IMG/VR virus record: IMGVR_UViG_3300009709_000002 | Span: 160,001-224,000 of that record | DNA length: 64,000 bases | Strand: one strand, 5' to 3' | Source of the DNA: a virus | Lineage: Duplodnaviria > Heunggongvirae > Uroviricota > Caudoviricetes | Shown here: piece by piece, positions 1 through 64,000 of the stretch | Numbering within the stretch: position 1 is the first letter of the stretch | Layout of the letters: each line of letters begins with the position of its first letter | Position numbers and translations under genes: made by a program | Notes under the pieces: generated by a model | What the model was told of the DNA's origin: nothing | The model's input: only the letters and a program-made list of their open reading frames with translations | Databases searched by the model: none

Positions 1-585
1 GTAAGCGTCGATACCTTCAGTCATCCACGGATAGAAGGCATCTAGCGCTTTCTTCGGTTCTTCCAGCATGATCGTGCGTTGACGGCAGCTACCTTCAGAG
101 AGGTAGTACCAGTAGACCTTGGAAAGCTTGAGGTGAGCGAAAGCTGCGTCGACGAGCTCTGCAAACTTGTTCACGAGCTTCATCGGGCCGAAAACGTCGA
201 TTTGAATGATGCGGTTCTTGCAATCAGTTGGTGCAGCTTCATAGCCAGCAAGCTGGTCATGCGTGCGGATGATCATGATGTTCTGACCACCTTCAACGAT
301 CACATCGGCGTCGAAAGCGTTGGACTGCGTGAACTCGTAGACGAACTGAGATGGCTTGTAAAATCCACCAGTGTTCTTGTTGATGGTTTCTTCAGCGGCT
401 TCAAATGCGATCTTCTCGATTTGCTCAAGCGCATACACGAAAGTTCCGCGGAAGCTGATCTTGATCTGCGTGGTGAAGATGCTATCATTGAGCTGGTCTT
501 TGAACTGAAAGATTTCAAGATAACTTGCGTCAGACTTATTGTACGCGTTGACGTTAAGATTTACACTTGGAACTTGAATAGACAC
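1..585 (-). CDS. Partial gene running off the left edge; possibly the N-terminal part of a phage AAA ATPase
   Basis: Not in the ORF track. GTG at 585 follows an AGAGG RBS and the frame is open to position 1 (MSIQVPSVNL...VYWYYL...DAFYPWMTEGIDAY). The last residues resemble the segment that precedes Walker A in phage AAA proteins, but Walker A itself is outside the window. Confidence 0.6.
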   Translation of the reverse strand, partial: MSIQVPSVNLNVNAYNKSDASYLEIFQFKDQLNDSIFTTQIKISFRGTFVYALEQIEKIAFEAAEETINKNTGGFYKPSQFVYEFTQSNAFDADVIVEGGQNIMIIRTHDQLAGYEAAPTDCKNRIIQIDVFGPMKLVNKFAELVDAAFAHLKLSKVYWYYLSEGSCRQRTIMLEEPKKALDAFYPWMTEGIDAY

Positions 586-651
586 AGAAGAACCTCTAAC
601 TATAATTTGCGATATTTGAAATACTATACTACATTACAACAAAATGATATT

Positions 652-1119
652 TTAGGTGTCAAACCAAAATGTCTTACCATCTGTTGTTATTGCACAATCT
701 GGAGAAAAGCGAATCTTTTTCACTTTCTTCATTAGTTCACCAACTTCTTGACCAATTACAGTAAAGCAAAATTGTTCACCGCCTGGTATCCAAACATCTT
801 CCAACAACATTACTTCAGACCGCATCAAGATAGTTTTGACTATCTTATTAACATCTTTTTGTTTTGGCACTGGAAATGCTTGATCATTTTCATCAATATC
901 GGTGTAATATTGACTCCAAAATTTGTCTAAAAGTTCAGATTGAACAATTAAATGTACAAGAAGTTCATTATCTTTGTCTCTAAAGAATACTCTATGGCAA
1001 TTGTTGTCATATCCAGTTTCTTTATCAAGATTCACCATTGATGAAATATCAGGATTCACCCATTTATTCTTGAATCCATTATAGTCGATCATCAAAATTT
1101 CAAATTTATCATCAATCAT
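652..1119 (-). CDS. Hypothetical protein (AT-rich)
   Basis: Track ORF 652..1155. The likely start is ATG 1119, overlapping the stop of the upstream endonuclease gene. No recognisable motif. Confidence 0.6.
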   Translation of the reverse strand: MIDDKFEILMIDYNGFKNKWVNPDISSMVNLDKETGYDNNCHRVFFRDKDNELLVHLIVQSELLDKFWSQYYTDIDENDQAFPVPKQKDVNKIVKTILMRSEVMLLEDVWIPGGEQFCFTVIGQEVGELMKKVKKIRFSPDCAITTDGKTFWFDT

Positions 1120-1720
1120 GTTTTCTCTTCTTACACTTATCACCATGATATGCAATCATAGAATTGTATTGACCTGTTTTTCCACAATGCTCACAAGTGA
1201 AAACCGGTCTATTTGATGCAGCTGTTTTATAGTTCTCGCGAGCTTCATCAGTGCGAACTTTACCAAGATTAGCCTTTCCAGCATTAGATGAATTTTCTGA
1301 GCGCCATTCTTTAGATTTGTTCATCAAAACATTGCTTATATGATCTCTTGTCTCTTTGTCATGCGTTTTACCAAAGAAACCATTCTTTTCACCAAGCGCG
1401 CTTTGTCTTCGTTTTTCTCTAGTTTCTTCAGTCATTGGTCCTCTATAACCACCAATTCCGCCTGGTGCTATATTCCACCCTATCTGGGCTACAGGACGAA
1501 GCTCTTTTTCTTTGTCATACGCATCCATGAAATTTTCAAATTCTTGGAGGATAACAAGGCACGAGAACGTGAGCCGATATTTTCTAATGCCGTGTCCGAC
1601 TTTATAAATGCTTTTTGTATGACTGTCAAACCTGCCTTTGACGTCATTCGTTACACCAACGTAACCGAGCTGTATGTTAGTTGGATCAGTTGGATGTGGG
1701 ATATGATAGAGATAGTACAA
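1112..1720 (-). CDS. GIY-YIG homing endonuclease with NUMOD3-like repeats (Seg-like)
   Basis: N-terminal YLYHI...GYVGVT...R...H; NUMOD3-like MTEETREKRR and GFFGKTHDKETRDHIS; C-terminal CEHC. TTG start with a GGAG RBS. Confidence 0.85.
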   Translation of the reverse strand: MYYLYHIPHPTDPTNIQLGYVGVTNDVKGRFDSHTKSIYKVGHGIRKYRLTFSCLVILQEFENFMDAYDKEKELRPVAQIGWNIAPGGIGGYRGPMTEETREKRRQSALGEKNGFFGKTHDKETRDHISNVLMNKSKEWRSENSSNAGKANLGKVRTDEARENYKTAASNRPVFTCEHCGKTGQYNSMIAYHGDKCKKRKHD

Positions 1721-1767
1721 GTGGAGATCTCCGTGTTTGAAATATTTATCAACACAGAAATCTCCAC
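1721..1767 (-). promoter_or_regulatory. Late promoter inside an RBS-sequestering hairpin
   Basis: Inverted repeat GTGGAGAT 1721-1728 / ATCTCCAC 1760-1767, with GATAAATA (minus strand, 1743-1750) in the loop. Confidence 0.7.
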
Positions 1768-1790
1768 CGCTAAATTATGTCTTTAGCTTA

Positions 1791-3074
1791 TCATTCGTAA
1801 TCAGTTTTACTATCCTGGAAGGTATATGGCAAATCACGTGCAATTGGATCATTTACTTTCTTTTGCGGCTCAGTCATAGCCGTATAAGTGCGACGAGCGA
1901 GAGCATCACATTCAAATTTTGCATCAGCTGATGTCATTTGGCACGGAGGGCTCTTCTGTGTATACGCAGAGCATCCGCGCAGGTAACCAACGATACCCAT
2001 CTCAGCAGCGACGCGGCAGAAACGAATTGCCGAGATTACCACACCACCCGAGTTAGGGCTATCTTGCACAGACATACGAGCAGTAAGCTCATAACGAGCT
2101 CCACCAAATCCATATGCCACGATATCAAGATTAGCGATCTTGTTATCTGATCCCACATATTGACCACCCGGTTTTTGCAGCACTGTCAGTGACGGACCTG
2201 CGTAAAGCGTCATACCAGCTGTGCCAGCACCACGAACTACGTTTTGACCCTTCAGCACGTTTTCCTTCGATACGTGCTTGCTGTGCAGACGTTCCTTGTT
2301 TGCCATGTTCAGGAAGTCGGTGTTAGCCGTGCGACCTGTACGAATATGCTCTTGACCTTGCGTCGAGCCTGCAGCCATGTTCATCTGAATGTGCTGAGTA
2401 ACCATCAGGCCAGCATCCAGCATCGCACCTTGGAGAACTTCCGACAGACGGCTTGCGCCCCAGATCGAACGCATATCCGAGCCGACGATCGTCAGGCCAG
2501 CATCGATGAATTGCTGTTCGGTTTCCATCGCTTCCTTCGTCGAGATACGAGTCGGGATGCAGTTAACCATGTGGCAGCCTGCTGCTACTGCCGCGTCGAT
2601 GTAGAACTTCGATGCAGTTTCTGACCCAACCGGGCAGTAGTTGATAACAACTTCTGCTTTGATCGACTTCAGAATTTCAACTACTTCATTGAAGGTGAGT
2701 TCTGGTTGCTTGTCATCCACGCGGAAAGAAACATCTTCCGGGAAATCATGCATGTACGGTGCAACACCGTCAAGAACCGGACCCTTGTAAACACGTGCGT
2801 GAGGAGCGATTGCAGCATCGGTGATCTCAGTGACGTGATCCATGGCGCAGTTCGGCGAGGCACGAAGAGCTTCCTTCAGCGGACGGTTCACCTTGCGCTT
2901 ATCGATGTCGAAACCACCAACAAAGACGATATCTTGAGCAGCGTAGCCGCCGATATCTTCATACATCAGACCGACTTTGTCATCCGGATTTTCGATGTAA
3001 TATTGAACGCCTTCTACGAGACTTTTTGCACAGTTACCTACGCCGACGATCGCGACGCGAATTTTGTTAGACAT
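1791..3074 (-). CDS. ino1: Myo-inositol-1-phosphate synthase
   Basis: Rossmann motif VAIVGVGNCAKSLVEG, plus INYCPVGS, VNCIP, NTDFLNM, SKENV and DSPNSGGV, all typical of bacterial MIPS. Confidence 0.93.
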   Translation of the reverse strand: MSNKIRVAIVGVGNCAKSLVEGVQYYIENPDDKVGLMYEDIGGYAAQDIVFVGGFDIDKRKVNRPLKEALRASPNCAMDHVTEITDAAIAPHARVYKGPVLDGVAPYMHDFPEDVSFRVDDKQPELTFNEVVEILKSIKAEVVINYCPVGSETASKFYIDAAVAAGCHMVNCIPTRISTKEAMETEQQFIDAGLTIVGSDMRSIWGASRLSEVLQGAMLDAGLMVTQHIQMNMAAGSTQGQEHIRTGRTANTDFLNMANKERLHSKHVSKENVLKGQNVVRGAGTAGMTLYAGPSLTVLQKPGGQYVGSDNKIANLDIVAYGFGGARYELTARMSVQDSPNSGGVVISAIRFCRVAAEMGIVGYLRGCSAYTQKSPPCQMTSADAKFECDALARRTYTAMTEPQKKVNDPIARDLPYTFQDSKTDYE

Positions 3075-3088
3075 TGTAAGACCTTAAC

Positions 3089-3257
3089 ATTTCAGTTGTT
3101 GACGGGCATTGGTCGATGGTGTTTCACACCAGAGTAGGCCCGGGTTCAAAATGAACCAACTAGAGGAGAGACTTGCTCAAATCAGATTGGTCCGCTATTT
3201 CAGTTGTTAACGCACATTGGCTCGTATAAGACGGTGCTCATCGGAGAGTAGGTGCGG
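3089..3257 (-). ncRNA. Tandem structured cis-regulatory RNA motif (2 copies) in the ino1 leader
   Basis: Copies at 3089-3143 and 3197-3257 share 21/24 and 11/13 nt blocks. The stem differences are compensatory (CGGGC/GCCCG versus CGCAC/GTGCG). Confidence 0.7.
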
Positions 3258-3280
3258 AATGCATTGCATCCATTACCTAA

Positions 3281-3309
3281 ATCTTAACTTCTTTCAAACA
3301 ACCTGTACA
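3281..3309 (-). promoter_or_regulatory. Sigma70-like promoter for the ino1 leader
   Basis: Minus strand TGTACA-N17-TAAGAT preceded by TTAAAA. A perfect late promoter TATAAATA lies upstream at 3348-3355. Confidence 0.65.
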
Positions 3310-3373
3310 TTTTAAAGTGCAAAATTGTTTGATGATTTAGATAGAAGTATTTATAAGAGTCCAGCGTGATGCT

Positions 3374-3586
3374 TCAATTTTCGCGAATCATTCGAAGTGC
3401 TTCAACCTTCGTGAAATCTGGGATCAGGTCTGGCGAGTAAAGCAGCCGCCAGGTTCCGTCAGGTAGCTCATCGAGATGAATGAAGTTCTTCCCCGTCCTC
3501 GGACTTGCCGCTTTTGAGATGTCTAAAACGAGGTTCGTGCCTTCGATAGCTATCGAGCGCTTCGGATCTTGTGATTTCTTTTTCAT
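3374..3586 (-). CDS. Hypothetical protein
   Basis: 70 aa ORF in operon orientation with protein-like composition. Confidence 0.55.
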   Translation of the reverse strand: MKKKSQDPKRSIAIEGTNLVLDISKAASPRTGKNFIHLDELPDGTWRLLYSPDLIPDFTKVEALRMIREN

Positions 3587-3941
3587 GCTCTTCTTTATAA
3601 AAGTCTATGAATGTTTGTGGAACTTCTATGCCACCATTTTCTATGACACGCCTAAGCCTTCCTGCGATCAACCGACGAGCTTCTGAAAGCGTTATGTCAT
3701 CTAGCAGCGCCCACAGCAATGTCCATAAATCAGTTGCAATCATCATCGATATCTGATGCCGAGCTGCTTCTAAATATGGCTTTGGCATGTGAAAATTCTT
3801 CTTACTATCAAGCTTTTCAACCTGAAATGTAATGCCTGGATTACCTGGCAACATCTCAAGTTGAGATTGATAGCGTTCGTCATATGGATTATACAGGCGA
3901 GCTTCCACCTGTATATCCTCTTGATGAATTGGAATGAACAT
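3468..3941 (-). CDS. Hypothetical protein
   Basis: 157 aa; start overlaps the upstream stop (TGATG coupling). Confidence 0.6.
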   Translation of the reverse strand: MFIPIHQEDIQVEARLYNPYDERYQSQLEMLPGNPGITFQVEKLDSKKNFHMPKPYLEAARHQISMMIATDLWTLLWALLDDITLSEARRLIAGRLRRVIENGGIEVPQTFIDFYKEEHEKEITRSEALDSYRRHEPRFRHLKSGKSEDGEELHSSR

Positions 3942-5041
3942 CAGAATGACAGAAGAGTGGCCGCTGTCTTAGCTGCAAGAAGCGGATTCGGCACATTTTC
4001 CTTCAAATCCCAACGATAGAATTTACGGCCAAGGTGAACTGAGCGCGGGCGCTCCATGTAGGTGTTCATGAACGCTACGCCATCCATCTTGTACCATTCT
4101 TCCGGCCATTCAAAGATTGACCAACCAGCGTGCTTAGCAGCCATCTCACGGAGACCATCGATGAAAACGTTCAGAACCGCTTGACGTTCTGCACGAGTTC
4201 CAGTGAATGGAGTGCCTTTATACCAACCAGCTTTTGGAAGTACGCGAGATTCGTCTTCGATCGGAAGCGGAGTAACCAGCTCGATCGGACGATCAAGCGC
4301 TACCAATGCTTGCTCATAGTCCCGAAGCAGCTCTTTCGTGAAAGCGATCGGATCAGCTTCACGGCAGATATGGTGACGAATGTCAATGCTTCCCCAGTAG
4401 CACGTCATCGAGTCAATGTTCTTCATATCGAAGCCATATTCCGTGATTTCATTCACGATACCCTTCTTGATGATACCACGAAGAGTTCGGCCGTCTTTAC
4501 GGAGAACGAGGGATGTCGGCTTGTAGGCCGAGAATGAGTGTGAGTCACCGATCACCAGGTGTCGAACCTTACCATTGCCATACGTCAAGCCTGGATCTAA
4601 GATCCAATCGGTGATGCCTTTGCAGCGGTCGGAAACCTTCGCCCAGTCCACGCCCTTCCAGTAGTCAGAAGGAGTTCCCTTCTTGATACCACAGCGCCAG
4701 CCGTAGTCGATCATCGGCCAATCAAGCGAGACGTATTTGATGTGGTCATGCTGTGGCCAAGCGAGACGTTCAAAGAACTTCGCCGAGTGCGGTGCAAGAC
4801 CGTCAAATACGTTCAAAACCTTACAAGCTGGTGTGTAATCGACGTCCATGCCGTGATAGATGTAGATCGTGTCATATTGACTCCAATCATCTAGACGAGC
4901 TTCACCACGTTGGTCAAGCACATCTACATCGATGCCAACATTTCGAAGTTGATTAGCGCGGAGCCAAGCCCAGGCCGCGGTGTGTGAATATTCAGTTGAT
5001 GCCAGCTTACGGCAAATCAGGTCAAGTGCAGCTTTAGCCAT
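3941..5041 (-). CDS. SGNH/GDSL-like domain protein, possibly a DNA- or sugar-modifying enzyme
   Basis: LVIGDSH (block I), YWGSIDIRHH (block III-like) and RSVHL (block V-like). Likely start ATG 5041, overlapping the upstream stop. Confidence 0.6.
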   Translation of the reverse strand: MAKAALDLICRKLASTEYSHTAAWAWLRANQLRNVGIDVDVLDQRGEARLDDWSQYDTIYIYHGMDVDYTPACKVLNVFDGLAPHSAKFFERLAWPQHDHIKYVSLDWPMIDYGWRCGIKKGTPSDYWKGVDWAKVSDRCKGITDWILDPGLTYGNGKVRHLVIGDSHSFSAYKPTSLVLRKDGRTLRGIIKKGIVNEITEYGFDMKNIDSMTCYWGSIDIRHHICREADPIAFTKELLRDYEQALVALDRPIELVTPLPIEDESRVLPKAGWYKGTPFTGTRAERQAVLNVFIDGLREMAAKHAGWSIFEWPEEWYKMDGVAFMNTYMERPRSVHLGRKFYRWDLKENVPNPLLAAKTAATLLSF

Positions 5042-5519
5042 TTTGTTCGGCCCAATCAAGATTAAGAGGCTCCGCGAAGACTTCCGTGGTCACAAAGTCA
5101 AAATCTGGCAACTTGAGTGACTTGACGTCAAAACCTTCTGGGATGTTAAAGGTGAGCGTTACGTGTGGGTTGTAGTATGGTCGATCATTGGTTCCACCCA
5201 TCGCCAAGAAATCCTTGTGCATTTCATGGAAGATCGGACAATCTAGGACCAGCACCAAAACGTCTTGCGTTCCAGTTTCTGAGTCAAAGATATCGAAGCG
5301 CAATGATTTAGCGACTATTGTTCTTGGACCAACTTGGTCATAAGCACGCAACACAGTTCTACGGCTAAACAACAGTGTCGTGTGGATACTCTCTACACGT
5401 ACTCTACCGCGATCAAGACCAGACGTCTTAAACCATTCTCTCAGGTTCTTCTTGGTCTCTTTCGTGTAGTAAACGCAGACATACGTCCCTTGCTTTTGTA
5501 GTATGTCTGTCATCTTCAC
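5034..5519 (-). CDS. acb1: 2H phosphodiesterase, T4 gp57B/Acb1-like anti-CBASS nuclease
   Basis: Two HxT motifs (IHTTLLFSR, PHVTL), N-terminal GTYVCV and ~160 aa length, as in T4 57B. Confidence 0.75.
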   Translation of the reverse strand: MKMTDILQKQGTYVCVYYTKETKKNLREWFKTSGLDRGRVRVESIHTTLLFSRRTVLRAYDQVGPRTIVAKSLRFDIFDSETGTQDVLVLVLDCPIFHEMHKDFLAMGGTNDRPYYNPHVTLTFNIPEGFDVKSLKLPDFDFVTTEVFAEPLNLDWAEQNG

Positions 5520-6019
5520 AGCAGTAGTTCTTTAGCGGTTGTGCCAACTAGGTACTTTCCAAGATCTTGCGGTGACAGCAAGCATGAGAACGTTAGCTCC
5601 GTCCGACCACGTGGACCAACAGGGTGGCACATAGCCATACCACGAGGAATGTCAACGTGAATGCACAGCTCGGATTGGCTAAGATCGAGAAGAGTAACTT
5701 CCGACATTTCATAGTTGTTGCTCTGCGGATGGAACAGGAAAGCTTTAAACGCCGAGTTAGAGCACTGAGTGATTTGCACCATGTCGATGTACTGTGATTC
5801 GTCATCGACCACTAGAAGGTGCCATGAGGCTGGAACAAAGAATTCAAGCCCATTGATTCTGACTTTGACGGCTGGACCTGCTGTTTCTTCAAGCCAGCGA
5901 ATTGCGCCTAATTGAAAGTCATGCTCCATGGCATTGAAGTACCAACAATGTCTTGGAATCACCGGTCCATTGACCGAGTCAATTAGGTAAGGAAAATTGT
6001 AATCTGGAAGTATCTGCAT
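5516..6019 (-). CDS. Hypothetical protein downstream of uvsW
   Basis: 167 aa, with its own promoter-like sequence upstream (TATCAC-N17-TATAAT). Confidence 0.7.
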   Translation of the reverse strand: MQILPDYNFPYLIDSVNGPVIPRHCWYFNAMEHDFQLGAIRWLEETAGPAVKVRINGLEFFVPASWHLLVVDDESQYIDMVQITQCSNSAFKAFLFHPQSNNYEMSEVTLLDLSQSELCIHVDIPRGMAMCHPVGPRGRTELTFSCLLSPQDLGKYLVGTTAKELLL

Positions 6020-6104
6020 CTATTTGTGCTATACGTGATGGTGCTAGTTATGTTGTGATTATAATCCAACGTCAAAAGAGGTGATATTTAATCACCTCTT
6101 TCTC

Positions 6105-7544
6105 TTAAACGAAAAACTTACCAGCGCCATCTGTTGGTGTGTATTTCAATTTTAGCACAGGTGACGTTGGGTAACCGGCATCTTTGTAATACTTCAATCG
6201 CTCTTTTTGGTGCTTCTTAGAGAATTGAAGCTTGGACGCAACATCCTTTACAAAAATCTTCTTCTTGTCACCCTTCTTACGAAGTCCACGACCAACTGAT
6301 TGAATTGCTCGAATGAATGATTTACCAGCTTCAATTAGCACTAGACAGAAAATTCTGTCAATCGAAATACCGGTAGAAGCAATGCCGAATGTTGCGATAA
6401 CGATTAAACCGTCTTGTTCGGCATACTGGTCATAATTCTCCTTTCGTTCATCTTTGCCAGAGCTTCCTGACAAGAAGACCGAGCCTTCAATCAGCTCTTG
6501 AAGCAGCTGACCTTGTGCAATGGAATTAACCAAGACCATGGTGTTTCCGTACTGATCTCGCCATTCTTTGATCTGTTGCGCGAGAATTTTCAACCGATCA
6601 TCATTCTTTGCGAGGTAACCCTTCTCAGATGAGTAATCAGGCAGCTCTGGATCAACGTCTTGCGTGACGACCGGCTCGATCTCAATTTCAGACAGATAGC
6701 CTTGCTCGATCAACCATGACGCAGGTACTTCTCGAAGAATTCGACCAACTGAAAGCTTCAAGTTGTATTGATCTGCGAGCGGCTTCGGGAAAGTTCCAGT
6801 TACACCATAGCGGTGGCTGATGTGCTTTCCGTGAACATTGATCAAATCCTTGATGACAGTCGCCTTAATACCGTGGGCTTCGTCAACGATAAACGCTTGG
6901 AAGTACTGCATGTACTGCGGAGCGTTCTGCAGTGACTGCCAGGTAGCAACTACGATCGGATTGTCAATTTCCTTGGCGCCACCAGAGTAAGCGCCGATGG
7001 TGACTGGAAACAGCTCTAACTTTTCTCTAAGTTCATCAACGGTCTGAGTTACCAGGTCCGATGACGGTACGATGATGATCGTTTGTAGTTTATTGAGGTA
7101 CAGCATCATCGCTAATGCAGCACACATGGATGTCTTACCAGCACCAGTTGCGCAAACAGCGAAACCTGAGCCTTCCTCAAGCAATGCATTTACGACATCA
7201 ACTTGATATGGACGAAGCTTAAAGTGTTCAAGACCGAAGAAGTCTTCTTCTACTCGGTCTGCAATCACCGGAGCTGGTAGACGCTTATCTACCAGCTCAA
7301 TGTCATATCCCCATGTCGCCACAAATGGAAGAATTTCTTCTAAGAGCTTCGTGTAGGTGTTACCCTTGTTGTCAAAGAAGTGAATCTTTCCGTCCCAGCG
7401 ACGAAGCTGGAATTGTGGCATGTGCCTGTACCCTTCAACGAAAACGCCAAGCTTGTCATACAAGAAGGCCACGTCCTGCGGAGCGAGACCTGCAAGTCGA
7501 CAGTTGACTTCATCATCAACGTTGATAGTACAAACCTTGTTCAT
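6105..7544 (-). CDS. uvsW: UvsW-like SF2 DNA helicase
   Basis: LRPYQ, ATGAGKT, DEAH, TGT and QSVGRGLR motifs; adjacent to uvsY/uvsX. Confidence 0.93.
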   Translation of the reverse strand: MNKVCTINVDDEVNCRLAGLAPQDVAFLYDKLGVFVEGYRHMPQFQLRRWDGKIHFFDNKGNTYTKLLEEILPFVATWGYDIELVDKRLPAPVIADRVEEDFFGLEHFKLRPYQVDVVNALLEEGSGFAVCATGAGKTSMCAALAMMLYLNKLQTIIIVPSSDLVTQTVDELREKLELFPVTIGAYSGGAKEIDNPIVVATWQSLQNAPQYMQYFQAFIVDEAHGIKATVIKDLINVHGKHISHRYGVTGTFPKPLADQYNLKLSVGRILREVPASWLIEQGYLSEIEIEPVVTQDVDPELPDYSSEKGYLAKNDDRLKILAQQIKEWRDQYGNTMVLVNSIAQGQLLQELIEGSVFLSGSSGKDERKENYDQYAEQDGLIVIATFGIASTGISIDRIFCLVLIEAGKSFIRAIQSVGRGLRKKGDKKKIFVKDVASKLQFSKKHQKERLKYYKDAGYPTSPVLKLKYTPTDGAGKFFV

Positions 7545-7793
7545 TTATTCATCCTCTGGATCCTGAGGATCTTCCTCATCCGCTTCTACGGTTGGGAATT
7601 CGATCTGTTGATCTTCAGGAAGAATTTGGTTGATTTCATCTACAAATGCATGGAAATACCCACCAGCTTCCGAGCTGTTGTAGCTATTGCCCGCTGCATC
7701 TACTTCACCATCTACTGCTTGAGCTTCGGCGATGTCTTTCAAATTGGAGTTGATGACGGCGATAATGCCGTCGAGAATACGTTCTGCGTTCAT
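7545..7793 (-). CDS. Small acidic protein
   Basis: 82 aa with about 22 D/E versus 2 K/R; abuts uvsW. Confidence 0.65.
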   Translation of the reverse strand: MNAERILDGIIAVINSNLKDIAEAQAVDGEVDAAGNSYNSSEAGGYFHAFVDEINQILPEDQQIEFPTVEADEEDPQDPEDE

Positions 7794-7807
7794 TAAAATT
7801 TTCCTGA

Positions 7808-8272
7808 TTAGAGAGTTACATGCTCAAGCTGAGCTACTCTAATCTTCACAATGTTGTTCAAACTGTAACCCATCGCCTGAAGTGCTTCGACGATAGATTG
7901 GAGTTGATTCTTGATGTGAGCTACTTCGAGGACGATTTCATACGCCTGTACGTAGTCTGGCTCACCAGCAATGTACGCCTTGATGTCGGTAGAGCTAAGA
8001 CGTTGTTGACGTCCTTCATTCAAACTTTTGTAAAGACGACCTTCAACTTCACCCATCTTCATGCGAGCCCAGTTTTCGATCGCCTTTGCTTCTTGCAACA
8101 TCAAATCGTAGAACATGAGATTCTGTGCGTGTTCTGCACAAGCTGTCTCAAGTCCTTTGCCGTCAAGCTTAAAGACTGGCTCAGCGGCCAAGATCAATTC
8201 CCGATAAATTTGAAGCTTCTCGGGTACCTTGCTCATTGGAATACGAGAAAGGTCGCTGACAGCAAAGCTCAT
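7808..8272 (-). CDS. uvsY: UvsY recombination mediator
   Basis: Helical 154 aa protein with LSSTDIKAYIAGEPDY and MGYSLNNIVKIR; lies between uvsX and uvsW. Confidence 0.85.
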   Translation of the reverse strand: MSFAVSDLSRIPMSKVPEKLQIYRELILAAEPVFKLDGKGLETACAEHAQNLMFYDLMLQEAKAIENWARMKMGEVEGRLYKSLNEGRQQRLSSTDIKAYIAGEPDYVQAYEIVLEVAHIKNQLQSIVEALQAMGYSLNNIVKIRVAQLEHVTL

Positions 8273-8275
8273 TGA

Positions 8276-8578
8276 TTATCCTTCGAGTTTGCCGAGAACG
8301 TCGGTTGACTTGATCAGGAAGACCTTTTGGCGGTCACCAGCGTCAAGCTCAACAATTGCGGTCTTCAGCATGACGATAGTATCGCCAGGTTGAATCGGTG
8401 GGACTACGAGCTTACCAGTCTTGAAATCATGGACGCCAGGACCAACTGCGATCACCTTAGCGACGCTTGGCTTTTCCTTCAAGAAACCCGGAATGACGAT
8501 GCCGCCTTTAGCGTGTTCATCTTTCTGGTCTTGGTGAATCTGGACGTAGTCGTGGAGGGGTTTGAATGTGTATGTCAT
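8276..8578 (-). CDS. groES: GroES-like co-chaperonin
   Basis: KPLHDYV, GGIVIP and VIAVGPG motifs; late promoter at 8607-8613. Confidence 0.92.
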   Translation of the reverse strand: MTYTFKPLHDYVQIHQDQKDEHAKGGIVIPGFLKEKPSVAKVIAVGPGVHDFKTGKLVVPPIQPGDTIVMLKTAIVELDAGDRQKVFLIKSTDVLGKLEG

Positions 8579-8632
8579 TGTTATTCCTTATAGAGATAGA
8601 GGCGGGTATTTATTCCGCCTCTAGACTGAAAC

Positions 8633-9709
8633 TTAGACTACTACTTCGCCGCCTTCAATCTTGTCGAAACCAGCTTCATCGATTTCATCCGGCGTAGCCA
8701 GAATCGATTCGAATTTAGCTTGGTCGCCCTTGATCTTCGGGTGGCTAAACATTTTGTTGACGAGTTCTTCACCAAGTTCCTTACGTTGGAACTTGATATC
8801 GCCTTCTGGCATCTTCAGTGTGTACCATGCACCACCTTGGACCACGATACCTTCTGCAATCATCAGCTCGAGTAGACCCGAGTACTTGTTCATGCCAGTG
8901 TCGTATGGTACAAGAATTTCAACCTTTTGACCAAGCTTCGCAAAACGAGACTTGAAGGTTTCGATGTACATGCGAATACCAGAAACTTCACCTTCTTCCT
9001 TCAGCTTAAGACGTGTGATCAGAGCGATCTGCGAAGCCGAGTAACGAACAGCGTTGTTGATCTTCCACTTGCCTTCGCCTTCCAGCACGTCAGCAGGGTA
9101 AACCTGGTGAGTCGCTACGAAGGAGATATTAAGTGATTTGATGCGCGAAACGACAGTACGCAGAAAGTGCTTCATCTGCTTTGCACGTTGACCTTGGTCA
9201 CCCTTCTGTTCACCAGCGTTAAAGTGCTGGTTTTCAGATTCGGTCAACAGCATGTCGATCGAGTCCAGACAGATGAATACCTTTGGAGCATTCTCGTTGA
9301 ACTTGCCGTATTCTTTCTCGTACTTCTTGATGAAGTCCGAAACGACAGTCACCACGTCTTGAATTGTAACGACAGAAATACCGAGGAACTTGTCTTCGGA
9401 AGTGGCGACGCCGATCTTACCAAGGTAATCATGGTCGAGTGCGTTTTCTGAGTCAAGTGCTACAATGTAGGCACCGTCAGCCTGAGCCGCACACATGATG
9501 TTCGACAGAACGAACGATTTACCTGAGCCTGATGGACCAGCTAGAATGGTGACACGACCTTGCGGAACACCGCGGCGATAATCACCTGAAAGAATCTTGT
9601 TTGCCGCATAGTTCCCGGTGGTATACCAGTGGGAAGGCGGACGAAAGTCAGTTGTTACGTTTTCTAACTTTTCAAGTTGCTTTTTGAAGTCTTTAATAAA
9701 GGGAAGCAT
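8633..9709 (-). CDS. uvsX: UvsX/RecA-like recombinase
   Basis: GPSGSGKS, DSENALD, LDSIDML and KGDQGQRAK. Confidence 0.95.
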   Translation of the reverse strand: MLPFIKDFKKQLEKLENVTTDFRPPSHWYTTGNYAANKILSGDYRRGVPQGRVTILAGPSGSGKSFVLSNIMCAAQADGAYIVALDSENALDHDYLGKIGVATSEDKFLGISVVTIQDVVTVVSDFIKKYEKEYGKFNENAPKVFICLDSIDMLLTESENQHFNAGEQKGDQGQRAKQMKHFLRTVVSRIKSLNISFVATHQVYPADVLEGEGKWKINNAVRYSASQIALITRLKLKEEGEVSGIRMYIETFKSRFAKLGQKVEILVPYDTGMNKYSGLLELMIAEGIVVQGGAWYTLKMPEGDIKFQRKELGEELVNKMFSHPKIKGDQAKFESILATPDEIDEAGFDKIEGGEVVV

Positions 9710-9788
9710 TAATCGGCCTATGTATTATAGGGTGAAGAGAACATAAGGCCACCTAAGTAGCCTTATGTTCAATGTACTGCGAGGGAGA

Positions 9789-10697
9789 TTACGAAGCCGT
9801 GCGGTTACGCAGGCGAGCCAGGATGTCCTGAGCGCTCAGCTTCTGACCGTCACCTGCTGGTGCGGCTGGAGCTGATGGAGTTTCAGTTGCAGGTGCTTCA
9901 ACCGTTTCCTTCGGTGCAGAGACCTTCTCATCGAGAGCTGCGCTACCTGTCGAAGCAGCAGGAGTCGATGTGGTCGAACCACCGCTCTTGTTGTCTTCAT
10001 ACGAACGACCGGTCATTTCTGCTTCGATCATCGCTTCCATCGCTTCACGTTCGATCTTTGCGTAGCGGAACTTGCTCAGATCATACAGTTCAACGCGATC
10101 CAGGATTGCTGCATCAACCGGAGTTGCCTTGCGACGGAATTCCGAGTTGTCGTAAGAGGCGTATTCGCCTTGCTTCGACTTGATGATGCGGAAGTTGTAA
10201 CCTTCCTGGAAGTCATACGGCATTGCGTCCAGGTCACCCGTGACGATACCAGCTTCAATCTTCTTGTACAGCTTCGGACCGATCGATACCAAGCGAACCG
10301 GATTTTCATCGGCCTTGATTGGGTACTCGAAGGGCGAGCTAACCACTACACCTTGACCGATGTAGTCAATCTTGCGCCAGTACTTCTTACCCATTGCCGT
10401 GTCGCCTTCATTGTAATGCTTTTGCGACAGTTCGCAGCACGGGCATGCTTCACCATACATCTTCAAGCAAGCGATACGCTTCTTTTGACCGTTGATGACG
10501 AGTTCGTGGTACTTATTTTCGACCATGAAGCCAAGCGGATTGTCTTCATTCAGGTCAGGGAAGAAACGCCATTCTGCGATTGCGTCGGTATCCATCTTGT
10601 AGAACGGATAGAACTTATCCCAGAAACCGGTGTTGCCTTCGGAGGAGGTGGACTTCTTGGAGAATGCTGCTTTGAGTTGTTCGAGAGATAATGCCAT
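9789..10697 (-). CDS. gp32: gp32-like single-stranded DNA-binding protein
   Basis: RFFPD, CLKMYGEACPCC zinc site, GYNFRIIK, YASYDNSEF and a C-terminal DILARLR. Confidence 0.9.
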   Translation of the reverse strand: MALSLEQLKAAFSKKSTSSEGNTGFWDKFYPFYKMDTDAIAEWRFFPDLNEDNPLGFMVENKYHELVINGQKKRIACLKMYGEACPCCELSQKHYNEGDTAMGKKYWRKIDYIGQGVVVSSPFEYPIKADENPVRLVSIGPKLYKKIEAGIVTGDLDAMPYDFQEGYNFRIIKSKQGEYASYDNSEFRRKATPVDAAILDRVELYDLSKFRYAKIEREAMEAMIEAEMTGRSYEDNKSGGSTTSTPAASTGSAALDEKVSAPKETVEAPATETPSAPAAPAGDGQKLSAQDILARLRNRTAS

Positions 10698-10777
10698 GAT
10701 GCTTACTTCCTAACTTATTAACGTTGTTTGTGCTACACTTATTAACCTTGCCACGGCGTTGCACCGTTGACAGAGAC

Positions 10778-10811
10778 TATTTATACTAAACCAAATGAAG
10801 ATTGATGTAAA
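10778..10811 (-). promoter_or_regulatory. Overlapping sigma70-like and late promoters for gp32
   Basis: TTTACA-N17-TAGTAT (10811-10783) overlapping TATAAATA (10785-10778). Confidence 0.65.
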
Positions 10812-11284
10812 TTTTTAGTTTTCATCAGGAGATGAGAAATCAATGGATATTGTTCCTTGCTCCTAAAACGCTTCCAGTATTGCGGGTGCGAGAAATGCAC
10901 ATGCACGATACCAGCTTTTACACACGCCGAACGAGCCGTGTTTCCCAGAGCAATGACTTCGGACGGTTGCAGTCGGTCCACTATCGCCAGCAGATCAACT
11001 TTCGATCCATCATTGTTGAGTACGTTCAACCAGAAGAATTTCTCCTCTTGAAGATCTTCCAGCTCCATTTGCCAATTCAACCAACCAGAGCAAGCCCTAG
11101 TTGAACAGAATGGTTTTTGATCTGGATCATTGATCGGATCAGAAGCTTGTTCACCTAAGATGAGGATATTTCCCCTCTTAAACAAACCAGCACCTGGTTG
11201 AGAAGTCGGACAAGATTCCGACGCTAAAGACATGCGGAGATTGACTCTCCGCTCTAAAGCTAGTTGCTTATCAACAGTTTTCAT
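10781..11284 (-). CDS. Uracil-DNA glycosylase-like protein
   Basis: ILILGEQ, PF, WLNV, VIALGNTA and SHPQY match the UDG superfamily motif order. Promoter TATACA-N17-TACAAT at 11339-11311. Confidence 0.7.
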   Translation of the reverse strand: MKTVDKQLALERRVNLRMSLASESCPTSQPGAGLFKRGNILILGEQASDPINDPDQKPFCSTRACSGWLNWQMELEDLQEEKFFWLNVLNNDGSKVDLLAIVDRLQPSEVIALGNTARSACVKAGIVHVHFSHPQYWKRFRSKEQYPLISHLLMKTKNLHQSSFGLV

Positions 11285-11351
11285 CGCGGTTTGGTATTGC
11301 TAGAATGATGATTGTATTACCGCTATCAACCGTTGTATATTTTAAGATGAA

Positions 11352-11468
11352 TTACGCCGTGGTCGTTGTGTTCTCACTTTCGAACCACTTTTGCTCAAGG
11401 TAAGCCTCGGCAAAGTAAACGGCGTAGGACAGAGCGACGAAAGAGAGGAGTACAACGATGTTTTTCAT
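11352..11468 (-). CDS. 38-aa predicted single-pass membrane protein
   Basis: MKNIVVLLSFVALSYAVYFAEAYLEQKWFESENTTTTA; AGGTG RBS and late promoter at 11503-11510. Below the ORF-track size cutoff. Confidence 0.6.
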   Translation of the reverse strand: MKNIVVLLSFVALSYAVYFAEAYLEQKWFESENTTTTA

Positions 11469-11511
11469 GATAGCACCTAATAGTGGGAGGAAAGTCTCCC
11501 ACTATTTATGC

Positions 11512-13062
11512 TTAGAACACGAATGGAACCGGATCTCCACCACCATACTCATCTTCACCAGTCGAGTCAAGATCGTGATGGTAGAAGTCTCCTTCTGATT
11601 CATACAGCTTCGTGAAGACTTCTGGCTCATACTCTGACAGCTGCTTGATGATCTGTGCTACGATCAGCATCGCCGAGATCAAGTCATCATGTGCACCAAA
11701 TTTTGCGGTGTAAGCTGCACCAGAACGAACGTACGTCTTCAGTTCCTTGATGAGCGGGCCAGAGTTGATGACCAAATTGTTCTTGGGCTTTTCAATCAAC
11801 GTCTTCAATGTCTTACACGCGAGAGCCTTCGACTTACCTGAGGTGTTGATACCAAGCTTTTCACCGATCGAGACAAGCTCAGCTTCGTGTGGGAAGTGCT
11901 CATCATTGTTGAACAGTGCAGAGATAGCCGCACCAACCGAGTTGTTTTCAAATGACCAGTGAACACCTGGCGGCTTACCTGCGTGATTGCGATATGACAG
12001 CAACTTTTCGCAGATCCACTTTACCGCAGCGTAGAGCTCAGGTTCCTTGATGCGGTTTGAACGAAATTCAGCGATCTGGAACATCGTCTCAAGCTCAACT
12101 ACCTGGATGACAGAGTAGTCTTTGTTCATACCTTGAGCCACGTCGATACCCACAATGTAGGTCATCTTTGCCGATGGTTCCTTCCAGAACACGAAGCCGT
12201 GATCCTTCATGAATGGCTCTGCGAAACGCAGATTTGCTAGCGTGATCGAGTTGATCAGCAAGTCATCTGAAGAAATGAATTCACACTCATATTCCTGCAG
12301 CCACTTTTCTTCACCGATCTTACGGATCATCTCCTGCTTGTAGGTCTCAGTGCGCTCCGGGTGTTCATTCCATAGAACTTCAACCGGCACAAAACCATTT
12401 AGGCCAGACTCTGCTTCTCGCCAGATCTTGGCAAACAGGTCCATGTCGCCGTTAGGCGTGGAGGATATGATACAAGAACCACCAGTCGAGATCGTTGGCG
12501 CTAGTGAGGTCCACATTTCATCTTGGATTCGATTCTGAACGAACGCCAACTCGTCAAGCATCAGCAGGGAGATCGAACGACCACGACCAGTGTTTTCAGT
12601 CGTTGCAGATGAAGTGATGGTAGAATCATTGTCGAATTCAACTGAATGCTTGTTGAATGCCTTAGCTCCCGGCTTCAACCAGTCTGGAAGTTCTTCATAA
12701 GCGTAGCGGATGCGGTTCATAATGTCGATCGCACCAGCGTTCTTGTTCGATGCAACCATGATGTACTTGTCGAAGTGGAAGCAAGCGAACCAAAGCAGAT
12801 ATGCTGCGATGACAGTTGACTTACCAAGCTGTCGGCCAGCTTTGACAACGCACCAACGATTTTCCTGGAAAGCGCGGATGCATCGAATCTGATAGTCAAA
12901 CAGCTCAAGCTTCAGCTTTCCCTTCTTTGGGTGCTGAACGTACATGTAGTTGCTGATGAAGTAGACTGGATCCAGTCTACATCTTTTAAGCTCTTGTACC
13001 TGCCAAGCATTATACTCGGCTTCAGTATTTGGCTTCTTGATTAACTCATTCTTATTTGTCAT
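11512..13062 (-). CDS. gp17: Terminase large subunit
   Basis: GRQLGKS, LMLDELAF, SSTPNG, GIDVAQG and HDDL. Start ATG 13062 follows GGAG. Confidence 0.96.
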   Translation of the reverse strand: MTNKNELIKKPNTEAEYNAWQVQELKRCRLDPVYFISNYMYVQHPKKGKLKLELFDYQIRCIRAFQENRWCVVKAGRQLGKSTVIAAYLLWFACFHFDKYIMVASNKNAGAIDIMNRIRYAYEELPDWLKPGAKAFNKHSVEFDNDSTITSSATTENTGRGRSISLLMLDELAFVQNRIQDEMWTSLAPTISTGGSCIISSTPNGDMDLFAKIWREAESGLNGFVPVEVLWNEHPERTETYKQEMIRKIGEEKWLQEYECEFISSDDLLINSITLANLRFAEPFMKDHGFVFWKEPSAKMTYIVGIDVAQGMNKDYSVIQVVELETMFQIAEFRSNRIKEPELYAAVKWICEKLLSYRNHAGKPPGVHWSFENNSVGAAISALFNNDEHFPHEAELVSIGEKLGINTSGKSKALACKTLKTLIEKPKNNLVINSGPLIKELKTYVRSGAAYTAKFGAHDDLISAMLIVAQIIKQLSEYEPEVFTKLYESEGDFYHHDLDSTGEDEYGGGDPVPFVF

Positions 13063-13146
13063 ATGGGTATGCTCCAAAGATTTCCATGGAGATATTTAGG
13101 TTTGAATTGATGATATTCTTGGAACCGCTTTAAATAATAAGTGGCC

Positions 13147-13902
13147 TTAGTCACCTTTCTTTAAGCTTAATTCGTCATCTTGAGCTTTCATGATTTGATC
13201 ACGAAGTTTTTCTACGTAGCCATTATTGCGGAGTGCTTTAAAGACTAGATTTTCAAGGCTAAACTCACCACCGCTTTCCAAGCCAGCTCTACGAAAACGT
13301 GATAGTTTATCATTCAGCTCTTCTAATGCCGTTGCATCATTAGCACCAGATTTAGTCAGATCGTCAATTTGATTAGCAAGCTCTTTGACTTTGTGTTTAA
13401 TTTGTGATGCTTTATACTTGACATTATGCTTGCTTGGAACCTTGATCCAGGCATTATTCTTGATAGAGAATGAGCCTGAATCGGTGATGCCAGTTTCATT
13501 GTCACCATCTTGTGCATAAAGCTCAACTGGAAATCCATAGATCTCCATGTCATGACGTTCATTCCAAAGTGCTTTCTTGGCAAACAAACAATCATTGAAA
13601 TTAAACTCTTTACAGTCTTCACAATTTACTTTGCCAAGATCCAATATGACGTGAATGTCAATATCCGAAAGCTTGGTCCAATTGTAGTTAACATTGCTTC
13701 CAGTGAAGATAATGTCACTTACAGCGTCAGATGGTAGTTTCAAAGTCTCAATGAACTTATTTGCGATTCTTAAAAGAGCTGCATCAACCTTTGGCTTAAG
13801 CTCATAACCATTATGAAGTTTATCCCAAAGCGCTGGATTCAGCTCATCATGATACGCAAGCTTAAGCTCCATGTCGCTTTCAAGAAAGGTCTTGAATTTC
13901 AT
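13147..13902 (-). CDS. Pol-beta superfamily nucleotidyltransferase with capsid-targeting-like N-terminus
   Basis: TGSNVNYNWTKLSDIDIHV (GS...DxD) and PVELYAQD; N-terminus MKFKTFLE. Confidence 0.75.
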   Translation of the reverse strand: MKFKTFLESDMELKLAYHDELNPALWDKLHNGYELKPKVDAALLRIANKFIETLKLPSDAVSDIIFTGSNVNYNWTKLSDIDIHVILDLGKVNCEDCKEFNFNDCLFAKKALWNERHDMEIYGFPVELYAQDGDNETGITDSGSFSIKNNAWIKVPSKHNVKYKASQIKHKVKELANQIDDLTKSGANDATALEELNDKLSRFRRAGLESGGEFSLENLVFKALRNNGYVEKLRDQIMKAQDDELSLKKGD

Positions 13903-14444
13903 TTCACTTCCTTAGCTTGAACGTCAACGATCTGAGCTTGTTCAACTGTGTCAGCTTCCATCATCTGGCGAAGAATCGCGTTACGATCGGCGATAAAGAC
14001 GTTCTGGTTAAGCGTCTGTGGAGTTCCTGCTTGCTGGGCGGCGATGCGCAGCTTACCGCGCTTGTACTTAGCATCGACACGAGAATTCGTTGCATTCAAT
14101 GCAATGTTCAAATATTGCGCAGCAACTTCAGCGTTACGAGCAGCAAACTTCGGATCGACTTCTTGTGACATGCGTGACTGCTGGTTGAAAGCCGTCAATG
14201 CAGCGTCATGAATAGTTGCTAGCTGACGATCCACTGCCAAATCATCTAGACGATCTTCACGAGCAATATCTTCAGACGTTAGCCCATCAACCTTACGTTC
14301 AATAGCTGTTCCTGTGCTCGGATCGATCAAATCAGTCGATGGAGTCGTTGGATCAGTCTCTATGCCAAATACTGGAGTTGATCCGCTATCAATATTGAAC
14401 ACATCTTCAAGTGGATGCGAGTGTTCAGTTTCTTGACTCATCAT
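13899..14444 (-). CDS. gp16: Probable terminase small subunit
   Basis: Helical core (ARNAEVAAQYLNIALNA) and C-terminal NQNVFIADRNAIL; located near gp17; AAGGAG RBS. Confidence 0.7.
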   Translation of the reverse strand: MMSQETEHSHPLEDVFNIDSGSTPVFGIETDPTTPSTDLIDPSTGTAIERKVDGLTSEDIAREDRLDDLAVDRQLATIHDAALTAFNQQSRMSQEVDPKFAARNAEVAAQYLNIALNATNSRVDAKYKRGKLRIAAQQAGTPQTLNQNVFIADRNAILRQMMEADTVEQAQIVDVQAKEVK

Positions 14445-14451
14445 CTTCTCC

Positions 14452-14874
14452 TTATTTCTTTTTTGTAAAGAGTTCATCTTGTGTCAGAACTCTAAATCGA
14501 ATGTTAGCTTTTTCGCAATAAGCTCGTGCAGCTTCCCATTTAGCTTGATTGATTACGTAACTCACCTTCTCATAATTTGTCATTCTCTTGCTAATGACAG
14601 CTTGCTTGAGAGGTTTGATCTCAATCATCTCGGTGATGATATTTCCATTCTTATCGCGATACTTAACGATAAAGTCAGGAATGTAGTTGCAGATTTTTTG
14701 CTTAACAGGATGGTAGTACTTGACATGAACCTCTTCAGAAGCCCACTCAATTACATTGGGATTTGTATCGCAGAAAGTCATAAATCTGGCTTCCCAAGAA
14801 GACAAGAATCTAATCTTGCTTGGATCACCAACGTACTTCTCTGGATAAATGGGGGTGTATAAACCTTTGGCCAA
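14452..14874 (-). CDS. gp4: Head completion nuclease (gp4-like, TnsA-N/PD-(D/E)XK)
   Basis: PEKYVGD, SSWE, WASEE, YIPDF, EIKP and NQAKWEAA. Confidence 0.92.
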   Translation of the reverse strand: MAKGLYTPIYPEKYVGDPSKIRFLSSWEARFMTFCDTNPNVIEWASEEVHVKYYHPVKQKICNYIPDFIVKYRDKNGNIITEMIEIKPLKQAVISKRMTNYEKVSYVINQAKWEAARAYCEKANIRFRVLTQDELFTKKK

Positions 14875-14918
14875 GACTTCCTCCTATGACTATTGGAGTA
14901 TTTATCTTGGCCAGAGAT

Positions 14919-16124
14919 TTAACCAGTTGTGAAAGTATATTGCGGAGTACTGCTGTCACTAACGACAGATTCACCGCTATCTAAGCTTCCAGGAGGCGCC
15001 AGGTTAGATCCGTTTTGTACACTATTGAGAGTGAACTGCAGATTTGAATTCAACGTAGTTCCTGCGCTATTGATGACAGAAGCGTTATTGTAAGCAGAGA
15101 TCGGGTTGTTGCCGGTTTGCCCAGACAGTCCCGATAATGCAGCTGGAAGCATAGTATTGCCGCCAGTGATAGCCGCAAGCTGGTCAGACGTCAAGTTACT
15201 ACCCATCTGGCTTGAAAGAGCACCATTTGCTGCGGAGAATAGACCTGTCATGTTCGATCCAGTAGCACTTTGCGCCACTAGCACTCCAGCCTCAAGAAGT
15301 GAAGATGCGCCGCCATTAGCATTGCTAACTCCGCCTGCTAGCAAGTCGGTGTTGCCCCATGAGTAAAGCGTGCTCTGAGCCACTGTCGTGCACTGAATTC
15401 CATCATAGTGGAACATCACCGTCATCGTGCTACCACCATTTTCTTCCATGCTTAGTTCATCAAAGTCAAATGATTCAATACGTGGGTTAGTAAAGATGAA
15501 TCTGTTTGATGACGTACCATTACCGAAGACCTGCTCGATCGTGATGCTCGTTCCTTGCGCGTAGCCGTTCTTGTATGGAAGCGATGATGAAGACTTCGTA
15601 AAGCCGTTGTTCGTACCAACCCCGCCGGCGCCTTGACCAGACTGTGTGGCCATGTAAGCACTGAAGAACTCATTGACGCTGTTCCCAATTTCATCGAGGA
15701 ATGTGACGCTCAGCGGTTCAAAGGTGACGCTTGTTAGAACCTTAGAACGGAAGTTATAGAAGTTCACTTCCTGGTGATTGAATCTAACACGCGGCTTATC
15801 TACCGTGTGGACATAATAGTAGAAGTCACGAGTCGCAAATCCAGAGAACAAGACTTTGAATAGGAACTTGAACTTTGGCTGGTGATTCACCAGGTCATTA
15901 GCATAACCGGTCGACGTCCAATCACCAGGTGTAGTAGAAACAGCTTCACCACCGCCAAGAGCTTGAGTCAATAGCGTGCTTGCATTCAGACCAGAGCCGC
16001 CTGACAATGAATCAACCGCTTGAGCAAAGAGATTTACAGCCCCGCCCGCGCTGGTTGCACCAAAACTATCTGTGACACCGGCATTAATGCCGATGCTATT
16101 AAGGGCTGTATCAATTATGCTCAT
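14919..16124 (-). CDS. Tail-tube-fold baseplate/tube junction protein (gp54/gp48-like)
   Basis: VDKPRVRF, FEPLSVTFLDE and IESFDFDELS resemble gp19; low-complexity G/S/N tails. Confidence 0.7.
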   Translation of the reverse strand: MSIIDTALNSIGINAGVTDSFGATSAGGAVNLFAQAVDSLSGGSGLNASTLLTQALGGGEAVSTTPGDWTSTGYANDLVNHQPKFKFLFKVLFSGFATRDFYYYVHTVDKPRVRFNHQEVNFYNFRSKVLTSVTFEPLSVTFLDEIGNSVNEFFSAYMATQSGQGAGGVGTNNGFTKSSSSLPYKNGYAQGTSITIEQVFGNGTSSNRFIFTNPRIESFDFDELSMEENGGSTMTVMFHYDGIQCTTVAQSTLYSWGNTDLLAGGVSNANGGASSLLEAGVLVAQSATGSNMTGLFSAANGALSSQMGSNLTSDQLAAITGGNTMLPAALSGLSGQTGNNPISAYNNASVINSAGTTLNSNLQFTLNSVQNGSNLAPPGSLDSGESVVSDSSTPQYTFTTG

Positions 16125-16125
16125 T

Positions 16126-16602
16126 TTATTCAGGCTTCAAAAGTTTCATTACTTCTTTGACAAATGCCACGGTATGCTTGTGAATGTGCTTACCCATGTG
16201 GATCTCACGCATTACAACTTCACCGTCTTTCATGATGTAATTCGTGCGCTTCTTTGACTTGATTTCGAAGGTGCGGTAAAGTGCACGAATCTTCTTGTCA
16301 AGCTCTCCACCCTTCACGATCTTGAGAGGCGCAAGCGAGTTAATTTCAAATTCACCGGAGTCAGTGCTATTGTCGAAGGTAATCATCAGGTGCTTACCCT
16401 TTTCAGTTTTCAGCACGCTCTTCGAGTTGCTAACACCATAGTACTTGTAATCCTTGCTACGTTTCAAATCACGAACATATCCACCTTTGTGATGGAAGAT
16501 CATTTCAGCGATCTTGTCGATCATGGAACGAGTCTTTTCAACCTCAGGATCTTCAATGATGTTCTTCTTAGATTCGGCCAAAAACTCTTTGAATGTCGTC
16601 AT
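16126..16602 (-). CDS. Predicted internal head protein
   Basis: MTTFKEFLAE resembles the T4 internal-protein capsid-targeting sequence; basic protein; own late promoter at 16623-16630. Confidence 0.65.
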   Translation of the reverse strand: MTTFKEFLAESKKNIIEDPEVEKTRSMIDKIAEMIFHHKGGYVRDLKRSKDYKYYGVSNSKSVLKTEKGKHLMITFDNSTDSGEFEINSLAPLKIVKGGELDKKIRALYRTFEIKSKKRTNYIMKDGEVVMREIHMGKHIHKHTVAFVKEVMKLLKPE

Positions 16603-16639
16603 GCTTAATCTCCTTATGATGCTATTTATGGAAAAGACA

Positions 16640-16660
16640 AAAGGGGCAAAATGCCCCTTT
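16640..16660 (-). terminator. Intrinsic terminator after the tail tube gene
   Basis: AAAGGGGCA-AAA-TGCCCCTTT with a T-run on the minus strand. Confidence 0.7.
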
Positions 16661-16680
16661 GTATGAACTTAAGCCGAAGC

Positions 16681-17274
16681 TTAAGAGAGAAGACCGCCGA
16701 TTGCGGAACCGCCGATATCTGGTGTAAGAACTTGACGAGCTTGGTCGAAACGAATCGTCAGAGAGATCGTTACCTTACCACCTTCTGCGTAGTCCAAGTC
16801 ACCATATTCAACGTTCTGAATAAAGCAACCTTCGCACAACCATGATTCAAGAACAGTTTCATTACCGTCAAGCATGTTCAGAGTAGTACCAAACTTGTAT
16901 GACGATGCCGTCGCTTCAGTGTTCAGCCATGGGCCTGTAGCACCGATAAGACGCTGTTGCAGTTCAAGTTGAGCTTGAATAGCGTTTGAAGCCAAGTTCG
17001 TAACGTCATCTTCAAGCGTAAGTTGCATAGGCTGGAATGAATGCTTACCAGCTACGTATGCACGCGAGTTGTATCGGTCAAGTTGAACTTCTTCAAATTC
17101 AAGTGACGGACGAGTCACTGTAATCAGCTGAAGTGAAAGATTAGTAGCCACACCAGCCGTAGAGCCGGTGGCGCCGCCCAGTCCGCTAAAAATCACGTTC
17201 CAGCGGTTCTTGTGCTTTGGGTGCAGGATACCGTTACCCACACCGTAGATGCCTACTTGGGATAGTGTTGCCAT
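16681..17274 (-). CDS. gp19: Tail tube protein
   Basis: PKHKNRW, VTRPSL, YVAGKH, W.CEGCFI and LDYA..TISLTIRFD; late promoter at 17334-17340. Confidence 0.9.
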   Translation of the reverse strand: MATLSQVGIYGVGNGILHPKHKNRWNVIFSGLGGATGSTAGVATNLSLQLITVTRPSLEFEEVQLDRYNSRAYVAGKHSFQPMQLTLEDDVTNLASNAIQAQLELQQRLIGATGPWLNTEATASSYKFGTTLNMLDGNETVLESWLCEGCFIQNVEYGDLDYAEGGKVTISLTIRFDQARQVLTPDIGGSAIGGLLS

Positions 17275-17363
17275 GTTAGAGTTTCTCCAGAAAGTCGACC
17301 GTCTGTGTTGTTACGGTGTAGTTTTGTACGATGTATTTATTTAGATTGTCCATTTTTCAAACT

Positions 17364-18200
17364 TTAATCCACGGAGGTATTGATATCTTCGGTGTAAATT
17401 GGTGCAGAATTGTCAGGAACACCAGGAGTTACAATCACACCGCCCTCTGACGTCGGAGTAAGAGTCATGGAAGTGAATAGATCCGGAGAGTCAAACGGTT
17501 GAAGCACGCCATTTTCATCGTACTGATTCAGCGTCAGACCTTCAAGATCACCGAAACGAATAGCGATACTTTGAATTAGCTGTTCACGCATTTCAGCCGG
17601 CGGTGATAACCAAGCTGGCATTCTGAACTCTAGCGTCCAAGTAATGACGCGACGTTCAGTACCAAGAGGATAATTCTCTTCATTGTTGATGCCTTCCAAG
17701 TAAACGCTGGTGATCTTTGTCCAGTCGAATGGAGCATCATTACGCTGAACTTGCAAGTCATAGTCAAACAGAATCAAAATCTGCTCGAGAATCTGGAGCA
17801 GCTGATCGGTGTTTGACGCGTAGATAGCCAGCTCAAAATGCAAGTCATAAGGGATCGGCATTACACGACGAACAACCTTCAAATCGGTCGGGTAAACTCC
17901 ACCTTGCTCTAAAACCGTGCGCTTATCCACGCCGTTCAATCCGCGAACACGATCTGGAGCCATCTCCATGTTAGTCATATAGCATGACATAATTGGAAGT
18001 GTAAATTGCTGGTTCTGAGTGTTACGAGCTCCAATTGAAGCTACCACTCTGTCCATTGAACCATAGACGATTGGAACTTGAATGAATTGTTCACAACCGC
18101 ACTCATCTTTACCAGCCTGAACTTGAAGCCCAGCAAACAAATTAGCAAACATGACGATGTATTGCTTAAGCTGCTTGTTGTAGTAATATTGTCTAATCAT
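17364..18200 (-). CDS. gp15: Tail terminator/sheath stabiliser
   Basis: QYYYNKQLKQYI, VPIVYG, PIPYDL and QILEQILILF. Confidence 0.88.
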   Translation of the reverse strand: MIRQYYYNKQLKQYIVMFANLFAGLQVQAGKDECGCEQFIQVPIVYGSMDRVVASIGARNTQNQQFTLPIMSCYMTNMEMAPDRVRGLNGVDKRTVLEQGGVYPTDLKVVRRVMPIPYDLHFELAIYASNTDQLLQILEQILILFDYDLQVQRNDAPFDWTKITSVYLEGINNEENYPLGTERRVITWTLEFRMPAWLSPPAEMREQLIQSIAIRFGDLEGLTLNQYDENGVLQPFDSPDLFTSMTLTPTSEGGVIVTPGVPDNSAPIYTEDINTSVD

Positions 18201-18203
18201 GTC

Positions 18204-19121
18204 TTATACCAGTTGCGAAAGAAGCTTAATTGCTTTCTTCCATTGAGTTGGATTCTTTCTCTTCAGTGCTGCAAAGAATGGCGAGCGACGAGTGTAGGAT
18301 ATCTTCTCAAGGTCTGAGCCTTTTGGCGGTGTCGTTCCGTCTGCGTAAGTGAAGTGAGCTAGAGCTTTCTCTTTGTCATAATCCTTGACGTCAAACTCTT
18401 TTGACAAATCTTCTACACCTCTAAAATATGCAGCTTCTGACTTGATTTGAGGGTCAAATTCTACCGGTGAGTTGTAATAGTCATCACTGTTTTCATCAGT
18501 TAGATTGTCAGCAGCATAATCACTCTTCACATTATACTCATGGAACCTACGCAGCACCAAGAATTGAATCATGTGAGCAGTTTCATGGTCTACAACACCG
18601 ATCAACGATGGCAGCTTATCGAGTAAGACAGAATGAACACGATCAATATCTATGTGATCATCTAGCAACATTCCTGATTTCTTTAGTGAAAAGCTCATCG
18701 TCAGCGTAGCAGGATGAAAAGCACCAGATGATGTAAGTGAGCTTTGCTGTGAAAGATCTATTTCAGCAATCACATGATCGTAGCTGTGAAGCTTTGACAC
18801 GTCGGTGCCAAGCTTCTTCAGCTTATCCAGGTAGCGATCAGGAAGATCCGAGAAGTCAAGCTTGAACTCGTGCTCTTCAATCGTTGCTTTACCAACTTTC
18901 TCTGAATACTTGTCATCCGGAAGAGGTAGCTTATGCTTATAAGCTACCTTCTTTAGAAGCTGGTGAGCCGTATTAAAGTCTTTTCCTTCAAGATGCTCCT
19001 CAATTTTGTCTTTCGTGTAGGCTAGATAAGTGTAGACCACAAAGTCCGTGATGTCTTTCAACAGTTTTGGAGGGTTCTGAATCAGGCCCTCTTTCAAAAA
19101 TTGCTTGAATGTAACTTTCAT
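18204..19121 (-). CDS. Predicted internal head protein with HExxH (zincin-like) motif
   Basis: N-terminus MKVTFKQFLKE; DHETAHMIQ followed by YYNSPVE. Confidence 0.65.
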   Translation of the reverse strand: MKVTFKQFLKEGLIQNPPKLLKDITDFVVYTYLAYTKDKIEEHLEGKDFNTAHQLLKKVAYKHKLPLPDDKYSEKVGKATIEEHEFKLDFSDLPDRYLDKLKKLGTDVSKLHSYDHVIAEIDLSQQSSLTSSGAFHPATLTMSFSLKKSGMLLDDHIDIDRVHSVLLDKLPSLIGVVDHETAHMIQFLVLRRFHEYNVKSDYAADNLTDENSDDYYNSPVEFDPQIKSEAAYFRGVEDLSKEFDVKDYDKEKALAHFTYADGTTPPKGSDLEKISYTRRSPFFAALKRKNPTQWKKAIKLLSQLV

Positions 19122-20797
19122 TAGATCTTCTTATCGATGTTAAATCTTGTCTCAGATTCCAGCATGCCTTCAATCGTTGGCTTGTGTGAATCTGGCTTTC
19201 TTCTTCTATTGAATTCAACGATCGACCAACGTCCAGTCGTCTTATTGAACTGAAGTAGACGTTCTGGAGGACGTGAAGCTTTTGGAAGATAGTCATACGT
19301 CTGGCGGTGATAAGCACCATCTGCCAGACCTGCGATATTCGGAAGCTGTGGGCCAGTCGTATATGGCGCTCCATTCGGTGGAATACCATCCGATGAATAT
19401 GCATCACGACCGTCATAACCGCCTCGAGGGCCGAGAATTGGTTCGCCAGACTGAATATCTTGCGGATCACTACCAGTCTGTGGAACAGCATCCTTCATGA
19501 TCTGCTCAATCTCTTCGGTAGCTTCATAAGCTTGTTGATTCAACAGTGCACCACCAGCAAAGAAGTCAGAATCACTCTGAGCTGCGTTGACGCCATTGTT
19601 CTTTCCTGGAAGACCGAGAATGTCTTTGTGTTCTTGCGACGGTAGCACAGGTACAGCATAGAAGCGGAAGAGGTTAGGCTTCCAGTTGAATGTGTAACCT
19701 TCTGTGCTCCAGTTCGTGTCGGTAACTTCAAGCCACTTTCTCACAGGGCGCAGCTTCGTGTCATACTGAACTTCACCAGGCAGCTCAAGAATATCACCTA
19801 CGATGACAGGTCTGCCGAGCAGCTGAATCATCATTGGATAGCTAACAGTGAAGATGTATGATTCTGGTAGGTTGATACCAAACTTTGCCAGCTCAGTTTG
19901 AACGTCAAGCAGATCGTATGAAGCTTTCAGCATCGTCGACGTGCGGCAATATGCTCTGTCACGATTTTCGCGGAAGAAAGTATCCTGCACATTATCAAGT
20001 GACAGCTGGGTCGACTCGAGAAGTTGAAGCTGAACAATTTCCCAAGCAGAGTTAGTAGCCACACCATTGAAGAACAATGGAATGAAACGCCATTGATTGA
20101 ACATGGCATCACTCTTGAAACCGACCGTCACCATATCTGGTGAGTCTGGAATTGCTACCACATCAACTCGGTGCCATCTACGTCCATCATCTGAAGCTTC
20201 AACTCTAATCTGAGTCACACGGTTTAGCGTATCTGCACCTTGCTTGATATTGATAGAGTTGATCTTCTTACGAACTGGCTCTGATGGAGCATAACGTTCT
20301 TGAGGAGTTCCAATGAGGTTCCAAGCCTTCTTAGTGCCGAAACTATAGCCAATGAAGGCTGGAGCTTCAGTTACGCCAGCGCCTTGCTGCACCGAACGCC
20401 AAGTGTTGGTATTGCCATTAAAAGCGTCGAGGATATTGAAACCAGATGGAGTTCCAGAGCACAATGGATAGCCAGAGCCAGTCTGGTCAATGTTAGATCC
20501 CTGATTGTGAACTCCAAGCAGAGGGAACACATTTACTGGACCAGCTGCAGCTTGAAGTGCTTCAGCTTGAAGTGCAGCAATGTAGTCAGCTTCCGTCTGA
20601 GCACACTCAGATGTCGAGTAGTCCAGCGTTCCAATTGGAAGAGCTGGAATCGTGTAGTCAGTGCCTGACGTGTCATACGCAAAGTCTAAGATCGGCACAC
20701 CATGCTCGCATACTCCAGTTTGAGTTGGAGCCGAATTTGGTGTGCCGGTCGGACGAGGACGCGGCGGGCAGTGTGGGCATTGTTGATAGTTTGCCAT
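19121..20797 (-). CDS. gp14: Neck/head-closure protein with inserted discoidin-like domain
   Basis: QDTFFRENRDRAY, ELAKFGI and LGRPVIVGDILELP; position between gp13 and gp15. Confidence 0.8.
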   Translation of the reverse strand: MANYQQCPHCPPRPRPTGTPNSAPTQTGVCEHGVPILDFAYDTSGTDYTIPALPIGTLDYSTSECAQTEADYIAALQAEALQAAAGPVNVFPLLGVHNQGSNIDQTGSGYPLCSGTPSGFNILDAFNGNTNTWRSVQQGAGVTEAPAFIGYSFGTKKAWNLIGTPQERYAPSEPVRKKINSINIKQGADTLNRVTQIRVEASDDGRRWHRVDVVAIPDSPDMVTVGFKSDAMFNQWRFIPLFFNGVATNSAWEIVQLQLLESTQLSLDNVQDTFFRENRDRAYCRTSTMLKASYDLLDVQTELAKFGINLPESYIFTVSYPMMIQLLGRPVIVGDILELPGEVQYDTKLRPVRKWLEVTDTNWSTEGYTFNWKPNLFRFYAVPVLPSQEHKDILGLPGKNNGVNAAQSDSDFFAGGALLNQQAYEATEEIEQIMKDAVPQTGSDPQDIQSGEPILGPRGGYDGRDAYSSDGIPPNGAPYTTGPQLPNIAGLADGAYHRQTYDYLPKASRPPERLLQFNKTTGRWSIVEFNRRRKPDSHKPTIEGMLESETRFNIDKKI

Positions 20798-20801
20798 TTG
20801 C

Positions 20802-22331
20802 TTAACCAATCACGAATGGTGCAAAGAAGGTACCTGGTCCGTTCTGGCCAACTTCGAAATCTTGAACTTGGCGTAGACAATCTTCTTGCAGACGTTGAGC
20901 TTCCGAGATCAAAGTATCTGCGTTCAACTGCAGACCGCCTCCAGGACCAGGAAGAGTAGCGAACTTACCGCGAATCATCGCAAGGTACATCATCGCTTCT
21001 GATTTTGCCCACTGCTGGATCCATTGGCTAGTCCAACGATCAGCGATAAGCTCTTGTTCTAACTTTTCGCACGTTGCTTCAACGATGACACGCTCTGGGC
21101 TGACGAAGTTACGGTAGATTTCCATCTCACGAGTGGCTTCATTCCAGTTGTATGCAATTTCACCAGCAAAAATCTGCGTGTAAGTTTCAGACATAGCCGT
21201 GATCAGGTGGATCGAGACCAAGTCATAACCAACGCCTGGAGCATAGAACTGGCTCATGAACGCCTGAGCGTAGATGTTATCTGGACCAAAGTTTACAAGA
21301 CCAAGCATGTTCAGACGCCAGATTCTTGTAACGTCGACGATCGTGTTCGTACCTGTCGTTGGGTCATTCAAGTAGTACGTGCTTTGACCTGGCAGCATCT
21401 GCGTAATGAACATACGCTTGTTGTAGCCATTGTCTACACGGCGGCGAATTTCAGCGAGAGCTTTGTCAATCGCGATATTGAAGTGAGCATCTGTCAGTTC
21501 GACGCAAACAACCGGGAAGCCAAGCTGCATCTTCAGTGAATTGATCAAGCTCATACGAGCACCGCTCGACAAGTCAGTACCAACGCCTTGCTTCTTGTAT
21601 GTTGGAAGACCGCCATCAGTTTCAACTGGGCGCCAGTAAGCACCAGACCAGATCTTTAGCGTCTTGGTTGTGGTGTTGTAAAAGAAATCGCCGAACTTTG
21701 GAAAGCCTGTTGGCAGACCTGTCCATGGGTAGCGTGGATCAGCTTCGGCTGCAACGGTCGTTTGTTCTGCAACAGATTTCCAGGTGGCACCATCCCATGA
21801 GAAGACCAGTCGCTGGTTTTCATCATAGTAGCACTGTCCCATGGTTGGGTTTTCAGGTGGGCCATAAAGCTTAGGAACATCCGACGCAAACGCCGAACTT
21901 GATGTCGTTTCAGGATATGAACGAACACCGATCGTGTAGTATGTGTTGACATTCGAGATAATGTGAGCTGAACAGTAGTAGACCGAGTTAGGATCTAGGT
22001 TTGTCAGGCTCAGCGTAGCAGTTGTTGTGTCATTGTAGAAAGCTCCGATCACTACCGCTTGACCGATTCTGTCGCCTGGTGTAGCTAGATTAGCAGATGC
22101 GTTGTAAACGACGCCATCAGTCGGATAGTTCGATGGATTGATTTCCATCACGCTCGCAGTAATCAAGATGCCGTTGTAGGCGAGCGGTGACATAGTTGTC
22201 ACAGGAGCAGTCACAACTGGAGGATTCCACGTGATAGTCCCGGTAGTTGGTGTCAGTCTAGTGAAATTGAGGGTAATGTCTTGACCTTCAGACCAGAGCG
22301 TATCGCCTGCATCTTGAGCAACTCTTGACAT
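20802..22331 (-). CDS. gp13: Neck protein with long N-terminal extension
   Basis: LGFPVVCVELT, WIQQWA and RGKFATLPGPGGGLQLNA. Confidence 0.88.
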   Translation of the reverse strand: MSRVAQDAGDTLWSEGQDITLNFTRLTPTTGTITWNPPVVTAPVTTMSPLAYNGILITASVMEINPSNYPTDGVVYNASANLATPGDRIGQAVVIGAFYNDTTTATLSLTNLDPNSVYYCSAHIISNVNTYYTIGVRSYPETTSSSAFASDVPKLYGPPENPTMGQCYYDENQRLVFSWDGATWKSVAEQTTVAAEADPRYPWTGLPTGFPKFGDFFYNTTTKTLKIWSGAYWRPVETDGGLPTYKKQGVGTDLSSGARMSLINSLKMQLGFPVVCVELTDAHFNIAIDKALAEIRRRVDNGYNKRMFITQMLPGQSTYYLNDPTTGTNTIVDVTRIWRLNMLGLVNFGPDNIYAQAFMSQFYAPGVGYDLVSIHLITAMSETYTQIFAGEIAYNWNEATREMEIYRNFVSPERVIVEATCEKLEQELIADRWTSQWIQQWAKSEAMMYLAMIRGKFATLPGPGGGLQLNADTLISEAQRLQEDCLRQVQDFEVGQNGPGTFFAPFVIG

Positions 22332-22349
22332 ATGGATCTCCATGAAATG

Positions 22350-22389
22350 TATTTAGATTTGATATTTATTCACAATCGTGACATAAATA
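22350..22389. promoter_or_regulatory. Divergent late promoters
   Basis: Minus-strand TAAATA at 22350-22355 and 22363-22369; plus-strand CATAAATA at 22382-22389. Confidence 0.7.
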
Positions 22390-22418
22390 CCAACTACATT
22401 TATGGGAAGTGAAGACAC

Positions 22419-23540
22419 ATGCTCTTACAAGAACTATTAAGCATCATCGCCGAAAGAGATGCACAAGCGCTCCTCGAATCATATGGCAATCTCAAGAAGA
22501 TTGATCCACAGCTGCTCAAAGCCTTCATGATGCAAGACGGCAAGGTTGACAAAAACCTTGGTGAACATTCTGAAGTTGAAGTAAATCCAAAGATCACAGA
22601 CTATCAGTCATTTGAAGATGCGTTTGTCGAAAGAGACGATACTGGCGTGATCGGCTTCATATTTGTAGTTGATGGCAAGCAAGCGATGTCAGTTGCACAT
22701 ATTGTCGATCTTGAAAATTCGCCAAATCACAGAGATGAAAAGAAGATTCATGTTGGCGTGACTAAAGCATTTGCAGATCTTTTTGATGAAGACTATATTC
22801 AAAAACATTACATGACCAATATCATCAATGCAGCTAATAGAGGATTTCCGGTCATTAATAGTCAATTTAGCCACGTGAGCAACATGGTTAGAAATTTCTT
22901 TGATGTTGTAGCTGATAAGAAGCTTAAGCTTGAAACTATTGAGGTAAAGACAGATTTTAAGCGTCTTGATAAACAAGCTAAACGTACACAGCTCAAGCGT
23001 GGTCACATTCCGCTGCCTGGTTATGATAACAAGCTGTCAAAATCAGATGGTGCAGCATATAAGAGCTACCTCGAAAAACTGAAGACAAAGCTAGAAGCAA
23101 AATTAGATCAATTAAAGCGTGACAAACTTAAGAACGCTACTACACCTGAAGAAATGGTGAAGATCGTAAAAGAAGATGGTTTCGGTGACAAAATCAAGTT
23201 CATGGGTTTCACTTATAAGCGAATTGCCTTTAGAGTAGATTATGATCACCTTCACAAAATCGCCCAGGGTAAAGGTGACGTTTGGTCAGAAAATAATTAC
23301 GTTCAGTACACCGTTGAATGGGAAGATAAGGCATATCAAAAGGTCCAAGAAGAGCTATGGGATCTTATGCCAACAAATCCTAGTAAAGTTGGTGAATCTG
23401 AAAAAGAAGAAGCACAAGAGCTATGGGATGCTTGGGAAAGACTGCAAAAACGCAAGATTCCACCAAATAGCTTGAAAATCATTATCGGATTGAAGGGCGG
23501 TATCGCCTCACCAGTTGACATCAAATTGGAGAAAAACTAA
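22419..23540 (+). CDS. Hypothetical late protein (paralog A)
   Basis: 373 aa; shares motifs with the next gene. Confidence 0.8.
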   Translation: MLLQELLSIIAERDAQALLESYGNLKKIDPQLLKAFMMQDGKVDKNLGEHSEVEVNPKITDYQSFEDAFVERDDTGVIGFIFVVDGKQAMSVAHIVDLENSPNHRDEKKIHVGVTKAFADLFDEDYIQKHYMTNIINAANRGFPVINSQFSHVSNMVRNFFDVVADKKLKLETIEVKTDFKRLDKQAKRTQLKRGHIPLPGYDNKLSKSDGAAYKSYLEKLKTKLEAKLDQLKRDKLKNATTPEEMVKIVKEDGFGDKIKFMGFTYKRIAFRVDYDHLHKIAQGKGDVWSENNYVQYTVEWEDKAYQKVQEELWDLMPTNPSKVGESEKEEAQELWDAWERLQKRKIPPNSLKIIIGLKGGIASPVDIKLEKN

Positions 23541-24874
23541 TGGTGTTGTTAGAACTTTTGAAACTACAAGAACGCAGAATTGAAGCTCATCAAGAATTCC
23601 TAGAGTTCTTGTATGAGCACCTTGGAAACTTGAACGTCATCGACAAGAGTCTCATTAAGATTCTCCGCAAACAGATGGCTGACACGTACTATGTTTCTCC
23701 TGGATCAAAACCAAATCAAGAACAATTCAAGATCGGTAAATATCTTGGAACAAATTCAACCGTTGATGAAGAACCAGCTCGAAATCCATCGCAAGTGATG
23801 AAAGCGATCATGGATGCTGAAAGCAAAGTGATCGCTGTTGTCATCAAGTATGGTGATAAGCAAGTCTGCGCCTTTGCTAGCCGGCATAAGACATTTGGCA
23901 AGCGCGGGCATAAAGATACTGATGATGATTTGCATATTATCGTGTCACCAGATTTCTTTAATATTGTTGGTTCTGGAGCCGACTATACTAAGTCAATCAC
24001 TAAACAAAAAATGGTGGCAGATCATCGCAATGGCAGCATTAAGAAACCAGTTAATGTAGTTGATGGTCACACTGTAAAGCATCTTCTTCAGGGCCATGGA
24101 GCCCAAACAAAATCATTCGATGATGTCGCTCTTAATAGTGCAAATGTAAAGAAAGTTCTAGCTTTCATTTTTGACAACGCTAAAGCTAATAACATGCAAG
24201 TGTCAATGCTGAATATTAGCAAAGATGAACAACGTCCAAAAACACAAGTAGATCGATCAAATGCGCGCCATGGCCGTATTCCATTCATGGTTCAAAAATC
24301 TTTGAAGAGCTATTCGCAAGAAGAGAAGCAAGAATATGAACGCTACACGCAAAGACTTATTAGCAAGTTTGCAGATCGTTTATCAAATTGGCGCTCAGAG
24401 AAAGCCGATAAGCAATCTCAAAAGTTCTCAAATCACGATGAACTGATTAAGCACATTTCAGCAGAAGGATTTCCAGAGAAAGTAAACTTTATGGGATATG
24501 TGTACCATAAAGAGCGTGTATCAATTGAATGGAATGATCTTGAAGCTAAGGCAAATAAAACGCTTACTGGTTACAAGGCAGCTAATCCAAGATCAGTGTA
24601 TGACAACGTGCTATACAAAATTGATCGAAAAGCACCTTCATTTATAGCTCTTAGAAATCAAATGAGAGAACTTGCTGGTGGTATTCCTGAGCAAGATGAC
24701 TCTGATCCACACGTAGCAGAAGCTCGTGATCAGTTTATTGCTGCTTACATGAGAAAGTACAAAAAGCTGGTTCCACCTGGTGACTTCATGGTTCACATGT
24801 CATTAATCGGTGGTGTAATCAAACCAACAGATATCTCAATTTCTGAAGACAATGATTACGTAGAAACGTACTAA
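23540..24874 (+). CDS. Hypothetical late protein (paralog B)
   Basis: 444 aa; TAATG-coupled to paralog A. Confidence 0.8.
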   Translation: MVLLELLKLQERRIEAHQEFLEFLYEHLGNLNVIDKSLIKILRKQMADTYYVSPGSKPNQEQFKIGKYLGTNSTVDEEPARNPSQVMKAIMDAESKVIAVVIKYGDKQVCAFASRHKTFGKRGHKDTDDDLHIIVSPDFFNIVGSGADYTKSITKQKMVADHRNGSIKKPVNVVDGHTVKHLLQGHGAQTKSFDDVALNSANVKKVLAFIFDNAKANNMQVSMLNISKDEQRPKTQVDRSNARHGRIPFMVQKSLKSYSQEEKQEYERYTQRLISKFADRLSNWRSEKADKQSQKFSNHDELIKHISAEGFPEKVNFMGYVYHKERVSIEWNDLEAKANKTLTGYKAANPRSVYDNVLYKIDRKAPSFIALRNQMRELAGGIPEQDDSDPHVAEARDQFIAAYMRKYKKLVPPGDFMVHMSLIGGVIKPTDISISEDNDYVETY

Positions 24875-24875
24875 C

Positions 24876-24901
24876 AAAAGGAGAGCCTAGGCTCTCCTTT
24901 T
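24876..24901. terminator. Bidirectional terminator
   Basis: Perfect palindrome AAAAGGAGAGCCTAGGCTCTCCTTTT between convergent genes. Confidence 0.85.
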
Positions 24902-24919
24902 TCTTTACTTCAGATGAAC

Positions 24920-25978
24920 TTAACCGTCTAGTCGCTTATTGACTTGCTCAAGATACCACTGCCGAGCATGCTTCGAGATAGCTGACATCACTTCCTTCTC
25001 AGGCAATCCGCTAGCTGCGATCGTATCAGCTTCTTCCTTGTGGACGTCTTGTCCAACTGTCTTCAGGAATACTGGCGTGTTTTGAAGAGTTGCTTCAACC
25101 TTCGCAACATTTTCCATCTCGTCAAGCTTCTTTTCGAGACGGTGCTCAGTTACCAAAGCTTCTACCAGCGCACGAATGTTTTCGATCTTTTCAACGTCAA
25201 CAGGAGCTAACGTCTTCACCTTCGTTTCACTGTGTTTTTCACCCTTGACCTTGAAGACCAGGTCGCTTACACGGAACGGTACGTGAGTCGTCGGATTAGC
25301 CGTCCAGACGATGCCTTCACCTACACCGAAGACGCCAAAATGCTTACCCACTGGGCATTCATTTTCAACTTCAAGTGTCAGCTCTGACAATTTGACAGAT
25401 GCATATTCAGGCTTCGCGAAGTCAATGTGAATTTTGTATGTCTTGAACTTGTGAATGCAGAAGATCTGGTCATTCTTAGCCGTTTCACTACCATAGCCGT
25501 CAAAGACGTCACGAATCTGATGCGGAGCAAACCAGTAGCTATCTTCTTCAGTGCGCTTTACGCGAATGCCGAAGACCACAAACATCTTTGGAAGCCCGGT
25601 GATAGCCACGCCTTTCTGGATACTTTGACCGCACCACTCACCGTAGATTGCCAAGTGATCACCAGGCTGGAAGTTTTCCAGACCATAGACGATACGCGCT
25701 GAGTTGACAAGGCCTCGAATTGCAGCTGCTTTAGCCTGAACAAAAGCAGCAAAACCAGCGTTATCAGATTCAGGAGTGATCACGTTGGTACGTGATTGAG
25801 CCCACAGCTCTCCATTGTCTGTGTCTATTACTACTGCTGCGTTTGTGCCGTGCAACTTCACAGTACCAGTGAATTCAAGCTCAGGCAGTGGGATGCCATG
25901 ATATGTACAGCGATCCTTGACAGAGCGGATCACGTTACGGAACTGTTCGATTGACGGATAAGAAATATGTTGAGCCAT
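24920..25978 (-). CDS. RNA ligase (Rnl2-like)
   Basis: KLHGTN (motif I), QSR, YGEWCG, GEGIVW and FKVKGEKH. Promoter TATCCA-N17-TAAAAT at 26041-26013. Confidence 0.88.
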   Translation of the reverse strand: MAQHISYPSIEQFRNVIRSVKDRCTYHGIPLPELEFTGTVKLHGTNAAVVIDTDNGELWAQSRTNVITPESDNAGFAAFVQAKAAAIRGLVNSARIVYGLENFQPGDHLAIYGEWCGQSIQKGVAITGLPKMFVVFGIRVKRTEEDSYWFAPHQIRDVFDGYGSETAKNDQIFCIHKFKTYKIHIDFAKPEYASVKLSELTLEVENECPVGKHFGVFGVGEGIVWTANPTTHVPFRVSDLVFKVKGEKHSETKVKTLAPVDVEKIENIRALVEALVTEHRLEKKLDEMENVAKVEATLQNTPVFLKTVGQDVHKEEADTIAASGLPEKEVMSAISKHARQWYLEQVNKRLDG

Positions 25979-26053
25979 GTTTCCCTCCTATTTTTCTCAA
26001 TTTTGAGAAGTGATTTTAAACCAACATCAAAATTGTGGATATTTTTAAGCAAA

Positions 26054-26080
26054 GAAAAAGCCGGCTAAGCCGGCTTTTTC
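26054..26080 (-). terminator. Intrinsic terminator
   Basis: GAAAAAGCCGGC-TAA-GCCGGCTTTTTC. Confidence 0.8.
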
Positions 26081-26101
26081 AGAATGGAGCCTAGCGAACG
26101 T

Positions 26102-26704
26102 TTATGTGCTGTATCGCACGCTCTGAACGGCGATGTTCAAGAAGCCGATTCTCGACCGGACATTTGGATTTTCCAGGTCATTGAGCAGCTTGCCGTGATC
26201 TTGACCCGAGGTTGCACCCCAAAGAGCCGAGACGAGATTTTCAACTAGCGACTCACGAGGATCATACTTGATCTTCAGAACTGCCGGGTGATGAGTGTCC
26301 AGCATCTCTTGCGCGATGCGACGACCTTCCGCTTTGTCAAAGTTTTCGTGCGGCTTGCAGATCGAGTAACCTACGTGCAGAATCTTTGCATCGTGATGGA
26401 TGTTGAAAATCAGCGTGAGACCGCCGAGATTGTCATCAACCACAGTGTATTCATCTGGCACCGCTGTTTCGATAGCAATTTTCGGACGAGCGTAACGAAC
26501 TACGCCAGTCGTCACCTTGTCTTGAATTCTACCAAGACGCGGTCGTTCGGTGCCGAGAACAGCATGAACTTTGTCTTCCAGGTCAGAAACGAGCTCGATC
26601 TTGACTTCTTCATCCATGTAGTCAAGAGCATGTTCAATCGACTTATTGTCACCGAGTCGACCGAGAATTTCCTTCACGATCTTTGCTGCGTATGTATCTT
26701 TCAT
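26102..26704 (-). CDS. Hypothetical protein
   Basis: 200 aa with AAGGA RBS; contains VGYSICKPHENFDKAEGRRIA. Confidence 0.75.
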   Translation of the reverse strand: MKDTYAAKIVKEILGRLGDNKSIEHALDYMDEEVKIELVSDLEDKVHAVLGTERPRLGRIQDKVTTGVVRYARPKIAIETAVPDEYTVVDDNLGGLTLIFNIHHDAKILHVGYSICKPHENFDKAEGRRIAQEMLDTHHPAVLKIKYDPRESLVENLVSALWGATSGQDHGKLLNDLENPNVRSRIGFLNIAVQSVRYST

Positions 26705-26736
26705 TTCCTTTTCAGCTGATGAAATTCAGCCGCCGG

Positions 26737-27150
26737 TTAGTGTTTGATTTGAAACTTCTGCTTATAACGCTCTGCCGCTCCAGGAACCGGAATGAAAGCT
26801 TCTTTCCGGAAATCCCAATTGTTTGTAGGATCTTTGCGCCGCGCGAACCAGTACTCAGGCCCAAACAAATATGCTGGAAGTGAACAGATATCTCCTACAC
26901 CAAGAGACTTCCCATCGATCTTGTCAATGACCAAGGTGTCATGACGACCAATTCCTACTGTGGGACGAATCAGATGGAAGTGTAATCCATTGATTTTTCG
27001 CTGAATCTCTAAATCCAGATCCACGTTGATAAGCCGTTTGAAGTGACCCTTGCGGCGGTAACAGTAGTACATGACGTACATCTTGTTGGTGACGAAAGGG
27101 TTGCTTGTAGAACGGACCAGTTGGTGTTCTGTTTGAGAGAGCGAATTCAC
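26737..27150 (-). CDS. Hypothetical protein
   Basis: GTG start after GGAG; promoter TATACA-N17-TATAAT at 27264-27236. Confidence 0.7.
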   Translation of the reverse strand: MNSLSQTEHQLVRSTSNPFVTNKMYVMYYCYRRKGHFKRLINVDLDLEIQRKINGLHFHLIRPTVGIGRHDTLVIDKIDGKSLGVGDICSLPAYLFGPEYWFARRKDPTNNWDFRKEAFIPVPGAAERYKQKFQIKH

Positions 27151-27330
27151 TATCTACTCCACACATCGATTGATAAACTTTGCCGACGAATGGAGCAAGG
27201 ATTTTTCAGTTGTGTCCTTCCATCCGTTGATAGAGATTATATTCAAGGACAATTTGTGTGTATATTTTAAGTGACACTTTTCCACAAGCCTAGAGATAAA
27301 TACTTGCATTCCACCTTTCTTAGGCATACC

Positions 27331-28641
27331 ATGAGCTTCAAAAATTATCTCAATAAAGCTTTGAATGAAGCACCATTCGAGGATGAAGAAGACGATCCAC
27401 ATTCAGAAAAGAACCTTGGCGCTGGTATTTACTGGGCAAAGAACACCTTCCTGCATGGTAGAGTTCATCGCATCAAATCCATCGAGCAAGCAGACTGGGA
27501 TGAGCTAGTTTCTAAGTTTGGAGAGGATGAAACTACAACATTCTATGCTGGCATCAATTTTCCAACTGAAGAAGCTTGGCATGGATTCTTCAGAGCTTAC
27601 AAGAAGAATAAAGAATTCACGTCTAAAAATTACTTCTTAGCCTTCAAGCCAGAGCACAAAGCTGAAGCTGCTAAAGTAGCAACAAGAGCTGACCCTAATC
27701 ACAGTAGCGCCAGCGTCTTCAGAAATAATGAGCGTGATTACATGGAAGGTTATGCAGGTGTCGTTTTAGAGCTTGAAGCTAAACACGGTACTGCTCTAGA
27801 TCTCGTAAAGCTATTTGATAGTAGATTTGCCGGACCGAATCGTGCTGGCCCTACCAAACTTGAAGCTGACGTGCTTCCACCTGACTTAGCTTTCAAAATC
27901 AAGAAGATCGTCTCCAAGCATATTCCGTTTGGGCATGAGATCAACAAGCATAATGTCAAAGAGCATTTCATGGCGATCAAACAGCTTGAGGGACGAACGC
28001 ATGAGTTCAATCCCGAAAAGAGCTTTGACCAAAAGAAGTACAACTACATCATCAACATGTACAGCAATTTTGATGATGAGATGCGTCACCATCTATTTGA
28101 GCTCGTTTCCAAGCTCAAGCTTGAGCCGCCATCAGCAGAATTCGTGAGAGAAGATCAGAAGAAGTGGTTTGTTGATCATGAGCTCGTCATTAAGCTCACG
28201 CTCAATCTTCCGTATGAGTATCTTGTCTACTATGATGAATTTACGCCAGCAGATCAAAAGAAAGCCGATACGATCATCAAAAAGCAGCTTGAGAAGCTAG
28301 ACAAAGCCTACATGACAGAAATCGCAAAGCTGCCGAAGCCTCTTCATGAGCATGAATTCAAGATTGAACTACATGGCGTTCTTGAATATGCCGTGGCGAT
28401 GGAGCAGTATCACCATGAGCTGACGTTCGCAGCGCACTTCAATCATTCAATTGGTGAACGTTATCGCATGCTTAACAGTCGTGAATATCTCAAGAAAATC
28501 AACTCTATGGATAATCAAGATGAGCAACGACAAGCCATTAGAAAACATGGTGAGGAAGTTACTAGCATTCTCAATCAGATGCTTCACGTCAAAGAAAAGA
28601 CAGTGAGAGACGTACTAGGACGAGCTAGTGCCTGGGATTGA
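27331..28641 (+). CDS. Predicted internal head protein
   Basis: Start ATG 27331 (MSFKNYLNKALNE) downstream of late promoter GATAAATA at 27295-27302. Confidence 0.75.
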   Translation: MSFKNYLNKALNEAPFEDEEDDPHSEKNLGAGIYWAKNTFLHGRVHRIKSIEQADWDELVSKFGEDETTTFYAGINFPTEEAWHGFFRAYKKNKEFTSKNYFLAFKPEHKAEAAKVATRADPNHSSASVFRNNERDYMEGYAGVVLELEAKHGTALDLVKLFDSRFAGPNRAGPTKLEADVLPPDLAFKIKKIVSKHIPFGHEINKHNVKEHFMAIKQLEGRTHEFNPEKSFDQKKYNYIINMYSNFDDEMRHHLFELVSKLKLEPPSAEFVREDQKKWFVDHELVIKLTLNLPYEYLVYYDEFTPADQKKADTIIKKQLEKLDKAYMTEIAKLPKPLHEHEFKIELHGVLEYAVAMEQYHHELTFAAHFNHSIGERYRMLNSREYLKKINSMDNQDEQRQAIRKHGEEVTSILNQMLHVKEKTVRDVLGRASAWD

Positions 28642-28670
28642 TAGTACCTATTAGTGCATAAAATGCAATA

Positions 28671-28699
28671 GAAAAAGGCCGCTAAAAGCGGCCTTTTTC
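28671..28699. terminator. Bidirectional terminator
   Basis: GAAAAAGGCCGC-TAAAA-GCGGCCTTTTTC between convergent genes. Confidence 0.85.
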
Positions 28700-28718
28700 A
28701 TTACTTTTACAACCTAAA

Positions 28719-30482
28719 TTAGGTCGAAGAGGTCAAACTTGCACCAGTCGATACAACGTTGATAGGGATGTAGATGAATTCAATCGCCTTTTCAGGTTGC
28801 AGTGCGATATCAACCCACAGCTGGTTGTTATCGATCGTCGTTGGCGTGTTGTTCGTGCTATCGCAAACTACGATGTAGTCATACAGACCACGACGAACCA
28901 TGATGTCGTTCAGGTAGCTGTTGATCATCTGTGAGATCGAAGCTTGAGTCTGAGCGTCGTTCAATTCGAACAGGTACGCGAACGCAGCCTTACGAATATC
29001 ACGCTTGATCTTCGTCAGAAGACGCATAACGTTAACACGATCCAGAGCCGATGACAGCGAAGCCGACGTCTTCTGACCGAACACCATGATACCGCTTCCT
29101 GGGAAGTACGGAATCGGGTTGATGCTGTTTGGCGTCTGATACAGAATGTCGCGTTGGCCTTGGTTCAGCGGAGTCGACACGAAAGTCGTTGCAGTACCGA
29201 GCGTACCAGTTACGTAACCGATGTCTGTTACACCTGACACCAGACCACGACGTGGACCAGCTGGTGGGAACCAAACTTCAGAAACGTTGTCGCTGTATGC
29301 GTACACAGACAGAGCGATACCTGACGCAGCTACGAATACGCTAACACCGTCAAGACCAGTTGCCATGCCGTATGGGTAGTAGTAAGCTACCGAGTCGTTG
29401 TTCTGACGAGCGATCGTGACAGCCCAAGTTGCCGTATCTTCTGGCGACAGGTAGTTTGGCGTGTCTGCGATAACAAACGCTTCATCATTGATCGAGTCAT
29501 TAAGAGCCAACAGTTCATCGACGCATTCTGGGTAGCCTGGGCAAAGAATCAGGTTGTACTCATAAAGTTCCGAACGAACGTCTTGGTTCGAGTTGATTTC
29601 AGCCGACAGAGCCGTCGTAATCGTTACACGCTTAGCAGCATCATTTGCACCGAGTGGGTTAGAAACTGTGACGGCAGTGATAACTACTTGGAAAGTATCG
29701 CCAGCTACGAAAGCAGTAGAACCAGCAGTAATAGTAAACGAAACCAGACCATTGTTGTAAGGTGTACCTACTGTTGCGTTGCCTTGTGGACCAGATGCAA
29801 AACCAGAGACCGCGAATGTTGCTACGAACGATGATGCATTACCTTGTGAAGCCCAAGTTACAGAACCGTCAACCACAGCAGTTCCAAGCGTGCTAGGAGC
29901 CGTCGCGCCTGAAGTACCTGCTACTACGCACTTGTACAGGTAGCCGTTTGCCGTTACCAGAGCGCCAACCGTGTAAGCTGTCGAAGCGGCCCAAACAGTT
30001 GGAGTTGCGTTGCAAGTTGCTGTCCAAACTTCAGCTTGAGCAGTAGCTTGATTAACCGTGAAGCCTGAAAGTGAACCGTTGCCTGTACCAGAATAAGCTG
30101 GAGTACCTGCGCTAAGTGTTGTTACATCGCCGTCGGTCAAGTCTACGTCTGCACGTACAACGTACGCTACGTTACCCTGAGCCAAGAATTGGTTAAGTGC
30201 GAAGAGGCCATATTCGTTACGTGCGTCGCCGTTTAGCTGATTACCAGCCGTGTCGGTGCGGAAGTATGGAATGCCGTACAGCTGCGTCGATGTGTTGATC
30301 GACGTCACGGTACGAACTACCGAGTGTTCTTGAGTACCAAGAGCTGCAGTCACGCCGTCCGGTTGAAACTTATTCGCACGTGTTCCTACGAAGATCAAAG
30401 GAACCGTCGGCGCCGAAGCTGGGACGTAATAAGAATTATCAACGATTGTGACCGATACGCCTGGGCTAACTAGTGTTGCCAT
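28719..30482 (-). CDS. gp18: Contractile tail sheath protein
   Basis: LVSPGVSV, WFPPAGPRRG, GQKT, LDRVNVMRL, FELND and KAIEFIYIP; late promoter at 30545-30551. Confidence 0.95.
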   Translation of the reverse strand: MATLVSPGVSVTIVDNSYYVPASAPTVPLIFVGTRANKFQPDGVTAALGTQEHSVVRTVTSINTSTQLYGIPYFRTDTAGNQLNGDARNEYGLFALNQFLAQGNVAYVVRADVDLTDGDVTTLSAGTPAYSGTGNGSLSGFTVNQATAQAEVWTATCNATPTVWAASTAYTVGALVTANGYLYKCVVAGTSGATAPSTLGTAVVDGSVTWASQGNASSFVATFAVSGFASGPQGNATVGTPYNNGLVSFTITAGSTAFVAGDTFQVVITAVTVSNPLGANDAAKRVTITTALSAEINSNQDVRSELYEYNLILCPGYPECVDELLALNDSINDEAFVIADTPNYLSPEDTATWAVTIARQNNDSVAYYYPYGMATGLDGVSVFVAASGIALSVYAYSDNVSEVWFPPAGPRRGLVSGVTDIGYVTGTLGTATTFVSTPLNQGQRDILYQTPNSINPIPYFPGSGIMVFGQKTSASLSSALDRVNVMRLLTKIKRDIRKAAFAYLFELNDAQTQASISQMINSYLNDIMVRRGLYDYIVVCDSTNNTPTTIDNNQLWVDIALQPEKAIEFIYIPINVVSTGASLTSST

Positions 30483-30646
30483 TTGTCTGTTCTCCTAAGG
30501 TGGAAATCTTTCAATGAGCCAAAGAAGGATCATTTTCATAGTTGTATTTATTGAAAAGACCATCCTGATGGAAATTCTTACCATCTTTTGTCGGAGAACA
30601 CAACAAAGGTGCTAAAAAGCACCTTTTATTTTAAGTCTAGTGTGAT

Positions 30647-31294
30647 TTACAGTACGGCGAGCATCTCAGCTAAGAGTATCTTTGCTTCTTCAGTTAGCTT
30701 TTGTTTCTTACTGAGATTGTCAACAGCGGGGATAACGCGTAGATTTTTGATATCGGCCATCACTTCTGGTGGAATCTTGTTTTTGAACCCAGTGATGATC
30801 GGAACAATATGGTCCAGATTTACACAATCATCATGAAGATCAGGTCTTGAACGCTTTATACGAGTTGGATTCAACGTATCAATATTAGCTAGATACGTTT
30901 GATTTGAAATGTCACGAACAATCTTTGCATAATCATTCCACTCATTCAAATCATAATCTCTGCCAAATTTCTCCATGAACCCCGTCAAACATGTCTTCAT
31001 ACGTTTTTGTGGCCCACATACACCGCAAATAGAACGTTTGCTGAAGATGTTGTTCATCTTTGCCGTAAAAATGTGACCACATAGGCGACGGCGAACTTCA
31101 ATTGAAGCATGAACTCCCTTCCATTCAGATTTGAATTCCTGAATGAAATCATATCCCATCTCATCAAGCCTAGACAGATACTTTGCTCGATTTTGTTCTC
31201 TAAGAGATGCTGTTCTGCAAGAAGCACATTCACCAATCTTATTTCCACTTGGTTTAGTGCAACCACAAGTTATGCATATGTATTTTGGATTCAT
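30647..31294 (-). CDS. HNH homing endonuclease with zinc-finger modules
   Basis: LDHIVPI...NLRVIPAVDNLSK and several CxxC; AT-rich; probable start ATG 31294. Confidence 0.8.
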   Translation of the reverse strand: MNPKYICITCGCTKPSGNKIGECASCRTASLREQNRAKYLSRLDEMGYDFIQEFKSEWKGVHASIEVRRRLCGHIFTAKMNNIFSKRSICGVCGPQKRMKTCLTGFMEKFGRDYDLNEWNDYAKIVRDISNQTYLANIDTLNPTRIKRSRPDLHDDCVNLDHIVPIITGFKNKIPPEVMADIKNLRVIPAVDNLSKKQKLTEEAKILLAEMLAVL

Positions 31295-31300
31295 GAATGT

Positions 31301-31330
31301 ATTATATTTCATCTACATCATGAAGTAAAC
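31301..31330 (-). promoter_or_regulatory. Early-type promoter for the HNH gene
   Basis: GTTTACT-N17-TATAAT, with the -10 box ending about 7 nt before ATG 31294. Confidence 0.65.
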
Positions 31331-31344
31331 CATTTGACAAAAGA

Positions 31345-31368
31345 AAAGGGAGACAGAAGTCTCCCTTT
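31345..31368 (-). terminator. Terminator after the major capsid gene
   Basis: AAAGGGAGAC-AGAA-GTCTCCCTTT with a T-run on the minus strand. Confidence 0.8.
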
Positions 31369-31444
31369 AAATTACAACTTATCTACAGCTATTAGGTGTT
31401 CGTTGCGCCGAAAGTATTGCTTCCGGCTAACACTAGTTTCGTAA

Positions 31445-32797
31445 TTAAACAAATACCAGGTTGTTTACAACGATTTTTCCATAATAGTCGGCGGAATTCG
31501 CAAGCGATGTGTTCGATGCGGTGAAGGTAGCCTTACCGTAACGAGTCAGCACTGCAAGTTGGTTGTTGTACGTTTGTGGGTCGATAACCGTGTTAGAAGT
31601 CATCAGCGGGATGTATGGGCAGTAGAAGTAACCTGCATCCGTTTCACCATTGCCACCCTTGTAACCGACCAGAACGATGTCCGACGTTGATGTTACAGTG
31701 CTGTTATCTACCGAAGCTTGCGCAACTGCAGCGAACGAAGCATTGAACAGGAACGAGTAAACCTTGATCGTGCCGTTCAGCGTACCAGCCAGGCGTGTGT
31801 TGTTCGGACCTTCGAACGAGCCAGAAACAGCTGGTGCGAATACCGACTTAGCAGCCGATTGGAGAACTGAAACAACTTGCGGGGACACAACGATGAAGTT
31901 ACCAGCACCGCGACGTGTCTTAGCAGCGATTTCGTTTGCGACCTTGTTGATCAGCACGCCCAGAACTGCATGGCGGTCACCAACATAGTGCGGAACACCC
32001 GTGAACGAACCGGACATGTCGAACGTTTCCGTTGCGCCAGCCAGCGTGATCAGGTCTGTAACGATTTCGTTGTCGATTTCGTGAACGATTTCAGCCGAAA
32101 GAGCCTGGGTGATTTCTGCTTCAAGATCAAGGCCGTGCTGCGATGCCAAGTCTTGCATAGCTTCGATCGACCACTTGGCTTGCAAGCGACGTGTCTTAGC
32201 TTCAACTGCTTGACGCAGGATCTGGATACCCATTGCACGACCTGGGAACGATTCCATATCCAGCGTGTTACCACCGTTACCAGTCAGCGGAGCTGTGGTA
32301 AGGTCAAACGTTGCTGCTGGGGTGAAAGCACCACCGATCGAAACACCGGTAGTTGGGTCAAACGGTCCGCCTGCTTGCGATGGGTTTACACCACCTGCAT
32401 AGAAACGGCGCATTTTCGATGCGTATGGTTGAACAGACGATGTGTTACCGAATGCTTCGTCGTTAACCGCGATATCACCACCTGGCGATTCTGTCGTCGT
32501 TGCGGAGTTCTTGTAAACAAGACGCATCGAGAAGATCAGGCCTGTAGGACCGTTCATTGGCTGAACACCAACGAGTTCGGTAGCAACAGTACCAGGGATA
32601 ATACGTCGAATCATCGGCAGTACGATCTTTTGGAACGAACCGATGTTACCTGCGGAAGTTACGTCAGCACCAGCAGTTTCAACCAGATACTTCTTCTGGT
32701 TTTCAAGCACTTGGTTGACGATGTTAGCACGGCGAGGATCAAGCCCATCAGTCAAGGCAGACTTGGTTCCTTCCCAATTTTCAAAAAGTTCCTTCAT
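31445..32797 (-). CDS. gp23: Major capsid protein
   Basis: GVQPMNGPTGLIF, AKTRRLQAKWSIEAMQDL, TRRGAGN, YFYCPYIPL and TRYG. Confidence 0.97.
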   Translation of the reverse strand: MKELFENWEGTKSALTDGLDPRRANIVNQVLENQKKYLVETAGADVTSAGNIGSFQKIVLPMIRRIIPGTVATELVGVQPMNGPTGLIFSMRLVYKNSATTTESPGGDIAVNDEAFGNTSSVQPYASKMRRFYAGGVNPSQAGGPFDPTTGVSIGGAFTPAATFDLTTAPLTGNGGNTLDMESFPGRAMGIQILRQAVEAKTRRLQAKWSIEAMQDLASQHGLDLEAEITQALSAEIVHEIDNEIVTDLITLAGATETFDMSGSFTGVPHYVGDRHAVLGVLINKVANEIAAKTRRGAGNFIVVSPQVVSVLQSAAKSVFAPAVSGSFEGPNNTRLAGTLNGTIKVYSFLFNASFAAVAQASVDNSTVTSTSDIVLVGYKGGNGETDAGYFYCPYIPLMTSNTVIDPQTYNNQLAVLTRYGKATFTASNTSLANSADYYGKIVVNNLVFV

Positions 32798-32829
32798 GGC
32801 GTCTTAGCTCCTAGAATTGAAGGGATTGT

Positions 32830-33744
32830 TTACTTCAAGCCTGCCAGTTTGCGCATGCGCGAAACTTGGTCGTCTTGTTGCGTTTTTACTACTGCTGCGA
32901 CATCTTCATTCAGCGGTACTTCATTACCAGTTACCAGGTTGCCGGCCGGTGGCGTAGCAGCTGGAGTTGTGGATTCAGTTACCACTGGCTTCTTCGTTTG
33001 TTCAACTGAAGCTTCCTTGATAACGCGGCCGACGTAAACGCCGTATGCTTCATCAAGCTTTTCTGTTGCAACATTTTGAAGAAGAATCTTCATTTGTTCT
33101 TTTGCGATTCCACTGAGTGGAGCCAGAAGACCATCAAGCTTACCTTGACGTTGTTCTGCGAGCGCGGTACGTTCGATCTCTGCGAGACGTTGTTCTGCAT
33201 CTGCCAGCTTATCGGTGGCTTCAGCAAGAGCACGTTCTGTCTTCGACGTATCATCCTTGCGGAACTTCTTGAACGTTTGTTCCATGGATTCGAAAATCTC
33301 ACGGCCAAATTCAAGCTTCTTAACTTCTTCAATATCTTCGTGAAGTTCCGTCATCTCTTCGTCCAGGCGGACTTCGAGGAAGGCGTCGATCTTATCAACG
33401 AGTTGGTCGAGTTGTTCGCCGAGCTTAGTTGCGAGAGCTTCTTTCTCTTCAACAAGCTTTTCAGCAAATTCTACTTCCAGGTCGCGGAATTGATTGATGT
33501 CTTCTTTAAGCTCATCGAACTCTGCCTTCAGGAACGATTCGAGCTTAGCGTCGATCGATTCTGCCAGTTGTTCACGAGCCTTGACGAACTCTTCGGTCAG
33601 CTGCGTGCGAACCTCAACTTCTACAGCGGCGCGTTGTTCAGCCAAAAAGCTGTCCATCGATGCCTTGAACTGAGCTGAAATCTCAGCCTTAGTTTCTTCA
33701 CTGAGAACGTCAGATTCAAGCAGTTTCTTCAGAATTTCATCCAT
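32830..33744 (-). CDS. gp22: Prohead core scaffold protein
   Basis: Acidic coiled coil immediately upstream of gp23. ATG 33744 after GGAG; TATAAATA at 33794-33801 and 33885-33892. Confidence 0.85.
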   Translation of the reverse strand: MDEILKKLLESDVLSEETKAEISAQFKASMDSFLAEQRAAVEVEVRTQLTEEFVKAREQLAESIDAKLESFLKAEFDELKEDINQFRDLEVEFAEKLVEEKEALATKLGEQLDQLVDKIDAFLEVRLDEEMTELHEDIEEVKKLEFGREIFESMEQTFKKFRKDDTSKTERALAEATDKLADAEQRLAEIERTALAEQRQGKLDGLLAPLSGIAKEQMKILLQNVATEKLDEAYGVYVGRVIKEASVEQTKKPVVTESTTPAATPPAGNLVTGNEVPLNEDVAAVVKTQQDDQVSRMRKLAGLK

Positions 33745-33926
33745 GCTTGTGTCTCCGTAAATGGTTGAAAATACATCCATTCTTTACAATGGATATTTAT
33801 ACCTGGCCATCAAAAACTCATCTTTTTTGGCCTCTTTTCCTATGCATAAGGCTCAAGTTGATGTTCTTGAGCCTTAAGCGAAGGTATTTATAAGCTCGAA
33901 AGCTTAAAAATCTGGAAGAACTGGAA

Positions 33927-34253
33927 TTAGTCTTCTTTAGGAACGTCAGCTTCATCAGAGTAGAATGACAGATGCTTGTTCGTGTCATTATACAAGACGT
34001 ATGCGTTGCCAAAACGTTTGACTTTTCCGTCATCAGCGAGGCCGAGTAGGTCAACCAGAGCTTCAATGATAGGGTCTTCATTCTTAATGAAAACAACCTT
34101 ACCCTTCAGGCCTGGAATCAGCTTACGGTCGGAGTAGCCAACGTGAACACGCTTGAGTTCGAAAGACTCAGTGAGCGATGTAGCTGGAGCTGTCGTTTCT
34201 TTAACTTCATCAATGATGCCGAGCTTCTTGAAAATTTCTGCGAAATCTGACAT
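33927..34253 (-). CDS. Small head-module protein
   Basis: 108 aa, translationally coupled, between gp21 and gp22. Confidence 0.7.
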   Translation of the reverse strand: MSDFAEIFKKLGIIDEVKETTAPATSLTESFELKRVHVGYSDRKLIPGLKGKVVFIKNEDPIIEALVDLLGLADDGKVKRFGNAYVLYNDTNKHLSFYSDEADVPKED

Positions 34254-34654
34254 TATTCGTCCTTCTTGTGCTTTGCGTCGAATTCTTGCTTCTTAGCGAT
34301 GTCTTCGGCGTGCTTAGCAAAGTGAATTGCTTCACCGTCCCAAGTTACAAAGCCATGAGCAATCTTCTTTGGTTCTGGATCATGCATGCTGAGACCTAGG
34401 AAATTAGCGAGAATGAACGCACCATTCTTCTTTTCATAAGTACCTTCAGATTCAATCACGAAGATGAAACCCTGTTGGTCCTTCAGGTCATGGACTTCTA
34501 CAAGACCAAGCTTGTATGTTTTTGCTTCGCCATCACCCTTGCTAAGAGCCTCTGTTACTACAGGAGGAACAATTGCTTCTTTCTTAGCGGCGGTTGCGAT
34601 GCGATGCTTAATGCCTGCAAGTTCCTGCAGGCGAACTGCCGTATCATCACTCAT
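34253..34654 (-). CDS. Small head-module protein
   Basis: 133 aa, coupled to gp21; N-terminal RLQELAGIK. Confidence 0.7.
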   Translation of the reverse strand: MSDDTAVRLQELAGIKHRIATAAKKEAIVPPVVTEALSKGDGEAKTYKLGLVEVHDLKDQQGFIFVIESEGTYEKKNGAFILANFLGLSMHDPEPKKIAHGFVTWDGEAIHFAKHAEDIAKKQEFDAKHKKDE

Positions 34655-35292
34655 TATTCACCTTTGATTTGTTGGCCTGTCAGCTTTTCGAAGAAAGCAG
34701 CCAGTTCTTTCTTGAAGTACTTCTGTGCAGTTGGATCATGAATGACTGATTCAGCCAGAGTCATAACCTTCTTGTTGTCTTGCAAGCTTTCCATGACGTG
34801 GCCAGGGAATGCGTTTGGAGCAGATGGAGTTGCTACAATGTCAACTGTTACCAAGTTGAATTGCGAAACCACACCTTCGTTTACGTTACCAGATCCGCGT
34901 GACGATACACCAAGCTTACCACCAGCTTCCAGAATGGCCTTGACCATCTGTCCCATAGGGTGACCTTCAATAATACGTGCCTTACCGATAGCGTTAGAGC
35001 CATCCATGTACATTTCTGTAATGATGTGCGATACGTTCTTCAGGTCAATGCTAAGATTGTCAGGGTGGTTAAGTTCACCGTAAACGGTGATACCTTCTTT
35101 GATCTTGCGGTTGATGTCATTAACGGCAGAGCAAATTTCGGCAAGCGGGTATTTGCGTTGGTTACCATTCAGGACATCGGCTTGCATGAAAATACCAGAC
35201 AAGTAAGAAGACTTACTCTTCTGGTTGTCTTCAATGATAACATTAGCTACTGCCGGGTGAATGCTTTCGATAAGAACTAGCTCTTTAGCCAT
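34654..35292 (-). CDS. gp21: Prohead protease
   Basis: GIFMQAD, NGNQRKYP, GELNHP, GVSSRGSG and DIVATPS. Confidence 0.95.
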   Translation of the reverse strand: MAKELVLIESIHPAVANVIIEDNQKSKSSYLSGIFMQADVLNGNQRKYPLAEICSAVNDINRKIKEGITVYGELNHPDNLSIDLKNVSHIITEMYMDGSNAIGKARIIEGHPMGQMVKAILEAGGKLGVSSRGSGNVNEGVVSQFNLVTVDIVATPSAPNAFPGHVMESLQDNKKVMTLAESVIHDPTAQKYFKKELAAFFEKLTGQQIKGE

Positions 35293-35370
35293 AATGTTCT
35301 CTCCTGTTCAATTATGATGAAGCTATTTATCGCTATCACTTCACCATAATTGAATTTGCGGAGAATTTAC

Positions 35371-37101
35371 TTATTTTCCTTCATCTTTGTCCTTAGAGCT
35401 TGGCGTTTCCGCTTCAGTTCCTTCGGCTTCAGTGTTTGTATCTTCCTTGTCCTTATCTTTGTCCTCGGACGTATCTTCAGACGTTGAACCTTCCGACTCG
35501 GAACCTTCACCTTGAGTATCTTCACCTTCTGGAGTTTCACTTTCTGACTCCTCTCCTTCCGGTTCCTCACCCTTCGGCTTCTCTGTTTCCTTCTCGTAGT
35601 TGTCATAATCATCCGACACCTTGATGTCTGGACGGCCTTCTTGCCACTTCTTGTCGTACATCATGCGGACTGCATCAAGACCTGGAGCAATACCATCATC
35701 TGGAATGTTGCGTTCTTGCTTCAGAAGCGCTTCATTCATCTTGATGTCATCTTCCGTATAATTCAAGTAGCGGATCAGACCGTAACGTGCTGAGATCGAC
35801 TCGATGTCCTTGACGCTGCTGTAGATGCTCATCAGCTTTTCATCAACTTCAGCTTGCTTGTAGATGTCGAAGTCTTGTGGCGCTGGAAGCTCGATGCGGA
35901 ACAAGAATGGATCAATGTTGATACCAGCCGCCTTCAAGTATGCCTTGAAGTGAGTATCGAAGGTGCGATTGATCTTCGATTGAAGACGTGAAACGAAATT
36001 AGCGAAACGAAGTTCCTCAATGTAAGCTACACCAACCTTACCATCTGAAACTTGACCGCCTTGATCCGAGCTACCACGCATGTATGATGATGGAATACGT
36101 AGGCCTTGAAGCAGCTTGTTTTGGAAGTAGTTCAAGTCAGAGATCTCACCGAGATTTTCACCGCCGGAGAGTGTTTCAACGCGTGAGCCACGACCGTTTG
36201 CAGATTGAGCGAAGAAGTAATCTTCAGTCATCGACATTGGGTTGTAGACCGAATCGATCTTTTCCTGACCACCAGATTCATTCGGAACACGCTTTTGGCG
36301 AACTTCATTCTTGATCGACTCAAGGTATGACTTCACACGCTGTGGCGGCATGTTACCAGTGTCGATAAAGAACACACGACGCTCTGGAGCACGAACGATA
36401 CGATAGATGATGACAGAATCTTCAAGCAGCGTCAAGTGACGATATGCCTTGACGACCGGGAAGAGCACCGATTCACCAAACGGGCCAGATTCACCCATGC
36501 CGCTCGACAGAGAGAAGTGGATGATACCAGCTGCTGGAACGATTTCAACGTCGCCAAACGCGCCCTTGTCATTCTTAGCGCCAGTGCGAAGGTGATAGTG
36601 TGTTGCGCGGTTCGTTTCCTTATCCAGCACGACACCAATGATGTCTCGCGGATCAAGATACATCCACTTCTTGAAGTCGGATGTTTTACGGAAGAAGCAA
36701 TCACCGTACTTTATAACAACACGTGCAATGTCGAACACGATGTGGTTCAAGTCTTGAACTTCACACCAGTGACGAAGAGCTGCACGAACTAACTCGGTGA
36801 TATTTTGGTCAACAGAACGGCTCACTTCATTTTGATAGTTGATGTCAAATGGAAGATGAGTCTTAGTGTTCTTGTTTGTCATTTCTTCGGCGATCGTATC
36901 TAGCGCTCGAGCGACAAATACGTCTGAGTCCATGCCTACGTACTGAGTGTACTTAGAGGCACGAGAAGACGCGCCCTTCATAACCTTCGTGTACCACGAG
37001 AAGTTATTGAAGAACTTTGTTTCCTCTGGACTAGCGTTGTATGTCGTCTTTACCGGAGCCGGTTTGACAATACGCCAATAGTCTGTGAAAATTCCAGCCA
37101 T
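35371..37101 (-). CDS. gp20: Portal protein
   Basis: LLEDSVIIYRIVRAPERRVFFIDTGNMP, EDYFF and GGENLG. Confidence 0.96.
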   Translation of the reverse strand: MAGIFTDYWRIVKPAPVKTTYNASPEETKFFNNFSWYTKVMKGASSRASKYTQYVGMDSDVFVARALDTIAEEMTNKNTKTHLPFDINYQNEVSRSVDQNITELVRAALRHWCEVQDLNHIVFDIARVVIKYGDCFFRKTSDFKKWMYLDPRDIIGVVLDKETNRATHYHLRTGAKNDKGAFGDVEIVPAAGIIHFSLSSGMGESGPFGESVLFPVVKAYRHLTLLEDSVIIYRIVRAPERRVFFIDTGNMPPQRVKSYLESIKNEVRQKRVPNESGGQEKIDSVYNPMSMTEDYFFAQSANGRGSRVETLSGGENLGEISDLNYFQNKLLQGLRIPSSYMRGSSDQGGQVSDGKVGVAYIEELRFANFVSRLQSKINRTFDTHFKAYLKAAGINIDPFLFRIELPAPQDFDIYKQAEVDEKLMSIYSSVKDIESISARYGLIRYLNYTEDDIKMNEALLKQERNIPDDGIAPGLDAVRMMYDKKWQEGRPDIKVSDDYDNYEKETEKPKGEEPEGEESESETPEGEDTQGEGSESEGSTSEDTSEDKDKDKEDTNTEAEGTEAETPSSKDKDEGK

Positions 37102-37158
37102 GTAGATATTCTCTATTAAGTTGTGATGGGTTTATTTATGGACCCACCAAGAATGGCA

Positions 37159-39903
37159 TTAATTTGAAACCGCAGTTTCTCGACGTGTTCCTGGAGCTTT
37201 TTGGCTATCAGGAACGATACTCTTGTTTCTACCGCTCGTGTTTTGTGCAATCATCGCCAAAAGTTGAGTCTGTTTTTGCAGCTCAACGTTCGAGCCACCA
37301 TCAACATCCGATGCATTGTAAACCGGTGTGCCGTTGCTATCAGTGTCTACCGTCGTTGATCCACCCATTCCATTCACTGCATTTGTCACTGGCGAAGTAT
37401 CAACTGATCCACCAATACGATTGTTAGCCCATGAAAGCAAGCCACCAGCAGTTCCAGTCTTATTGAACAACGCTGCGTTGCTCTTATAAGCATCTGCACT
37501 GACTAACGATCTAAGCGGCGTATTTGGATTTGCGCTTAGAACAGCTTTAGCACCACCTGGGCCAAGCAGGTGAGCCAGGTACATTCCGCCACCAGTTGTT
37601 GCACCAGTAGCACGCTGACCGTCACGAATGTAGAAAGCTCCCATGATCGCCGACAGTCGTTGATCACTCTTCAAAGCTAGCAGCTGTGAGCTTGTCATTC
37701 CATTGACGTTCACACCAGCCTGAGCGCCATACTTCTTGATTGTTTCGAGCCACGTGCCATCAGTAAATTGGAACAAGCCAGAAGCAGATGAGTTAGGGTT
37801 TCTAGCATTTGATTTACCACCAGACTCTTGGCTTGCGATGTTTGCTAGAATGCTTGGATCAACACCTGTAAGCTTCGCAGCTTCAGCGATACTTCCAGCC
37901 AAACCTTGACGGCTAGCGAGGTATGAACTTTCGCCGCTGTTCAGGTTTGATGAATACAACCCGAGAGTTGCGCCTACGCCAACAGTACTACTTGCAGCGC
38001 CAAGAGCGAATCGACCAGCCGTCATAAGACCAGCTCGAATACCTCCAGTTGCTGCAGCTCCAGCGGCTGCTCCGGCTGCACCTTCTGCAGCTCCAGCTGC
38101 TCCGGCTGCCGCTGCTCCTCCACCTGCCATCAATCCTCTAGCGATAGCTAACGCTTTTGAGCCGCCCTTCATGATCAAATCTTTACCGATCAGACCGAGA
38201 ATAACCTCGCCAAGACCCATAGCGAATTGTGCAGCAGAATTGTGAGTGATCGTGTTGAACGTATCTACCGTGTCACGAGCAGCCATCATCGCCTTTGAGA
38301 ATGCATCTGTTGCTTGCACAGCCTGATCCAAGCCATCTAGCTGAGCTTTCGTCATGTTTGCAAGATTAGATTGCGCGTCGCTTCCATTAAGCTGCTTAAT
38401 ACCAGCGCCTGTCATGTCTTTTGTAAGATCTTTTAATCCACCAGCTTGATTCATGTATGTATTAAAAGCATAACGATCAAACCCATTGCTGCCAGGACGA
38501 TTTAAAAATTGAGCTCTAGCATTGTTAATGTCTAAAAGCGCTTGTTTGCCTTCTTTGCTATCAGTAATTTTTCTGACAGTGTCATTGTCACCAATACCAG
38601 CTGCGTTAACGGCCGGTTGTATTGTTTTAATCGCTGCCGCTAGCTTGGGATCATTTGGCGAAGCTTTTTGAAGCATTGCAAGAGCATTTTGATAATTGAG
38701 CGCCTGCGTTTGCATGCCCTGAAGGTCAGTATTTTCAGGATTAGTAATTTCACTGACCTTCTTATTGAAGTCAGTCAATTGCTCATTGCTCATGCCCATG
38801 AGACGTTCATTTTCTACACGAGCTTTGATTTCATCAGCGACTACACCAACTTGTTTCTTTCCAAGCCCAAGAATGCGTCCTTGTACAACTTCATCCTGAG
38901 CTTGCAGTGCGATCAAATCAGCATATTGATCATAACTGTCACCGAAGATTTTTGCAAAGTCTTTGTACTGATTTTGCAACTTCTTCATTTGATCTTGGCC
39001 AGAAGCGCTAAGAACATTAACACCCATGCTTTGGATGACACCAGCAAAGTTCGCCGTCGCCTTCTTAGCGTCCTTGCCTAAGAACTCAAGACCTTTCGAA
39101 GCTTCATTCAGGTAGTCGCCAAAGTTCTTTACGCCTTCAGCGCCACCGCCAAGCTGGAGAACGATGTCTCTGTGCTTGCTGACGATCTCTGCATATTCTT
39201 CAAACGTGAGGTTCAGCTTCAAAGCTGATGTTTGAAGCTCCATGAAGGTGCCTTGTAGACCGACGCGGCTGATAGCAACCCACTCGTCGATACCTTGGCT
39301 CATGGCCTTCTTCATCGCCTTTAGACCTTCGGTCACAGACGCGTATCGAGAGATGTTTTCTGCTAGCTTGCTCTTAACACCTTCAAGAGTCTTGGACAGC
39401 TTGTCATTAGCGGTTGCGGCCTGCAGAGTTCTGTCTGTGTAGACCTTGAGGGCCTCTGTAGCTTCTATGATGGTTTCGGCGTGCTTGTGATTCTTGATAC
39501 CAAGCTGACGCAACTCTTCAATGTAAGCGCGCTTTGTCGCGAATTCTTTACCGCTTTGAGCTGTAACACGAGCACCATACTTGGCATAATCGGCGTGAAG
39601 ACGATCCATGCCTTTCTTTTGAGCCTTGGCGACACGCTCAGCGATATCTTCCTGGTGATTGATCGCGGCCGACAAGTCTTTAAGATTCTTGATCAGGCTT
39701 AGCTGTTCATCGTTAAAGATTTTTGTCGACTTCAGCTGCTGCTTCATTTGCTCAAGCAGCTTTTCAGCACCAAACTTTGACAGTTTATCAAGAGCGTCAT
39801 TCAGTCTGGTCGCTGAACGCTGAGCTTCTAGATTAGACTTGGCGAGTTGGTTGAAAACAGCGTCAATTCTACTTAGTGCTGTCTTATCGCTGTTATCGGC
39901 CAT
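37159..39903 (-). CDS. Tape measure protein with C-terminal lytic transglycosylase domain
   Basis: Long A/G-rich helical region; IASQESGG...NARN..SSASGLFQF..TW and YLAHLLG. Confidence 0.85.
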   Translation of the reverse strand: MADNSDKTALSRIDAVFNQLAKSNLEAQRSATRLNDALDKLSKFGAEKLLEQMKQQLKSTKIFNDEQLSLIKNLKDLSAAINHQEDIAERVAKAQKKGMDRLHADYAKYGARVTAQSGKEFATKRAYIEELRQLGIKNHKHAETIIEATEALKVYTDRTLQAATANDKLSKTLEGVKSKLAENISRYASVTEGLKAMKKAMSQGIDEWVAISRVGLQGTFMELQTSALKLNLTFEEYAEIVSKHRDIVLQLGGGAEGVKNFGDYLNEASKGLEFLGKDAKKATANFAGVIQSMGVNVLSASGQDQMKKLQNQYKDFAKIFGDSYDQYADLIALQAQDEVVQGRILGLGKKQVGVVADEIKARVENERLMGMSNEQLTDFNKKVSEITNPENTDLQGMQTQALNYQNALAMLQKASPNDPKLAAAIKTIQPAVNAAGIGDNDTVRKITDSKEGKQALLDINNARAQFLNRPGSNGFDRYAFNTYMNQAGGLKDLTKDMTGAGIKQLNGSDAQSNLANMTKAQLDGLDQAVQATDAFSKAMMAARDTVDTFNTITHNSAAQFAMGLGEVILGLIGKDLIMKGGSKALAIARGLMAGGGAAAAGAAGAAEGAAGAAAGAAATGGIRAGLMTAGRFALGAASSTVGVGATLGLYSSNLNSGESSYLASRQGLAGSIAEAAKLTGVDPSILANIASQESGGKSNARNPNSSASGLFQFTDGTWLETIKKYGAQAGVNVNGMTSSQLLALKSDQRLSAIMGAFYIRDGQRATGATTGGGMYLAHLLGPGGAKAVLSANPNTPLRSLVSADAYKSNAALFNKTGTAGGLLSWANNRIGGSVDTSPVTNAVNGMGGSTTVDTDSNGTPVYNASDVDGGSNVELQKQTQLLAMIAQNTSGRNKSIVPDSQKAPGTRRETAVSN

Positions 39904-39945
39904 TTTTCAAGTTCCTATTTTGTCATAAATACAGTTGTCGCACAA

Positions 39946-40392
39946 ATGCGGACTATCTTCTTTATTTATAGGCTTGTCATGTTATCTCCAGAGGCACGGT
40001 CGTTATCAGCACTGCTAAATGAAGCATGGCTAGAAGACGCCTACAAAGAAAATCGCGGAATGATGGTATTGTCGCTGAAAGATCAGCTAGGAATGAGAGG
40101 CCTCATCCTTGATCTTGATAGCTTACCATCACAGCCGCTACCGTTCAAAGAAATTTTCATCAAGTGGATATTGAAGGTCAACCAACCTAGAATAGAAGCT
40201 GGCGAAAAGCCCCTCGTTACGGTTGAGCTAGCTCTGAAATGTCCTCTTTGGAAAGCCATTGATCCTCCTTTCATTAGCGTAAAGCTGACAAAGGAAGCAA
40301 TGTTCAAGAAACCAAAGCCAACCATCAGAAGTATCGGCTCTAAGCCATCGATGGGAAGCATAAATAGTAACATGCCAAAACCTTCAAAATAA
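39946..40392 (+). CDS. Hypothetical protein
   Basis: Downstream of late promoter CATAAATA at 39924-39931; the start may be ATG 39979. Confidence 0.6.
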   Translation: MRTIFFIYRLVMLSPEARSLSALLNEAWLEDAYKENRGMMVLSLKDQLGMRGLILDLDSLPSQPLPFKEIFIKWILKVNQPRIEAGEKPLVTVELALKCPLWKAIDPPFISVKLTKEAMFKKPKPTIRSIGSKPSMGSINSNMPKPSK

Positions 40393-40416
40393 TCGAAGCA
40401 TCATACCAGAGGTCAT

Positions 40417-41250
40417 ATGAATCCACTATTAGCAAAAGTAAAGCTCCCAGGTCGAGTTTTCCAATTTCCATCAAAAGGTCTTTTCTACGGTCCAGGCATC
40501 TTTGCTCCGCACGTAAAAGATGGTGAAGTTGAGGTGAAGCCGATGTCAGCTCTCACTGAGTTGAAGCTTCGCTCGCCAGATCTTTTATTCTCCGGTAGAG
40601 CCTTGGTAGAAGTTTGTGCTGAGTGCGTACCAGACATTCTGCAACCTAACAAGCTCGTCACAAAAGACGTTGACGCATTATTCTGTTTCCTGAAGGTTTC
40701 GACCTATGGAAGCATCATGAACATTTCATCGATCCACCGTTGTCCAGATGCGAAAATCCACCAGTATGACATCAACCTGGAAACCATCATCGGTTCTCCA
40801 AACAATGCGTCACTGGATAGCCGTGATGTAACATACAGAGTGACGCTGTCAAATGGTCAACGTGTAAAGCTGCGTCCAGTTTCTTTTGAAGATTCACTGA
40901 AGTTGAATCACATTCGCCAGGATCTTCAGCGTGGTTTCGAAACGTCAGGTAATCGTGATCCAGCGAACGCAGAAGTTGAAAAGCTGCTGTTGGTCGATCT
41001 GCTGTCAGTTATTGAAGGTGTAGAGGCTCAGATTGAAGGGACGGAATCCACGACTTTGATTACTGACCGCAAGTTGCTTGAAGAATGGGCTAGACAACTA
41101 CAACGTAAGTGGATCGATGAGCTATCAGCTCAAGCAGTACGTGCTGATGAGTGGGGCTACTCAATGAAGACGAAGCTGAAGTGCAAGGACTGCGGAGAGG
41201 AATACGTACACGACATCGAGGTAGACCCGATAAATTTTTTCTTCGGGTAA
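40417..41250 (+). CDS. gp26: Baseplate hub assembly protein (gp26-like)
   Basis: FPSKGLFY, VKPMSALTE, DVDAL...STYG and C-terminal CKDC...PINFF. Confidence 0.8.
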   Translation: MNPLLAKVKLPGRVFQFPSKGLFYGPGIFAPHVKDGEVEVKPMSALTELKLRSPDLLFSGRALVEVCAECVPDILQPNKLVTKDVDALFCFLKVSTYGSIMNISSIHRCPDAKIHQYDINLETIIGSPNNASLDSRDVTYRVTLSNGQRVKLRPVSFEDSLKLNHIRQDLQRGFETSGNRDPANAEVEKLLLVDLLSVIEGVEAQIEGTESTTLITDRKLLEEWARQLQRKWIDELSAQAVRADEWGYSMKTKLKCKDCGEEYVHDIEVDPINFFFG

Positions 41251-41483
41251 TCGGATCAGGTGATCAAGCAGTAATCGCCGAGATGATGCGTGCTTTCACG
41301 TCAGCAAACGAGCAGCTGATAAACTTACTCATTCAGCTGCAGTACTACATGAGAGGCTCTATGTCAAGAGATGACGTTTGGGCTCTTACTCCTTCTGAGA
41401 GAGATCTCTACTTGGAGTTCATCAATAAGCGATTCAAAGAAGCCGGTGAGATGATAAAGAAGCAGATTCCTGTCTTCTTATAA
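41235..41483 (+). CDS. gp51-like baseplate hub assembly protein; possibly expressed by -1 frameshift from gp26
   Basis: YYMRGSMSRDDVWALTPSERD. Lies in the -1 frame of gp26, overlapping it at T TTT TTC; the first ATG is at 41283. Confidence 0.7.
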   Translation, partial: FFLRVIGSGDQAVIAEMMRAFTSANEQLINLLIQLQYYMRGSMSRDDVWALTPSERDLYLEFINKRFKEAGEMIKKQIPVFL

Positions 41484-41500
41484 AGCCCGAAAGCCAATGA

Positions 41501-41529
41501 AACAAAGCCCGCAAATCGCGGGCTTTGTT
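41501..41529. terminator. Terminator hairpin
   Basis: 12-bp stem AACAAAGCCCGC / GCGGGCTTTGTT. Confidence 0.75.
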
Positions 41530-42147
41530 GAATGTCACGCCAGTGACATATCTGTTAGCTAAAATGCTACCAGTCCATTTGATCTAACTGGCGATTGCCT
41601 GCGGCATCGCTCGCTTCGCGAAGTTTTTCTTTTTCTGTGTGGCGGCGAAGCCGATCTATGAAAAGCTTTTCTATCATATTACGCTTTTCAAGCATAAACT
41701 TGCGCCGGCTAGGGCGCTGACAAAAGTCCCCAAGGACTACTTCTTCACACTCTAGGACCTAAGTCCAGCCAGCCCAGGTTACGCTTTACCTGGCAACCCT
41801 CACGGGTTTCGTGTGATCCGCATACGTAGACGCATTCCTAAGAGAGCTATAAGAAGTAATTTGCTCTCCTACCGCAAAGTTGTTTAAGCTTTGCATCTGG
41901 GAAATTTATTTGTTAGCTTACACTAGCAAATTCTGGCGAACTGCAAGGGACATGCAGCAGATTCTTCTAAACGAGACTTTTCTTTTTCCCGATCCGTACC
42001 AGAGGCCTTTTCAAATCATTGCAACAAATGAAGTGATGGTCCCACAGGGCACAGATCTGTGGGTGGCCAAGCGTGCAGGTTAATGACTCCATGCAAGCCG
42101 ATATTTTTTGACGAGGTTGCGTGTTCTGTGCCGGTGTTACTTACTAC
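41530..42147. ncRNA. Hairpin-dense non-coding region (large ncRNA or replication origin candidate)
   Basis: No convincing ORF; more than a dozen consecutive short inverted repeats. Confidence 0.5.
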
Positions 42148-42555
42148 TTATTCTTCAACCGGAACTTCAGAACCTTCAAGCTCGAAAAGAACGAATGTGA
42201 GAGCGCTACTACCGCTACCGATCGTGCTGACCAGAATTACTGCAAGATTTTCCATGCTAGTTTCATAGACGAGAGTTGGTTCAATAACTCCAGCGTCATC
42301 AGCATTGAACACCGTGATGCCAACATCCAGCTCAAGCTCATCGTTGCCGTTGACTACATCTTCAAACAAGACGGACCAGAAGGCCGCATTGCGTGGAAAT
42401 GATGTGGTGAGTGTGAGCTGAGGAGTAGTTTCGCCAGAAGGATCATTGACGAATTCTGCATGTTCTAGCGATTCATTCAGACCATCAACGAATCCTTGAA
42501 AGTAGTCGCTAGTACCTTCAGACAGCTTGAACGTGTATTTGACTTGAGTAGACAT
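42148..42555 (-). CDS. Highly acidic hypothetical protein
   Basis: 135 aa with about 24 D/E versus 3 K/R. Confidence 0.7.
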   Translation of the reverse strand: MSTQVKYTFKLSEGTSDYFQGFVDGLNESLEHAEFVNDPSGETTPQLTLTTSFPRNAAFWSVLFEDVVNGNDELELDVGITVFNADDAGVIEPTLVYETSMENLAVILVSTIGSGSSALTFVLFELEGSEVPVEE

Positions 42556-42852
42556 TTAGGCTTCCTGATTTTCTTCGATGAATTCTGCTTTTTCCATGGC
42601 GACGTTCTGACCTTTGAAGGTCTTCTTGAGCGTTTGGTACATGGATCGTTTCGTGCCGGGGAGATTGATGAGCTGACCTGAGGAGATCTTGACATTCTCA
42701 ACCTTACCATCTTCCGTAACATTGAGCATTTTGCGGGCGCGGTTTTCGATCTCAAAATACTGATGATCGATCGCCGGTTTACCTTCCGCGTCTACTTGGT
42801 TCGCCGCTTGACGAACCAGCTTACGCATAAGCTTTGCTTTCTTTGCGTTCAT
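42556..42852 (-). CDS. Hypothetical protein
   Basis: 98 aa with a basic N-terminus; in operon orientation. Confidence 0.7.
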   Translation of the reverse strand: MNAKKAKLMRKLVRQAANQVDAEGKPAIDHQYFEIENRARKMLNVTEDGKVENVKISSGQLINLPGTKRSMYQTLKKTFKGQNVAMEKAEFIEENQEA

Positions 42853-42873
42853 ATGTCTTATGTATGAGTTAAG

Positions 42874-43476
42874 TTACTGCTTGAGTTTCCACCAATCTAC
42901 ATCTGCTAAAGCAACATCAAGCTCGAAAATCGTGATGAAGTAAATACTACCATCATCCTGTTCTCTAACCATCAAAACTTGCTGCTTCGTACCTTGCGGC
43001 AGCTTCGGCTTAGTGCTAACACCGTCTTTCTCTGTCCATGATGTGGCACAGAAGGTTTTTGAACGATTGAACTTGAAGATAAGCAGCGGAATTTTCTTGA
43101 GCTTTTCAGCATCGCCTTCTGCCTGCTTCATCCAACCTTCAATCTTGGAACCTGTCAGCAGGTACTCAAGATCATCAATCGTCTTGTAAAACTTGCACTC
43201 TAGGGAGAATGGGAATTTCCAACCCTCTGACTTGAGTACATCGGATTCATTGGACGGAACAACGTCGCCGATGAACAAGGTCATTGCTTCGATCGAAAAA
43301 TTTTCGAGCATCTTAGCATTCTGACCACCGAGAATAGCACCTGAGGATTGCGAACGACGAAACTTCATGGGCGCAAGAACTGTTGAAAGTTTCTTGGCGA
43401 TTGAATTTTCAAAGCCTGAACCTTTGGCTTTTGAATTGACGCGTTTTTTCTTTACTTCTGGTGTAGTTTCTGTCAT
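42874..43476 (-). CDS. Holliday junction resolvase (Hjc-like PD-(D/E)XK)
   Basis: NSKAKGSGFE, RSQSSGA, GDV and LECKFYK. Confidence 0.82.
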   Translation of the reverse strand: MTETTPEVKKKRVNSKAKGSGFENSIAKKLSTVLAPMKFRRSQSSGAILGGQNAKMLENFSIEAMTLFIGDVVPSNESDVLKSEGWKFPFSLECKFYKTIDDLEYLLTGSKIEGWMKQAEGDAEKLKKIPLLIFKFNRSKTFCATSWTEKDGVSTKPKLPQGTKQQVLMVREQDDGSIYFITIFELDVALADVDWWKLKQ

Positions 43477-43477
43477 A

Positions 43478-43565
43478 TTGTGGTGCTCCTATTTGTATGG
43501 CAAATATTTATGGAGCACCACAAAAGCAGTAAAATGATTCTATTTCAGGCGGCCATGTTTGTAAA
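43478..43565 (-). promoter_or_regulatory. Sigma70-like promoter, RBS-sequestering hairpin and internal late promoter
   Basis: TTTACA-N17-TAGAAT (43565-43537); 12-bp stem 43478-43489 / 43512-43523; CATAAATA at 43512-43505. Confidence 0.75.
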
Positions 43566-43585
43566 TTTTACATCAAGGAGTTCAC

Positions 43586-45328
43586 CTAGTTATCGATTTG
43601 CATCAGCTGCGAGAAACCACCATCTTTTCTCACGGCGATGGTCTTATCACACCGTCCTTCGAACTCTGGTCGGTGTGAGATGATGTAAATGCAGATACTG
43701 TCATCCCAAGCCTTCGTTTTCAGCAGGTGTATCAATGCATCAATGCAGTTGGTGTCCAAGCTACCACCATCGACCTCATCTGTGAACAGAACATTGACTC
43801 TAGAGTGCAAGTACGTCAATGTGTCACGGAACGCTAAGCAGAGAGAAAGATTTAATCGTTTCTTCTCACCGTTAGAGAGGTTGCCGTGATCTAGAGATCG
43901 GTTGTACTGTGAGATCTCACACGACATATCAGGCATGAAGTTAACAATGTGCGGCAGGTTCAACTTTTGCGTGTAGTAGCCGATGCGTTTATTCAAGAAT
44001 GGAATGTTCTTGGAGATGATGTCTTTACGAATGAACGAATTTTTGTCGGTCAGCAGCTTCACCAGTACTTGCTGGTGGTTAAGCAACCTTACAAGTTCAT
44101 CCAGAGCGGCATAATCGATCTTGATCTCACCCTCATTGACTAGAGCGTTGAGAGCTTCGACGTGAGGATTGTCTTGGTTAGCCAGCTCGATCATCTTAGC
44201 GTTCAGCGTATCTGTGCTAGCTTTGATCTTTAGCAGCTCTGAAAGATCATTGTGCTTGATCTTCCCTTCAATAGCTTCGATCTCATCATTGATTCGATCT
44301 ACTTCAATCTCATTGTTCGTCAAGCTTGCGAAGATAATTTCTCGTTCAGAGACTTTCACAGCGATCTTTTCACGAAGCTCAGCGATCTTAGCTTCAGTGT
44401 CTTCAAACTTTTGCAAGCAGTACGGACACTTTGCCTCGATCAGGTGGCCAAGCTCATCAGATAGCTTCTGCAGCTCTTTCTTACGAGCATCATTATCAGT
44501 CTTCTGAGTGCGAACTTCCTGCTTCAACGGTGAAAGTTTCGTCGTGAGCTTCTTTAGCTCTACGTGAAGAGCTTCCTCAGCGTCAAGATCGATCCCAGCG
44601 ATGCGATCAAGCTTCGCTTGAATTTCCATCAGCTGCGCATCACGGGTCATCGTCCAACGTTTAACCCGCTCTTTTGCTTCATCTACGTGACGGTGATATG
44701 TCTTGTTCTGAAGTTCTTGCTGAGCAATCAACGTCTTCTGCATGTCGATAGCTCGTTCTGTCAGGCCGATTTCACGCTTCTGAGCGTTTGCCTTACGAGA
44801 CAACGTAGTGATGCGGAGCAGCTCTTCGATCAAATTACGTTGTTCACCGACGCCAAGATCCAAGAATGGACGAGCGTTACCGTTGAACATAACCACTAGT
44901 GAGAATAACTGGAATGACATTCCAAATACTTCTTCAACCTTGTCATTGAAGTTGACGATCGAGTCAGGCGTAATGTCAACACCATTTTCCCAAAGTTGAA
45001 CAGAATTACGATCGCCTCGAGTGCGACGGACGATGTACTCATCTTCACCTTTTGCAAAGTAAAGATTGACTTCCATCGTTGTATTTTTCTTCTCATTCGT
45101 GCGGTTGATCAACTTATCCTTGCTCACGCCAGATGGAATCTTGTCATAGAGAGCGTAGGAGATAGCCGAAATAACCGTCGTCTTACCAGACCCAGAGGAT
45201 CCACCTTCGTCAAGGTTTTCACCGAGAATGAAGTTGGTTCCTGGAGTCTTTAGATCTACTTCCGTCATCAAATTGCCGAAGCTCATGAAGTTGCGGAATG
45301 TTACTTTTTCAAAAATTATATGCTTCAT
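43586..45328 (-). CDS. gp46: Recombination exonuclease ATPase subunit (SbcC/Rad50-like)
   Basis: NFMSFG, GSGKTT, CPYC zinc hook, LSNGE, FTDEVD and ISH. Confidence 0.95.
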   Translation of the reverse strand: MKHIIFEKVTFRNFMSFGNLMTEVDLKTPGTNFILGENLDEGGSSGSGKTTVISAISYALYDKIPSGVSKDKLINRTNEKKNTTMEVNLYFAKGEDEYIVRRTRGDRNSVQLWENGVDITPDSIVNFNDKVEEVFGMSFQLFSLVVMFNGNARPFLDLGVGEQRNLIEELLRITTLSRKANAQKREIGLTERAIDMQKTLIAQQELQNKTYHRHVDEAKERVKRWTMTRDAQLMEIQAKLDRIAGIDLDAEEALHVELKKLTTKLSPLKQEVRTQKTDNDARKKELQKLSDELGHLIEAKCPYCLQKFEDTEAKIAELREKIAVKVSEREIIFASLTNNEIEVDRINDEIEAIEGKIKHNDLSELLKIKASTDTLNAKMIELANQDNPHVEALNALVNEGEIKIDYAALDELVRLLNHQQVLVKLLTDKNSFIRKDIISKNIPFLNKRIGYYTQKLNLPHIVNFMPDMSCEISQYNRSLDHGNLSNGEKKRLNLSLCLAFRDTLTYLHSRVNVLFTDEVDGGSLDTNCIDALIHLLKTKAWDDSICIYIISHRPEFEGRCDKTIAVRKDGGFSQLMQIDN

Positions 45329-46407
45329 TCATCCGTTCCTGCGTCTGACGGCAGCAGCTTGTAAAGCTCGATAAGCATGTTCACGTCGATGTTCTTCAAC
45401 GTTTTATCGTCTTTCATACCGCTGAGGGCAGCAACGACAAGCTCATCGATCGTGGCACCACCGTCTAAGTTTTCACTAACCTTGGCATTATCACCCTCAA
45501 GCAGACCTTGCTTTGCTTCACGATCTTCCTCGAGGATAAAATCACGTAGGTCATATGTCGAAACCATCGCATCACGAAGCTCTTGAGCTTCAGAGTAAGC
45601 GAGGTCGATGTCGATGACGCATTTTACCTTCATGCCGCTAACTGGTGCCCAGTTGTTGGCCATTACATCTGAAAGATTGACCTTCAGGTACTTCGGGCAC
45701 GCTTCCCAGTCGATGAACGAGACGACATTCTCAAGCACTTCATATACGCACATGCCACGTTGGAAATCACCAGCATCACCGAAGTCCATCGGGAAGGTGT
45801 TGCCGATGTAGACGACGTTGTCTTTGGCTTGGCGCTTGTGGAAGTGCCCTGAGAAAATTTGATTGGGTCCTGGGAACAGCTTATGGTCTGGGCCATGCTC
45901 TAAAATAGTGTTGTAGCCCGTAACAAAGAAGTTCTGAAACTCGAAGTGACCAGCAAAAGCCCAAAGATCATTGTACTGAATGAGATCTTTGTACTCGTGA
46001 TCGAACAAGTACGGTGAGAACAAGATATTGTCGATGACTTGTGGTTTGTCAATGACAGTAAAGTTCTTCAGCTCTCCGAACATGCGGACAGAGTGAACGT
46101 CGCGAGTGGTGCGACGGTGTAAGTCATGGTTGCCAACGATAAAGAAGATCGGAATGTCTAGCTGGTCTAGCATCACCAGCCCTTCATACGAGTAGTCCAT
46201 CGTTTCAATGTTGATGGCTGAACGAGATTCGAACCAATCACCAAGGAAGGCTAGGTGTGTGACGTCACCAATTCTGCGAACTTCATCACAAAACCACTTA
46301 ATGAAGTTCAAACAGTCTTGATTGTGTACTTTTGAGTTGTTTCGCTTGCCGAAATGAATGTCGGTCATCATGGCAAGCTTTTTGATTTCTGACGGCTTCT
46401 TAAGCAT
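45325..46407 (-). CDS. gp47: Recombination nuclease subunit (SbcD/Mre11-like)
   Basis: TDIHFG, LGDWF, GNHD, GHF and SGHFH; start ATG 46407. Confidence 0.95.
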   Translation of the reverse strand: MLKKPSEIKKLAMMTDIHFGKRNNSKVHNQDCLNFIKWFCDEVRRIGDVTHLAFLGDWFESRSAINIETMDYSYEGLVMLDQLDIPIFFIVGNHDLHRRTTRDVHSVRMFGELKNFTVIDKPQVIDNILFSPYLFDHEYKDLIQYNDLWAFAGHFEFQNFFVTGYNTILEHGPDHKLFPGPNQIFSGHFHKRQAKDNVVYIGNTFPMDFGDAGDFQRGMCVYEVLENVVSFIDWEACPKYLKVNLSDVMANNWAPVSGMKVKCVIDIDLAYSEAQELRDAMVSTYDLRDFILEEDREAKQGLLEGDNAKVSENLDGGATIDELVVAALSGMKDDKTLKNIDVNMLIELYKLLPSDAGTDE

Positions 46408-46723
46408 CGGGAGCGTGTCTGTCCAATTCACGAATGAACTTATCGTATGCATCGATGAGTACGTCGGCTTGAGCCTGAAGGTTTTCAGCCTCTCGACGCT
46501 TCAGAAGAGCTTCATCACGCTTACGCATAGCATCTGCTCTAATTCTTTCGGCGTTAATTTTTAAGCTGTTGTATTCATCTTTTGACATATTTGGGTCTAT
46601 CGTTATAGTTGTTGGGTTGCTCCAGCCAAACCAATCTTCACAGGGCAGTGGGCCGCCTCTTTCTCGCCGCATTATGGCAAGTTGTTCACGGCACCATCGT
46701 GGTTCATCATCAAGAACTGACAT
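46400..46723 (-). CDS. Hypothetical protein
   Basis: 107 aa, closely packed between gp55 and gp47. Confidence 0.65.
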   Translation of the reverse strand: MSVLDDEPRWCREQLAIMRRERGGPLPCEDWFGWSNPTTITIDPNMSKDEYNSLKINAERIRADAMRKRDEALLKRREAENLQAQADVLIDAYDKFIRELDRHAPDA

Positions 46724-46726
46724 GAC

Positions 46727-47335
46727 TTAGTCATTCATCGGTTCTTCAAAGTTGAAATACTCTGTGACTGCTTTTGCATCTACTGTTCCAAGCAGCGCTG
46801 CTTTTTCAGCATCAGCAATCGCTTTTTGTTCAGCTTCATTTTTAACACGTTCTTTAGCATCAACGATGTTCTGCTTCATTTCTTCAAACTCAGTCTTGTA
46901 TTCACCGCCATCAGCTTGTTCGCGGGCAGCGTCTGCAAAATTATAGCTTGGGTTTTCGCCGAGGTCGATGAGAAGTTCATCACGAATGCGACGGTGCTTC
47001 TTCTCATGATTCAAGAACTGCAGGAAGGTATTGTTGATGCAGGTGGTGTAGAACGAGAATGGATTGTCTGAGCGTTCAGGATCAAACTTGAGAGCATTTT
47101 GGCATAGGTTGGCCAAAGCTTCACAGATCATATCCTCTTTGAATGAGTACCCAGAGAAGCAAGGACGTTGTGCATACTTACGAGTCAACGTCATCAGCAT
47201 CACTGCAAGTTCATTCGTTATGCGATTCAACTTCTTGCAGCGAATAACCTCAGGGAGAAGTTTCGCGTTTGTCAGGTAATACTTGCCGACAAATTCCGGC
47301 GTATTTGGGTTTTTGGCCCGCTTGGCTGCTTTCAT
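46727..47335 (-). CDS. gp55: Late transcription sigma factor
   Basis: YYLTNAKL, FSGYSFKEDM and KFDPERSDNPFSFYT; consistent with the many TAAATA promoters. Confidence 0.9.
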   Translation of the reverse strand: MKAAKRAKNPNTPEFVGKYYLTNAKLLPEVIRCKKLNRITNELAVMLMTLTRKYAQRPCFSGYSFKEDMICEALANLCQNALKFDPERSDNPFSFYTTCINNTFLQFLNHEKKHRRIRDELLIDLGENPSYNFADAAREQADGGEYKTEFEEMKQNIVDAKERVKNEAEQKAIADAEKAALLGTVDAKAVTEYFNFEEPMND

Positions 47336-47493
47336 GTAAATCTCTTATAACGTATTGCGGTGAGTGCACAATGCATCTCCTGTTGTTTAGACAAGTACGA
47401 TAGTATCATACATTCAACAAGAGGTGAATTTTTCGACATAGATCAGGAAATAAATAGACCTGTACCAATAGTTATTTATTCTTGCCAGAGACC

Positions 47494-48159
47494 ATGAAAC
47501 TAGACGAAATTTTACGCATTAGCGAAGATCAGGAAGAAAAGAATGAGAAGCTACTTGCCGTGGTCTACGGAGGTAGGTTTGAACCTTTCCACAAGGGTCA
47601 CTACGCTGTTTACAAGCACCTTAAGCACATGTTTGATCCTGAAAGCGTCTGGATCGCGACATCTGACAAGACGAATTTTAGCAAGCACAACGGCGACATT
47701 TCGCCATTCAACTTTCAAGAAAAGAAAGAGCTGATGCTTCGTCTGTTTAGAATGGAAGAGGATAAAATCGTGAAGTGCTCTAACCCAGCTTTCAATCCAC
47801 GAGAAATCTTTGAGCGCTATGATAATGCTCCGCTTGTCTACGTAGCAGTAGTAGGTGAAAAGGACGTTGAGCGCTACAAGGCTGCCAAGTTCTTTAAGCC
47901 ATATCCGACGGTGAATGGTGGTCATGCTCTTCCGTTCAATGAAGCTAAAGATGGGCTGAAGACGTTGGCTGAGAAAGTTGGTTACTACCTGCCGATCAAG
48001 AAACAGTCTGGTGGCATTTCAGGCACGGAAGTTCGTGAAAAGCTTCTTGAAGCAGCCGATGATGATCACAAGCTTCACGAGCTGTTCAAAGAATTTTTCG
48101 GCCACTATGATGAGATCGCCAAAGATTTGATCATCAGCAAGCTTAAGGAAGTAAAGTGA
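47494..48159 (+). CDS. HIGH-motif nucleotidyltransferase (cytidylyltransferase/NMNAT-like)
   Basis: YGGRFEPFHKGH, SPFNFQEK, VGEKD and ISGTEVR; late promoter at 47449-47456. Confidence 0.8.
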   Translation: MKLDEILRISEDQEEKNEKLLAVVYGGRFEPFHKGHYAVYKHLKHMFDPESVWIATSDKTNFSKHNGDISPFNFQEKKELMLRLFRMEEDKIVKCSNPAFNPREIFERYDNAPLVYVAVVGEKDVERYKAAKFFKPYPTVNGGHALPFNEAKDGLKTLAEKVGYYLPIKKQSGGISGTEVREKLLEAADDDHKLHELFKEFFGHYDEIAKDLIISKLKEVK

Positions 48160-49316
48160 GCGTACCAGGACTAAATGACCCAACTAACACGTATTATGAC
48201 GCGTATTCGATTCCTGTAAGTGGATTCTCAATTCCGTCACAATTTGATACGTACACTCCTGATAATCAGAATGATTACCAGTGCCGTGTCGTCTTAGTCC
48301 CTAATCCTAAGAAGGGTGCTACGGCTTGGACGATGAATGGAAAGTTCATTACGATCGGAGTTTATCGTGATCAGGGCAGAGCTAGCGGTCGTAATGGTCA
48401 GCTTGCCGCTCAATCATGGTCTCGTTCAGGAACTACGCTAACTTTCATTACGCAGACACCGCATGGATTGTCGGTTGGTGATAATTGTGACTTCTACAAT
48501 ATCAATGTTGCAACCTTCAACACCAACGTAGTGACGGTGATCGACAATTACACTTTCACTATTAGAGCGTTCAATACTGGTAGTGCATCTGGTGGCACAA
48601 GCGCTATTTGCTGGCCATCGAAGATCGTTGATTACAATGATGATTACATCGTCTTTCGTCTGCTGCCGTCATTTCAGCTGGTGACCTACGCAACGATTGA
48701 AAGCATCTTTGCTGCGACAGCTCCGTCAGTAACGACGAATACCGTGTCGATGTATGACATCACAAAATCGAGCTACACGCAGCTGCCTAACCAGAAGTCT
48801 GAAAACTTCAACTATGATTTAACCACGTCGATCACCGCGAATGCAGATTCAGATGTGGTAGTGCTGTACAATCAGCAATTTGATGCTAACGGAAACCCAC
48901 TGCTGTTAACTTACCAGGATAATGGCCAGCCAACGCTCAACACGAACATGAACTCCGTGACGGATAACGCACAGATTTTCTACCGTGATACGATTGATAA
49001 CCTGGCGGCAAACAGCCGGGTGTTTGTGTATGACTTCTATGGATTAGATATCAATGATCCAACACGCGGTCCATACTTCAATCCAGCTTTAGTTTATCGC
49101 AATCCGAATGCAACTAGCTTGATTGGAAACTTCGCCTATGCGCAAAGCGCAGCTGGCACTCCGCTTTACAGCGGCTATTTGCAAGATGAATTTGGCAACT
49201 TGGCAATCGGCATTCAAACGAATAATGCATTAATCGTTAGAAAGCAAATTTTACCAGTGGCCCTTGATTCATTCAATAAGCCTATAAAGCAACCAACAAC
49301 GATTTTAGGAGTTTAA
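48156..49316 (+). CDS. Putative virion structural protein
   Basis: N/T/S-rich beta protein with a TPHGLSVGD module; start of the baseplate operon. Confidence 0.65.
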   Translation: MSVPGLNDPTNTYYDAYSIPVSGFSIPSQFDTYTPDNQNDYQCRVVLVPNPKKGATAWTMNGKFITIGVYRDQGRASGRNGQLAAQSWSRSGTTLTFITQTPHGLSVGDNCDFYNINVATFNTNVVTVIDNYTFTIRAFNTGSASGGTSAICWPSKIVDYNDDYIVFRLLPSFQLVTYATIESIFAATAPSVTTNTVSMYDITKSSYTQLPNQKSENFNYDLTTSITANADSDVVVLYNQQFDANGNPLLLTYQDNGQPTLNTNMNSVTDNAQIFYRDTIDNLAANSRVFVYDFYGLDINDPTRGPYFNPALVYRNPNATSLIGNFAYAQSAAGTPLYSGYLQDEFGNLAIGIQTNNALIVRKQILPVALDSFNKPIKQPTTILGV

Positions 49317-49317
49317 C

Positions 49318-50445
49318 ATGAGTGTACTTGACGGACTTACAAGCAATCTGACTAATAATGTAGCGTCATATGCTCAAAATGCAGCCAGCAATTTGGTGAA
49401 TCAAGCCAATAATATCGTGACGCTGCCTACGATCAATGTTACTGCTAAGGCTCCAGCCGCAACGGTTAACACTTACAAAGTTGCGATTCAAGGCCCGACT
49501 GGTACGGTCATTTTTGAATCTTCTGTACCGCTGTCAGAAGAACGAACCGCTACGTATCAAGGATTTGATATTACGCACTTGCCGACGGAAATTCCAGCAT
49601 ACAAAAATACCAGCAGCAGAAAGTTTTCAATCACTGGTAAATTTGTCTCTAGAAACACAGCTGAAGCGACGGCTAACTCTGGCTATCTTGACATGATTCG
49701 CTCGTGGCTTTTACCAGATTATGGAAATTCTGGCGCTACGCCACCTATTTTGCATCTTTATGGCTACAAGAACAACCATATTACCGGCGTTCAGTGCATT
49801 TTAAAGAACTATTCATTCATTTTCCCGGATGATGTAGATTACATTTACACCGGCAGTAATCCGATGCCAGTTATTGGTATGGTGACGCTTTCACTGGATG
49901 AAGTGTTTTCTCCTGAGCAGATTACTGAAGGCGCTTGGAAAATTAAACCGCCAACAGTAAATCGTCCGCCAGACGCGTTCGGAAATGGTGATTCAACATT
50001 TGGCTCAAGCAGCGGTGGTTTAAGCCTGGGAGGCATTACATTGGGGCAGATTATTCCAGTTGCTACAGCTCTTGTGACTGCGGCGAAAGGTGGTGTAGCT
50101 GGTAGTCAAGCACTTAGCTCATTGGCTGGATACGCTCTGAGCAGCGCTGGATCTTTGATCGGTTCAAATCCTGCCGTTCAATCTTTTGTTTCAACAGCAT
50201 CATCGACGATTAAATCAGCTGTTACAACGGCAGAAGGCACGGTGCAGGGAGCATTAAATAGTGCTACCCAAAGTATTGTCGGATTCACGCAGAGCATTGG
50301 ATCATCCACGAGCAATTCAGCAATATCTTCAAGCATGGCCCCAATTAGTTTTGGTGCTGGTGGCGCACCGTCTGGTAGCGGGTCAAATTCTTTTGGCTTC
50401 ACAACTGGAAGTTATACAGCTGATTCAACTACTACGAGCTTCTAA
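49318..50445 (+). CDS. Baseplate tube-initiator-like protein
   Basis: YKNTSSRKFSITGKF, GATPPILHLYGY and FPDDVDYI; precedes gp53. Confidence 0.65.
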   Translation: MSVLDGLTSNLTNNVASYAQNAASNLVNQANNIVTLPTINVTAKAPAATVNTYKVAIQGPTGTVIFESSVPLSEERTATYQGFDITHLPTEIPAYKNTSSRKFSITGKFVSRNTAEATANSGYLDMIRSWLLPDYGNSGATPPILHLYGYKNNHITGVQCILKNYSFIFPDDVDYIYTGSNPMPVIGMVTLSLDEVFSPEQITEGAWKIKPPTVNRPPDAFGNGDSTFGSSSGGLSLGGITLGQIIPVATALVTAAKGGVAGSQALSSLAGYALSSAGSLIGSNPAVQSFVSTASSTIKSAVTTAEGTVQGALNSATQSIVGFTQSIGSSTSNSAISSSMAPISFGAGGAPSGSGSNSFGFTTGSYTADSTTTSF

Positions 50446-50447
50446 TT

Positions 50448-50831
50448 ATGACAGTCGCAACATCAACCGGAACTGACGTAACAGTTCTAAATTCTACTTA
50501 CAATAAGAAGAATGGTCGTTACGTGCTCGGCGGCACCACTGAAGTTTCAGCGTGGGCCATTGAGTGGTGGGAGAAAAATCAAATGACGCCTGACGTCACT
50601 GATTTTGCATATGTTATGGAAAAGAAATATGAAGGTAGACCAGATATTCTTGGGTATGTATTTTACGGTGATCCGCTATTGTGGTGGATCATTTGCCAAT
50701 ATAATGCCATCCTTGATCCTGTCGCTGAACTGGTTGAGGGAAAGATTCTGTTGATTCCACAAGCAGCTCGAATCACACAATCTGCAACTACGGTACAAAC
50801 TGGCGGCGTAGCATCGACCGCTATTTACTAA
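50448..50831 (+). CDS. gp53: Baseplate wedge protein, LysM-like
   Basis: YEGRPDILGYVFYGDPLLWWII..YN...G..LLIP. Confidence 0.85.
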   Translation: MTVATSTGTDVTVLNSTYNKKNGRYVLGGTTEVSAWAIEWWEKNQMTPDVTDFAYVMEKKYEGRPDILGYVFYGDPLLWWIICQYNAILDPVAELVEGKILLIPQAARITQSATTVQTGGVASTAIY

Positions 50832-50850
50832 GACTTATAAGAGATATTAT

Positions 50851-52710
50851 ATGGCAACGCCAGCAAATGAATTAGATAGATACGCATCTTACACGTATTA
50901 TTTTGAGCTGTACGCAGCTGCGATTGTTGATGATTTGTATCAATATGAATTCATTGACAATTCAAAGGTTGGTACGACCAGAACATCTCCGAATGGGAAC
51001 CTGATTCTCAATTCACGGTGTGACGCGTTTCAAAATATTGAAGATGTCCACAATTACATTACGAGCCCATTAACTGGCGTGGTCTCAATGTCCGGTTCTC
51101 CAGCTGGTTGTGTAATGACAATTAGAGAGCCAAATGGATTTAGCTTCGTAGATAAACTTCAGCAGGTTGTTCAAATGAACAACGTACTAGCTTTAGCTAA
51201 TCTTAACTTTGCTCTTAAGACCATGTTTGTTGGACGCACGCCTACAAATGTAATCGAACAGAGAATGGACCTGCCATTATTGATGATGTCACTAACAAAC
51301 ATCGAAATGGAATTCACGAATGAAGGTTCTATCTATACTCTGAGCTTTGTTCAACTTGTTGGTTTTGATGCTCATAAAGATCACAATGACGCTGTTGTCA
51401 CTGACATGACAGCAGCTCTTGGTACTGTTTCTCGCTCAATTAGCTTTACTGGTCGAACAATTCAAGAAGCTGTTACAAACTTTCAAACCAATTTGAATGG
51501 AATGTACACCTCTTACTACAATGAGAGCGGTACAAATAAGCAATCACGCCCAATCGTCTACCAAGTAAATATCGATCCAGATATTTCTGGAGCTCTAGAC
51601 AGTGTAAATAAAGACTACTTTGGGTCAAATGCTCCGGCAAGATTTGCATATGAGCCTGGCACTAAGGTTGCGGCCATCTTGCATGATATTCTATCTCACT
51701 GTTCAGCGCTTAACACCACATTAGTTGGAGATAATGGGACGACAGATCCAGATATTCTCATCAATAAAAAGGTGCCATTTGTCAGATCGTCATTGCAGCT
51801 TCAAGCTACGCAAGCGCTGATTACTTATCAGATATCGCTCTATAATGCACTGACGGTGTCACAAAATGATCAGAATTCAAGTGTTCATCAATATGTATTT
51901 GATTATTACTTTGCTGATCCAGGTAAAAACGTTGATGTGCTTCACATGGATTTAAAAGTCAATTATGGTAGCCTGAATATGGCTATCAGTCAAGGTAATT
52001 ACTCGATGCATGATAAAGCGACGAATGCATCAGGCACTCTTCCATCCAATGATCCAAAGTATTACGCTGGCAACTTATTAACTCCAAATGCTAGCATTGA
52101 TCAACTACTTAAGAGCGGATTAGTAGGCACGTCATATTTTAACGGTCTTCAAAATGACGTTGCAATTATGCCGTTTGTGACTCCAAGAGAGCAAGAAGGT
52201 TATGTCACAATTCCAAATGATCAATTGGCGTCAGCTAGATTAGCTACTAAAGCAATTGTGGACGCATTTGTTGGATATGGCATTACATTGACACTTCAAA
52301 TTCGCGGCCACCTTGATCTGTTGATGTTACAAGGCAATTACCCAAACAATCAAAAGACAGATTTGCTAAATGTTGGCTGTTTCATGAAGGTCAATATCTT
52401 CAATGAGACGCAAGATCCTACTACCGGCCAAGTTACAAAACAACCATTCTTCTATACTGGTTGGTATAGAGTATTGACGATTGAAAATGTATTCTCAGGT
52501 GGCATATTCACCCAGAATATCACAATGATGGCGGTCGAAGATCCGAATCAAACGTCGACTAATAATGCCACGACTGCAAGTAACGCCACAAGTACTACAA
52601 CTCCGACTCCAACGGCTGTAGCTGTGCCAAGCGTATCTCCTTCAGCATCGAGCAATACTTACAACTTCAATACCACTGCTTCAACAACTAACAAGTACAA
52701 CTTTCAATAA
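50851..52710 (+). CDS. Baseplate hub protein (gp27-like position)
   Basis: NELDRYASYTY and YTGWYRVLTIENVFSGGIFTQ; between gp53 and gp5. Confidence 0.65.
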   Translation: MATPANELDRYASYTYYFELYAAAIVDDLYQYEFIDNSKVGTTRTSPNGNLILNSRCDAFQNIEDVHNYITSPLTGVVSMSGSPAGCVMTIREPNGFSFVDKLQQVVQMNNVLALANLNFALKTMFVGRTPTNVIEQRMDLPLLMMSLTNIEMEFTNEGSIYTLSFVQLVGFDAHKDHNDAVVTDMTAALGTVSRSISFTGRTIQEAVTNFQTNLNGMYTSYYNESGTNKQSRPIVYQVNIDPDISGALDSVNKDYFGSNAPARFAYEPGTKVAAILHDILSHCSALNTTLVGDNGTTDPDILINKKVPFVRSSLQLQATQALITYQISLYNALTVSQNDQNSSVHQYVFDYYFADPGKNVDVLHMDLKVNYGSLNMAISQGNYSMHDKATNASGTLPSNDPKYYAGNLLTPNASIDQLLKSGLVGTSYFNGLQNDVAIMPFVTPREQEGYVTIPNDQLASARLATKAIVDAFVGYGITLTLQIRGHLDLLMLQGNYPNNQKTDLLNVGCFMKVNIFNETQDPTTGQVTKQPFFYTGWYRVLTIENVFSGGIFTQNITMMAVEDPNQTSTNNATTASNATSTTTPTPTAVAVPSVSPSASSNTYNFNTTASTTNKYNFQ

Positions 52711-52718
52711 GACATAAT

Positions 52719-54236
52719 ATGACTCAAGGGATCGGTAAACATCTTGGTATGACGGTTGGCATTGTAAAGAATAATGCTGATCCAGGTCAGCATGGCCGTC
52801 TTCAGATTTACATTCCGTCTATTGATAGCGATAGCTTCCAGACGGCTGATTTGCCATGGGCGACATACGTTTCTCCATTTGGTGGTACAACCGCTAACGC
52901 TCAGGTCGGTAGAACTTCAGATGCTGTGGAAGGCGCGTCAGCTTATGGATTTTGGGCTATTCCTCAAAATGGAGCACAGGTGCTCGTCGGCTTCATTAAT
53001 GGAAATCCAAAGATGCGTTTTTGGATTGGTTGCGTTTATATGCCTGAGCTTAATCGCACAATGCCGCAAGCTCTTGATGGTGTTAAAACAGAGATTGATG
53101 AATCAGGTCAATACCCTCAATCAAGCATCTCATACATGGTTAACAACCTCAATGCGGCTGGATTAGGCCCAGGTTCAGCTAATTATGCAACGCGAGGTTG
53201 GGAACGTTCAATTTCTTATCCAGCTAATGGAAATGCTGCTAAGAACACGAATAATGGGTATGCTCCAAAGCCGCTAGATAAATCCAAGTCAGAATCTCAG
53301 ATGTTTTCAATGACGACGCCTGGCCGTCATTACTTCTTAATGTCTGATGTTGATGCTCAATGCCGTGTTCGTTTAAGAACAACCGCTGGTTCTCAAGTCA
53401 TTTTTGATGACACAAATGAACGCATTTACATCTCGACAGCTAAAGGCACTAACTACATTGAGATGGATGAGACGAATGGTAAGATCTATGTCTACTCTGA
53501 TTCAAAGGTTAACGTCAGAGCAAAGAATGACATTAACTTCTACTCCGATTCAAACATCAACATTGTTGCTAAGAAGCGCGTAAACATTCAATCTGAAACT
53601 CGTGGAGTGAAGATTCAATCGAATAATACGCTTCAACTAGTGTCTGGTGGAGGTGACGTTAACCTCAGCGCAGGCTGTGGCATCAACCTGAAGACGTCTG
53701 GCGGAAGTGCAGCTCCAGCCGTTGGTGCTTCAACAACTTCCAAGCCTGGTGGCGTAGGTCTACTTCGTGATTTTGCTGAGGCAGCTGGAACATCATCTGG
53801 CGGAATCAAGCTTGACGCAAATGGCCCGGTAGAGATTACAACGCAAAAAGCACTTACTGCGAACGCTCAGGCTGCTATCACGATGATGACATCTGGCACG
53901 TTAGCTTTCATCAGCAGCGCTGGTTCTACACTTCAGCTTGGTGGTTCTACAACGATCTCAAGCCCAGCCGCTATGGGTATTAAGACACCAGCTTTCAATG
54001 TGGATGCTGGAAGCTTTGGTTTCGTAGCGATTGATCCTATCTCAGGGCCGCTGCCGATTCAATCGACGTCTGGAGTTTCTGTCAACAGCTCAAATACTCC
54101 ATCTATTTCTTCTGCTCCTGCTGCATCTAGCGATACAATTTCGAGCTTCATGGTAAGGCCTGATCATGAATCTTGGAAGCGTGATGAAGATGAAGCCTTG
54201 TGCAAGACGCCAAGAAATCCACTTTGGCAGCCGTAA
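52719..54236 (+). CDS. gp5: Baseplate central spike (gp5/VgrG OB-fold and beta-helix)
   Basis: GIVKNNADPGQHGRLQIYIP, LPWA, PQNGAQVLVGF and beta-helix repeats. Confidence 0.85.
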   Translation: MTQGIGKHLGMTVGIVKNNADPGQHGRLQIYIPSIDSDSFQTADLPWATYVSPFGGTTANAQVGRTSDAVEGASAYGFWAIPQNGAQVLVGFINGNPKMRFWIGCVYMPELNRTMPQALDGVKTEIDESGQYPQSSISYMVNNLNAAGLGPGSANYATRGWERSISYPANGNAAKNTNNGYAPKPLDKSKSESQMFSMTTPGRHYFLMSDVDAQCRVRLRTTAGSQVIFDDTNERIYISTAKGTNYIEMDETNGKIYVYSDSKVNVRAKNDINFYSDSNINIVAKKRVNIQSETRGVKIQSNNTLQLVSGGGDVNLSAGCGINLKTSGGSAAPAVGASTTSKPGGVGLLRDFAEAAGTSSGGIKLDANGPVEITTQKALTANAQAAITMMTSGTLAFISSAGSTLQLGGSTTISSPAAMGIKTPAFNVDAGSFGFVAIDPISGPLPIQSTSGVSVNSSNTPSISSAPAASSDTISSFMVRPDHESWKRDEDEALCKTPRNPLWQP

Positions 54237-54257
54237 TCATTTGCATAAATAAGTACT

Positions 54258-54629
54258 ATGAAAATTTTCTACCAAGGTTTTAGCACCAAGAGCTATGAAG
54301 CATCAGGCGGTGATTTCGTCACGCTTAATCTTGATGCCATTGATGATGACTTGCTTAATCAAATCTTCACCGTTAAAGGTGAGCGAGTCAACATGCCCGA
54401 TTGGGGCACAAGAATTCCGCTTCTAACGTTTGAACTTAATGACGTGTATAGTCAGCAAGTTATCCGCGAAGATTTAACTAGCGTCTTCAATGCTGATCCT
54501 CGAGTAGAACTTGTAGCTCTCGACATCATCACAGCAACTGATGATCACGGATTGATCGCTGCGTGCAAGATCAATTACATCGAGTTTCAAGTGACCAAAG
54601 ATTTGAATATTGAAATTACCTCACAATAA
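54258..54629 (+). CDS. gp25: Baseplate wedge subunit
   Basis: KGERVNMPDWGT and DPRV. Confidence 0.9.
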   Translation: MKIFYQGFSTKSYEASGGDFVTLNLDAIDDDLLNQIFTVKGERVNMPDWGTRIPLLTFELNDVYSQQVIREDLTSVFNADPRVELVALDIITATDDHGLIAACKINYIEFQVTKDLNIEITSQ

Positions 54630-54641
54630 CAGGCTATTGTA

Positions 54642-57600
54642 ATGACATCAGCAACCTCGCTAAACGCGGCCGAAACCTGGGACCAAGTCTACCAAGCGTT
54701 TCAGCAAGTCAATTTCGTTTCATATGACTACAATGCTGTCAAGCAGTCTCTTCTGGATTATCTGAAGTTCTACTATCCAGAAAACTTCAATGACTATATT
54801 GAATCTTCACAGCTAATTGCGATCATCGAAACGTTTGCTTACATCGCCGAACAGCACGCGTATCGTATTGACATGTCGATCCATGAAAATATGATCGACA
54901 CTGCCGCCCGTAAGCAAAGCATCTTGCGTCTGGCTAAGCTGGTCTCATATACTGCAACTCGTAATATCCCGCTGCGTGGTTTTGTCAAGATCACCAGCGT
55001 TAGTTCGTCACAAGTGCTTTATGACTCGCAGAATAACGCACTTTCGAACAAGACGATTAACTGGAATGATCCAAACAACGCGCTTTGGAAAGAGCAGTTT
55101 ATGGTCATCATGAACGCTGCAATGACTCAGCCATTTGGCTCACCATTTAAGTCATTCCAGATCGATGACACCGTTTTTCAACAGTATGAATTTCAGAATG
55201 TACTGGAAAGTGATTCAGCGAGCACTTCATTCACAAATGGTTGTCTGCCAGTAAAAACGACGATCGCTGGCTCAACCGTGCTATTTGAGCTTGTTCCAGC
55301 CGATGTAGACTCGGACACAGTGTTTGAACGTACGCCATCCCTTAGCGAATACTTCACCATGCTGTATGCTGATGATGGTTTTGGCGATGGTTCCATGACG
55401 ACCGGCTTCTTGATGTACATCAAGCAAGGCACAATGAACCGTGTTCCATATATCTTCACGGTGCCAATTCCTAATCAGTCAGTGAACATTACGTTGAACA
55501 ACATCAATGATGCTGACGTTTGGGTACAGGAAGTTGACGCTACAGGAACTCTTATCAATGAGTGGCAAGCGGTTGACACGGTTGCTGGACAGAATCTTCA
55601 GTTCAATGTTAATGCCAACTTGAACCAGTATGAGATTGAATCCCTTGAAGATGACCAGATTCGTCTGATCTTTGGTGACGGTGACTTCTCCAACATTCCA
55701 ACTGGTTACTTCAACTTCTGGGTTCGTCAGTCTACCAGCGGTTCATTGGTACTTCAGCAGAGCCAGATGACCAACCAGACAGTTACGTTTGCTTATACAT
55801 CTTCTCTTGGAAACACAGAAAGCATAACGCTGACGTACTCACTGACAGCAGCTCTTCAAAACTCATCAGAGTCTGAAGACATTGAGCACATTCGAACAGC
55901 AGCTCCAGCTACGTACTACTCGCAAAACCGCATGGTGAATGGTCAGGATTACAACTCATTCGTGCTAAAGGATCCATCGATTCTTCGCGTAATGGCTGTA
56001 AACCGAACGTTTGCTGGTCAGCCAAAGTATATCAACTGGAATGATGCTTCAGGTACATATCAGAACGTGAAGATCTTTGGTAACGATCTGCGCATGTACT
56101 ATGACATTAGCTCAACCGTGACGACAGAATCGCTTTCATCGCGCGTTCTTATCGACCAAGTGCTTGAGCCTATGCTTAGCGATCCAGGTGTCTACAACAT
56201 GCTGGCCTACGCTTACAATCAGTCAGCTGCTCCATTGAACCTTGCTTATGTTCGTCCAAGAACAACATTCATTGAAGATTCTACAATCGGTATCCAAGAG
56301 AAGACAGCAATTCAAGGTGCGCTCGACCGCCACTGGTACGGTGAACCAGACACGATCGTTTACTTGGCGTCGGACTACACGACGACTAACACAGCAACGC
56401 TTCCAAGCAAGTATTACGCCGTCGTAAACTCTGACACTGACCACTTGATCTATGATATGAACCTTCCATTGGTTCTGCAAAATACGACAAATGGTACTTA
56501 TGCTCCGCTCAATATCACGCCGAATAACGTGTCTGGCATCCAGAACACTGTCATGCGTCAGCTGCAGTTTGGTATTGGTTTCAATCCTATCAGAGCATTC
56601 CAGACGACTGGTATTTACATCAACAGCGGGTCTGTAACTACAATCAACTCAGCAGATTCAATTGCCAACTCAAGCATCAATCAAAGCACGGCAATCAATG
56701 AAATTCTAACGGTTGAAATTACAGATAGCGATGGTACATTCACCGTGTATAGTAGCGTCAATGGTTACTATGGTAGCGGAACGATTGGCCAGATCTACAC
56801 AAATGGTAAGATCTCCTTCATCATCGGTTCGCCATCAGGCGTAACACCAAGCGAGTATGTTACCGGCGATGCATTCATCATCACGATCTCAAACGCTGGT
56901 GGTGTTTACAACGCGACAAATATCGCTAGAGCAAACCTGGTTGGTCTGTTCACGATCATCCCTGAATCACAGATCACCAGCACCACGATCACCGATCCAT
57001 ACAACCCGGCAGATCCTGTAGACAATTGGATCATCATGGTTGAACGTGTAGATGATAGCAGCGGTAACTTGCTGTACTGGATCGTTACGCAGCGCAATTT
57101 TGAGCTTGTAGTTGAAAGCCCGACTACTAACTTCTGGTTCGATAACAGCACGACGATCGTTGATCCAGACACGCTGCTTCCTGTAGTTGATCAGGTTAGA
57201 ATCTTGAAGTCAAACTTGAACGTAACGGGATTGCAAGCAATCGGAACTGACCAGATCTACAATGTTGCGGGTAAGGTGAACTATGACAATGGCGACGTAA
57301 ACATCAACGCGCTGCAGGTTACGGCTAATGATGCTCAAGGCACCAACACGGACGGTCAAGGTCTGCTAGCAAATCCTTACCAGTTCTTGAATTTCATCGG
57401 ACCAAATGATTATGTCTACTTCACGACCGACACAACTACTGGCAATTTGGTTCCAGTCGTTGCCACCGCTTACATTGAAGGACTGACATACACTGACAAC
57501 GTTTCAGGCATCTACACGAGAAAGCCTGGCCGTGATATGCTTGACTTCATGTGGCAGCACTTTACGGCAAGCGATAGTTTGATTGATCCATCACCTTCAA

Positions 57601-58151
57601 ACATCGTTGACATGTACGTGCTGACTCGTGGTTACTACTCGCAGATGCAAAACTACGTGAACGGCGTGCTTTCTGCTCCTCCGACAGCTCCAACATCGCT
57701 GGATCTTCGCACAACGTATGCATCGCTGATCGAGAGCAAGATGCTTTCAGACACGGTTGTAATGCACTCGGCTAACATTAAGATGTTGTTCGGTAACCAA
57801 GCTGACCCTCAGCTTCAAGCTACCTTCAAGATCGTGAAATCTGCTAGCTCGTCATTGACAGATGACCAAGTTCGTATTCAAGCGCTTGATGTAATTCAAA
57901 ACTACTTCACGGTTGATAAGTGGACATTTGGTCAGACGTTTTATGCAACCGATCTGTGCTCGCAGATCCACCAGACGTTTGGTTCTGACGTAGCATCTGT
58001 TGTACTGGTGCCAAACTTCCCGAACAACTACTTCGGTGATTTGTACACGATCACGGCTGGTTCGGATGAGGTCTTTATTAGCTGCGCTCAATTGAGCAAC
58101 GTGCAGATCATTCAGGATCTTAACAGCACTACTCTGAAGCAAAAGTCGTAA
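54642..58151 (+). CDS. gp6: Baseplate wedge subunit
   Basis: FNDYIESS, SILRLAKLVSY, LIFGDGDF and SQNRMVNGQDY. Confidence 0.88.
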   Translation: MTSATSLNAAETWDQVYQAFQQVNFVSYDYNAVKQSLLDYLKFYYPENFNDYIESSQLIAIIETFAYIAEQHAYRIDMSIHENMIDTAARKQSILRLAKLVSYTATRNIPLRGFVKITSVSSSQVLYDSQNNALSNKTINWNDPNNALWKEQFMVIMNAAMTQPFGSPFKSFQIDDTVFQQYEFQNVLESDSASTSFTNGCLPVKTTIAGSTVLFELVPADVDSDTVFERTPSLSEYFTMLYADDGFGDGSMTTGFLMYIKQGTMNRVPYIFTVPIPNQSVNITLNNINDADVWVQEVDATGTLINEWQAVDTVAGQNLQFNVNANLNQYEIESLEDDQIRLIFGDGDFSNIPTGYFNFWVRQSTSGSLVLQQSQMTNQTVTFAYTSSLGNTESITLTYSLTAALQNSSESEDIEHIRTAAPATYYSQNRMVNGQDYNSFVLKDPSILRVMAVNRTFAGQPKYINWNDASGTYQNVKIFGNDLRMYYDISSTVTTESLSSRVLIDQVLEPMLSDPGVYNMLAYAYNQSAAPLNLAYVRPRTTFIEDSTIGIQEKTAIQGALDRHWYGEPDTIVYLASDYTTTNTATLPSKYYAVVNSDTDHLIYDMNLPLVLQNTTNGTYAPLNITPNNVSGIQNTVMRQLQFGIGFNPIRAFQTTGIYINSGSVTTINSADSIANSSINQSTAINEILTVEITDSDGTFTVYSSVNGYYGSGTIGQIYTNGKISFIIGSPSGVTPSEYVTGDAFIITISNAGGVYNATNIARANLVGLFTIIPESQITSTTITDPYNPADPVDNWIIMVERVDDSSGNLLYWIVTQRNFELVVESPTTNFWFDNSTTIVDPDTLLPVVDQVRILKSNLNVTGLQAIGTDQIYNVAGKVNYDNGDVNINALQVTANDAQGTNTDGQGLLANPYQFLNFIGPNDYVYFTTDTTTGNLVPVVATAYIEGLTYTDNVSGIYTRKPGRDMLDFMWQHFTASDSLIDPSPSNIVDMYVLTRGYYSQMQNYVNGVLSAPPTAPTSLDLRTTYASLIESKMLSDTVVMHSANIKMLFGNQADPQLQATFKIVKSASSSLTDDQVRIQALDVIQNYFTVDKWTFGQTFYATDLCSQIHQTFGSDVASVVLVPNFPNNYFGDLYTITAGSDEVFISCAQLSNVQIIQDLNSTTLKQKS

Positions 58152-58171
58152 GTCAAAAGTAGGCCATTTCT

Positions 58172-58206
58172 TATCGCTAGACTATGGAATAAATAGTCTA
58201 GCGATA
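58172..58206 (+). promoter_or_regulatory. Late promoter within a 14-bp inverted repeat
   Basis: TATCGCTAGACTAT / ATAGTCTAGCGATA, with ATAAATA at 58189-58195. Confidence 0.65.
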
Positions 58207-58235
58207 CCTCATTAACAAATAGGCTCAAGCAGATA

Positions 58236-61200
58236 ATGGCTGACTTACAGAAAAAATCAATAGATCTTTCGACACTTCTCCCAAAGCGTTATCGTGATAA
58301 GACGATTAACACGTTGATGAGAAATGTCTTTAACAAACAACTAACCAAGAATGAATCGCAGCCGCTCTTTGGTTATGTTGGCGATCAATCGGTCGCAGCA
58401 GCTGGTGACATCTATATTCAAGAGCCAACTGCAGAACGCCAGATCAATCAGCTTACTCCATTAGTTTATTCACAGCAAGCAACCGTAGAAAATGTCTGGG
58501 GCTGGCAAGACCTGCTTCAAAAGCTTGTAATCTCTGGTGTCGACTACGACACGATCAGCAATTGGTGTAATTCGACGAGCTTTAACTTTGCTCCGCCAAT
58601 TGACTTGGACAAATTTTGTAACTTCAATGAATATCTGTGGATCGGCAACTGGATCTTGAATAGTCCAGGTCTGCCGTATGAGACGCTAGGTATCCCGGTT
58701 GCTGCAGTGCAAGCTGCTCTTGCACGCTCCAACCCAACAGCTATCGCAGAATACTACGTCATTGGACGTGGCACGCTTGACTCAAATGGAAATCCTGTTG
58801 CTCCAATTCCAACGTTGACCTCATGGTCAGATTGGGCATTGTGCAACCTGTGGGTTCACCGTGAAGATGTGATCAGCTTCTACAACAACTTTTCTGGCGT
58901 TATCAGCTTCACAGAGATTTCGCAGGCTACTCGTCCAATCATCGAGTACACTAGCACGATCAAGCTCAACACGTTCGTGAACTCAAGCGGCGCACCAGCT
59001 GACGCAGGAACCGCTGGCGGTGTGGTCAAGAATCGCACGAACCAACCTCCGATGTTTGACCTGTACTACAATGATGGTACGCATACGAACACAGCTTCAT
59101 CTACTTTCTACTACGTAGAAAGTTCTACAGCGCCGGTTGACACGGTCATCGGTCGACGCCTTCTCATTGATACGCTTGATGAGTTCACTTTCGGTCATTC
59201 GTTGCAAAATCCAACGACTGGCGAAATGCTGTACTACAAGGTTTATGAGAACAACGCGTTCCAGCTGCAGACAATTTGGCAAGCTGGTCCTGAAATGTCG
59301 ACTAGCTACGTGCAGTATGACCAAACCGGCAATATGTTGAATGCTGATAAGATCAACAATTTTGCCAACTACTACTGGACGGGAGCTTCTGTTTCTCCGT
59401 CGAATCTACCGTCATACAACCAAGCTGGTAATCCTGAGTACTACGTTATTGACGTAAGTGGTACTAGCGATTGGGCAAAGTACAATTTCTGGGTTCACGT
59501 TTCTACGCTAAAGCGTTCTGACTTGAAGTTCTACATTCAAGCTACGCAACCGATCATTGAGCTTAATGCTCTGTTCGAAGCGTCGTTGCTTGAGCAAAAA
59601 TCTTCTTTCAACCAGATTCCGCTGGTGCAGAAGTATGTCTACGATCAGACGACTGTGGGATACGCGCCTATTCCAGACTCAAACTATCCAACGCTGAATG
59701 ACACCTACTTAGGTGGTGTGATTCTGGCTCGAGTAGCAGATCTTGGACCGCTCGCAGATGTCATCAACAACACGAGTGAAATTCAATCTCAGTGCCTGAC
59801 GATTAATGATGAAGTCTATATTCAAGGTTTGCTGAGCGGATACTACAGCTTCAGCGTAGACGGTCAACCGCTGCCCTTCGCTCCGGTAGCTCCGTCATTC
59901 ACGGGCACTGGAAATGGCACAGCTTCCTCATTCGTTACGAACACAGCGACACTAGCTCCACAGGTTCTGACTCTAACAGCAACATCAGCTACTACATTCA
60001 GCGTAGAAAGCACCGTTTTGACGAACCTGCCAGAGTTGACGGTTAATGAAACTTATACAGGCATCAACGGACTCACGTTTGTTGTGCTTGACGGTACTAT
60101 TCCGTTTGAGGTTGGTGATGCTTTCGCTATTCCATTCAAGACCACGCTTTATACGAGTGGAAATCTGTATGCGAAACAGCAAGAAGTTTACAAGACCTGC
60201 ACGCTAGCAACTGACATTCTTTCATCAGCAACTTCACAAGTCATCGTTCCAGCAGACGTTACGCTGAAGAATGGTTGCTGGGAAGTTCCACCGCAGTTCA
60301 TGTGGAACGTCGTCAATGAGACTCGTGCTCAGGTTGGCCAAGGTGATTTGTTCAATCACTTTGCATCGATCATTCAAGATCAGGCTGGTCTCATCGGTGA
60401 ATATGCTGGTTCAAACAACTGGCGTCAACTTACCAACAAGAATTACGGTCTTGGCGGTACTATCAAGCAATTTGATGGTCGTTTTAGCTTGCTTATCGGC
60501 ATGCTGCTTCAAGAAAATATCACCGTCAACTCATTGGTAGATTTCGCTCAGCAGAATTATGAGCAGATGCTTGCTCAGATCACGTCATATGCCGAAAACA
60601 TTCTGCCAGGCTTGATCGCGACCGGAACAGTGGTTCTTCCAAATGGAACAGACGATATCGATCCAAACATCGTTAGCGCGTTCAAGAAGTACTATCAAGC
60701 AACTACCACGCTTCCAGCCGCTAACACAAACACGACTCTTGATGCCAACATCGCAGAGCTGTTTTATGACACGACTTCAGCGATCTCAAATGTAGTTGTT
60801 ACGCTGCCGTATCTTGGCCTGCTGCCTGCAGTACAGCCTTCCAAGTCGTTTGACGGCAATTTGAACATGAATGTCATCGTTCACCATGACGGCCATGAAA
60901 CTCAGATTCAAAGCGTCAATACTGATCTTCTGAAGCGTATCGTTCAAAAGTCATTCATCCGCTCGAACGGCCAGCAAACTCCAGGTATCATTGGAGGTTT
61001 GACCTACCCGTCACACCCGTTTGCAGGTCAGTACTGGTATGACACTACGACGAATCAGCTATTCTTCTATGATGTAGTGTCGGACACCGGTGAGCTTCCA
61101 GCAACTGCACCATATGGCGGCTATTCATACAACCGTCAGACCAATGAACTCTGGCAGTTCAATGGTGCTGTGTGGACGAACGTTGGTAGCCAAGTTATCG

Positions 61201-64000
61201 TGCTGGCAGATCCATGGACAAATGTTCCTATCGACCAGGTCATCAATAACCTGACGTTGGCGATCGAGCAAGAGCTGTATGAGAATTGCCCGCCACGTAA
61301 CATTGTGCTGGATACTACAGCTCTTCAACAGAATCCTGATTACACGACCTTCATGCAAAGTGCATTTGAAAGCTTTGGTGTGAAGCACAATGTCACGGAT
61401 GTTTACGGAAGCTCATTTGACCAGACAAATCCATTCACGTGGAATTATTCACAAGCTTCCATCAACGGAGTTCCATCTGGAACGGCTACTTGGCAAGGTA
61501 TCTACAAAGCGTTCTATGGTACTTCACGCCCAGATTTGAATCCATGGCTGCTGTGTGGTTACTCGACTGAAGCTGCTTTCTTGGACGCTCTCATTCTGAA
61601 TGGAATTATTCCAGCTGGAACAACCACGTTCACGACTTCAATGTGGCCAGCAGTCTCTACCTTTGTTCTCACGATCAGACAGAATGCAGGTCAAACTACA
61701 GCTGTAAGCGTCAATCAAGCAACCGGTGCACTTCTCCCACCATACGGAACGACTACACAAAACTTGACGCACGTCGTGCCAACTGGTATCGCTAATCGTT
61801 ATGTCTTTGGTCAAAACGGTCCTATCGAGATGGTGTGGAAGACCACGACAGATTATCTCTACGGCCAAGTCAAGACATATTTCCAACTTGACCCGATGGG
61901 CTTCGTGGATAAGACATGGGGCGATGCAACCACCACGGTAGATGGTTACTCGATCGACAAGTATCTTGGCCGTAAGCTCGCGCCAAGCGATATCGTGCTA
62001 CACGGAACTTTGCTGAATTCTGTTAGCTCACAATCATGGGTGACGTATGAAGCTATGTCGCTTCCAGAATACCCAATGACGTATACGTCTGAGGTCGTCA
62101 GCCGCATTGATGGTATCATCAAGCTTACTGGAACAAACTTCACGACTCCGGTGTTTGTTAACATTGCAAATGGTTACCAAGATGCCTTCATTAAGATCAC
62201 CTACACGCCGAATCGTATCGGCTTCAACTGGGGTGATACTTACACGGCGGTGATTGATACGTTTGCTGCGATTACTACATCATACGTTCCACAGTCATAC
62301 TACTACTCGGAAGGCTTCAATCAGCTGTTCGTGCAGTACATGCGCTCTTACAGCAGCGACATCGTCATTTCGACAGATACGGCTTACTTGAAAGATTGGT
62401 CGATTAAGCTTGGCTATCGCTTCGGCGGATTGATTAACTCTGATGTGCTGTCGATGACGATTGACGGTGCAGCGATCGCGACAAAGAATTATACCGTCTT
62501 CCTGAAAGAAAATAAGTTCACAAGCAGCAATTGGTTGAATGCTCTTCGTGTTCAACTTGTTCAGCGTGGTACGTCAAAGAATGTCAATGGTAGCCAAGTT
62601 CCTGCGAAAGGAGCTGCTGGTACTCAGCCTGGTGATGACTGGGTCTACCGTATCGATACTTACAATCCTAACCGCACTGAACTATCGTGGTACACGTATG
62701 ATACGTCAGGCGCTAGCTATGAATTCATGGCGCAAGGCGGAACAGTTACGACTGATGAATGGACTCGTTATCAAGTTGTGGCAAACACGATGACGTTCAA
62801 GGCTCCGTTCTTGGTGACAGGTCTGCAAAACTTGATCACTTTCCTGTTTGGCTACGCTGATTATCTTGCTGCTCAAGGTTGGTTGTTCAATGATCCTAAC
62901 AATCAGCTGCTGAATTCAGCTGGACAGCCGCTTGGTTGGACCACTACTATTGAGGCGTTCATTAGCCAACAGTATGAAGGCGCGACCGCTGGCTCAGCCG
63001 TTAACTTGAATCCATTCTCACAAAATGTTTGGTTCCAGACAGAGACTGGGGTTGTTTCAAACCTGACCGGCAGAATTGGTCTGGAAACAGAAGCGATTCC
63101 AGCTATTCTCGACGTGAATAGTCAACAGATTCCGTCTTCAGAAATGCGTGTATTCCGTGATGAAGCTCTTACACAGATCGTGTTTGATACGCCTCCTTAC
63201 ATTATCCACTTGCTGACCAGTGAATATGAGAATGTGGTTGCATTTGATCAATATGGTGCAGATGATGTGCTGATCTATGATCCATTCCTTGGCCAGATCA
63301 TCAGCCGATTCTTCTTGACAGGTCAACGTCAGCTTAATTTCAATGGTCGCCTTTCATATGGTGGACAGTATTTGTCTGATGGGCAGATGCGCCAAAACAT
63401 GGAGGCAGCCGTTGAAAAGATTCTAACGTTGTATGACACTGATTTGATGGTGACTAACGCACCTGAAACTGCGCACGCTCGCGGGTTGCTTGGTTACCAA
63501 GCTCCATCATACTTCACGCAACGCGGATCAAGCGATATGACAGCATTCCGCTTCTGGCAAGGTATGATCTCTAACAAGGGAACAAACCTGTCGGTTGATG
63601 CGTACATCAATTCTTCCAAGTTCAAGACTTATGAAATTGATGAATACTGGGCTTACAAGGTTGCAACGTATGGTGACGCAAACGGAATCGTCAAGACTGA
63701 AATCAAAGTTCAGCCAGATGATTTCACGTCTGAGCTTACTAACTATCTGATCATTGAATCAGATGAGGTAGCTAATGCTACGGCGTATGAAAATGGAACT
63801 GCAACCACGATTTATGCAGCTTCGACATCATACAACATGACTGCACCATACACTGGTGGTGGATCAATTCCGATCATGCCAACGGATGAAACAAGATGGT
63901 TCAGCTATGAAGACGTAGGCACGCTTCCATACTTTGAAGCACGCTTGATGAATGAAATCACGATCATTCCAGACTCACTTGACAAGATTTATGAGCTGAG
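58236..64000 (+). CDS. Giant baseplate/virion protein (gp7 position), truncated by the window end
   Basis: ATG 58236 (MADLQKKSIDLSTLLP...). The same frame reads open at spot checks near the start, the middle and the end (FAPPIDLDKF, FWQGMISNKGT, DEYWAYKV). It is absent from the track, consistent with no stop in the window. Confidence 0.85.
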   Translation, partial: MADLQKKSIDLSTLLPKRYRDKTINTLMRNVFNKQLTKNESQPLFGYVGDQSVAAAGDIYIQEPTAERQINQLTPLVYSQQATVENVWGWQDLLQKLVISGVDYDTISNWCNSTSFNFAPPIDLDKFCNFNEYLWIGNWILNSPGLPYETLGIPVAAVQAALARSNPTAIAEYYVIGRGTLDSNGNPVAPIPTLTSWSDWALCNLWVHREDVISFYNNFSGVISFTEISQATRPIIEYTSTIKLNTFVNSSGAPADAGTAGGVVKNRTNQPPMFDLYYNDGTHTNTASSTFYYVESSTAPVDTVIGRRLLIDTLDEFTFGHSLQNPTTGEMLYYKVYENNAFQLQTIWQAGPEMSTSYVQYDQTGNMLNADKINNFANYYWTGASVSPSNLPSYNQAGNPEYYVIDVSGTSDWAKYNFWVHVSTLKRSDLKFYIQATQPIIELNALFEASLLEQKSSFNQIPLVQKYVYDQTTVGYAPIPDSNYPTLNDTYLGGVILARVADLGPLADVINNTSEIQSQCLTINDEVYIQGLLSGYYSFSVDGQPLPFAPVAPSFTGTGNGTASSFVTNTATLAPQVLTLTATSATTFSVESTVLTNLPELTVNETYTGINGLTFVVLDGTIPFEVGDAFAIPFKTTLYTSGNLYAKQQEVYKTCTLATDILSSATSQVIVPADVTLKNGCWEVPPQFMWNVVNETRAQVGQGDLFNHFASIIQDQAGLIGEYAGSNNWRQLTNKNYGLGGTIKQFDGRFSLLIGMLLQENITVNSLVDFAQQNYEQMLAQITSYAENILPGLIATGTVVLPNGTDDIDPNIVSAFKKYYQATTTLPAANTNTTLDANIAELFYDTTSAISNVVVTLPYLGLLPAVQPSKSFDGNLNMNVIVHHDGHETQIQSVNTDLLKRIVQKSFIRSNGQQTPGIIGGLTYPSHPFAGQYWYDTTTNQLFFYDVVSDTGELPATAPYGGYSYNRQTNELWQFNGAVWTNVGSQVIVLADPWTNVPIDQVINNLTLAIEQELYENCPPRNIVLDTTALQQNPDYTTFMQSAFESFGVKHNVTDVYGSSFDQTNPFTWNYSQASINGVPSGTATWQGIYKAFYGTSRPDLNPWLLCGYSTEAAFLDALILNGIIPAGTTTFTTSMWPAVSTFVLTIRQNAGQTTAVSVNQATGALLPPYGTTTQNLTHVVPTGIANRYVFGQNGPIEMVWKTTTDYLYGQVKTYFQLDPMGFVDKTWGDATTTVDGYSIDKYLGRKLAPSDIVLHGTLLNSVSSQSWVTYEAMSLPEYPMTYTSEVVSRIDGIIKLTGTNFTTPVFVNIANGYQDAFIKITYTPNRIGFNWGDTYTAVIDTFAAITTSYVPQSYYYSEGFNQLFVQYMRSYSSDIVISTDTAYLKDWSIKLGYRFGGLINSDVLSMTIDGAAIATKNYTVFLKENKFTSSNWLNALRVQLVQRGTSKNVNGSQVPAKGAAGTQPGDDWVYRIDTYNPNRTELSWYTYDTSGASYEFMAQGGTVTTDEWTRYQVVANTMTFKAPFLVTGLQNLITFLFGYADYLAAQGWLFNDPNNQLLNSAGQPLGWTTTIEAFISQQYEGATAGSAVNLNPFSQNVWFQTETGVVSNLTGRIGLETEAIPAILDVNSQQIPSSEMRVFRDEALTQIVFDTPPYIIHLLTSEYENVVAFDQYGADDVLIYDPFLGQIISRFFLTGQRQLNFNGRLSYGGQYLSDGQMRQNMEAAVEKILTLYDTDLMVTNAPETAHARGLLGYQAPSYFTQRGSSDMTAFRFWQGMISNKGTNLSVDAYINSSKFKTYEIDEYWAYKVATYGDANGIVKTEIKVQPDDFTSELTNYLIIESDEVANATAYENGTATTIYAASTSYNMTAPYTGGGSIPIMPTDETRWFSYEDVGTLPYFEARLMNEITIIPDSLDKIYEL

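Follow-up and report, generated by a model that had tools for sequence, protein, structure and literature searches.

A conserved RNA motif in the leaders of phage MIPS-family genes: a candidate class of translational riboswitch-like element

The MIPS-family gene and its leader

The 64,000 nt analysed here (the window) correspond to positions 160001-224000 of an IMG/VR phage record that is 360,227 bp long and carries direct terminal repeats. Its minus strand encodes a protein of the myo-inositol-1-phosphate-synthase (MIPS) family, preceded by a leader that contains two copies (A and B) of one motif (Table 1). The protein matches Pfam PF01658 (33.8 bits), PDB 1GR0 (E 5.7e-55) and the five-membered cyclitol-phosphate synthase 6K96 (E 8e-30); because its score against TIGR03450 (210 bits) is under the 638-bit equivalog cut-off, it is assigned to the MIPS family only and to no exact substrate. 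A gene for a GIY-YIG/NUMOD3 homing endonuclease (1112-1720, minus strand) lies directly downstream of the MIPS gene and separates it from the remaining cluster.

At least six phage lineages, this genome included, encode a 5-hmdU DNA kinase domain (PF18723) at ~3 kb or less from MIPS; of these, this genome, Ralstonia phage RP13 (L443) and a second jumbo phage (G001, L444) have it at a distance of about 3 kb. This proximity is indicative of a cluster for thymidine hypermodification in which a cyclitol might be used, and it suggests that the MIPS-family enzyme feeds DNA base modification, which frames the question of a ligand without deciding it. The neighbourhood in Stenotrophomonas phage Moby (L095, MN095772.1 27484-31617), where motif and MIPS are flanked by GTP cyclohydrolase I (folE) and by QueC-like / queuine tRNA-ribosyltransferase-like genes, is, judged from these neighbours, a 7-deazaguanine-type context and not a 5-hmdU kinase context; a search of Moby for PF18723 gave no match.

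Table 1. Features of the MIPS leader and its surroundings (window positions unless a locus or alignment is named)
Feature	Position	Strand	Description
MIPS-family gene	1791-3074	-	427 aa; Pfam PF01658
Start codon	3072-3074	-	ATG of the MIPS-family gene
Ribosome-binding site (RBS)	3081-3086	-	UAAGGU
Motif copy B	3089-3142	-	CGGGC-CUACUCU-(hairpin)-CCAAU-GCCCG-UC-AACAACUGAAAU
Copy B, tail	3089-3100	-	N' = A3091
Copy B, P1 3'	3103-3107	-	followed by linker UC
Copy B, CCAAU loop	3108-3112	-	N = U3108
Copy B, P2 hairpin	3113-3132	-	
Copy B, CUACU loop	3133-3137	-	
Copy B, P1 5'	3138-3142	-	
Spacer between copies	3143-3196	-	long irregular hairpin GGACCAA.../...UUGGUUC
Motif copy A	3197-3256	-	CGCAC-CUACUCU-(24-nt hairpin)-CCAAU-GUGCG-UU-AACAACUGAAAU
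Copy A, tail	3197-3208	-	AACAACUGAAAU; N' = A3199
Copy A, P1 3'	3211-3215	-	
Copy A, CCAAU loop	3216-3220	-	N = U3216
Copy A, P2 hairpin	3221-3246	-	
Copy A, CUACU loop	3247-3251	-	
Copy A, P1 5'	3252-3256	-	
Candidate promoter	3281-3309	-	TGTACA-N17-TAAGAT, sigma-70-like; conserved in L003
Alternative candidate promoter	3348-3355	-	TATAAATA box, T4-type late-promoter consensus; putative function
PF18723 protein, this genome	G000:C1:158535-158978		about 1.0-1.5 kb before window start
PF18723 protein, L004	L004:5942-7204		one or two genes from MIPS
PF18723 protein, L007	L007:4763-5929		one or two genes from MIPS
PF18723 protein, L031	L031:4639-5706		one or two genes from MIPS
Tail:start-codon helix, marine lineages	alignment A7, columns 58-63 with 83-88		e.g. 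L007:2930-3012

The repeated unit is a hairpin in which a stem P1 and a variable stem P2 flank an internal loop that is asymmetric (5'-CUACU / 3'-YCAA-N...), and a single-stranded tail follows it; N denotes the base after CAA and N' a base of the tail. The initial annotation, made from the window sequence alone, had described the copies as covarying, with five differences between their conserved blocks, four of which form two compensatory swaps, and the sequence agrees, both swaps falling in the 5-bp P1. It had also placed the tail of copy B directly at the RBS and start codon; this was confirmed, with a gap of 2 nt (GU) between tail and RBS. The upstream unit, copy A, has no RBS of its own. 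A composite pattern of the motif occurred twice in the window compared to 0 occurrences in 100 shuffles, and those two are the only ones in the entire 360-kb genome. With the covariance models R1 and R2, copy A scored 70.6 and 59.1 bits and copy B 75.1 and 61.3 bits, respectively (R2 superseded R1, which rested on 4 sequences and proved too narrow). Both repeated elements upstream of the MIPS-family gene are therefore confirmed as real.

In the minimum-energy fold of the window leader P1 and P2 are formed in both copies. The folding energy of the whole leader is ordinary (z = -0.61), so that the signal lies in covariation and not in stability. The long hairpin predicted for the spacer competes with a hairpin GGUUCA-UUU-UGAACC (3143-3157) adjoining copy B. 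No intrinsic terminator was detected after copies A and B in the window leader. The sigma-70-like promoter named in the initial annotation agrees with the consensus at only 8 of 12 positions and fell under the threshold of the promoter scan, which did not report it; with the TATAAATA box as an alternative candidate promoter, the leader would be about 200-270 nt long.

Distribution of the motif and its tandem form

Two sets of loci were sampled, 80 from IMG/VR that encode relatives of the window's MIPS protein and 80 from metagenomes. Where the sequence available ahead of the gene was long enough, a related element, usually a single one, directly preceded the MIPS homolog at 71 of 77 loci in the viral set and at 73 of 77 in the metagenome set, and one of the misses (L006) is a variant with a three-way junction that the counting script overlooked. 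The occurrence of the motif upstream of homologous genes, on which the initial annotation had staked its proposal, is borne out for about 93% of phage loci and for three isolated phages, RP13, Moby and Caulobacter phage Cr30, in which the motif directly precedes annotated inositol-phosphate synthase genes (likewise, by annotation, in the many relatives of Moby). The MIPS proteins of these phages share 61% (RP13), 44% (Moby) and 38% (Cr30) identity with that of the window, and despite this divergence the motif letters are identical across phages of alpha-, beta- and gammaproteobacterial hosts. The ~7% of phage MIPS genes without the motif (L047, L050, L052, L054, L075, L077, L173, L183, L188 and L190 were recorded as motif-free) might serve as natural controls; some motif-free loci have instead a short leader rich in A and T behind a plain promoter of sigma-70-like type.

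The association with the gene was also seen in searches that started from the motif. In complete phage genomes model R2 gave strong scores at the MIPS leader only (twice in the genome of the window, once in Moby and once in RP13). A type-2 pattern run against IMG/VR without regard to gene content matched at least 120 stretches; all 115 matches analysed among those listed carry P1 and have MIPS immediately downstream. A looser type-1 pattern retrieved 17 genuine MIPS leaders together with chance matches. The sole recurrent match away from MIPS (L384 and 8 others) is located within a 238-aa ORF, on its antisense strand, and was rejected as chance; an initial, strict pattern scan had returned mostly chance matches within genes. 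The steady association with one coherent gene set that characterises a riboswitch class is thus seen here, with only MIPS-family genes among the matches listed. The motif always has the orientation of the gene and always lies at most 10 nt from the RBS. When the closest homologs in 185,579 prokaryote genomes were inspected, the motif was present solely on MAG contigs on which the adjacent genes have matches among phage orthologous groups, and for chromosomal homologs (Spirochaetota, Sediminibacterium, Chitinophaga) no motif was found at the gene, nor elsewhere in the genome among the candidates scored. Within this sample, the motif family is confined to phages or phage-like DNA.

The sequences ahead of the motif differ among lineages. 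In marine loci (L007, L011, L026, L042, L051, L078 and many others) a conserved TATAACTA box is located 8-14 nt upstream of P1; it may be the late-promoter variant of the marine group, which would place the motif at the extreme 5' end of the transcript. At seven loci (L033:1578-1638; likewise L034, L010, L023, L025, L027 and L044) a sequence resembling a type I hammerhead ribozyme lies directly upstream of the motif. That of L033 has the full CUGAUGAG...CGAAAC...GUC core and scored 28.1 bits against RF00163 (gathering score 34; E 2.7e-5 in a narrow search), and the predicted cut would let the MIPS mRNA start ~10 nt ahead of P1.

The tandem arrangement emphasised in the initial annotation is real in the window, but the family normally has a single copy: two units in series were found only in the window, L003 and L366, i.e., in about 3 of roughly 200 leaders. 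L003 is the closest relative of the window (90% protein identity), and from the TATAAATA box to the RBS the two leaders, including the spacer, are almost 100% identical except for P2 of copy B, which has been rewritten with compensation in L003 (UGGUGU/ACACCA compared to CAGUA/UACUG) between unchanged flanks. The upstream gene is strongly diverged between the two, the leader being better conserved than coding sequence. L366 (minus strand, about 2240-2620 of the reverse complement) is a distant phage, with a MIPS protein 44% identical, and in both tandem designs a short hairpin adjoins P1 of the downstream unit. The comparison suggests that tandem units arose at least twice, in the lineage of the window and L003 and independently in L366, and that the tandem form is a rare elaboration that has arisen repeatedly rather than the ground state. 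Two homologous units kept by selection, the architecture of tandem riboswitches, are evident from the retention in L003 and from L366.

Consensus structure, covariation and the loop-tail pair

A curated parse of 71 unique sequences revealed a common plan. P1 (4-7 bp) is followed by the 5' loop CUAC(U) and by P2, which opens with a C-G and a U-A pair and is otherwise free in sequence and length; on the 3' side come the loop Y-CAA-N, extended by 0-9 bases, then P1', and a 3-30-nt linker (with an additional hairpin in five lineages) ahead of the tail A-(A/U)CUGA-N'-AU. The Shine-Dalgarno sequence lies 1-7 nt past the tail in all members. CUA, CAA, CUGA and the terminal AU are invariant in 71/71 unique sequences, and the motif has about 15 invariant unpaired letters in all, although at least sixteen distinct P1 sequences, well over 100 distinct motif sequences and >200 instances in diverged phages were recorded. 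The internal loop CUACUCU/CCAAU and the tail had both been proposed to be invariant. For the loop this applies family-wide to CUA(C) and CAA, whereas the UCU after CUAC opens P2; for the tail, A-(A/U)CUGA-N'-AU is kept throughout the family, but N' varies and covaries with the base after CAA. In a three-way-junction variant (L006:2882-2972 and L129:1088-1180), CCAAU and P1' are separated by an extra hairpin of 30-40 nt, with U/C at N:N'.

Covariation was evaluated in two alignments and supports both stems, as the first description of the window had anticipated. In an Infernal alignment (41 hits, fitted to the model) P1 is 95.5% paired, double changes occur at 5/5 pairs, and 0/500 shuffles reach the observed value; sliding of the partner columns lowers pairing to 25-62%. 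In a MAFFT alignment of 22 marine sequences, made independently of structure, P1 and the first three pairs of P2 are 97.9% paired with double changes at 8/9 (0/500 shuffles), and sliding lowers pairing to 26-43%. The G-U pairs in P1 suit the mRNA strand only, as they would be C-A on the opposite strand, and the element accordingly acts in mRNA sense. The 5' leader of this mRNA thus has a conserved structure backed by covariation, as expected of a riboswitch class.

Besides the two stems, the bases N and N' vary in concert. They form A-U in 44, U-A in 17 and G-C in 7 of the 71 unique sequences, with 3 non-Watson-Crick combinations (68/71 matched), and their mutual information is third in rank, among the P1 pairs; pattern-scan loci, whose patterns fix both letters, were excluded from these statistics. 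Exceptions are C/A in L005, A/A in L135 and U/C in L006, L129 and the downstream unit of L366 (CAAU with a GACAU tail). On the MIPS protein tree the state of the pair changed about 12 times, G-C having arisen two or three times, and none of the independent contrasts (8, 3 and 6 per state on all branches) runs in the opposite direction; a strict sign test of N:N' has little power, since only 1-2 contrasts per state rest on strongly supported branches, and could not reach significance. The case for a tail that docks on the internal loop via N:N' is, by these sequence comparisons, good but not conclusive.

In marine lineages the tail UGA(U/C)AU moreover matches the region of the start codon, AUGUC(A/G), in exact complementarity (a 6-bp helix by RNAalifold, -4 to -6 kcal/mol), which places a second constraint on N' there. 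We considered this helix as a universal OFF state and rejected it: it is absent from the lineages with N' = A, the window's included, and is thus not the general mechanism. For the marine lineages a simple switch is conceivable, in which the tail would lie on the start codon in the OFF state and on the aptamer in the ON state. An anti-Shine-Dalgarno role of the P2 loop throughout the family was likewise rejected, as complementarity of at least 4 nt was seen in 30/69 and was not above that of composition-preserving shuffles; in some lineages stable GAAA or UACG tetraloops replace the P2 loop. The search of the family for a conserved anti-Shine-Dalgarno pairing found none, and no clear alternative OFF/ON pairing is conserved family-wide.

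Possible function and relation to known systems

We propose, with a probability of roughly 60%, that the motif represents a new class of translational riboswitch-like leader RNA specific to phage MIPS-family genes. The tail would fold back on the internal loop, with N pairing to N', and form a compact pocket, the occupancy of which, most likely by a small molecule, would alter the access of ribosomes to the adjacent RBS and start codon; such an effect of docking is suggested by the position of the tail, which ends beside the RBS in every member that precedes the MIPS gene. In the window, two units in series would sharpen or combine the response. A more specific version, which we entertain tentatively and at less than even odds, is that of a phage-only riboswitch class that senses a metabolite linked to MIPS (an inositol/cyclitol phosphate, glucose-6-phosphate or NAD(H)) and doses a cyclitol for DNA hypermodification, the connection to hypermodification being drawn because in several lineages, that of the window among them, genes for 5-hmdU DNA kinases are found about 3 kb or less from MIPS.

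The initial annotation had left the partner open, proposing an aptamer pair for a ligand or a protein under selection on both structure and loop. The conservation of structure and loop is upheld, and it favours a riboswitch over a protein operator without deciding between them. Phages commonly use translational operators, e.g., those of T4 gene 32, gene 43 and RegA, tandem sites are common for protein operators, and the phage motif adjoins the RBS; a phage protein might cover the RBS and repress translation, the simplest candidate being the MIPS enzyme itself (autoregulation), and the strict company that the motif keeps with the MIPS gene across unrelated phages is what would be expected if the gene product were the partner. 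We nevertheless regard such an operator as unlikely, since about 15 unpaired letters are invariant although MIPS has diverged to 38-44% identity, and identical loop letters in phages of alpha-, beta- and gammaproteobacterial and marine hosts are better explained by an unchanging small ligand than by a co-evolving protein. To our knowledge, no RNA-binding activity has been described for MIPS-family enzymes, and a long-range covarying pair across a variable-length linker is seen more typically in aptamers that fold on their own.

Still less likely, in our estimation, is a constitutive structural role with no sensing, e.g., as a stabiliser of the 5' end, a translation enhancer or standby site, or a module for mRNA processing or folding. 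The predicted position of the motif at the extreme 5' end of the mRNA in many loci (from the TATAACTA box of the marine group), the putative ribozyme cleavage just before P1 in seven loci, and the lack of a clear alternative OFF/ON pairing conserved in the family are consistent with this explanation, but invariant loop letters, a conserved distal tail and a covarying loop-tail pair would all be superfluous in a simple protective hairpin, the restriction of such a hairpin to one gene per genome would be unexpected, and the tandem duplication is hard to account for in a passive element. If only the window were considered, with two copies and two compensatory changes, chance or a repeat acting at the level of DNA (a transcription-factor operator, a recombination site or the remnant of a duplication) might suffice; this is effectively refuted by the >200 instances in diverged phages that retain pairing amid sequence change, by G-U pairs that fit the sense strand only, and by the fixed orientation and the proximity to the RBS. 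We rank the riboswitch above both the protein operator and the passive element because an unchanging ligand fits the identical letters.

Riboswitches have seldom been reported in phages (PMC9004378). If the metabolite-sensing interpretation is true, the motif would be the first riboswitch for that type of ligand and the first dedicated to phage DNA modification; the phage riboswitches known to us are copies of bacterial classes. The identity of the ligand could reveal what the MIPS-family enzyme, often adjoining DNA-hypermodification genes, does for phages. As three cultured phages (Moby, Cr30 and RP13) carry the motif, ligand screens and reporter assays are feasible immediately, and a compact putative aptamer of ~50 nt whose linker is modular would also be of use as a part in synthetic biology.

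The novelty suggested by the initial annotation was borne out in covariance scans of the window copies and their relatives against Rfam 15 at permissive E-values: on window 2900-3600, ten related loci, L007 2890-3010 and the Moby leader, no family came near its gathering score on the motif. On the motif of a relative, preQ1-II alone (RF01054) gave any score: 17.8 bits (E 0.71) when 121 nt of L007 were searched, the gathering score being 47. This hit was rejected, and the family gave none on the window copies. In the literature we found no RNA motif tied to inositol-phosphate synthase/MIPS and no matching phage riboswitch, and a paper that presents 224 candidate motifs does not mention inositol.

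Among systems familiar to us, the small pseudoknot translational riboswitches (preQ1-I, preQ1-II, SAM-II and the NAD+-II/pnuC motif) come closest in layout: they too measure about 50 nt, lie right before the RBS and have a conserved A-rich 3' tail, which in the phage motif seemingly folds back on the hairpin so that a ligand would govern ribosome access. Unlike in these, the proposed docking site of the phage motif is an internal and not an apical loop, its tail is set off by a linker of 3-30 nt able to hold an extra hairpin, and its invariant CUAC / CAA / CUGA-N-AU letters are matched by no curated model. The serial arrangement of two homologous units in one leader (window, L003 and L366) recalls the tandem aptamers of the glycine and NAD+-I (nadA motif) riboswitches, and the CAACAAC of the window's tail is reminiscent of the bulge sequence of nadA, but no Rfam match was obtained at E <= 10 and the tandem form is exceptional in the phage family. 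With the ZTP riboswitch (pfl motif) the phage motif shares a helical sub-domain and a short conserved 3' element that are separated by a very variable linker and joined by a long-range pair, although it is much smaller, has one covarying long-range pair detected and shows no similarity in sequence or covariance model. The T4 translational operators are likewise phage leader elements that control translation at the RBS; they are, however, lineage-specific protein sites with little conserved tertiary structure, whereas letters and fold of the phage motif are conserved across T4-like, jumbo and other phages, and it is present once per genome. Taken together with these comparisons, the motif would be a new, apparently undescribed class within a known kind, that of structured cis-regulatory leaders and riboswitch candidates.

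What the first reader, a model, noticed from the sequence alone, without database searches (positions are those of the whole stretch)
13147..48159. Dispersed family of proteins with capsid-targeting-like N-termini: an injected enzyme arsenal
Seen: otherwise unrelated genes start MKFKTFLE-S (13902), MTTFKEFLAE-S (16602), MKVTFKQFLKE-G (19121) and MSFKNYLNKALNE-A (27331). A looser second class is MLLQELLSIIAE (22419), MVLLELLKLQE (23540) and MKLDEILRISE (47494). All lie in late transcription units. Known: T4 internal proteins use an MKT(Y/F)(Q/K)EF..E capsid-targeting peptide removed by gp21 after (I/L)-X-E, and are injected with the DNA. gp23 here has a matching YLVE-T site. Inference: a modular tag loads a nucleotidyltransferase, a HExxH protein, a HIGH-motif transferase and several unknowns into the head so they act before transcription.
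Basis: partly seen in the sequence, partly recalled or inferred. Interest (0 to 1): 0.8.

Follow-up and report, generated by a model that had tools for sequence, protein, structure and literature searches.

The report
Capsid-loading tags on jumbo-phage proteins
A 360-kb T4-related jumbo phage puts a short N-terminal tag, almost identical to the one phage T4 uses to load proteins into its head, on several unrelated enzymes and on a 40-gene family of small repeat proteins. The phage therefore probably ships a large protein kit into the host with its DNA; the mechanism is known, but its scale and cargo here are new.

Summary
All seven N-termini are present as quoted. In a six-frame scan of the whole 360,227-bp genome, the core F[KR]x[FY]Lx(0-2)E occurs 19 times, always within 5 residues of a start Met, and 18 of these head ORFs of at least 158 aa.

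The tag nearly matches T4's capsid-targeting sequence as read from the T4 record (MKTYQEFIAE, MKTFKEFIKE). It ends in the same [FY]LxE motif as this phage's capsid-protein site YLVE|T, which aligns with T4 gp23 FLTE65|A.

- Orthologs at 25-34% identity keep the tag.
- Codons vary synonymously.
- The tagged genes sit behind a late-promoter-like ATAAATA.

In the nearest cultured relative, RsoM2USA, two tagged proteins are among ten identified in purified virions.

Packaging of the in-window enzymes, tag cleavage and injection are inferred. Evidence for the three in-window second-class genes is weak.

The scan has reported similar tags before on other phage DNA. Verdict: a new member of a known kind, of moderate interest.

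The parts
13147..13902 (-). 251-aa Pol-beta-type nucleotidyltransferase with class-1 leader MKFKTFLE|S (tag codons 13879-13902)
   Evidence: N-terminus read. Pfam NTP_transf_2 scores 20.6 bits against a cut-off of 21, and phrog_36119 scores 2.4e-59. The G-S...D-I-D motif is in the sequence. The gene lies between a late operon and the large terminase gene.
16126..16602 (-). 158-aa basic protein (mature pI 9.7) with class-1 leader MTTFKEFLAE|S, and its own ATAAATA box at 16623-16629
   Evidence: No homolog was found in phage records and there is no family hit.
18204..19121 (-). 305-aa HExxH protein with class-1 leader MKVTFKQFLKE|G
   Evidence: The tag, and H179/E180/H183, are kept in orthologs of XacN1, RAS14 and Xoo-sp13 at 25-28% identity. 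They are also kept in metagenome orthologs at 34-88% identity. In the AlphaFold model the tag is a detached, low-confidence helix at residues 5-10.
27331..28641 (+). 436-aa protein of unknown function with class-1 leader MSFKNYLNKALNE|A, and an ATAAATA box at 27296-27302
   Evidence: The RsoM2USA ortholog ORF337 (31% identity over residues 131-416) starts MNFKSFLN.
22419..23540 (+). 373-aa protein with class-2-like leader MLLQELLSIIAE|R, and an ATAAATA box at 22383-22389
   Evidence: It has a Nif11-like stretch. The only homologs found are its neighbour and a 99%-identical metagenome copy.
23540..24874 (+). 444-aa paralog of the previous gene, with leader MVLLELLKLQE|R
   Evidence: Full-length BLASTP match to 22419-23540, 21% identity, E 4e-15.
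47494..48159 (+). 221-aa HIGH-motif (HKGH) cytidylyltransferase-like, NMNAT-like protein with a leader of about 20 aa starting MKLDEILRISE|D, and an ATAAATA box at 47450-47456
   Evidence: Pfam CTP_transf_like scores 1.4e-09 and its match starts at residue 24. There are weak PDB hits to NMN/NaMN adenylyltransferases. An untagged NadM-Nudix-like paralog lies elsewhere in the genome.
31445..32797 (-). Major capsid protein (gp23 type) with predicted maturation site KKYLVE|T after residue 40
   Evidence: Pfam Gp23 scores 2.1e-94. The site aligns with T4 gp23 FLTE65|A. The 65-residue T4 propeptide is stated in PMC9958956.
32830..33780 (-). Scaffold (gp22-like) protein rich in LxE sites, including DSFLAE|Q. 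The probable true start is Met13 (MDEILKKLLE|S), which resembles the class-2 leader
   Evidence: phrog_237 head scaffolding protein scores 1.7e-05. Sites are listed. Orthologs in RsoM2USA and XacN1 start at the equivalent Met.
33927..34654 (-). Two small genes (108 and 133 aa) between the protease and scaffold genes, candidate prohead-core proteins with several (L/I/V)xE sites
   Evidence: Position and sites are. There is no family hit, so the role is inferred from gene order only.
34654..35292 (-). T4-type prohead protease (Peptidase S77, gp21-like)
   Evidence: Pfam PF03420 scores 2.6e-28. An ATAAATA box lies at 35324-35330.
35371..37101 (-). Portal protein
   Evidence: phrog_213 scores 5.5e-96.

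Best explanation
The leaders are capsid-targeting propeptides of the T4 kind. The class-1 leader follows M-(K/T)-x(0-2)-F-K-x-(F/Y)-L-x-E. Its aliphatic variant follows M-K-L-x-E-(I/L)-L-x-E.

Proposed mechanism:
1. Late in infection the tagged proteins are made together with the head proteins.
2. The short amphipathic N-terminal helix docks them onto the gp22-like scaffolding core of the prohead. It resembles the scaffold protein's own N-terminus.
3. The S77 (gp21-like) prohead protease removes the leader after the Glu of (F/Y/L/I)-L/x-x-E. This is the same kind of site it should cut in the capsid protein (YLVE|T) and in the scaffold.
4. The mature proteins stay in the head with the DNA and enter the host at infection.

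The cargo is about 45-50 proteins. In the window it includes a Pol-beta-type nucleotidyltransferase, an HExxH protein, a basic 158-aa protein and a 436-aa unknown. Less certainly it also includes two 373/444-aa paralogs and an NMNAT-like transferase. Elsewhere in the genome there is a 40-member family of roughly 200-aa LRR-like proteins (7% of the genome), and these are probably binders of host proteins.

Shown here: the tag's specificity to N-termini, its similarity to the T4 tag, its conservation, the matching protease sites, the late-promoter context, and virion presence of two tagged proteins in a relative. Inferred: docking to the scaffold, cleavage, residence inside the head, injection, and any anti-defence role.
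For: 1. Specificity. All 19 six-frame occurrences of the core are next to a start Met, and none is internal. They fall in at least 7 families that are unrelated by BLAST.

2. Similarity to T4, read from the T4 record itself. ipII and ipIII start MKTYQEFIAE, ipI starts MKTFKEFTS and 61.1 starts MKTFKEFIKE, against MTTFKEFLAE here. T4 alt starts MELITELFDE, against the class-2 pattern MKLKELLTE.

3. Matching protease sites. The capsid protein's YLVE|T aligns with T4 gp23 FLTE65|A, and PMC9958956 states the 65-residue propeptide. The scaffold has DSFLAE|Q. An S77 protease is present.

4. Selection acts on the peptide.
- Orthologs at 25-34% identity keep the tag.
- The RsoM2USA ortholog of the 436-aa protein keeps it.
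- The Leu is written with six different codons and the Phe with two.

5. Late expression. ATAAATA occurs 108 times against about 20 for control heptamers. 52 sites lie 20-50 nt upstream of an ORF start, against 0-3 for the controls. The boxes precede the portal, protease, scaffold, sheath and tube genes, and also the tagged genes at 16602, 22419, 27331 and 47494 and many family members.

6. Virion evidence in the nearest cultured relative, RsoM2USA.
- ORF89 starts MKTFKQFLSES, has a calculated mass of 28.56 kDa, and is a homolog of the LRR-like family.
- ORF438 starts MLTFKQYAQPILTE|G and is 35% identical (E 4e-89) to this phage's tagged 504-aa protein.
- Both are among the ten proteins identified by LC-MS/MS from purified virions (PMC8504454).

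7. The two tag classes alternate at the same position within one family. This holds here (13 class 1, 20 class 2, 7 other) and in metagenome relatives (37 class 1, 68 class 2 and 33 other among 138).

8. In AlphaFold models the tag is an N-terminal helix. In the HExxH protein it is detached from the fold.

9. The T4 reviews describe exactly this arrangement: diverse internal proteins that share only a conserved targeting sequence (PMC3012670).
Against: - There are no proteomic data for this phage. None of the seven in-window proteins has an ortholog shown to be in a virion.
- The RsoM2USA paper gives ORF89 its full-length mass, so nothing shows cleavage. Its masses for ORF257 and ORF438 do not match the coding sequences.
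- The XacN1 virion enzymes named in the paper's main text (chitinase, lipase, M23 peptidase) carry no tag, so the tag is not the only route into the particle.
- In the LRR-like family the tag is the start of a long helix (residues 2-24) that belongs to the fold, so it could serve the family's own structure.
- Homologs of the nucleotidyltransferase in cyanophages and in phage Cr30 sit beside replication genes. They have loosely similar amphipathic N-termini, so that leader may be partly inherited with the enzyme.
- Two leaders (MKFKTFLE|S and MKFKTFLE|A) lack the spacer residue and put Phe, not Leu or Ile, at P3.
Confidence: 0.68

Rival explanations
1. The leader is an assembly or propeptide signal for the virion in general (neck, tail or baseplate, or a transient assembly factor), not a ticket to the head interior. 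The tagged proteins would be structural or morphogenetic and would not be injected effectors.
For: The in-window tagged genes are interleaved with tail-tube, sheath-stabiliser, neck and baseplate genes. The virion mass spectrometry in RsoM2USA does not say where in the particle ORF89 and ORF438 sit. The HExxH protein has a weak PHROG match to a 'virion structural protein'.
Against: The tag matches the T4 head-interior signal and the head protease's cleavage motif, not any known tail signal. Cargo such as a nucleotidyltransferase and an NMNAT-like enzyme has no obvious structural role. A family of 40 divergent LRR-like paralogs is unlike a structural component.
Confidence: 0.13
2. The motif is a general N-terminal amphipathic helix kept for another reason, such as oligomerisation, regulated degradation, chaperone recognition or efficient translation initiation. 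Its likeness to the T4 tag would then be convergent or incidental.
For: In the LRR-like family the tag is continuous with helix 2-24 of the fold. Nucleotidyltransferase homologs in other phage types begin with loosely similar sequences. MK-rich, AT-rich starts are common in highly expressed genes (general knowledge).
Against: Synonymous codon variation at Phe, Leu and Lys argues against an mRNA-level signal. The motif ends in the protease site shared with the capsid and scaffold proteins. It is never internal to a protein. It is attached to unrelated folds and is detached from the fold in the HExxH model. It co-occurs with late promoters. Two bearers are virion proteins in a relative.
Confidence: 0.12
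3. The shared N-termini are chance, or only traces of recombination among paralogs, and have no function.
For: 13 of the 19 class-1 bearers belong to one paralog family, and two of the three in-window class-2 genes are paralogs of each other.
Against: Six further class-1 bearers are unrelated singletons. About 4 six-frame matches are expected from amino-acid composition (my own rough estimate), against 19 observed, all at starts. The tag is conserved in orthologs at 25-34% identity, where most of the protein has diverged.
Confidence: 0.04

Closest known systems
Phage T4 capsid-targeting sequence (CTS) on internal proteins IPI, IPII and IPIII and on Alt, removed by the gp21 prohead protease (Mullaney and Black 1996, as summarised in PMC3012670, PMC5694885 and PMC9958956)
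   Same: - A 10-13-residue N-terminal leader of nearly the same sequence: T4 MKTYQEFIAE and MKTFKEFIKE against MTTFKEFLAE and MKFKEFLKE here.
- It ends in (L/I)-x-E.
- It sits on otherwise unrelated proteins.
- The same head module is present (gp23-type capsid protein, gp22-like scaffold, S77 protease).
- The capsid cleavage sites align.
- The genes are in a late-gene context.
- The second flavour resembles the Alt N-terminus MELITELFDE.
   Different: - The host phage is a 360-kb jumbo phage of the XacN1/RsoM2USA group, not a T-even phage.
- About 45-50 bearers are predicted, against a handful in T4.
- The cargo differs: a 40-member LRR-like family, a Pol-beta nucleotidyltransferase, an HExxH protein and an NMNAT-like enzyme, rather than small IPs and an ADP-ribosyltransferase.
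- Cleavage, packaging and injection are untested here.
Ralstonia phage RsoM2USA virion proteins ORF89 and ORF438 (PMC8504454)
   Same: They are homologs of this phage's LRR-like family and of its tagged 504-aa protein. They carry the same leaders (MKTFKQFLSES and MLTFKQYAQPILTE). They were identified by LC-MS/MS from purified virions.
   Different: The paper calls them unknown or uncharacterised and does not mention a shared leader, processing or location in the particle. RsoM2USA has at least 15 family members, against 40 here.
Ejection/inner-body proteins of phiKZ-like giant phages (SPN3US, phiKZ) with protease-removed propeptides (PMC5694885, PMC10052503)
   Same: Many head-internal proteins are loaded with the help of N-terminal propeptides, which a T4-related prohead protease cuts after Glu, and are then ejected into the host.
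   Different: Those propeptides are mostly longer than 100 residues and are not a short shared tag. Those phages lack a recognisable gp22 scaffold and belong to another lineage.
Earlier notes of this scan on other phage genomes (for example e1-5341566, e1-1940937, e1-1097889)
   Same: Short T4-CTS-like leaders on unrelated enzymes or on arrays of repeat-protein paralogs in T4-like and jumbo phages.
   Different: They concern different genomes and cargo families. They are unchecked AI notes and are not used here as evidence.

Membership tests
T4-type capsid-targeting (CTS) cargo system | The phage encodes a T4-type prohead protease (gp21, Peptidase S77) | tested here: met
   Pfam PF03420 scores 2.6e-28 on window 34654-35292(-).
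T4-type capsid-targeting (CTS) cargo system | A gp23-type capsid protein with an N-terminal propeptide ending in (L/I)-x-E at the site homologous to T4's | tested here: met
   Pfam Gp23 scores 2.1e-94. YLVE40|T aligns with T4 FLTE65|A. Actual cleavage was not tested.
T4-type capsid-targeting (CTS) cargo system | A gp22-like scaffolding core protein to which the tag can bind | tested here: inconclusive
   Window 32830-33780 is acidic, helical and rich in LxE, lies next to the capsid gene, and matches phrog_237 'head scaffolding protein' at only 1.7e-05. Binding is not testable here.
T4-type capsid-targeting (CTS) cargo system | A short (10-20 aa) N-terminal leader shared by otherwise unrelated proteins and ending in (L/I)-x-E | tested here: met
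   19 ORFs in at least 7 unrelated families. The core is never internal to a protein.
T4-type capsid-targeting (CTS) cargo system | Leader sequence similar to the T4 CTS | tested here: met
   T4 N-termini were read from NC_000866. MTTFKEFLAE matches MKTFKEFIKE at 7 of 10 positions, and two of the three differences (L for I, T for K) are conservative.
T4-type capsid-targeting (CTS) cargo system | Tagged proteins are made late, together with the head proteins | tested here: inconclusive
   ATAAATA boxes lie 20-50 nt upstream of head and tail genes and of tagged genes. This is a promoter-like motif only, with no transcript data.
T4-type capsid-targeting (CTS) cargo system | Tagged proteins are present in purified virions | tested here: inconclusive
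   There are no data for this phage. In RsoM2USA two tagged homologs (ORF89, ORF438) are among the ten virion proteins found by LC-MS/MS. None of the in-window proteins is covered.
T4-type capsid-targeting (CTS) cargo system | The prohead protease removes the leader | not testable with these tools
   This needs N-terminal or semi-tryptic peptide data.
T4-type capsid-targeting (CTS) cargo system | The leader is sufficient to load a foreign protein, and the cargo is injected into the host | not testable with these tools
   This needs tag-reporter fusions and infection experiments.
Leucine-rich-repeat proteins (the 40-member paralog family) | LRR solenoid fold or repeat signature | tested here: inconclusive
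   The AlphaFold model has pLDDT 92 and shows short beta-strand repeats. The best Foldseek hits are all LRR proteins (internalins, Toll, SDS22), with probability up to 1.00 but E of only 0.02 and TM 0.3. Pfam LRR_4 scores 20.5 bits, below its cut-off of 27. Long LRR proteins match the family profile through repeated stretches.
Pol-beta-superfamily nucleotidyltransferase (PF01909) | G-[SG] followed 9-13 residues later by D-x-D, and a Pfam score above the cut-off | tested here: inconclusive
   The motif FTGS...LSDIDIHV is present. Pfam scores 20.6 bits against a cut-off of 21. There is no PDB relative by sequence.
Cytidylyltransferase-like / HIGH-motif nucleotidyltransferases (PF01467) | Pfam match above the cut-off and an H-x-G-H motif | tested here: met
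   38.7 bits against a cut-off of 21. HKGH is in the sequence. Assignment to NMN adenylyltransferases specifically rests on weak PDB hits (E 0.007-0.025) and is inconclusive.
Zinc metallopeptidases with HExxH | An invariant HExxH and a zincin-like fold | tested here: inconclusive
   H179, E180 and H183 are invariant in two alignments. Fold searches gave no significant match: Foldseek best E 0.86, VIA best Z 5.8 on a helical tail.

The most novel reading that the evidence does not exclude
The phage carries in its head a ready-made, diversified library of about 40 small LRR binders, plus enzymes (a nucleotidyltransferase, an NMNAT-like transferase and an HExxH protein), all addressed by one T4-type tag. 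The set is injected to neutralise host defences before any phage gene is expressed. On this reading the hypervariable LRR family is a phage counterpart of a receptor repertoire, and the NMNAT-like enzyme is a pre-packed answer to NAD-depleting defences.
Probability: 0.25. Interest if true: 0.75.

Novelty: new member of a known kind. Interest (0 to 1): 0.5.

Why it matters
If the tag works as in T4, sequence alone gives a list of about 45-50 candidate injected proteins for a poorly known group of soil jumbo phages. The group includes biocontrol candidates such as RsoM2USA and XacN1.

The finding also points to a large, widespread and unnamed family of small LRR-like virion proteins. The family has at least 694 clusters at E of 1e-10 or better in public metagenomes, and its variable half looks like the product of an arms race.

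It also suggests that the T4 tag, already used to load foreign proteins into T4 heads, is portable across a much wider range of phages. The claim can be tested directly with standard virion proteomics.

Tried and rejected
- The exact T4 late promoter TATAAATA gave only 2+19 sites and missed most late genes. The shorter ATAAATA is the informative core.
- A strict DNA pattern for MKFKx[FY]L found nothing in RsoM2USA. A looser pattern was needed.
- The ESM Atlas gave no usable lead for the 436-aa and 158-aa proteins. A 0.85 score to Arr-type ADP-ribosyltransferase is at chance level.
- PDB sequence searches gave nothing for the nucleotidyltransferase or the HExxH protein.
- Foldseek and VIA searches with the HExxH model gave no credible fold match.
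- A single-sequence word search for an LRR-family member found only itself. The family profile was needed.
- The 373-aa and 158-aa proteins have no homologs in the phage records. The 373-aa protein has only a 99%-identical metagenome copy, so conservation of its leader could not be tested.
- A profile comparison of the LRR family with the 373-aa protein showed no relation.
- The XacN1 virion enzymes (chitinase, lipase, M23 peptidase) were checked for tags and have none.
- The PA5oct omics paper and the 2026 jumbo-phage review do not mention short targeting leaders.

Full report
**What the window is.** The window is bases 160001-224000 of a single 360,227-bp contig with 46.9% G+C. Its capsid-portal region matches, at the DNA level, only distant jumbo myophages: Ralstonia phage RsoM2USA, Xanthomonas phages XacN1 and Xoo-sp13, Stenotrophomonas phages CM1 and RAS14, and more weakly the Rak2/121Q-like phages. 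The head module is of the T4 type:
- a gp23-family capsid protein at 31445-32797(-), Pfam 2.1e-94;
- an S77 prohead protease at 34654-35292(-), 2.6e-28;
- a portal at 35371-37101(-);
- an acidic, LxE-rich scaffold-like protein at 32830-33780(-).

The flagged genes lie among the terminase, tail tube, sheath stabiliser, neck, sheath and baseplate genes.

**Check of the observation.** All seven N-termini are as quoted. I then asked whether the motif is special. In the six-frame translation of the whole genome the core F[KR]x[FY]Lx(0-2)E occurs 19 times. Every occurrence lies within five residues of a Met, 18 head ORFs of 158-504 aa, and none is internal to a protein. The nineteenth heads a 16-codon ORF. 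With the 27331 gene, whose Glu comes later (MSFKNYLNKALNE), that gives 19 tagged ORFs. Six are singletons unrelated by BLAST, four of them in the window. Thirteen belong to one large paralog family. The Leu of the tag is written with six different codons and the Phe with two, so selection acts on the peptide and not on the mRNA.

All-against-all BLAST shows a 40-member family of roughly 200-aa proteins. Most lie in a tandem array at genome positions 279.9-306.5 kb, outside the window, and the family makes up 7% of the genome. Thirteen members start MKFKx[FY]LxE. About twenty start MK(L/I/V)x(E/D)(I/L)LxE at the same alignment position, and seven have other starts.

The family also has a variable first half, LRR-like repeats, and a strongly conserved extreme C-terminus (...CQxELIDAGxEEYAKL). 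No Pfam or PHROG family fits it. An AlphaFold model built on the 34 tandem paralogs is confident (pLDDT 92). It shows a helix at residues 2-24, a short beta-solenoid and C-terminal helices. Its best Foldseek matches are all LRR proteins such as internalins, Toll and SDS22, with probability up to 1.00 but E of only 0.02.

A profile search of 1.84 billion cluster representatives finds 694 proteins at E of 1e-10 or better. Of the 138 top hits of about 200 aa, 37 begin with class 1, 68 with class 2 and 33 with neither.

**Comparison with T4, from the T4 record itself.** ipII and ipIII begin MKTYQEFIAE, ipI begins MKTFKEFTS..., gene 61.1 begins MKTFKEFIKE and alt begins MELITELFDE. The tag MTTFKEFLAE at 16602 shares 7 of 10 residues with MKTFKEFIKE. 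Class 2 resembles the Alt start.

The capsid protein here has KKYLVE|T at residue 40, and in a MAFFT alignment this falls exactly on T4 gp23 FLTE|A. The Glu of that T4 site is residue 65, and PMC9958956 states that gp21 removes a 65-residue N-terminal region. The scaffold contains DSFLAE|Q and many other LxE sites. So the tag ends in the same motif as the phage's own predicted maturation sites.

One further parallel stands out. T4 gp22 begins MLKEQLIAEA, close to the T4 tag. The scaffold here, started at Met13 as in its RsoM2USA and XacN1 orthologs, begins MDEILKKLLES, close to class 2. This fits a tag that co-assembles with the scaffold by imitating its N-terminal helix. That is an inference.

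**Conservation.**
- The HExxH protein (18204-19121) has orthologs in XacN1 (ORF117, MKTSFRQFLAES), RAS14 (MTQSFKQFLIEA) and Xoo-sp13 (MKQTFSQYLLEF) at 25-28% identity. The tag and the HExxH motif are among the few invariant positions.
- Four metagenome orthologs at 46-88% identity keep the tag. The most distant, at 34%, keeps only ILEG.
- The 436-aa protein's ortholog in RsoM2USA starts MNFKSFLN.
- RsoM2USA has at least eight more class-1 ORFs and many class-2 starts, and at least 15 members of the LRR-like family. XacN1 has only two or three tags.

**Timing.** The heptamer ATAAATA is the core of the T4 late promoter TATAAATA (my knowledge). It occurs 108 times, against 19-23 for composition-matched control heptamers. 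52 copies lie 20-50 nt upstream of a same-strand ORF start, against 0-3 for the controls. It precedes the portal, protease, scaffold, sheath, tube and neck genes. It also precedes the tagged genes at 16602, 22419, 27331 and 47494, and many LRR-family genes. The other tagged genes abut upstream late genes.

**Experimental anchor.** The RsoM2USA paper identified ten proteins from the most abundant SDS-PAGE bands of purified virions by LC-MS/MS (PMC8504454).
- Its ORF89 (66030-66791) has a calculated mass of 28.56 kDa, against 28.57 in the paper. It begins MKTFKQFLSES and is a homolog of the LRR-like family, with the same repeats and C-terminal motif.
- Its ORF438 begins MLTFKQYAQPILTE|G. It is 35% identical (E 4e-89) to this phage's tagged 504-aa protein, which starts MPNTFRTYLKEN at genome 248832-250346.

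Two of ten virion proteins thus carry the tag, while about 2% of RsoM2USA ORFs do. The paper does not comment on the leader, on processing or on location in the particle. Its masses for ORF257 and ORF438 do not match the coding sequences.

**The in-window cargo.**
- 13147-13902: a Pol-beta-type nucleotidyltransferase. It has the G-S...D-I-D motif, scores 0.4 bit below the Pfam cut-off, and matches phrog_36119. Homologs occur in T4-like cyanophages, phage Cr30 and huge uncultured phages.
- 16126-16602: a lysine-rich 158-aa protein whose mature form has pI 9.7. It has its own late box and no relatives.
- 18204-19121: an HExxH protein of unknown fold.
- 27331-28641: a 436-aa protein of unknown function.
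- 22419-23540 and 23540-24874: paralogs of each other, with only a near-identical metagenome copy found elsewhere.
- 47494-48159: a HIGH-motif (HKGH) cytidylyltransferase-like protein nearest to NMN/NaMN adenylyltransferases. Its Pfam match starts at residue 24, which leaves a leader of about 20 residues. The genome also has an untagged NadM-Nudix-like paralog.

**Weak points.**
- Nothing shows packaging, cleavage or injection in this phage.
- The three in-window class-2 genes rest on a late box, an LxE-ended leader and analogy. They amount to only two independent cases.
- In the LRR family the tag is part of a long structural helix.
- Nucleotidyltransferase homologs elsewhere sit beside replication genes and have loosely similar starts.
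- The XacN1 virion enzymes named in its paper lack tags.

**Novelty.** The principle is textbook T4 biology: diverse internal proteins share only a targeting sequence (PMC3012670). In the held literature I found no mention of short T4-like targeting leaders in the XacN1/RsoM2USA/Rak2-type jumbo phages, nor of this LRR-like family. This scan has itself reported similar tags on other phage DNA. I therefore class the finding as a new member of a known kind. Its interest lies in the scale, the two-flavoured tag, and the large unnamed cargo family with virion evidence in a relative.

Noticed in passing
genome 279969-306456 plus scattered copies (outside the window, which is genome 160001-224000): A 40-member family of roughly 200-aa LRR-like proteins has a hypervariable first half and an almost invariant extreme C-terminus, ...CQxELIDAGxEEYAKL. 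That C-terminus is also conserved in hundreds of metagenome clusters. Its role is unexplained; it could be a second address or a binding module.
   Followed up: partly
window 33745-33780 (start of the scaffold gene): The first ATG of the scaffold ORF lies only about 13 nt after the ATAAATA box. Orthologs in RsoM2USA and XacN1 start at the equivalent of Met13 (MDEILKKLLES), so the true start is probably 33744. That N-terminus resembles the class-2 tag, just as T4 gp22 (MLKEQLIAEA) resembles the T4 tag.
   Followed up: partly
genome 253516-253566 (+), outside the window: A 16-codon ORF starts with a class-1-like tag and then stops (MESFRRFLSENYMLSY*). It may be the remnant of a lost cargo gene.
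   Followed up: no
window 30647-31312 (-): A Cys-rich 221-aa protein with HNH/endonuclease VII-like PHROG matches sits between the capsid and sheath genes. It is probably a homing endonuclease inserted in the late cluster.
   Followed up: no
genome 50960-52180 (-) and window 47494-48159 (+): The phage has two NMNAT-like genes. One is a 406-aa NadM-Nudix-like form without a tag. The other is a 221-aa form with a leader and a late-promoter-like box, directly upstream of the baseplate genes.
   Followed up: partly
L036-L040 (cyanophages DSL-LC03 and S-CRM01, Caulobacter phage Cr30, uncultured LR756502, Maribacter phage Molly_1): Homologs of the tagged nucleotidyltransferase in very different phages also begin with short amphipathic leaders ahead of the conserved YHDxLNPxLW block, for example MNLESFLEQ, MRKFSQLLED and MNLKTLVETD. 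In several of these phages the gene lies next to DNA polymerase.
   Followed up: partly
RsoM2USA (MG752970) ORF257 and ORF438: The masses given in PMC8504454 (17.57 and 51.69 kDa) are lower than those of the annotated coding sequences (19.65 and 62.43 kDa), whereas ORF86 and ORF89 match exactly. This could be an error or could reflect processed forms.
   Followed up: no
whole genome; window boxes at 22383, 27296, 47450 (+) and 14899, 16623, 17334, 22363, 30545, 33794, 35324, 37133 (-): ATAAATA behaves as the late-promoter core of this phage. It has 108 copies, half of them 20-50 nt upstream of ORF starts. A gp55-like late sigma factor candidate lies at window 46727-47335.
   Followed up: partly

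Follow-up and report, generated by a model that had tools for sequence, protein, structure and literature searches.

The longest gene-free stretch in the window analysed here (64,000 nucleotides, positions 160001-224000 of a virus record that is 360,227 bp long and carries direct terminal repeats) is a stand-alone gene for a highly structured RNA of ~630 nt, encoded on the minus strand. This RNA is a new, much larger form of the uncharacterised EGFOA family (Rfam RF02955; Weinberg et al. 2017, PMC5737381) rather than an entirely new class, and its gene has been lost or moved several times. Considering the evidence as a whole, we find it probable that the RNA acts in trans as an accessory scaffold built on an EGFOA core, either assembling with itself or binding protein.

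The gene-free stretch covers 664 bases (41484-42147) between the end of a plus-strand ORF at 41483 and that of a minus-strand ORF at 42148 and, as the original prediction had it, is the longest in the window and lies between convergent units, being the largest gap between ORFs of at least 90 aa. T4-like gene content surrounds it, as judged by Pfam and PHROG matches (Table 1), and the closest cultured relative of the gp46 encoded in the window is that of the Ralstonia jumbo phage RsoM2USA, at 38% identity. The GC content of the stretch is 46%, not AT-rich, and ARAGORN found neither tRNA nor tmRNA genes in the window.

Table 1. Window coordinates of the RNA gene, its domains and helices, and the flanking genes.
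Feature	Position	Strand	Remarks
Late sigma factor gp55	46727-47335	-	
gp47	45325-46452	-	
gp46	43586-45328	-	
PDDEXK nuclease	42874-43476	-	
Small ORF	42556-42852	-	
135-aa ORF (ORF135)	42148-42555	-	last gene of the gp55-gp47-gp46-PDDEXK strand; no family match; homologue only in L001
Whole RNA gene, ~630 nt (predicted ends)	41497..42127	-	from conservation with L001 and models R1, R2 and R3; read from 42127 to the terminator
5' domain, ~220 nt	41909..42127	-	hairpin 42041-42063, Pa, Pb, Pc
Long-range helix Pa	42003-41999 with 41936-41932	-	model R3
Hairpin Pc (CTGCA/TGCAG)	41960-41941	-	conserved AAAUGUCC-like loop; model R3
EGFOA-like core	41698..41908	-	helices H1-H8 and two pseudoknots; models R1 and R2, alignment A8
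PK1	CCCAG 41901-41897 with CUGGG 41777-41773 (H5 loop)	-	paired in 13 of 13
H1 (GCAAAG/CTTTGC)	41874-41894	-	compensatory changes in 6 of 6 pairs
H2 (GAGAGC/GCTCTC)	41839-41871	-	compensatory changes in 9 of 9 pairs
PK2	UACG 41828-41825 with CGUA 41783-41780 (H5 loop)	-	paired in 13 of 13; 3 of 4 pairs double-changed
Outer helix H3 (CACAC/GUGUG)	41746..41815	-	encloses H4, H5 and H6; 5 of 5 pairs covary, e.g. UGCUC/GAGCA, CACGUG/CACGUG
H5 (GCCAG/CUGGC)	41768..41794	-	covariation in 4 of 5 stem pairs; its 17-nt loop GUAAAGCGUAACCUGGG is invariant
H7 (AGTCC/GGACT)	41725-41738	-	5 of 5 pairs covary
H8 (GCGCC/GGCGC)	41702-41717	-	stem nearly invariant, loops variable
3' domain, ~170 nt	41532..41697	-	several hairpins, AGCGA(C/U)(A/G)GC-like motif, A-rich stretch
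Two-way terminator-like hairpin	41501..41530	.	13-bp stem; between the RNA and the convergent plus-strand ORF
110-aa ORF	41151-41483	+	overlaps the baseplate-hub gene; convergent toward the RNA
Baseplate-hub gene	40417-41250	+	convergent; Pfam T4_baseplate, PHROG baseplate hub

Folding the region gave minimum free energies well below those of dinucleotide-shuffled controls (z = -3.81 for the plus and -3.62 for the minus strand, with 0 of 20 shuffles as good), in keeping with the hairpin-dense locus first proposed. We compared the region to L001, an IMG/VR contig whose PDDEXK protein is 93% identical to that of the window. Identity is 94.3% in the core and 88.6% in the 5' domain, against 55-85% in the flanking protein genes, and there is a sharp conservation edge at 42127/42128, with identity of 89-94% inside the element and 24% in 42128-42147. 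The ends of the RNA gene are predicted from this conservation and from the terminator-like hairpin. Several stems differ between the two sequences by compensatory changes, including GAGAGC/GCUCUC to GUGAGC/GCUCAC, GCAAAG/CUUUGC to GCAGAG/CUCUGC, and CCCACAG/CUGUGGG to CCCGCAA/UUGCGGG. All the motifs listed in the original prediction lie where it placed them, and compensatory changes in relatives support its stems GCAAAG/CTTTGC, GAGAGC/GCTCTC, AGTCC/GGACT, CTGCA/TGCAG, CCCACAG/CTGTGGG and ATGTCAC/GTGACAT.

Three observations bear on the strand. On 4-bp hairpins in twelve family members, GNRA and UNCG tetraloops number 11 in the minus-strand sense versus 1 of the complementary classes, the core helices hold 15 G-U against 3 A-C oppositions when read in that sense, and L001 carries two cUUCGg loops in the window's minus-strand sense. 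Together these indicate that the RNA is read from ~42127 down to the hairpin at 41530-41501, and the two counts supersede the earlier impression that G-U pairs favour neither strand.

The secondary structure of the core rests on A8, a model-based alignment of 13 diverged sequences; MAFFT core alignments (A3 and A4) were structurally inconsistent and were dropped. Across eight nested helices and two pseudoknots, 97.9% of cells in A8 are standard pairs, a percentage inflated by the nested helices being built into the alignment model, so that the pseudoknots and the controls with slid partners are the cleaner tests. Sliding partners by 1-3 columns leaves 31-40% of cells paired, and 0 of 500 shuffles reach the observed value. 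Double changes occur in 43 of the 52 core pairs. Every pair of H4, a small hairpin inside H3, covaries (other helices in Table 1).

Two pseudoknots join the H5 loop to upstream strands, and the pairs of both are absent from the model that made the alignment. PK1 is maintained by compensatory variants such as CCUAG/CUAGG in L154 and UCCAG/CUGGA in RsoM2USA. PK2 uses ACUG/CAGU and AACG/CGUU as alternatives within the 13 sequences, and loci of EGFOA type from viral, metagenome and genome collections add GUAG/CUAC, CUGG/CCAG, UCCG/CGGA and CGUG/CACG, with CUAG/CUAG in a genome locus. Eight partner sets for a 4-bp helix are strong evidence for PK2. The two upstream strands together with the 3' two-thirds of the 17-nt loop make up one interrupted helix; covariation of this kind is the same for PK1 and PK2 formed within one molecule and for pairing between protomers. 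These pairings also change the reading of two stems from the original prediction: the CCAGGT/ACCTGG stem is invariant in sequence and is better described as the 17-nt loop of H5, whose bases form the two pseudoknots, and the long-range GGGAAA/TTTCCC pair competes with PK1 and, judged by eye, lacks consistent complementarity across relatives. The invariant unpaired segments are the 17-nt loop, a GCGUC segment and the AAAUGUCC loop of the 5' domain.

Outside the core, we modelled 104 nt of the 5' domain (window 41921-42026, model R3), which covers helices Pa, Pb and Pc. R3 recovers 13 members, namely the twelve used in training and L133 from outside the training set (40 bits). In the modelled region 80% of cells are paired, where slid controls reach 29-51%, and both sides have changed in 14 of 16 pairs. 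Searches with R3 beside compact EGFOA loci gave no match, indicating that the 5' domain is specific to the jumbo-phage form. By eye, a pairing of the AAAUGUCC loop with the GCGGA(A)CAC junction showed no consistent covariation. The 3' domain is 78% identical to L001, below the core and the 5' domain, and its motifs recur in L090, L067, L147, L149 and RsoM2USA, again as judged by eye. In the terminator-like hairpin that follows, the stem differs in L001 by three compensated pairs and one G-U/A-U change; a simple terminator scan did not call this hairpin.

No Rfam family reaches its gathering threshold anywhere in the 64-kb window, and searches of 41000-42600 for ROOL, GOLLD, RNase P, tmRNA and group I and II introns, which had been put forward as candidates, returned no match at E ≤10. 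A resemblance to RNase P suggested by a P8-like GCCAGGUAA..CCUGG element and a GAAAGUCC-like loop was rejected on that result and on a different motif order. EGFOA is the only Rfam family matched by the whole RNA with its 5' and 3' domains, and the match is weak and local, at 27.3 bits against a gathering cut-off of 37.7 and over model positions 54-101 only (window 41763-41810, minus strand). Two homologues of the window RNA, L116 (37.5 bits) and L120 (30.8 bits), align to the full-length EGFOA model, both below the cut-off, and compact loci on viral contigs score 44.7-78.8 bits, several of them, at 72-79, being bona fide EGFOA.

In the EGFOA consensus, uuuCCcAG is followed by CCGUC with four further bases, then by an outer helix of 8 bp, a small hairpin and the hairpin whose 17-nt loop is the hallmark of this consensus. 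The window RNA has the same conserved blocks in the same order, with both pairings between the loop and the 5' strands. Its outer helix H3 stands over a small hairpin (H4) followed directly by the 17-nt-loop hairpin (H5), with H6 as an extra, and in the hairpin with a 5-bp stem and the loop GUAAAGCnnnACCUGGG (window 41768-41794) the loop differs only at the 3 free positions. The 5' strands uuCCCAG and CGUC+NNNN are complementary to the halves of the loop in 13 of 13 members and in the Rfam consensus line as well. Based on the full-length alignment of L116 and L120 and the shared block order, we conclude that the window RNA is an EGFOA homologue that has been much enlarged. The earlier suggestion of an undescribed large non-coding RNA therefore holds for the existence of a structured RNA, which the covariation in 13 sequences supports, and for the full ~630 nt, whose 5' and 3' domains match no other Rfam family; it does not hold for the central 211 nt, a divergent and expanded EGFOA relative.

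The enlargement is specific in its placement. As an insertion of 56 nt, H1 and H2 take precisely the place between the pseudoknot strands where the compact form has a short linker, H6 is added inside the junction, H7 and H8 are added on the 3' side, and conserved sequence extends ~220 nt 5' and ~200 nt 3' of the EGFOA-like part, for ~630 nt in the window compared to ~110 nt in the compact form. The inserted hairpins and the family-specific domains explain why the window scores below the EGFOA cut-off. Both forms occupy unusually large gene-free gaps in phages or mobile elements. Compact viral loci lie in gaps of 0.4-1.4 kb beside DNA polymerase or terminase, and one compact locus, on a MAG contig, is bordered by SRAP, HNH-endonuclease and ArdC-like genes, whereas the jumbo-phage form is fixed beside the baseplate-hub gene of T4-like phages.

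Relatives were collected in viral, metagenome and genome collections by an exact pattern for the loop motif, most matches to which are chance, although a subset is similar over long flanks; both complementary upstream strands are present in 30 of 118 loop-motif matches among the fetched loci. A loose pattern, GGTAAAGCNNNACCTGGG, hit 110 loci in viral contigs, about the number that we estimate for chance, and its real subset consists of those with the upstream complementary strands. We discarded L115, L119 and L122 (Pirellulales MAG), which are chance matches or coding sequence. When R1, a covariance model of the 211-nt core, was used for searching, L120, L090, L067, L082, L117, L065 and L116 matched over the full length, and there were further matches in L118, which is truncated at the 5' end, and in RsoM2USA. 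The RsoM2USA copy (positions 251994-252196 of its record; 44 bits with R1 and 121 bits with R2, a broader core model) falls in a 1.4-kb gap (251624-253024) devoid of annotated features. Megablast and blastn searches of the region and its surroundings against cultured phages gave no match, and blastn with the RsoM2USA gap returned only RsoM2USA itself and short chance matches.

A further 80 loci from contigs of the 300-400-kb phage class were collected by alignment of the baseplate-hub protein. The RNA is present in 12 of these, including the new lineages L147, L149 and L154/155 and the divergent L133, and R2 and R3 found no copy in the other 68. Synteny is fixed in 12 loci and RsoM2USA, where the RNA always has the gp46/nuclease module on one side and the convergent baseplate-hub gene on the other. 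The gap after the hub gene measures 355-1290 nt in carriers, most at least 660, versus mostly 60-430 nt in non-carriers. On a tree of hub proteins with 70 rows, the 13 carrier rows require 6 changes by parsimony, of which the starred branches alone force at least 4, and one clade of six, including RsoM2USA, consists entirely of carriers. Two complete non-carrier genomes (345 and 359 kb) have no match anywhere by a search that recovers the RsoM2USA copy, and R2 found no copy in the whole genomes of XacN1, RAS14, Atu_ph07 and Xoo-sp13. The absence from complete close relatives marks the RNA as an accessory gene. No neighbouring ORF co-occurs specifically with the RNA as a candidate protein partner.

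The strongest competing explanation is a cis-acting 3' element, in which the conserved sequence would be a long 3' UTR of the gp46-PDDEXK-ORF135 message that blocks exonucleases or insulates the convergent units against transcription collision with the baseplate-hub operon. In the window just 20 nt lie between the ORF135 stop codon and the conserved region. We recognised no promoter immediately upstream of the element or inside it, the nearest sigma-70-like site being at 43565-43537, nor do any TATAAATA late-promoter boxes occur in the region. Read-through followed by processing is thus possible in the window, and a two-way terminator does end the element between convergent units. In L090, L147, L149 and L154, however, a strong terminator hairpin separates the upstream ORF from the RNA, and the upstream ORF is not the same between carriers. 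Terminator hairpins also follow the RNA in L067, L082, L123 and L154, and no gene on the same strand comes after it. The flanking terminators and the lack of a following same-strand gene argue for a separate, trans-acting RNA gene and against a leader or 3' UTR. In addition, ~630 nt with two pseudoknots and invariant loops far exceed the needs of a 3' block, compact EGFOA relatives occur in the unrelated contexts of DNA polymerase, terminase and mobile-element genes, and non-carriers handle the same convergent junction with their shorter gaps. We therefore regard a cis-acting role as unlikely.

A ribozyme, with the double-pseudoknot core and its invariant unpaired bases as the site of self-cleavage, processing or some other catalysed reaction, is a possibility to which we give little weight. 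The invariant 17-nt loop, GCGUC segment and AAAUGUCC loop would suit an active site, and the pseudoknotted fold is complex and of a size in the range of large ribozymes. Against this, the publication on EGFOA structures presents them as assemblies and reports no catalysis (bioRxiv 10.64898/2026.07.01.735769). No Rfam ribozyme or intron family matches at E ≤10, and we saw neither a conserved cleavage-site signature nor an exon-like flanking context.

The original prediction also offered a DNA-level element, namely a replication origin formed by an R-loop or an ssDNA-hairpin site with primase signals. The locus is the largest non-coding gap, it contains many inverted repeats, both of its strands beat shuffled controls, and T4-type phages do use R-loop origins; in T4, oriF and oriG combine a middle promoter with an unwinding element that gives the R-loop. 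Like these origins, the window element is non-coding DNA near recombination genes in a T4-like genome. But T4-type origins are short, and neither covarying helices nor pseudoknots define them, whereas in the window it is RNA pairing that is constrained, and close relatives can dispense with the element. Pseudoknots and long-range helices that covary are features of RNA, the RNA-specific tetraloops lie on one strand, relatives have terminators flanking the element, and the RNA family to which the core is homologous has solved RNA structures. Cumulative GC skew, which had been suggested as an indicator of an origin, shows no turn at 41-42 kb, no iterons or tandem repeats are among the features seen, and the complete relatives of 345 and 359 kb carry no copy. 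An origin at this site is thus very improbable.

Least probable of all are hidden small protein genes, such as a 67-aa plus-strand ORF at 41880-42083 or ORFs of 41-42 aa, since the four ORFs of 41-67 aa that are mechanically present have no position or frame kept in L001, where no ORF of at least 40 aa from 41484-42147 is positionally kept, and the substitutions between window and L001 are paired compensatory stem changes and not changes at third codon positions.

Based on these results, we propose that the RNA would be made during infection, either from a start of its own or by read-through from the gp46/nuclease early-middle unit, with its transcript predicted to end at the two-way terminator (41501-41530). 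It would then act in trans as a stable folded particle, a reading that draws on the core shared with EGFOA, the strongly conserved unpaired bases, how large the added domains are, and the fact that the gene is dispensable. Two compact EGFOA RNAs assemble without protein, one as a trimer with a hexamer class and the other as a strand-exchanged dimer, as described in a cryo-EM preprint (bioRxiv 10.64898/2026.07.01.735769). Given the oligomers that compact forms make in vitro, the RNA would most likely work as a scaffold that assembles with itself or binds protein and whose extra arms present lineage-specific surfaces. That oligomerisation was seen with compact forms in vitro. The insertions between the pseudoknot strands could change assembly in the enlarged form. 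The close relatives that do without the RNA suggest that it may be an accessory aid to infection in some hosts and not a core part of replication or assembly.

More tentatively, the RNA may be the protomer of a phage-made assembly, by analogy to known RNA-only particles. The EGFOA core would serve as the oligomerisation interface, and the added domains and inserted hairpins could build a larger and more ornate particle that sequesters or organises a host or phage component during jumbo-phage infection. We consider this possible rather than likely. ROOL and GOLLD, which form RNA-only cages, provide a plausible analogy for self-assembly, as they too are several hundred nucleotides long, rich in helices, phage- or prophage-borne and accessory. 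They differ from the window RNA in that it matches neither Rfam model in sequence or structure (E ≤10), its core is another fold, and it does not lie next to tRNA genes.

Large RNAs that fold intricately but lack an assigned role are rare, and such RNAs have repeatedly led to new biology, including ribozymes, riboswitches and RNA cages. Our analysis ties the orphan EGFOA motif to phages, reveals that it can form the centre of an RNA six times as large, and places an accessory RNA gene at a fixed position in T4-like jumbo phages. It also corrects annotation, as the empty 1.4-kb gap of RsoM2USA and similar gaps in phage genomes of 300-400 kb are RNA genes. The copy in RsoM2USA, a cultured lytic phage, makes knock-out, transcript mapping and structural work immediately possible. 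If the assembly reading is true, phages would carry a third type of RNA nano-assembly in addition to ROOL and GOLLD, and the Rfam EGFOA motif would be just the part common to a much wider superfamily of phage RNAs whose peripheral domains are interchangeable.

A homologue of the RNA is present in the cultured Ralstonia jumbo phage RsoM2USA, where it occupies a gap without any annotated feature in the published 344-kb genome. The paper describing that genome mentions tRNAs as the sole non-coding RNA. A more divergent family member (L133) lies in a 1.1-kb gap 3′ of the baseplate-hub gene. Covariance models of the 5′ domain (R3) and of the core (R2) scored this copy at 40 bits and only 10 bits, respectively, and the hub-gene loci that we class as non-carriers may conceal more copies this divergent. 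Homologues of the 110-aa ORF that overlaps the hub gene in the window were found 3′ of the hub gene in 73 of the examined loci, including both carriers and non-carriers of the RNA.

Coordinates of the RNAs, neighboring ORFs and candidate promoter
Feature	Location	Strand	Remarks
Baseplate-hub ORF and 110-aa ORF	window 40417-41483 (hub end 41250; 110-aa ORF 41151-41483)	+	100-nt overlap
Sigma-70-like promoter match	window 43537-43565	-	TTTACA, 17 nt, TAGAAT
RsoM2USA feature-free gap	L123:12296-13696 (record 251624-253024)		1.4 kb; contains homologous RNA
RsoM2USA RNA, 5′ domain	L123:12544-12654		
RsoM2USA RNA, core	L123:12666-12868		
Divergent family member	L133:5280-5674	-	R3 and R2 scores
EGFOA RNA, MAG contig JAJYBI010000004.1	L205:4387-4514	-	38.7 bits
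Compact EGFOA-type locus	L103:6911-8320		
Compact EGFOA-type locus	L018:8896-9305		

In four loci (L147, L149, L154 and L090), the RNA is preceded by a terminator, and a shared motif resembling (U)UACACUCAUAUUC begins 0-8 nt past the U-run of this terminator, ahead of the first conserved hairpin (GAGUCnnUAACC). This motif, which is absent from the window and from its closest IMG/VR relative (L001), could mark the RNA 5′ end or act as a phage-specific promoter. The best sigma-70-like match near the window RNA precedes the PDDEXK nuclease gene; transcription from this putative promoter could read through into the RNA.

An EGFOA RNA was found in a 174-kb MAG contig binned as Deltaproteobacteria. 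It sits in a 1.15-kb gap (L205:3807-4961) neighbored by SRAP peptidase, HNH endonuclease and ArdC-like anti-restriction genes, surroundings that look like a mobile element inside the contig.

Compact EGFOA-type RNAs were also identified within 0.4-1.4-kb gaps of viral contigs. Three of these (L022, L033 and L095) are bona fide EGFOA RNAs scoring 72-74 bits, and the complete EGFOA motif signature is present in L103, L098, L112, L018 and L094. In one group, the RNA has a family-B DNA polymerase gene on one side and a gene encoding a 1925-aa protein on the other; another group adjoins the small and large terminase genes. Because conservation within a group extends upstream of the motif, the compact viral EGFOA RNAs, too, may be portions of longer RNAs.
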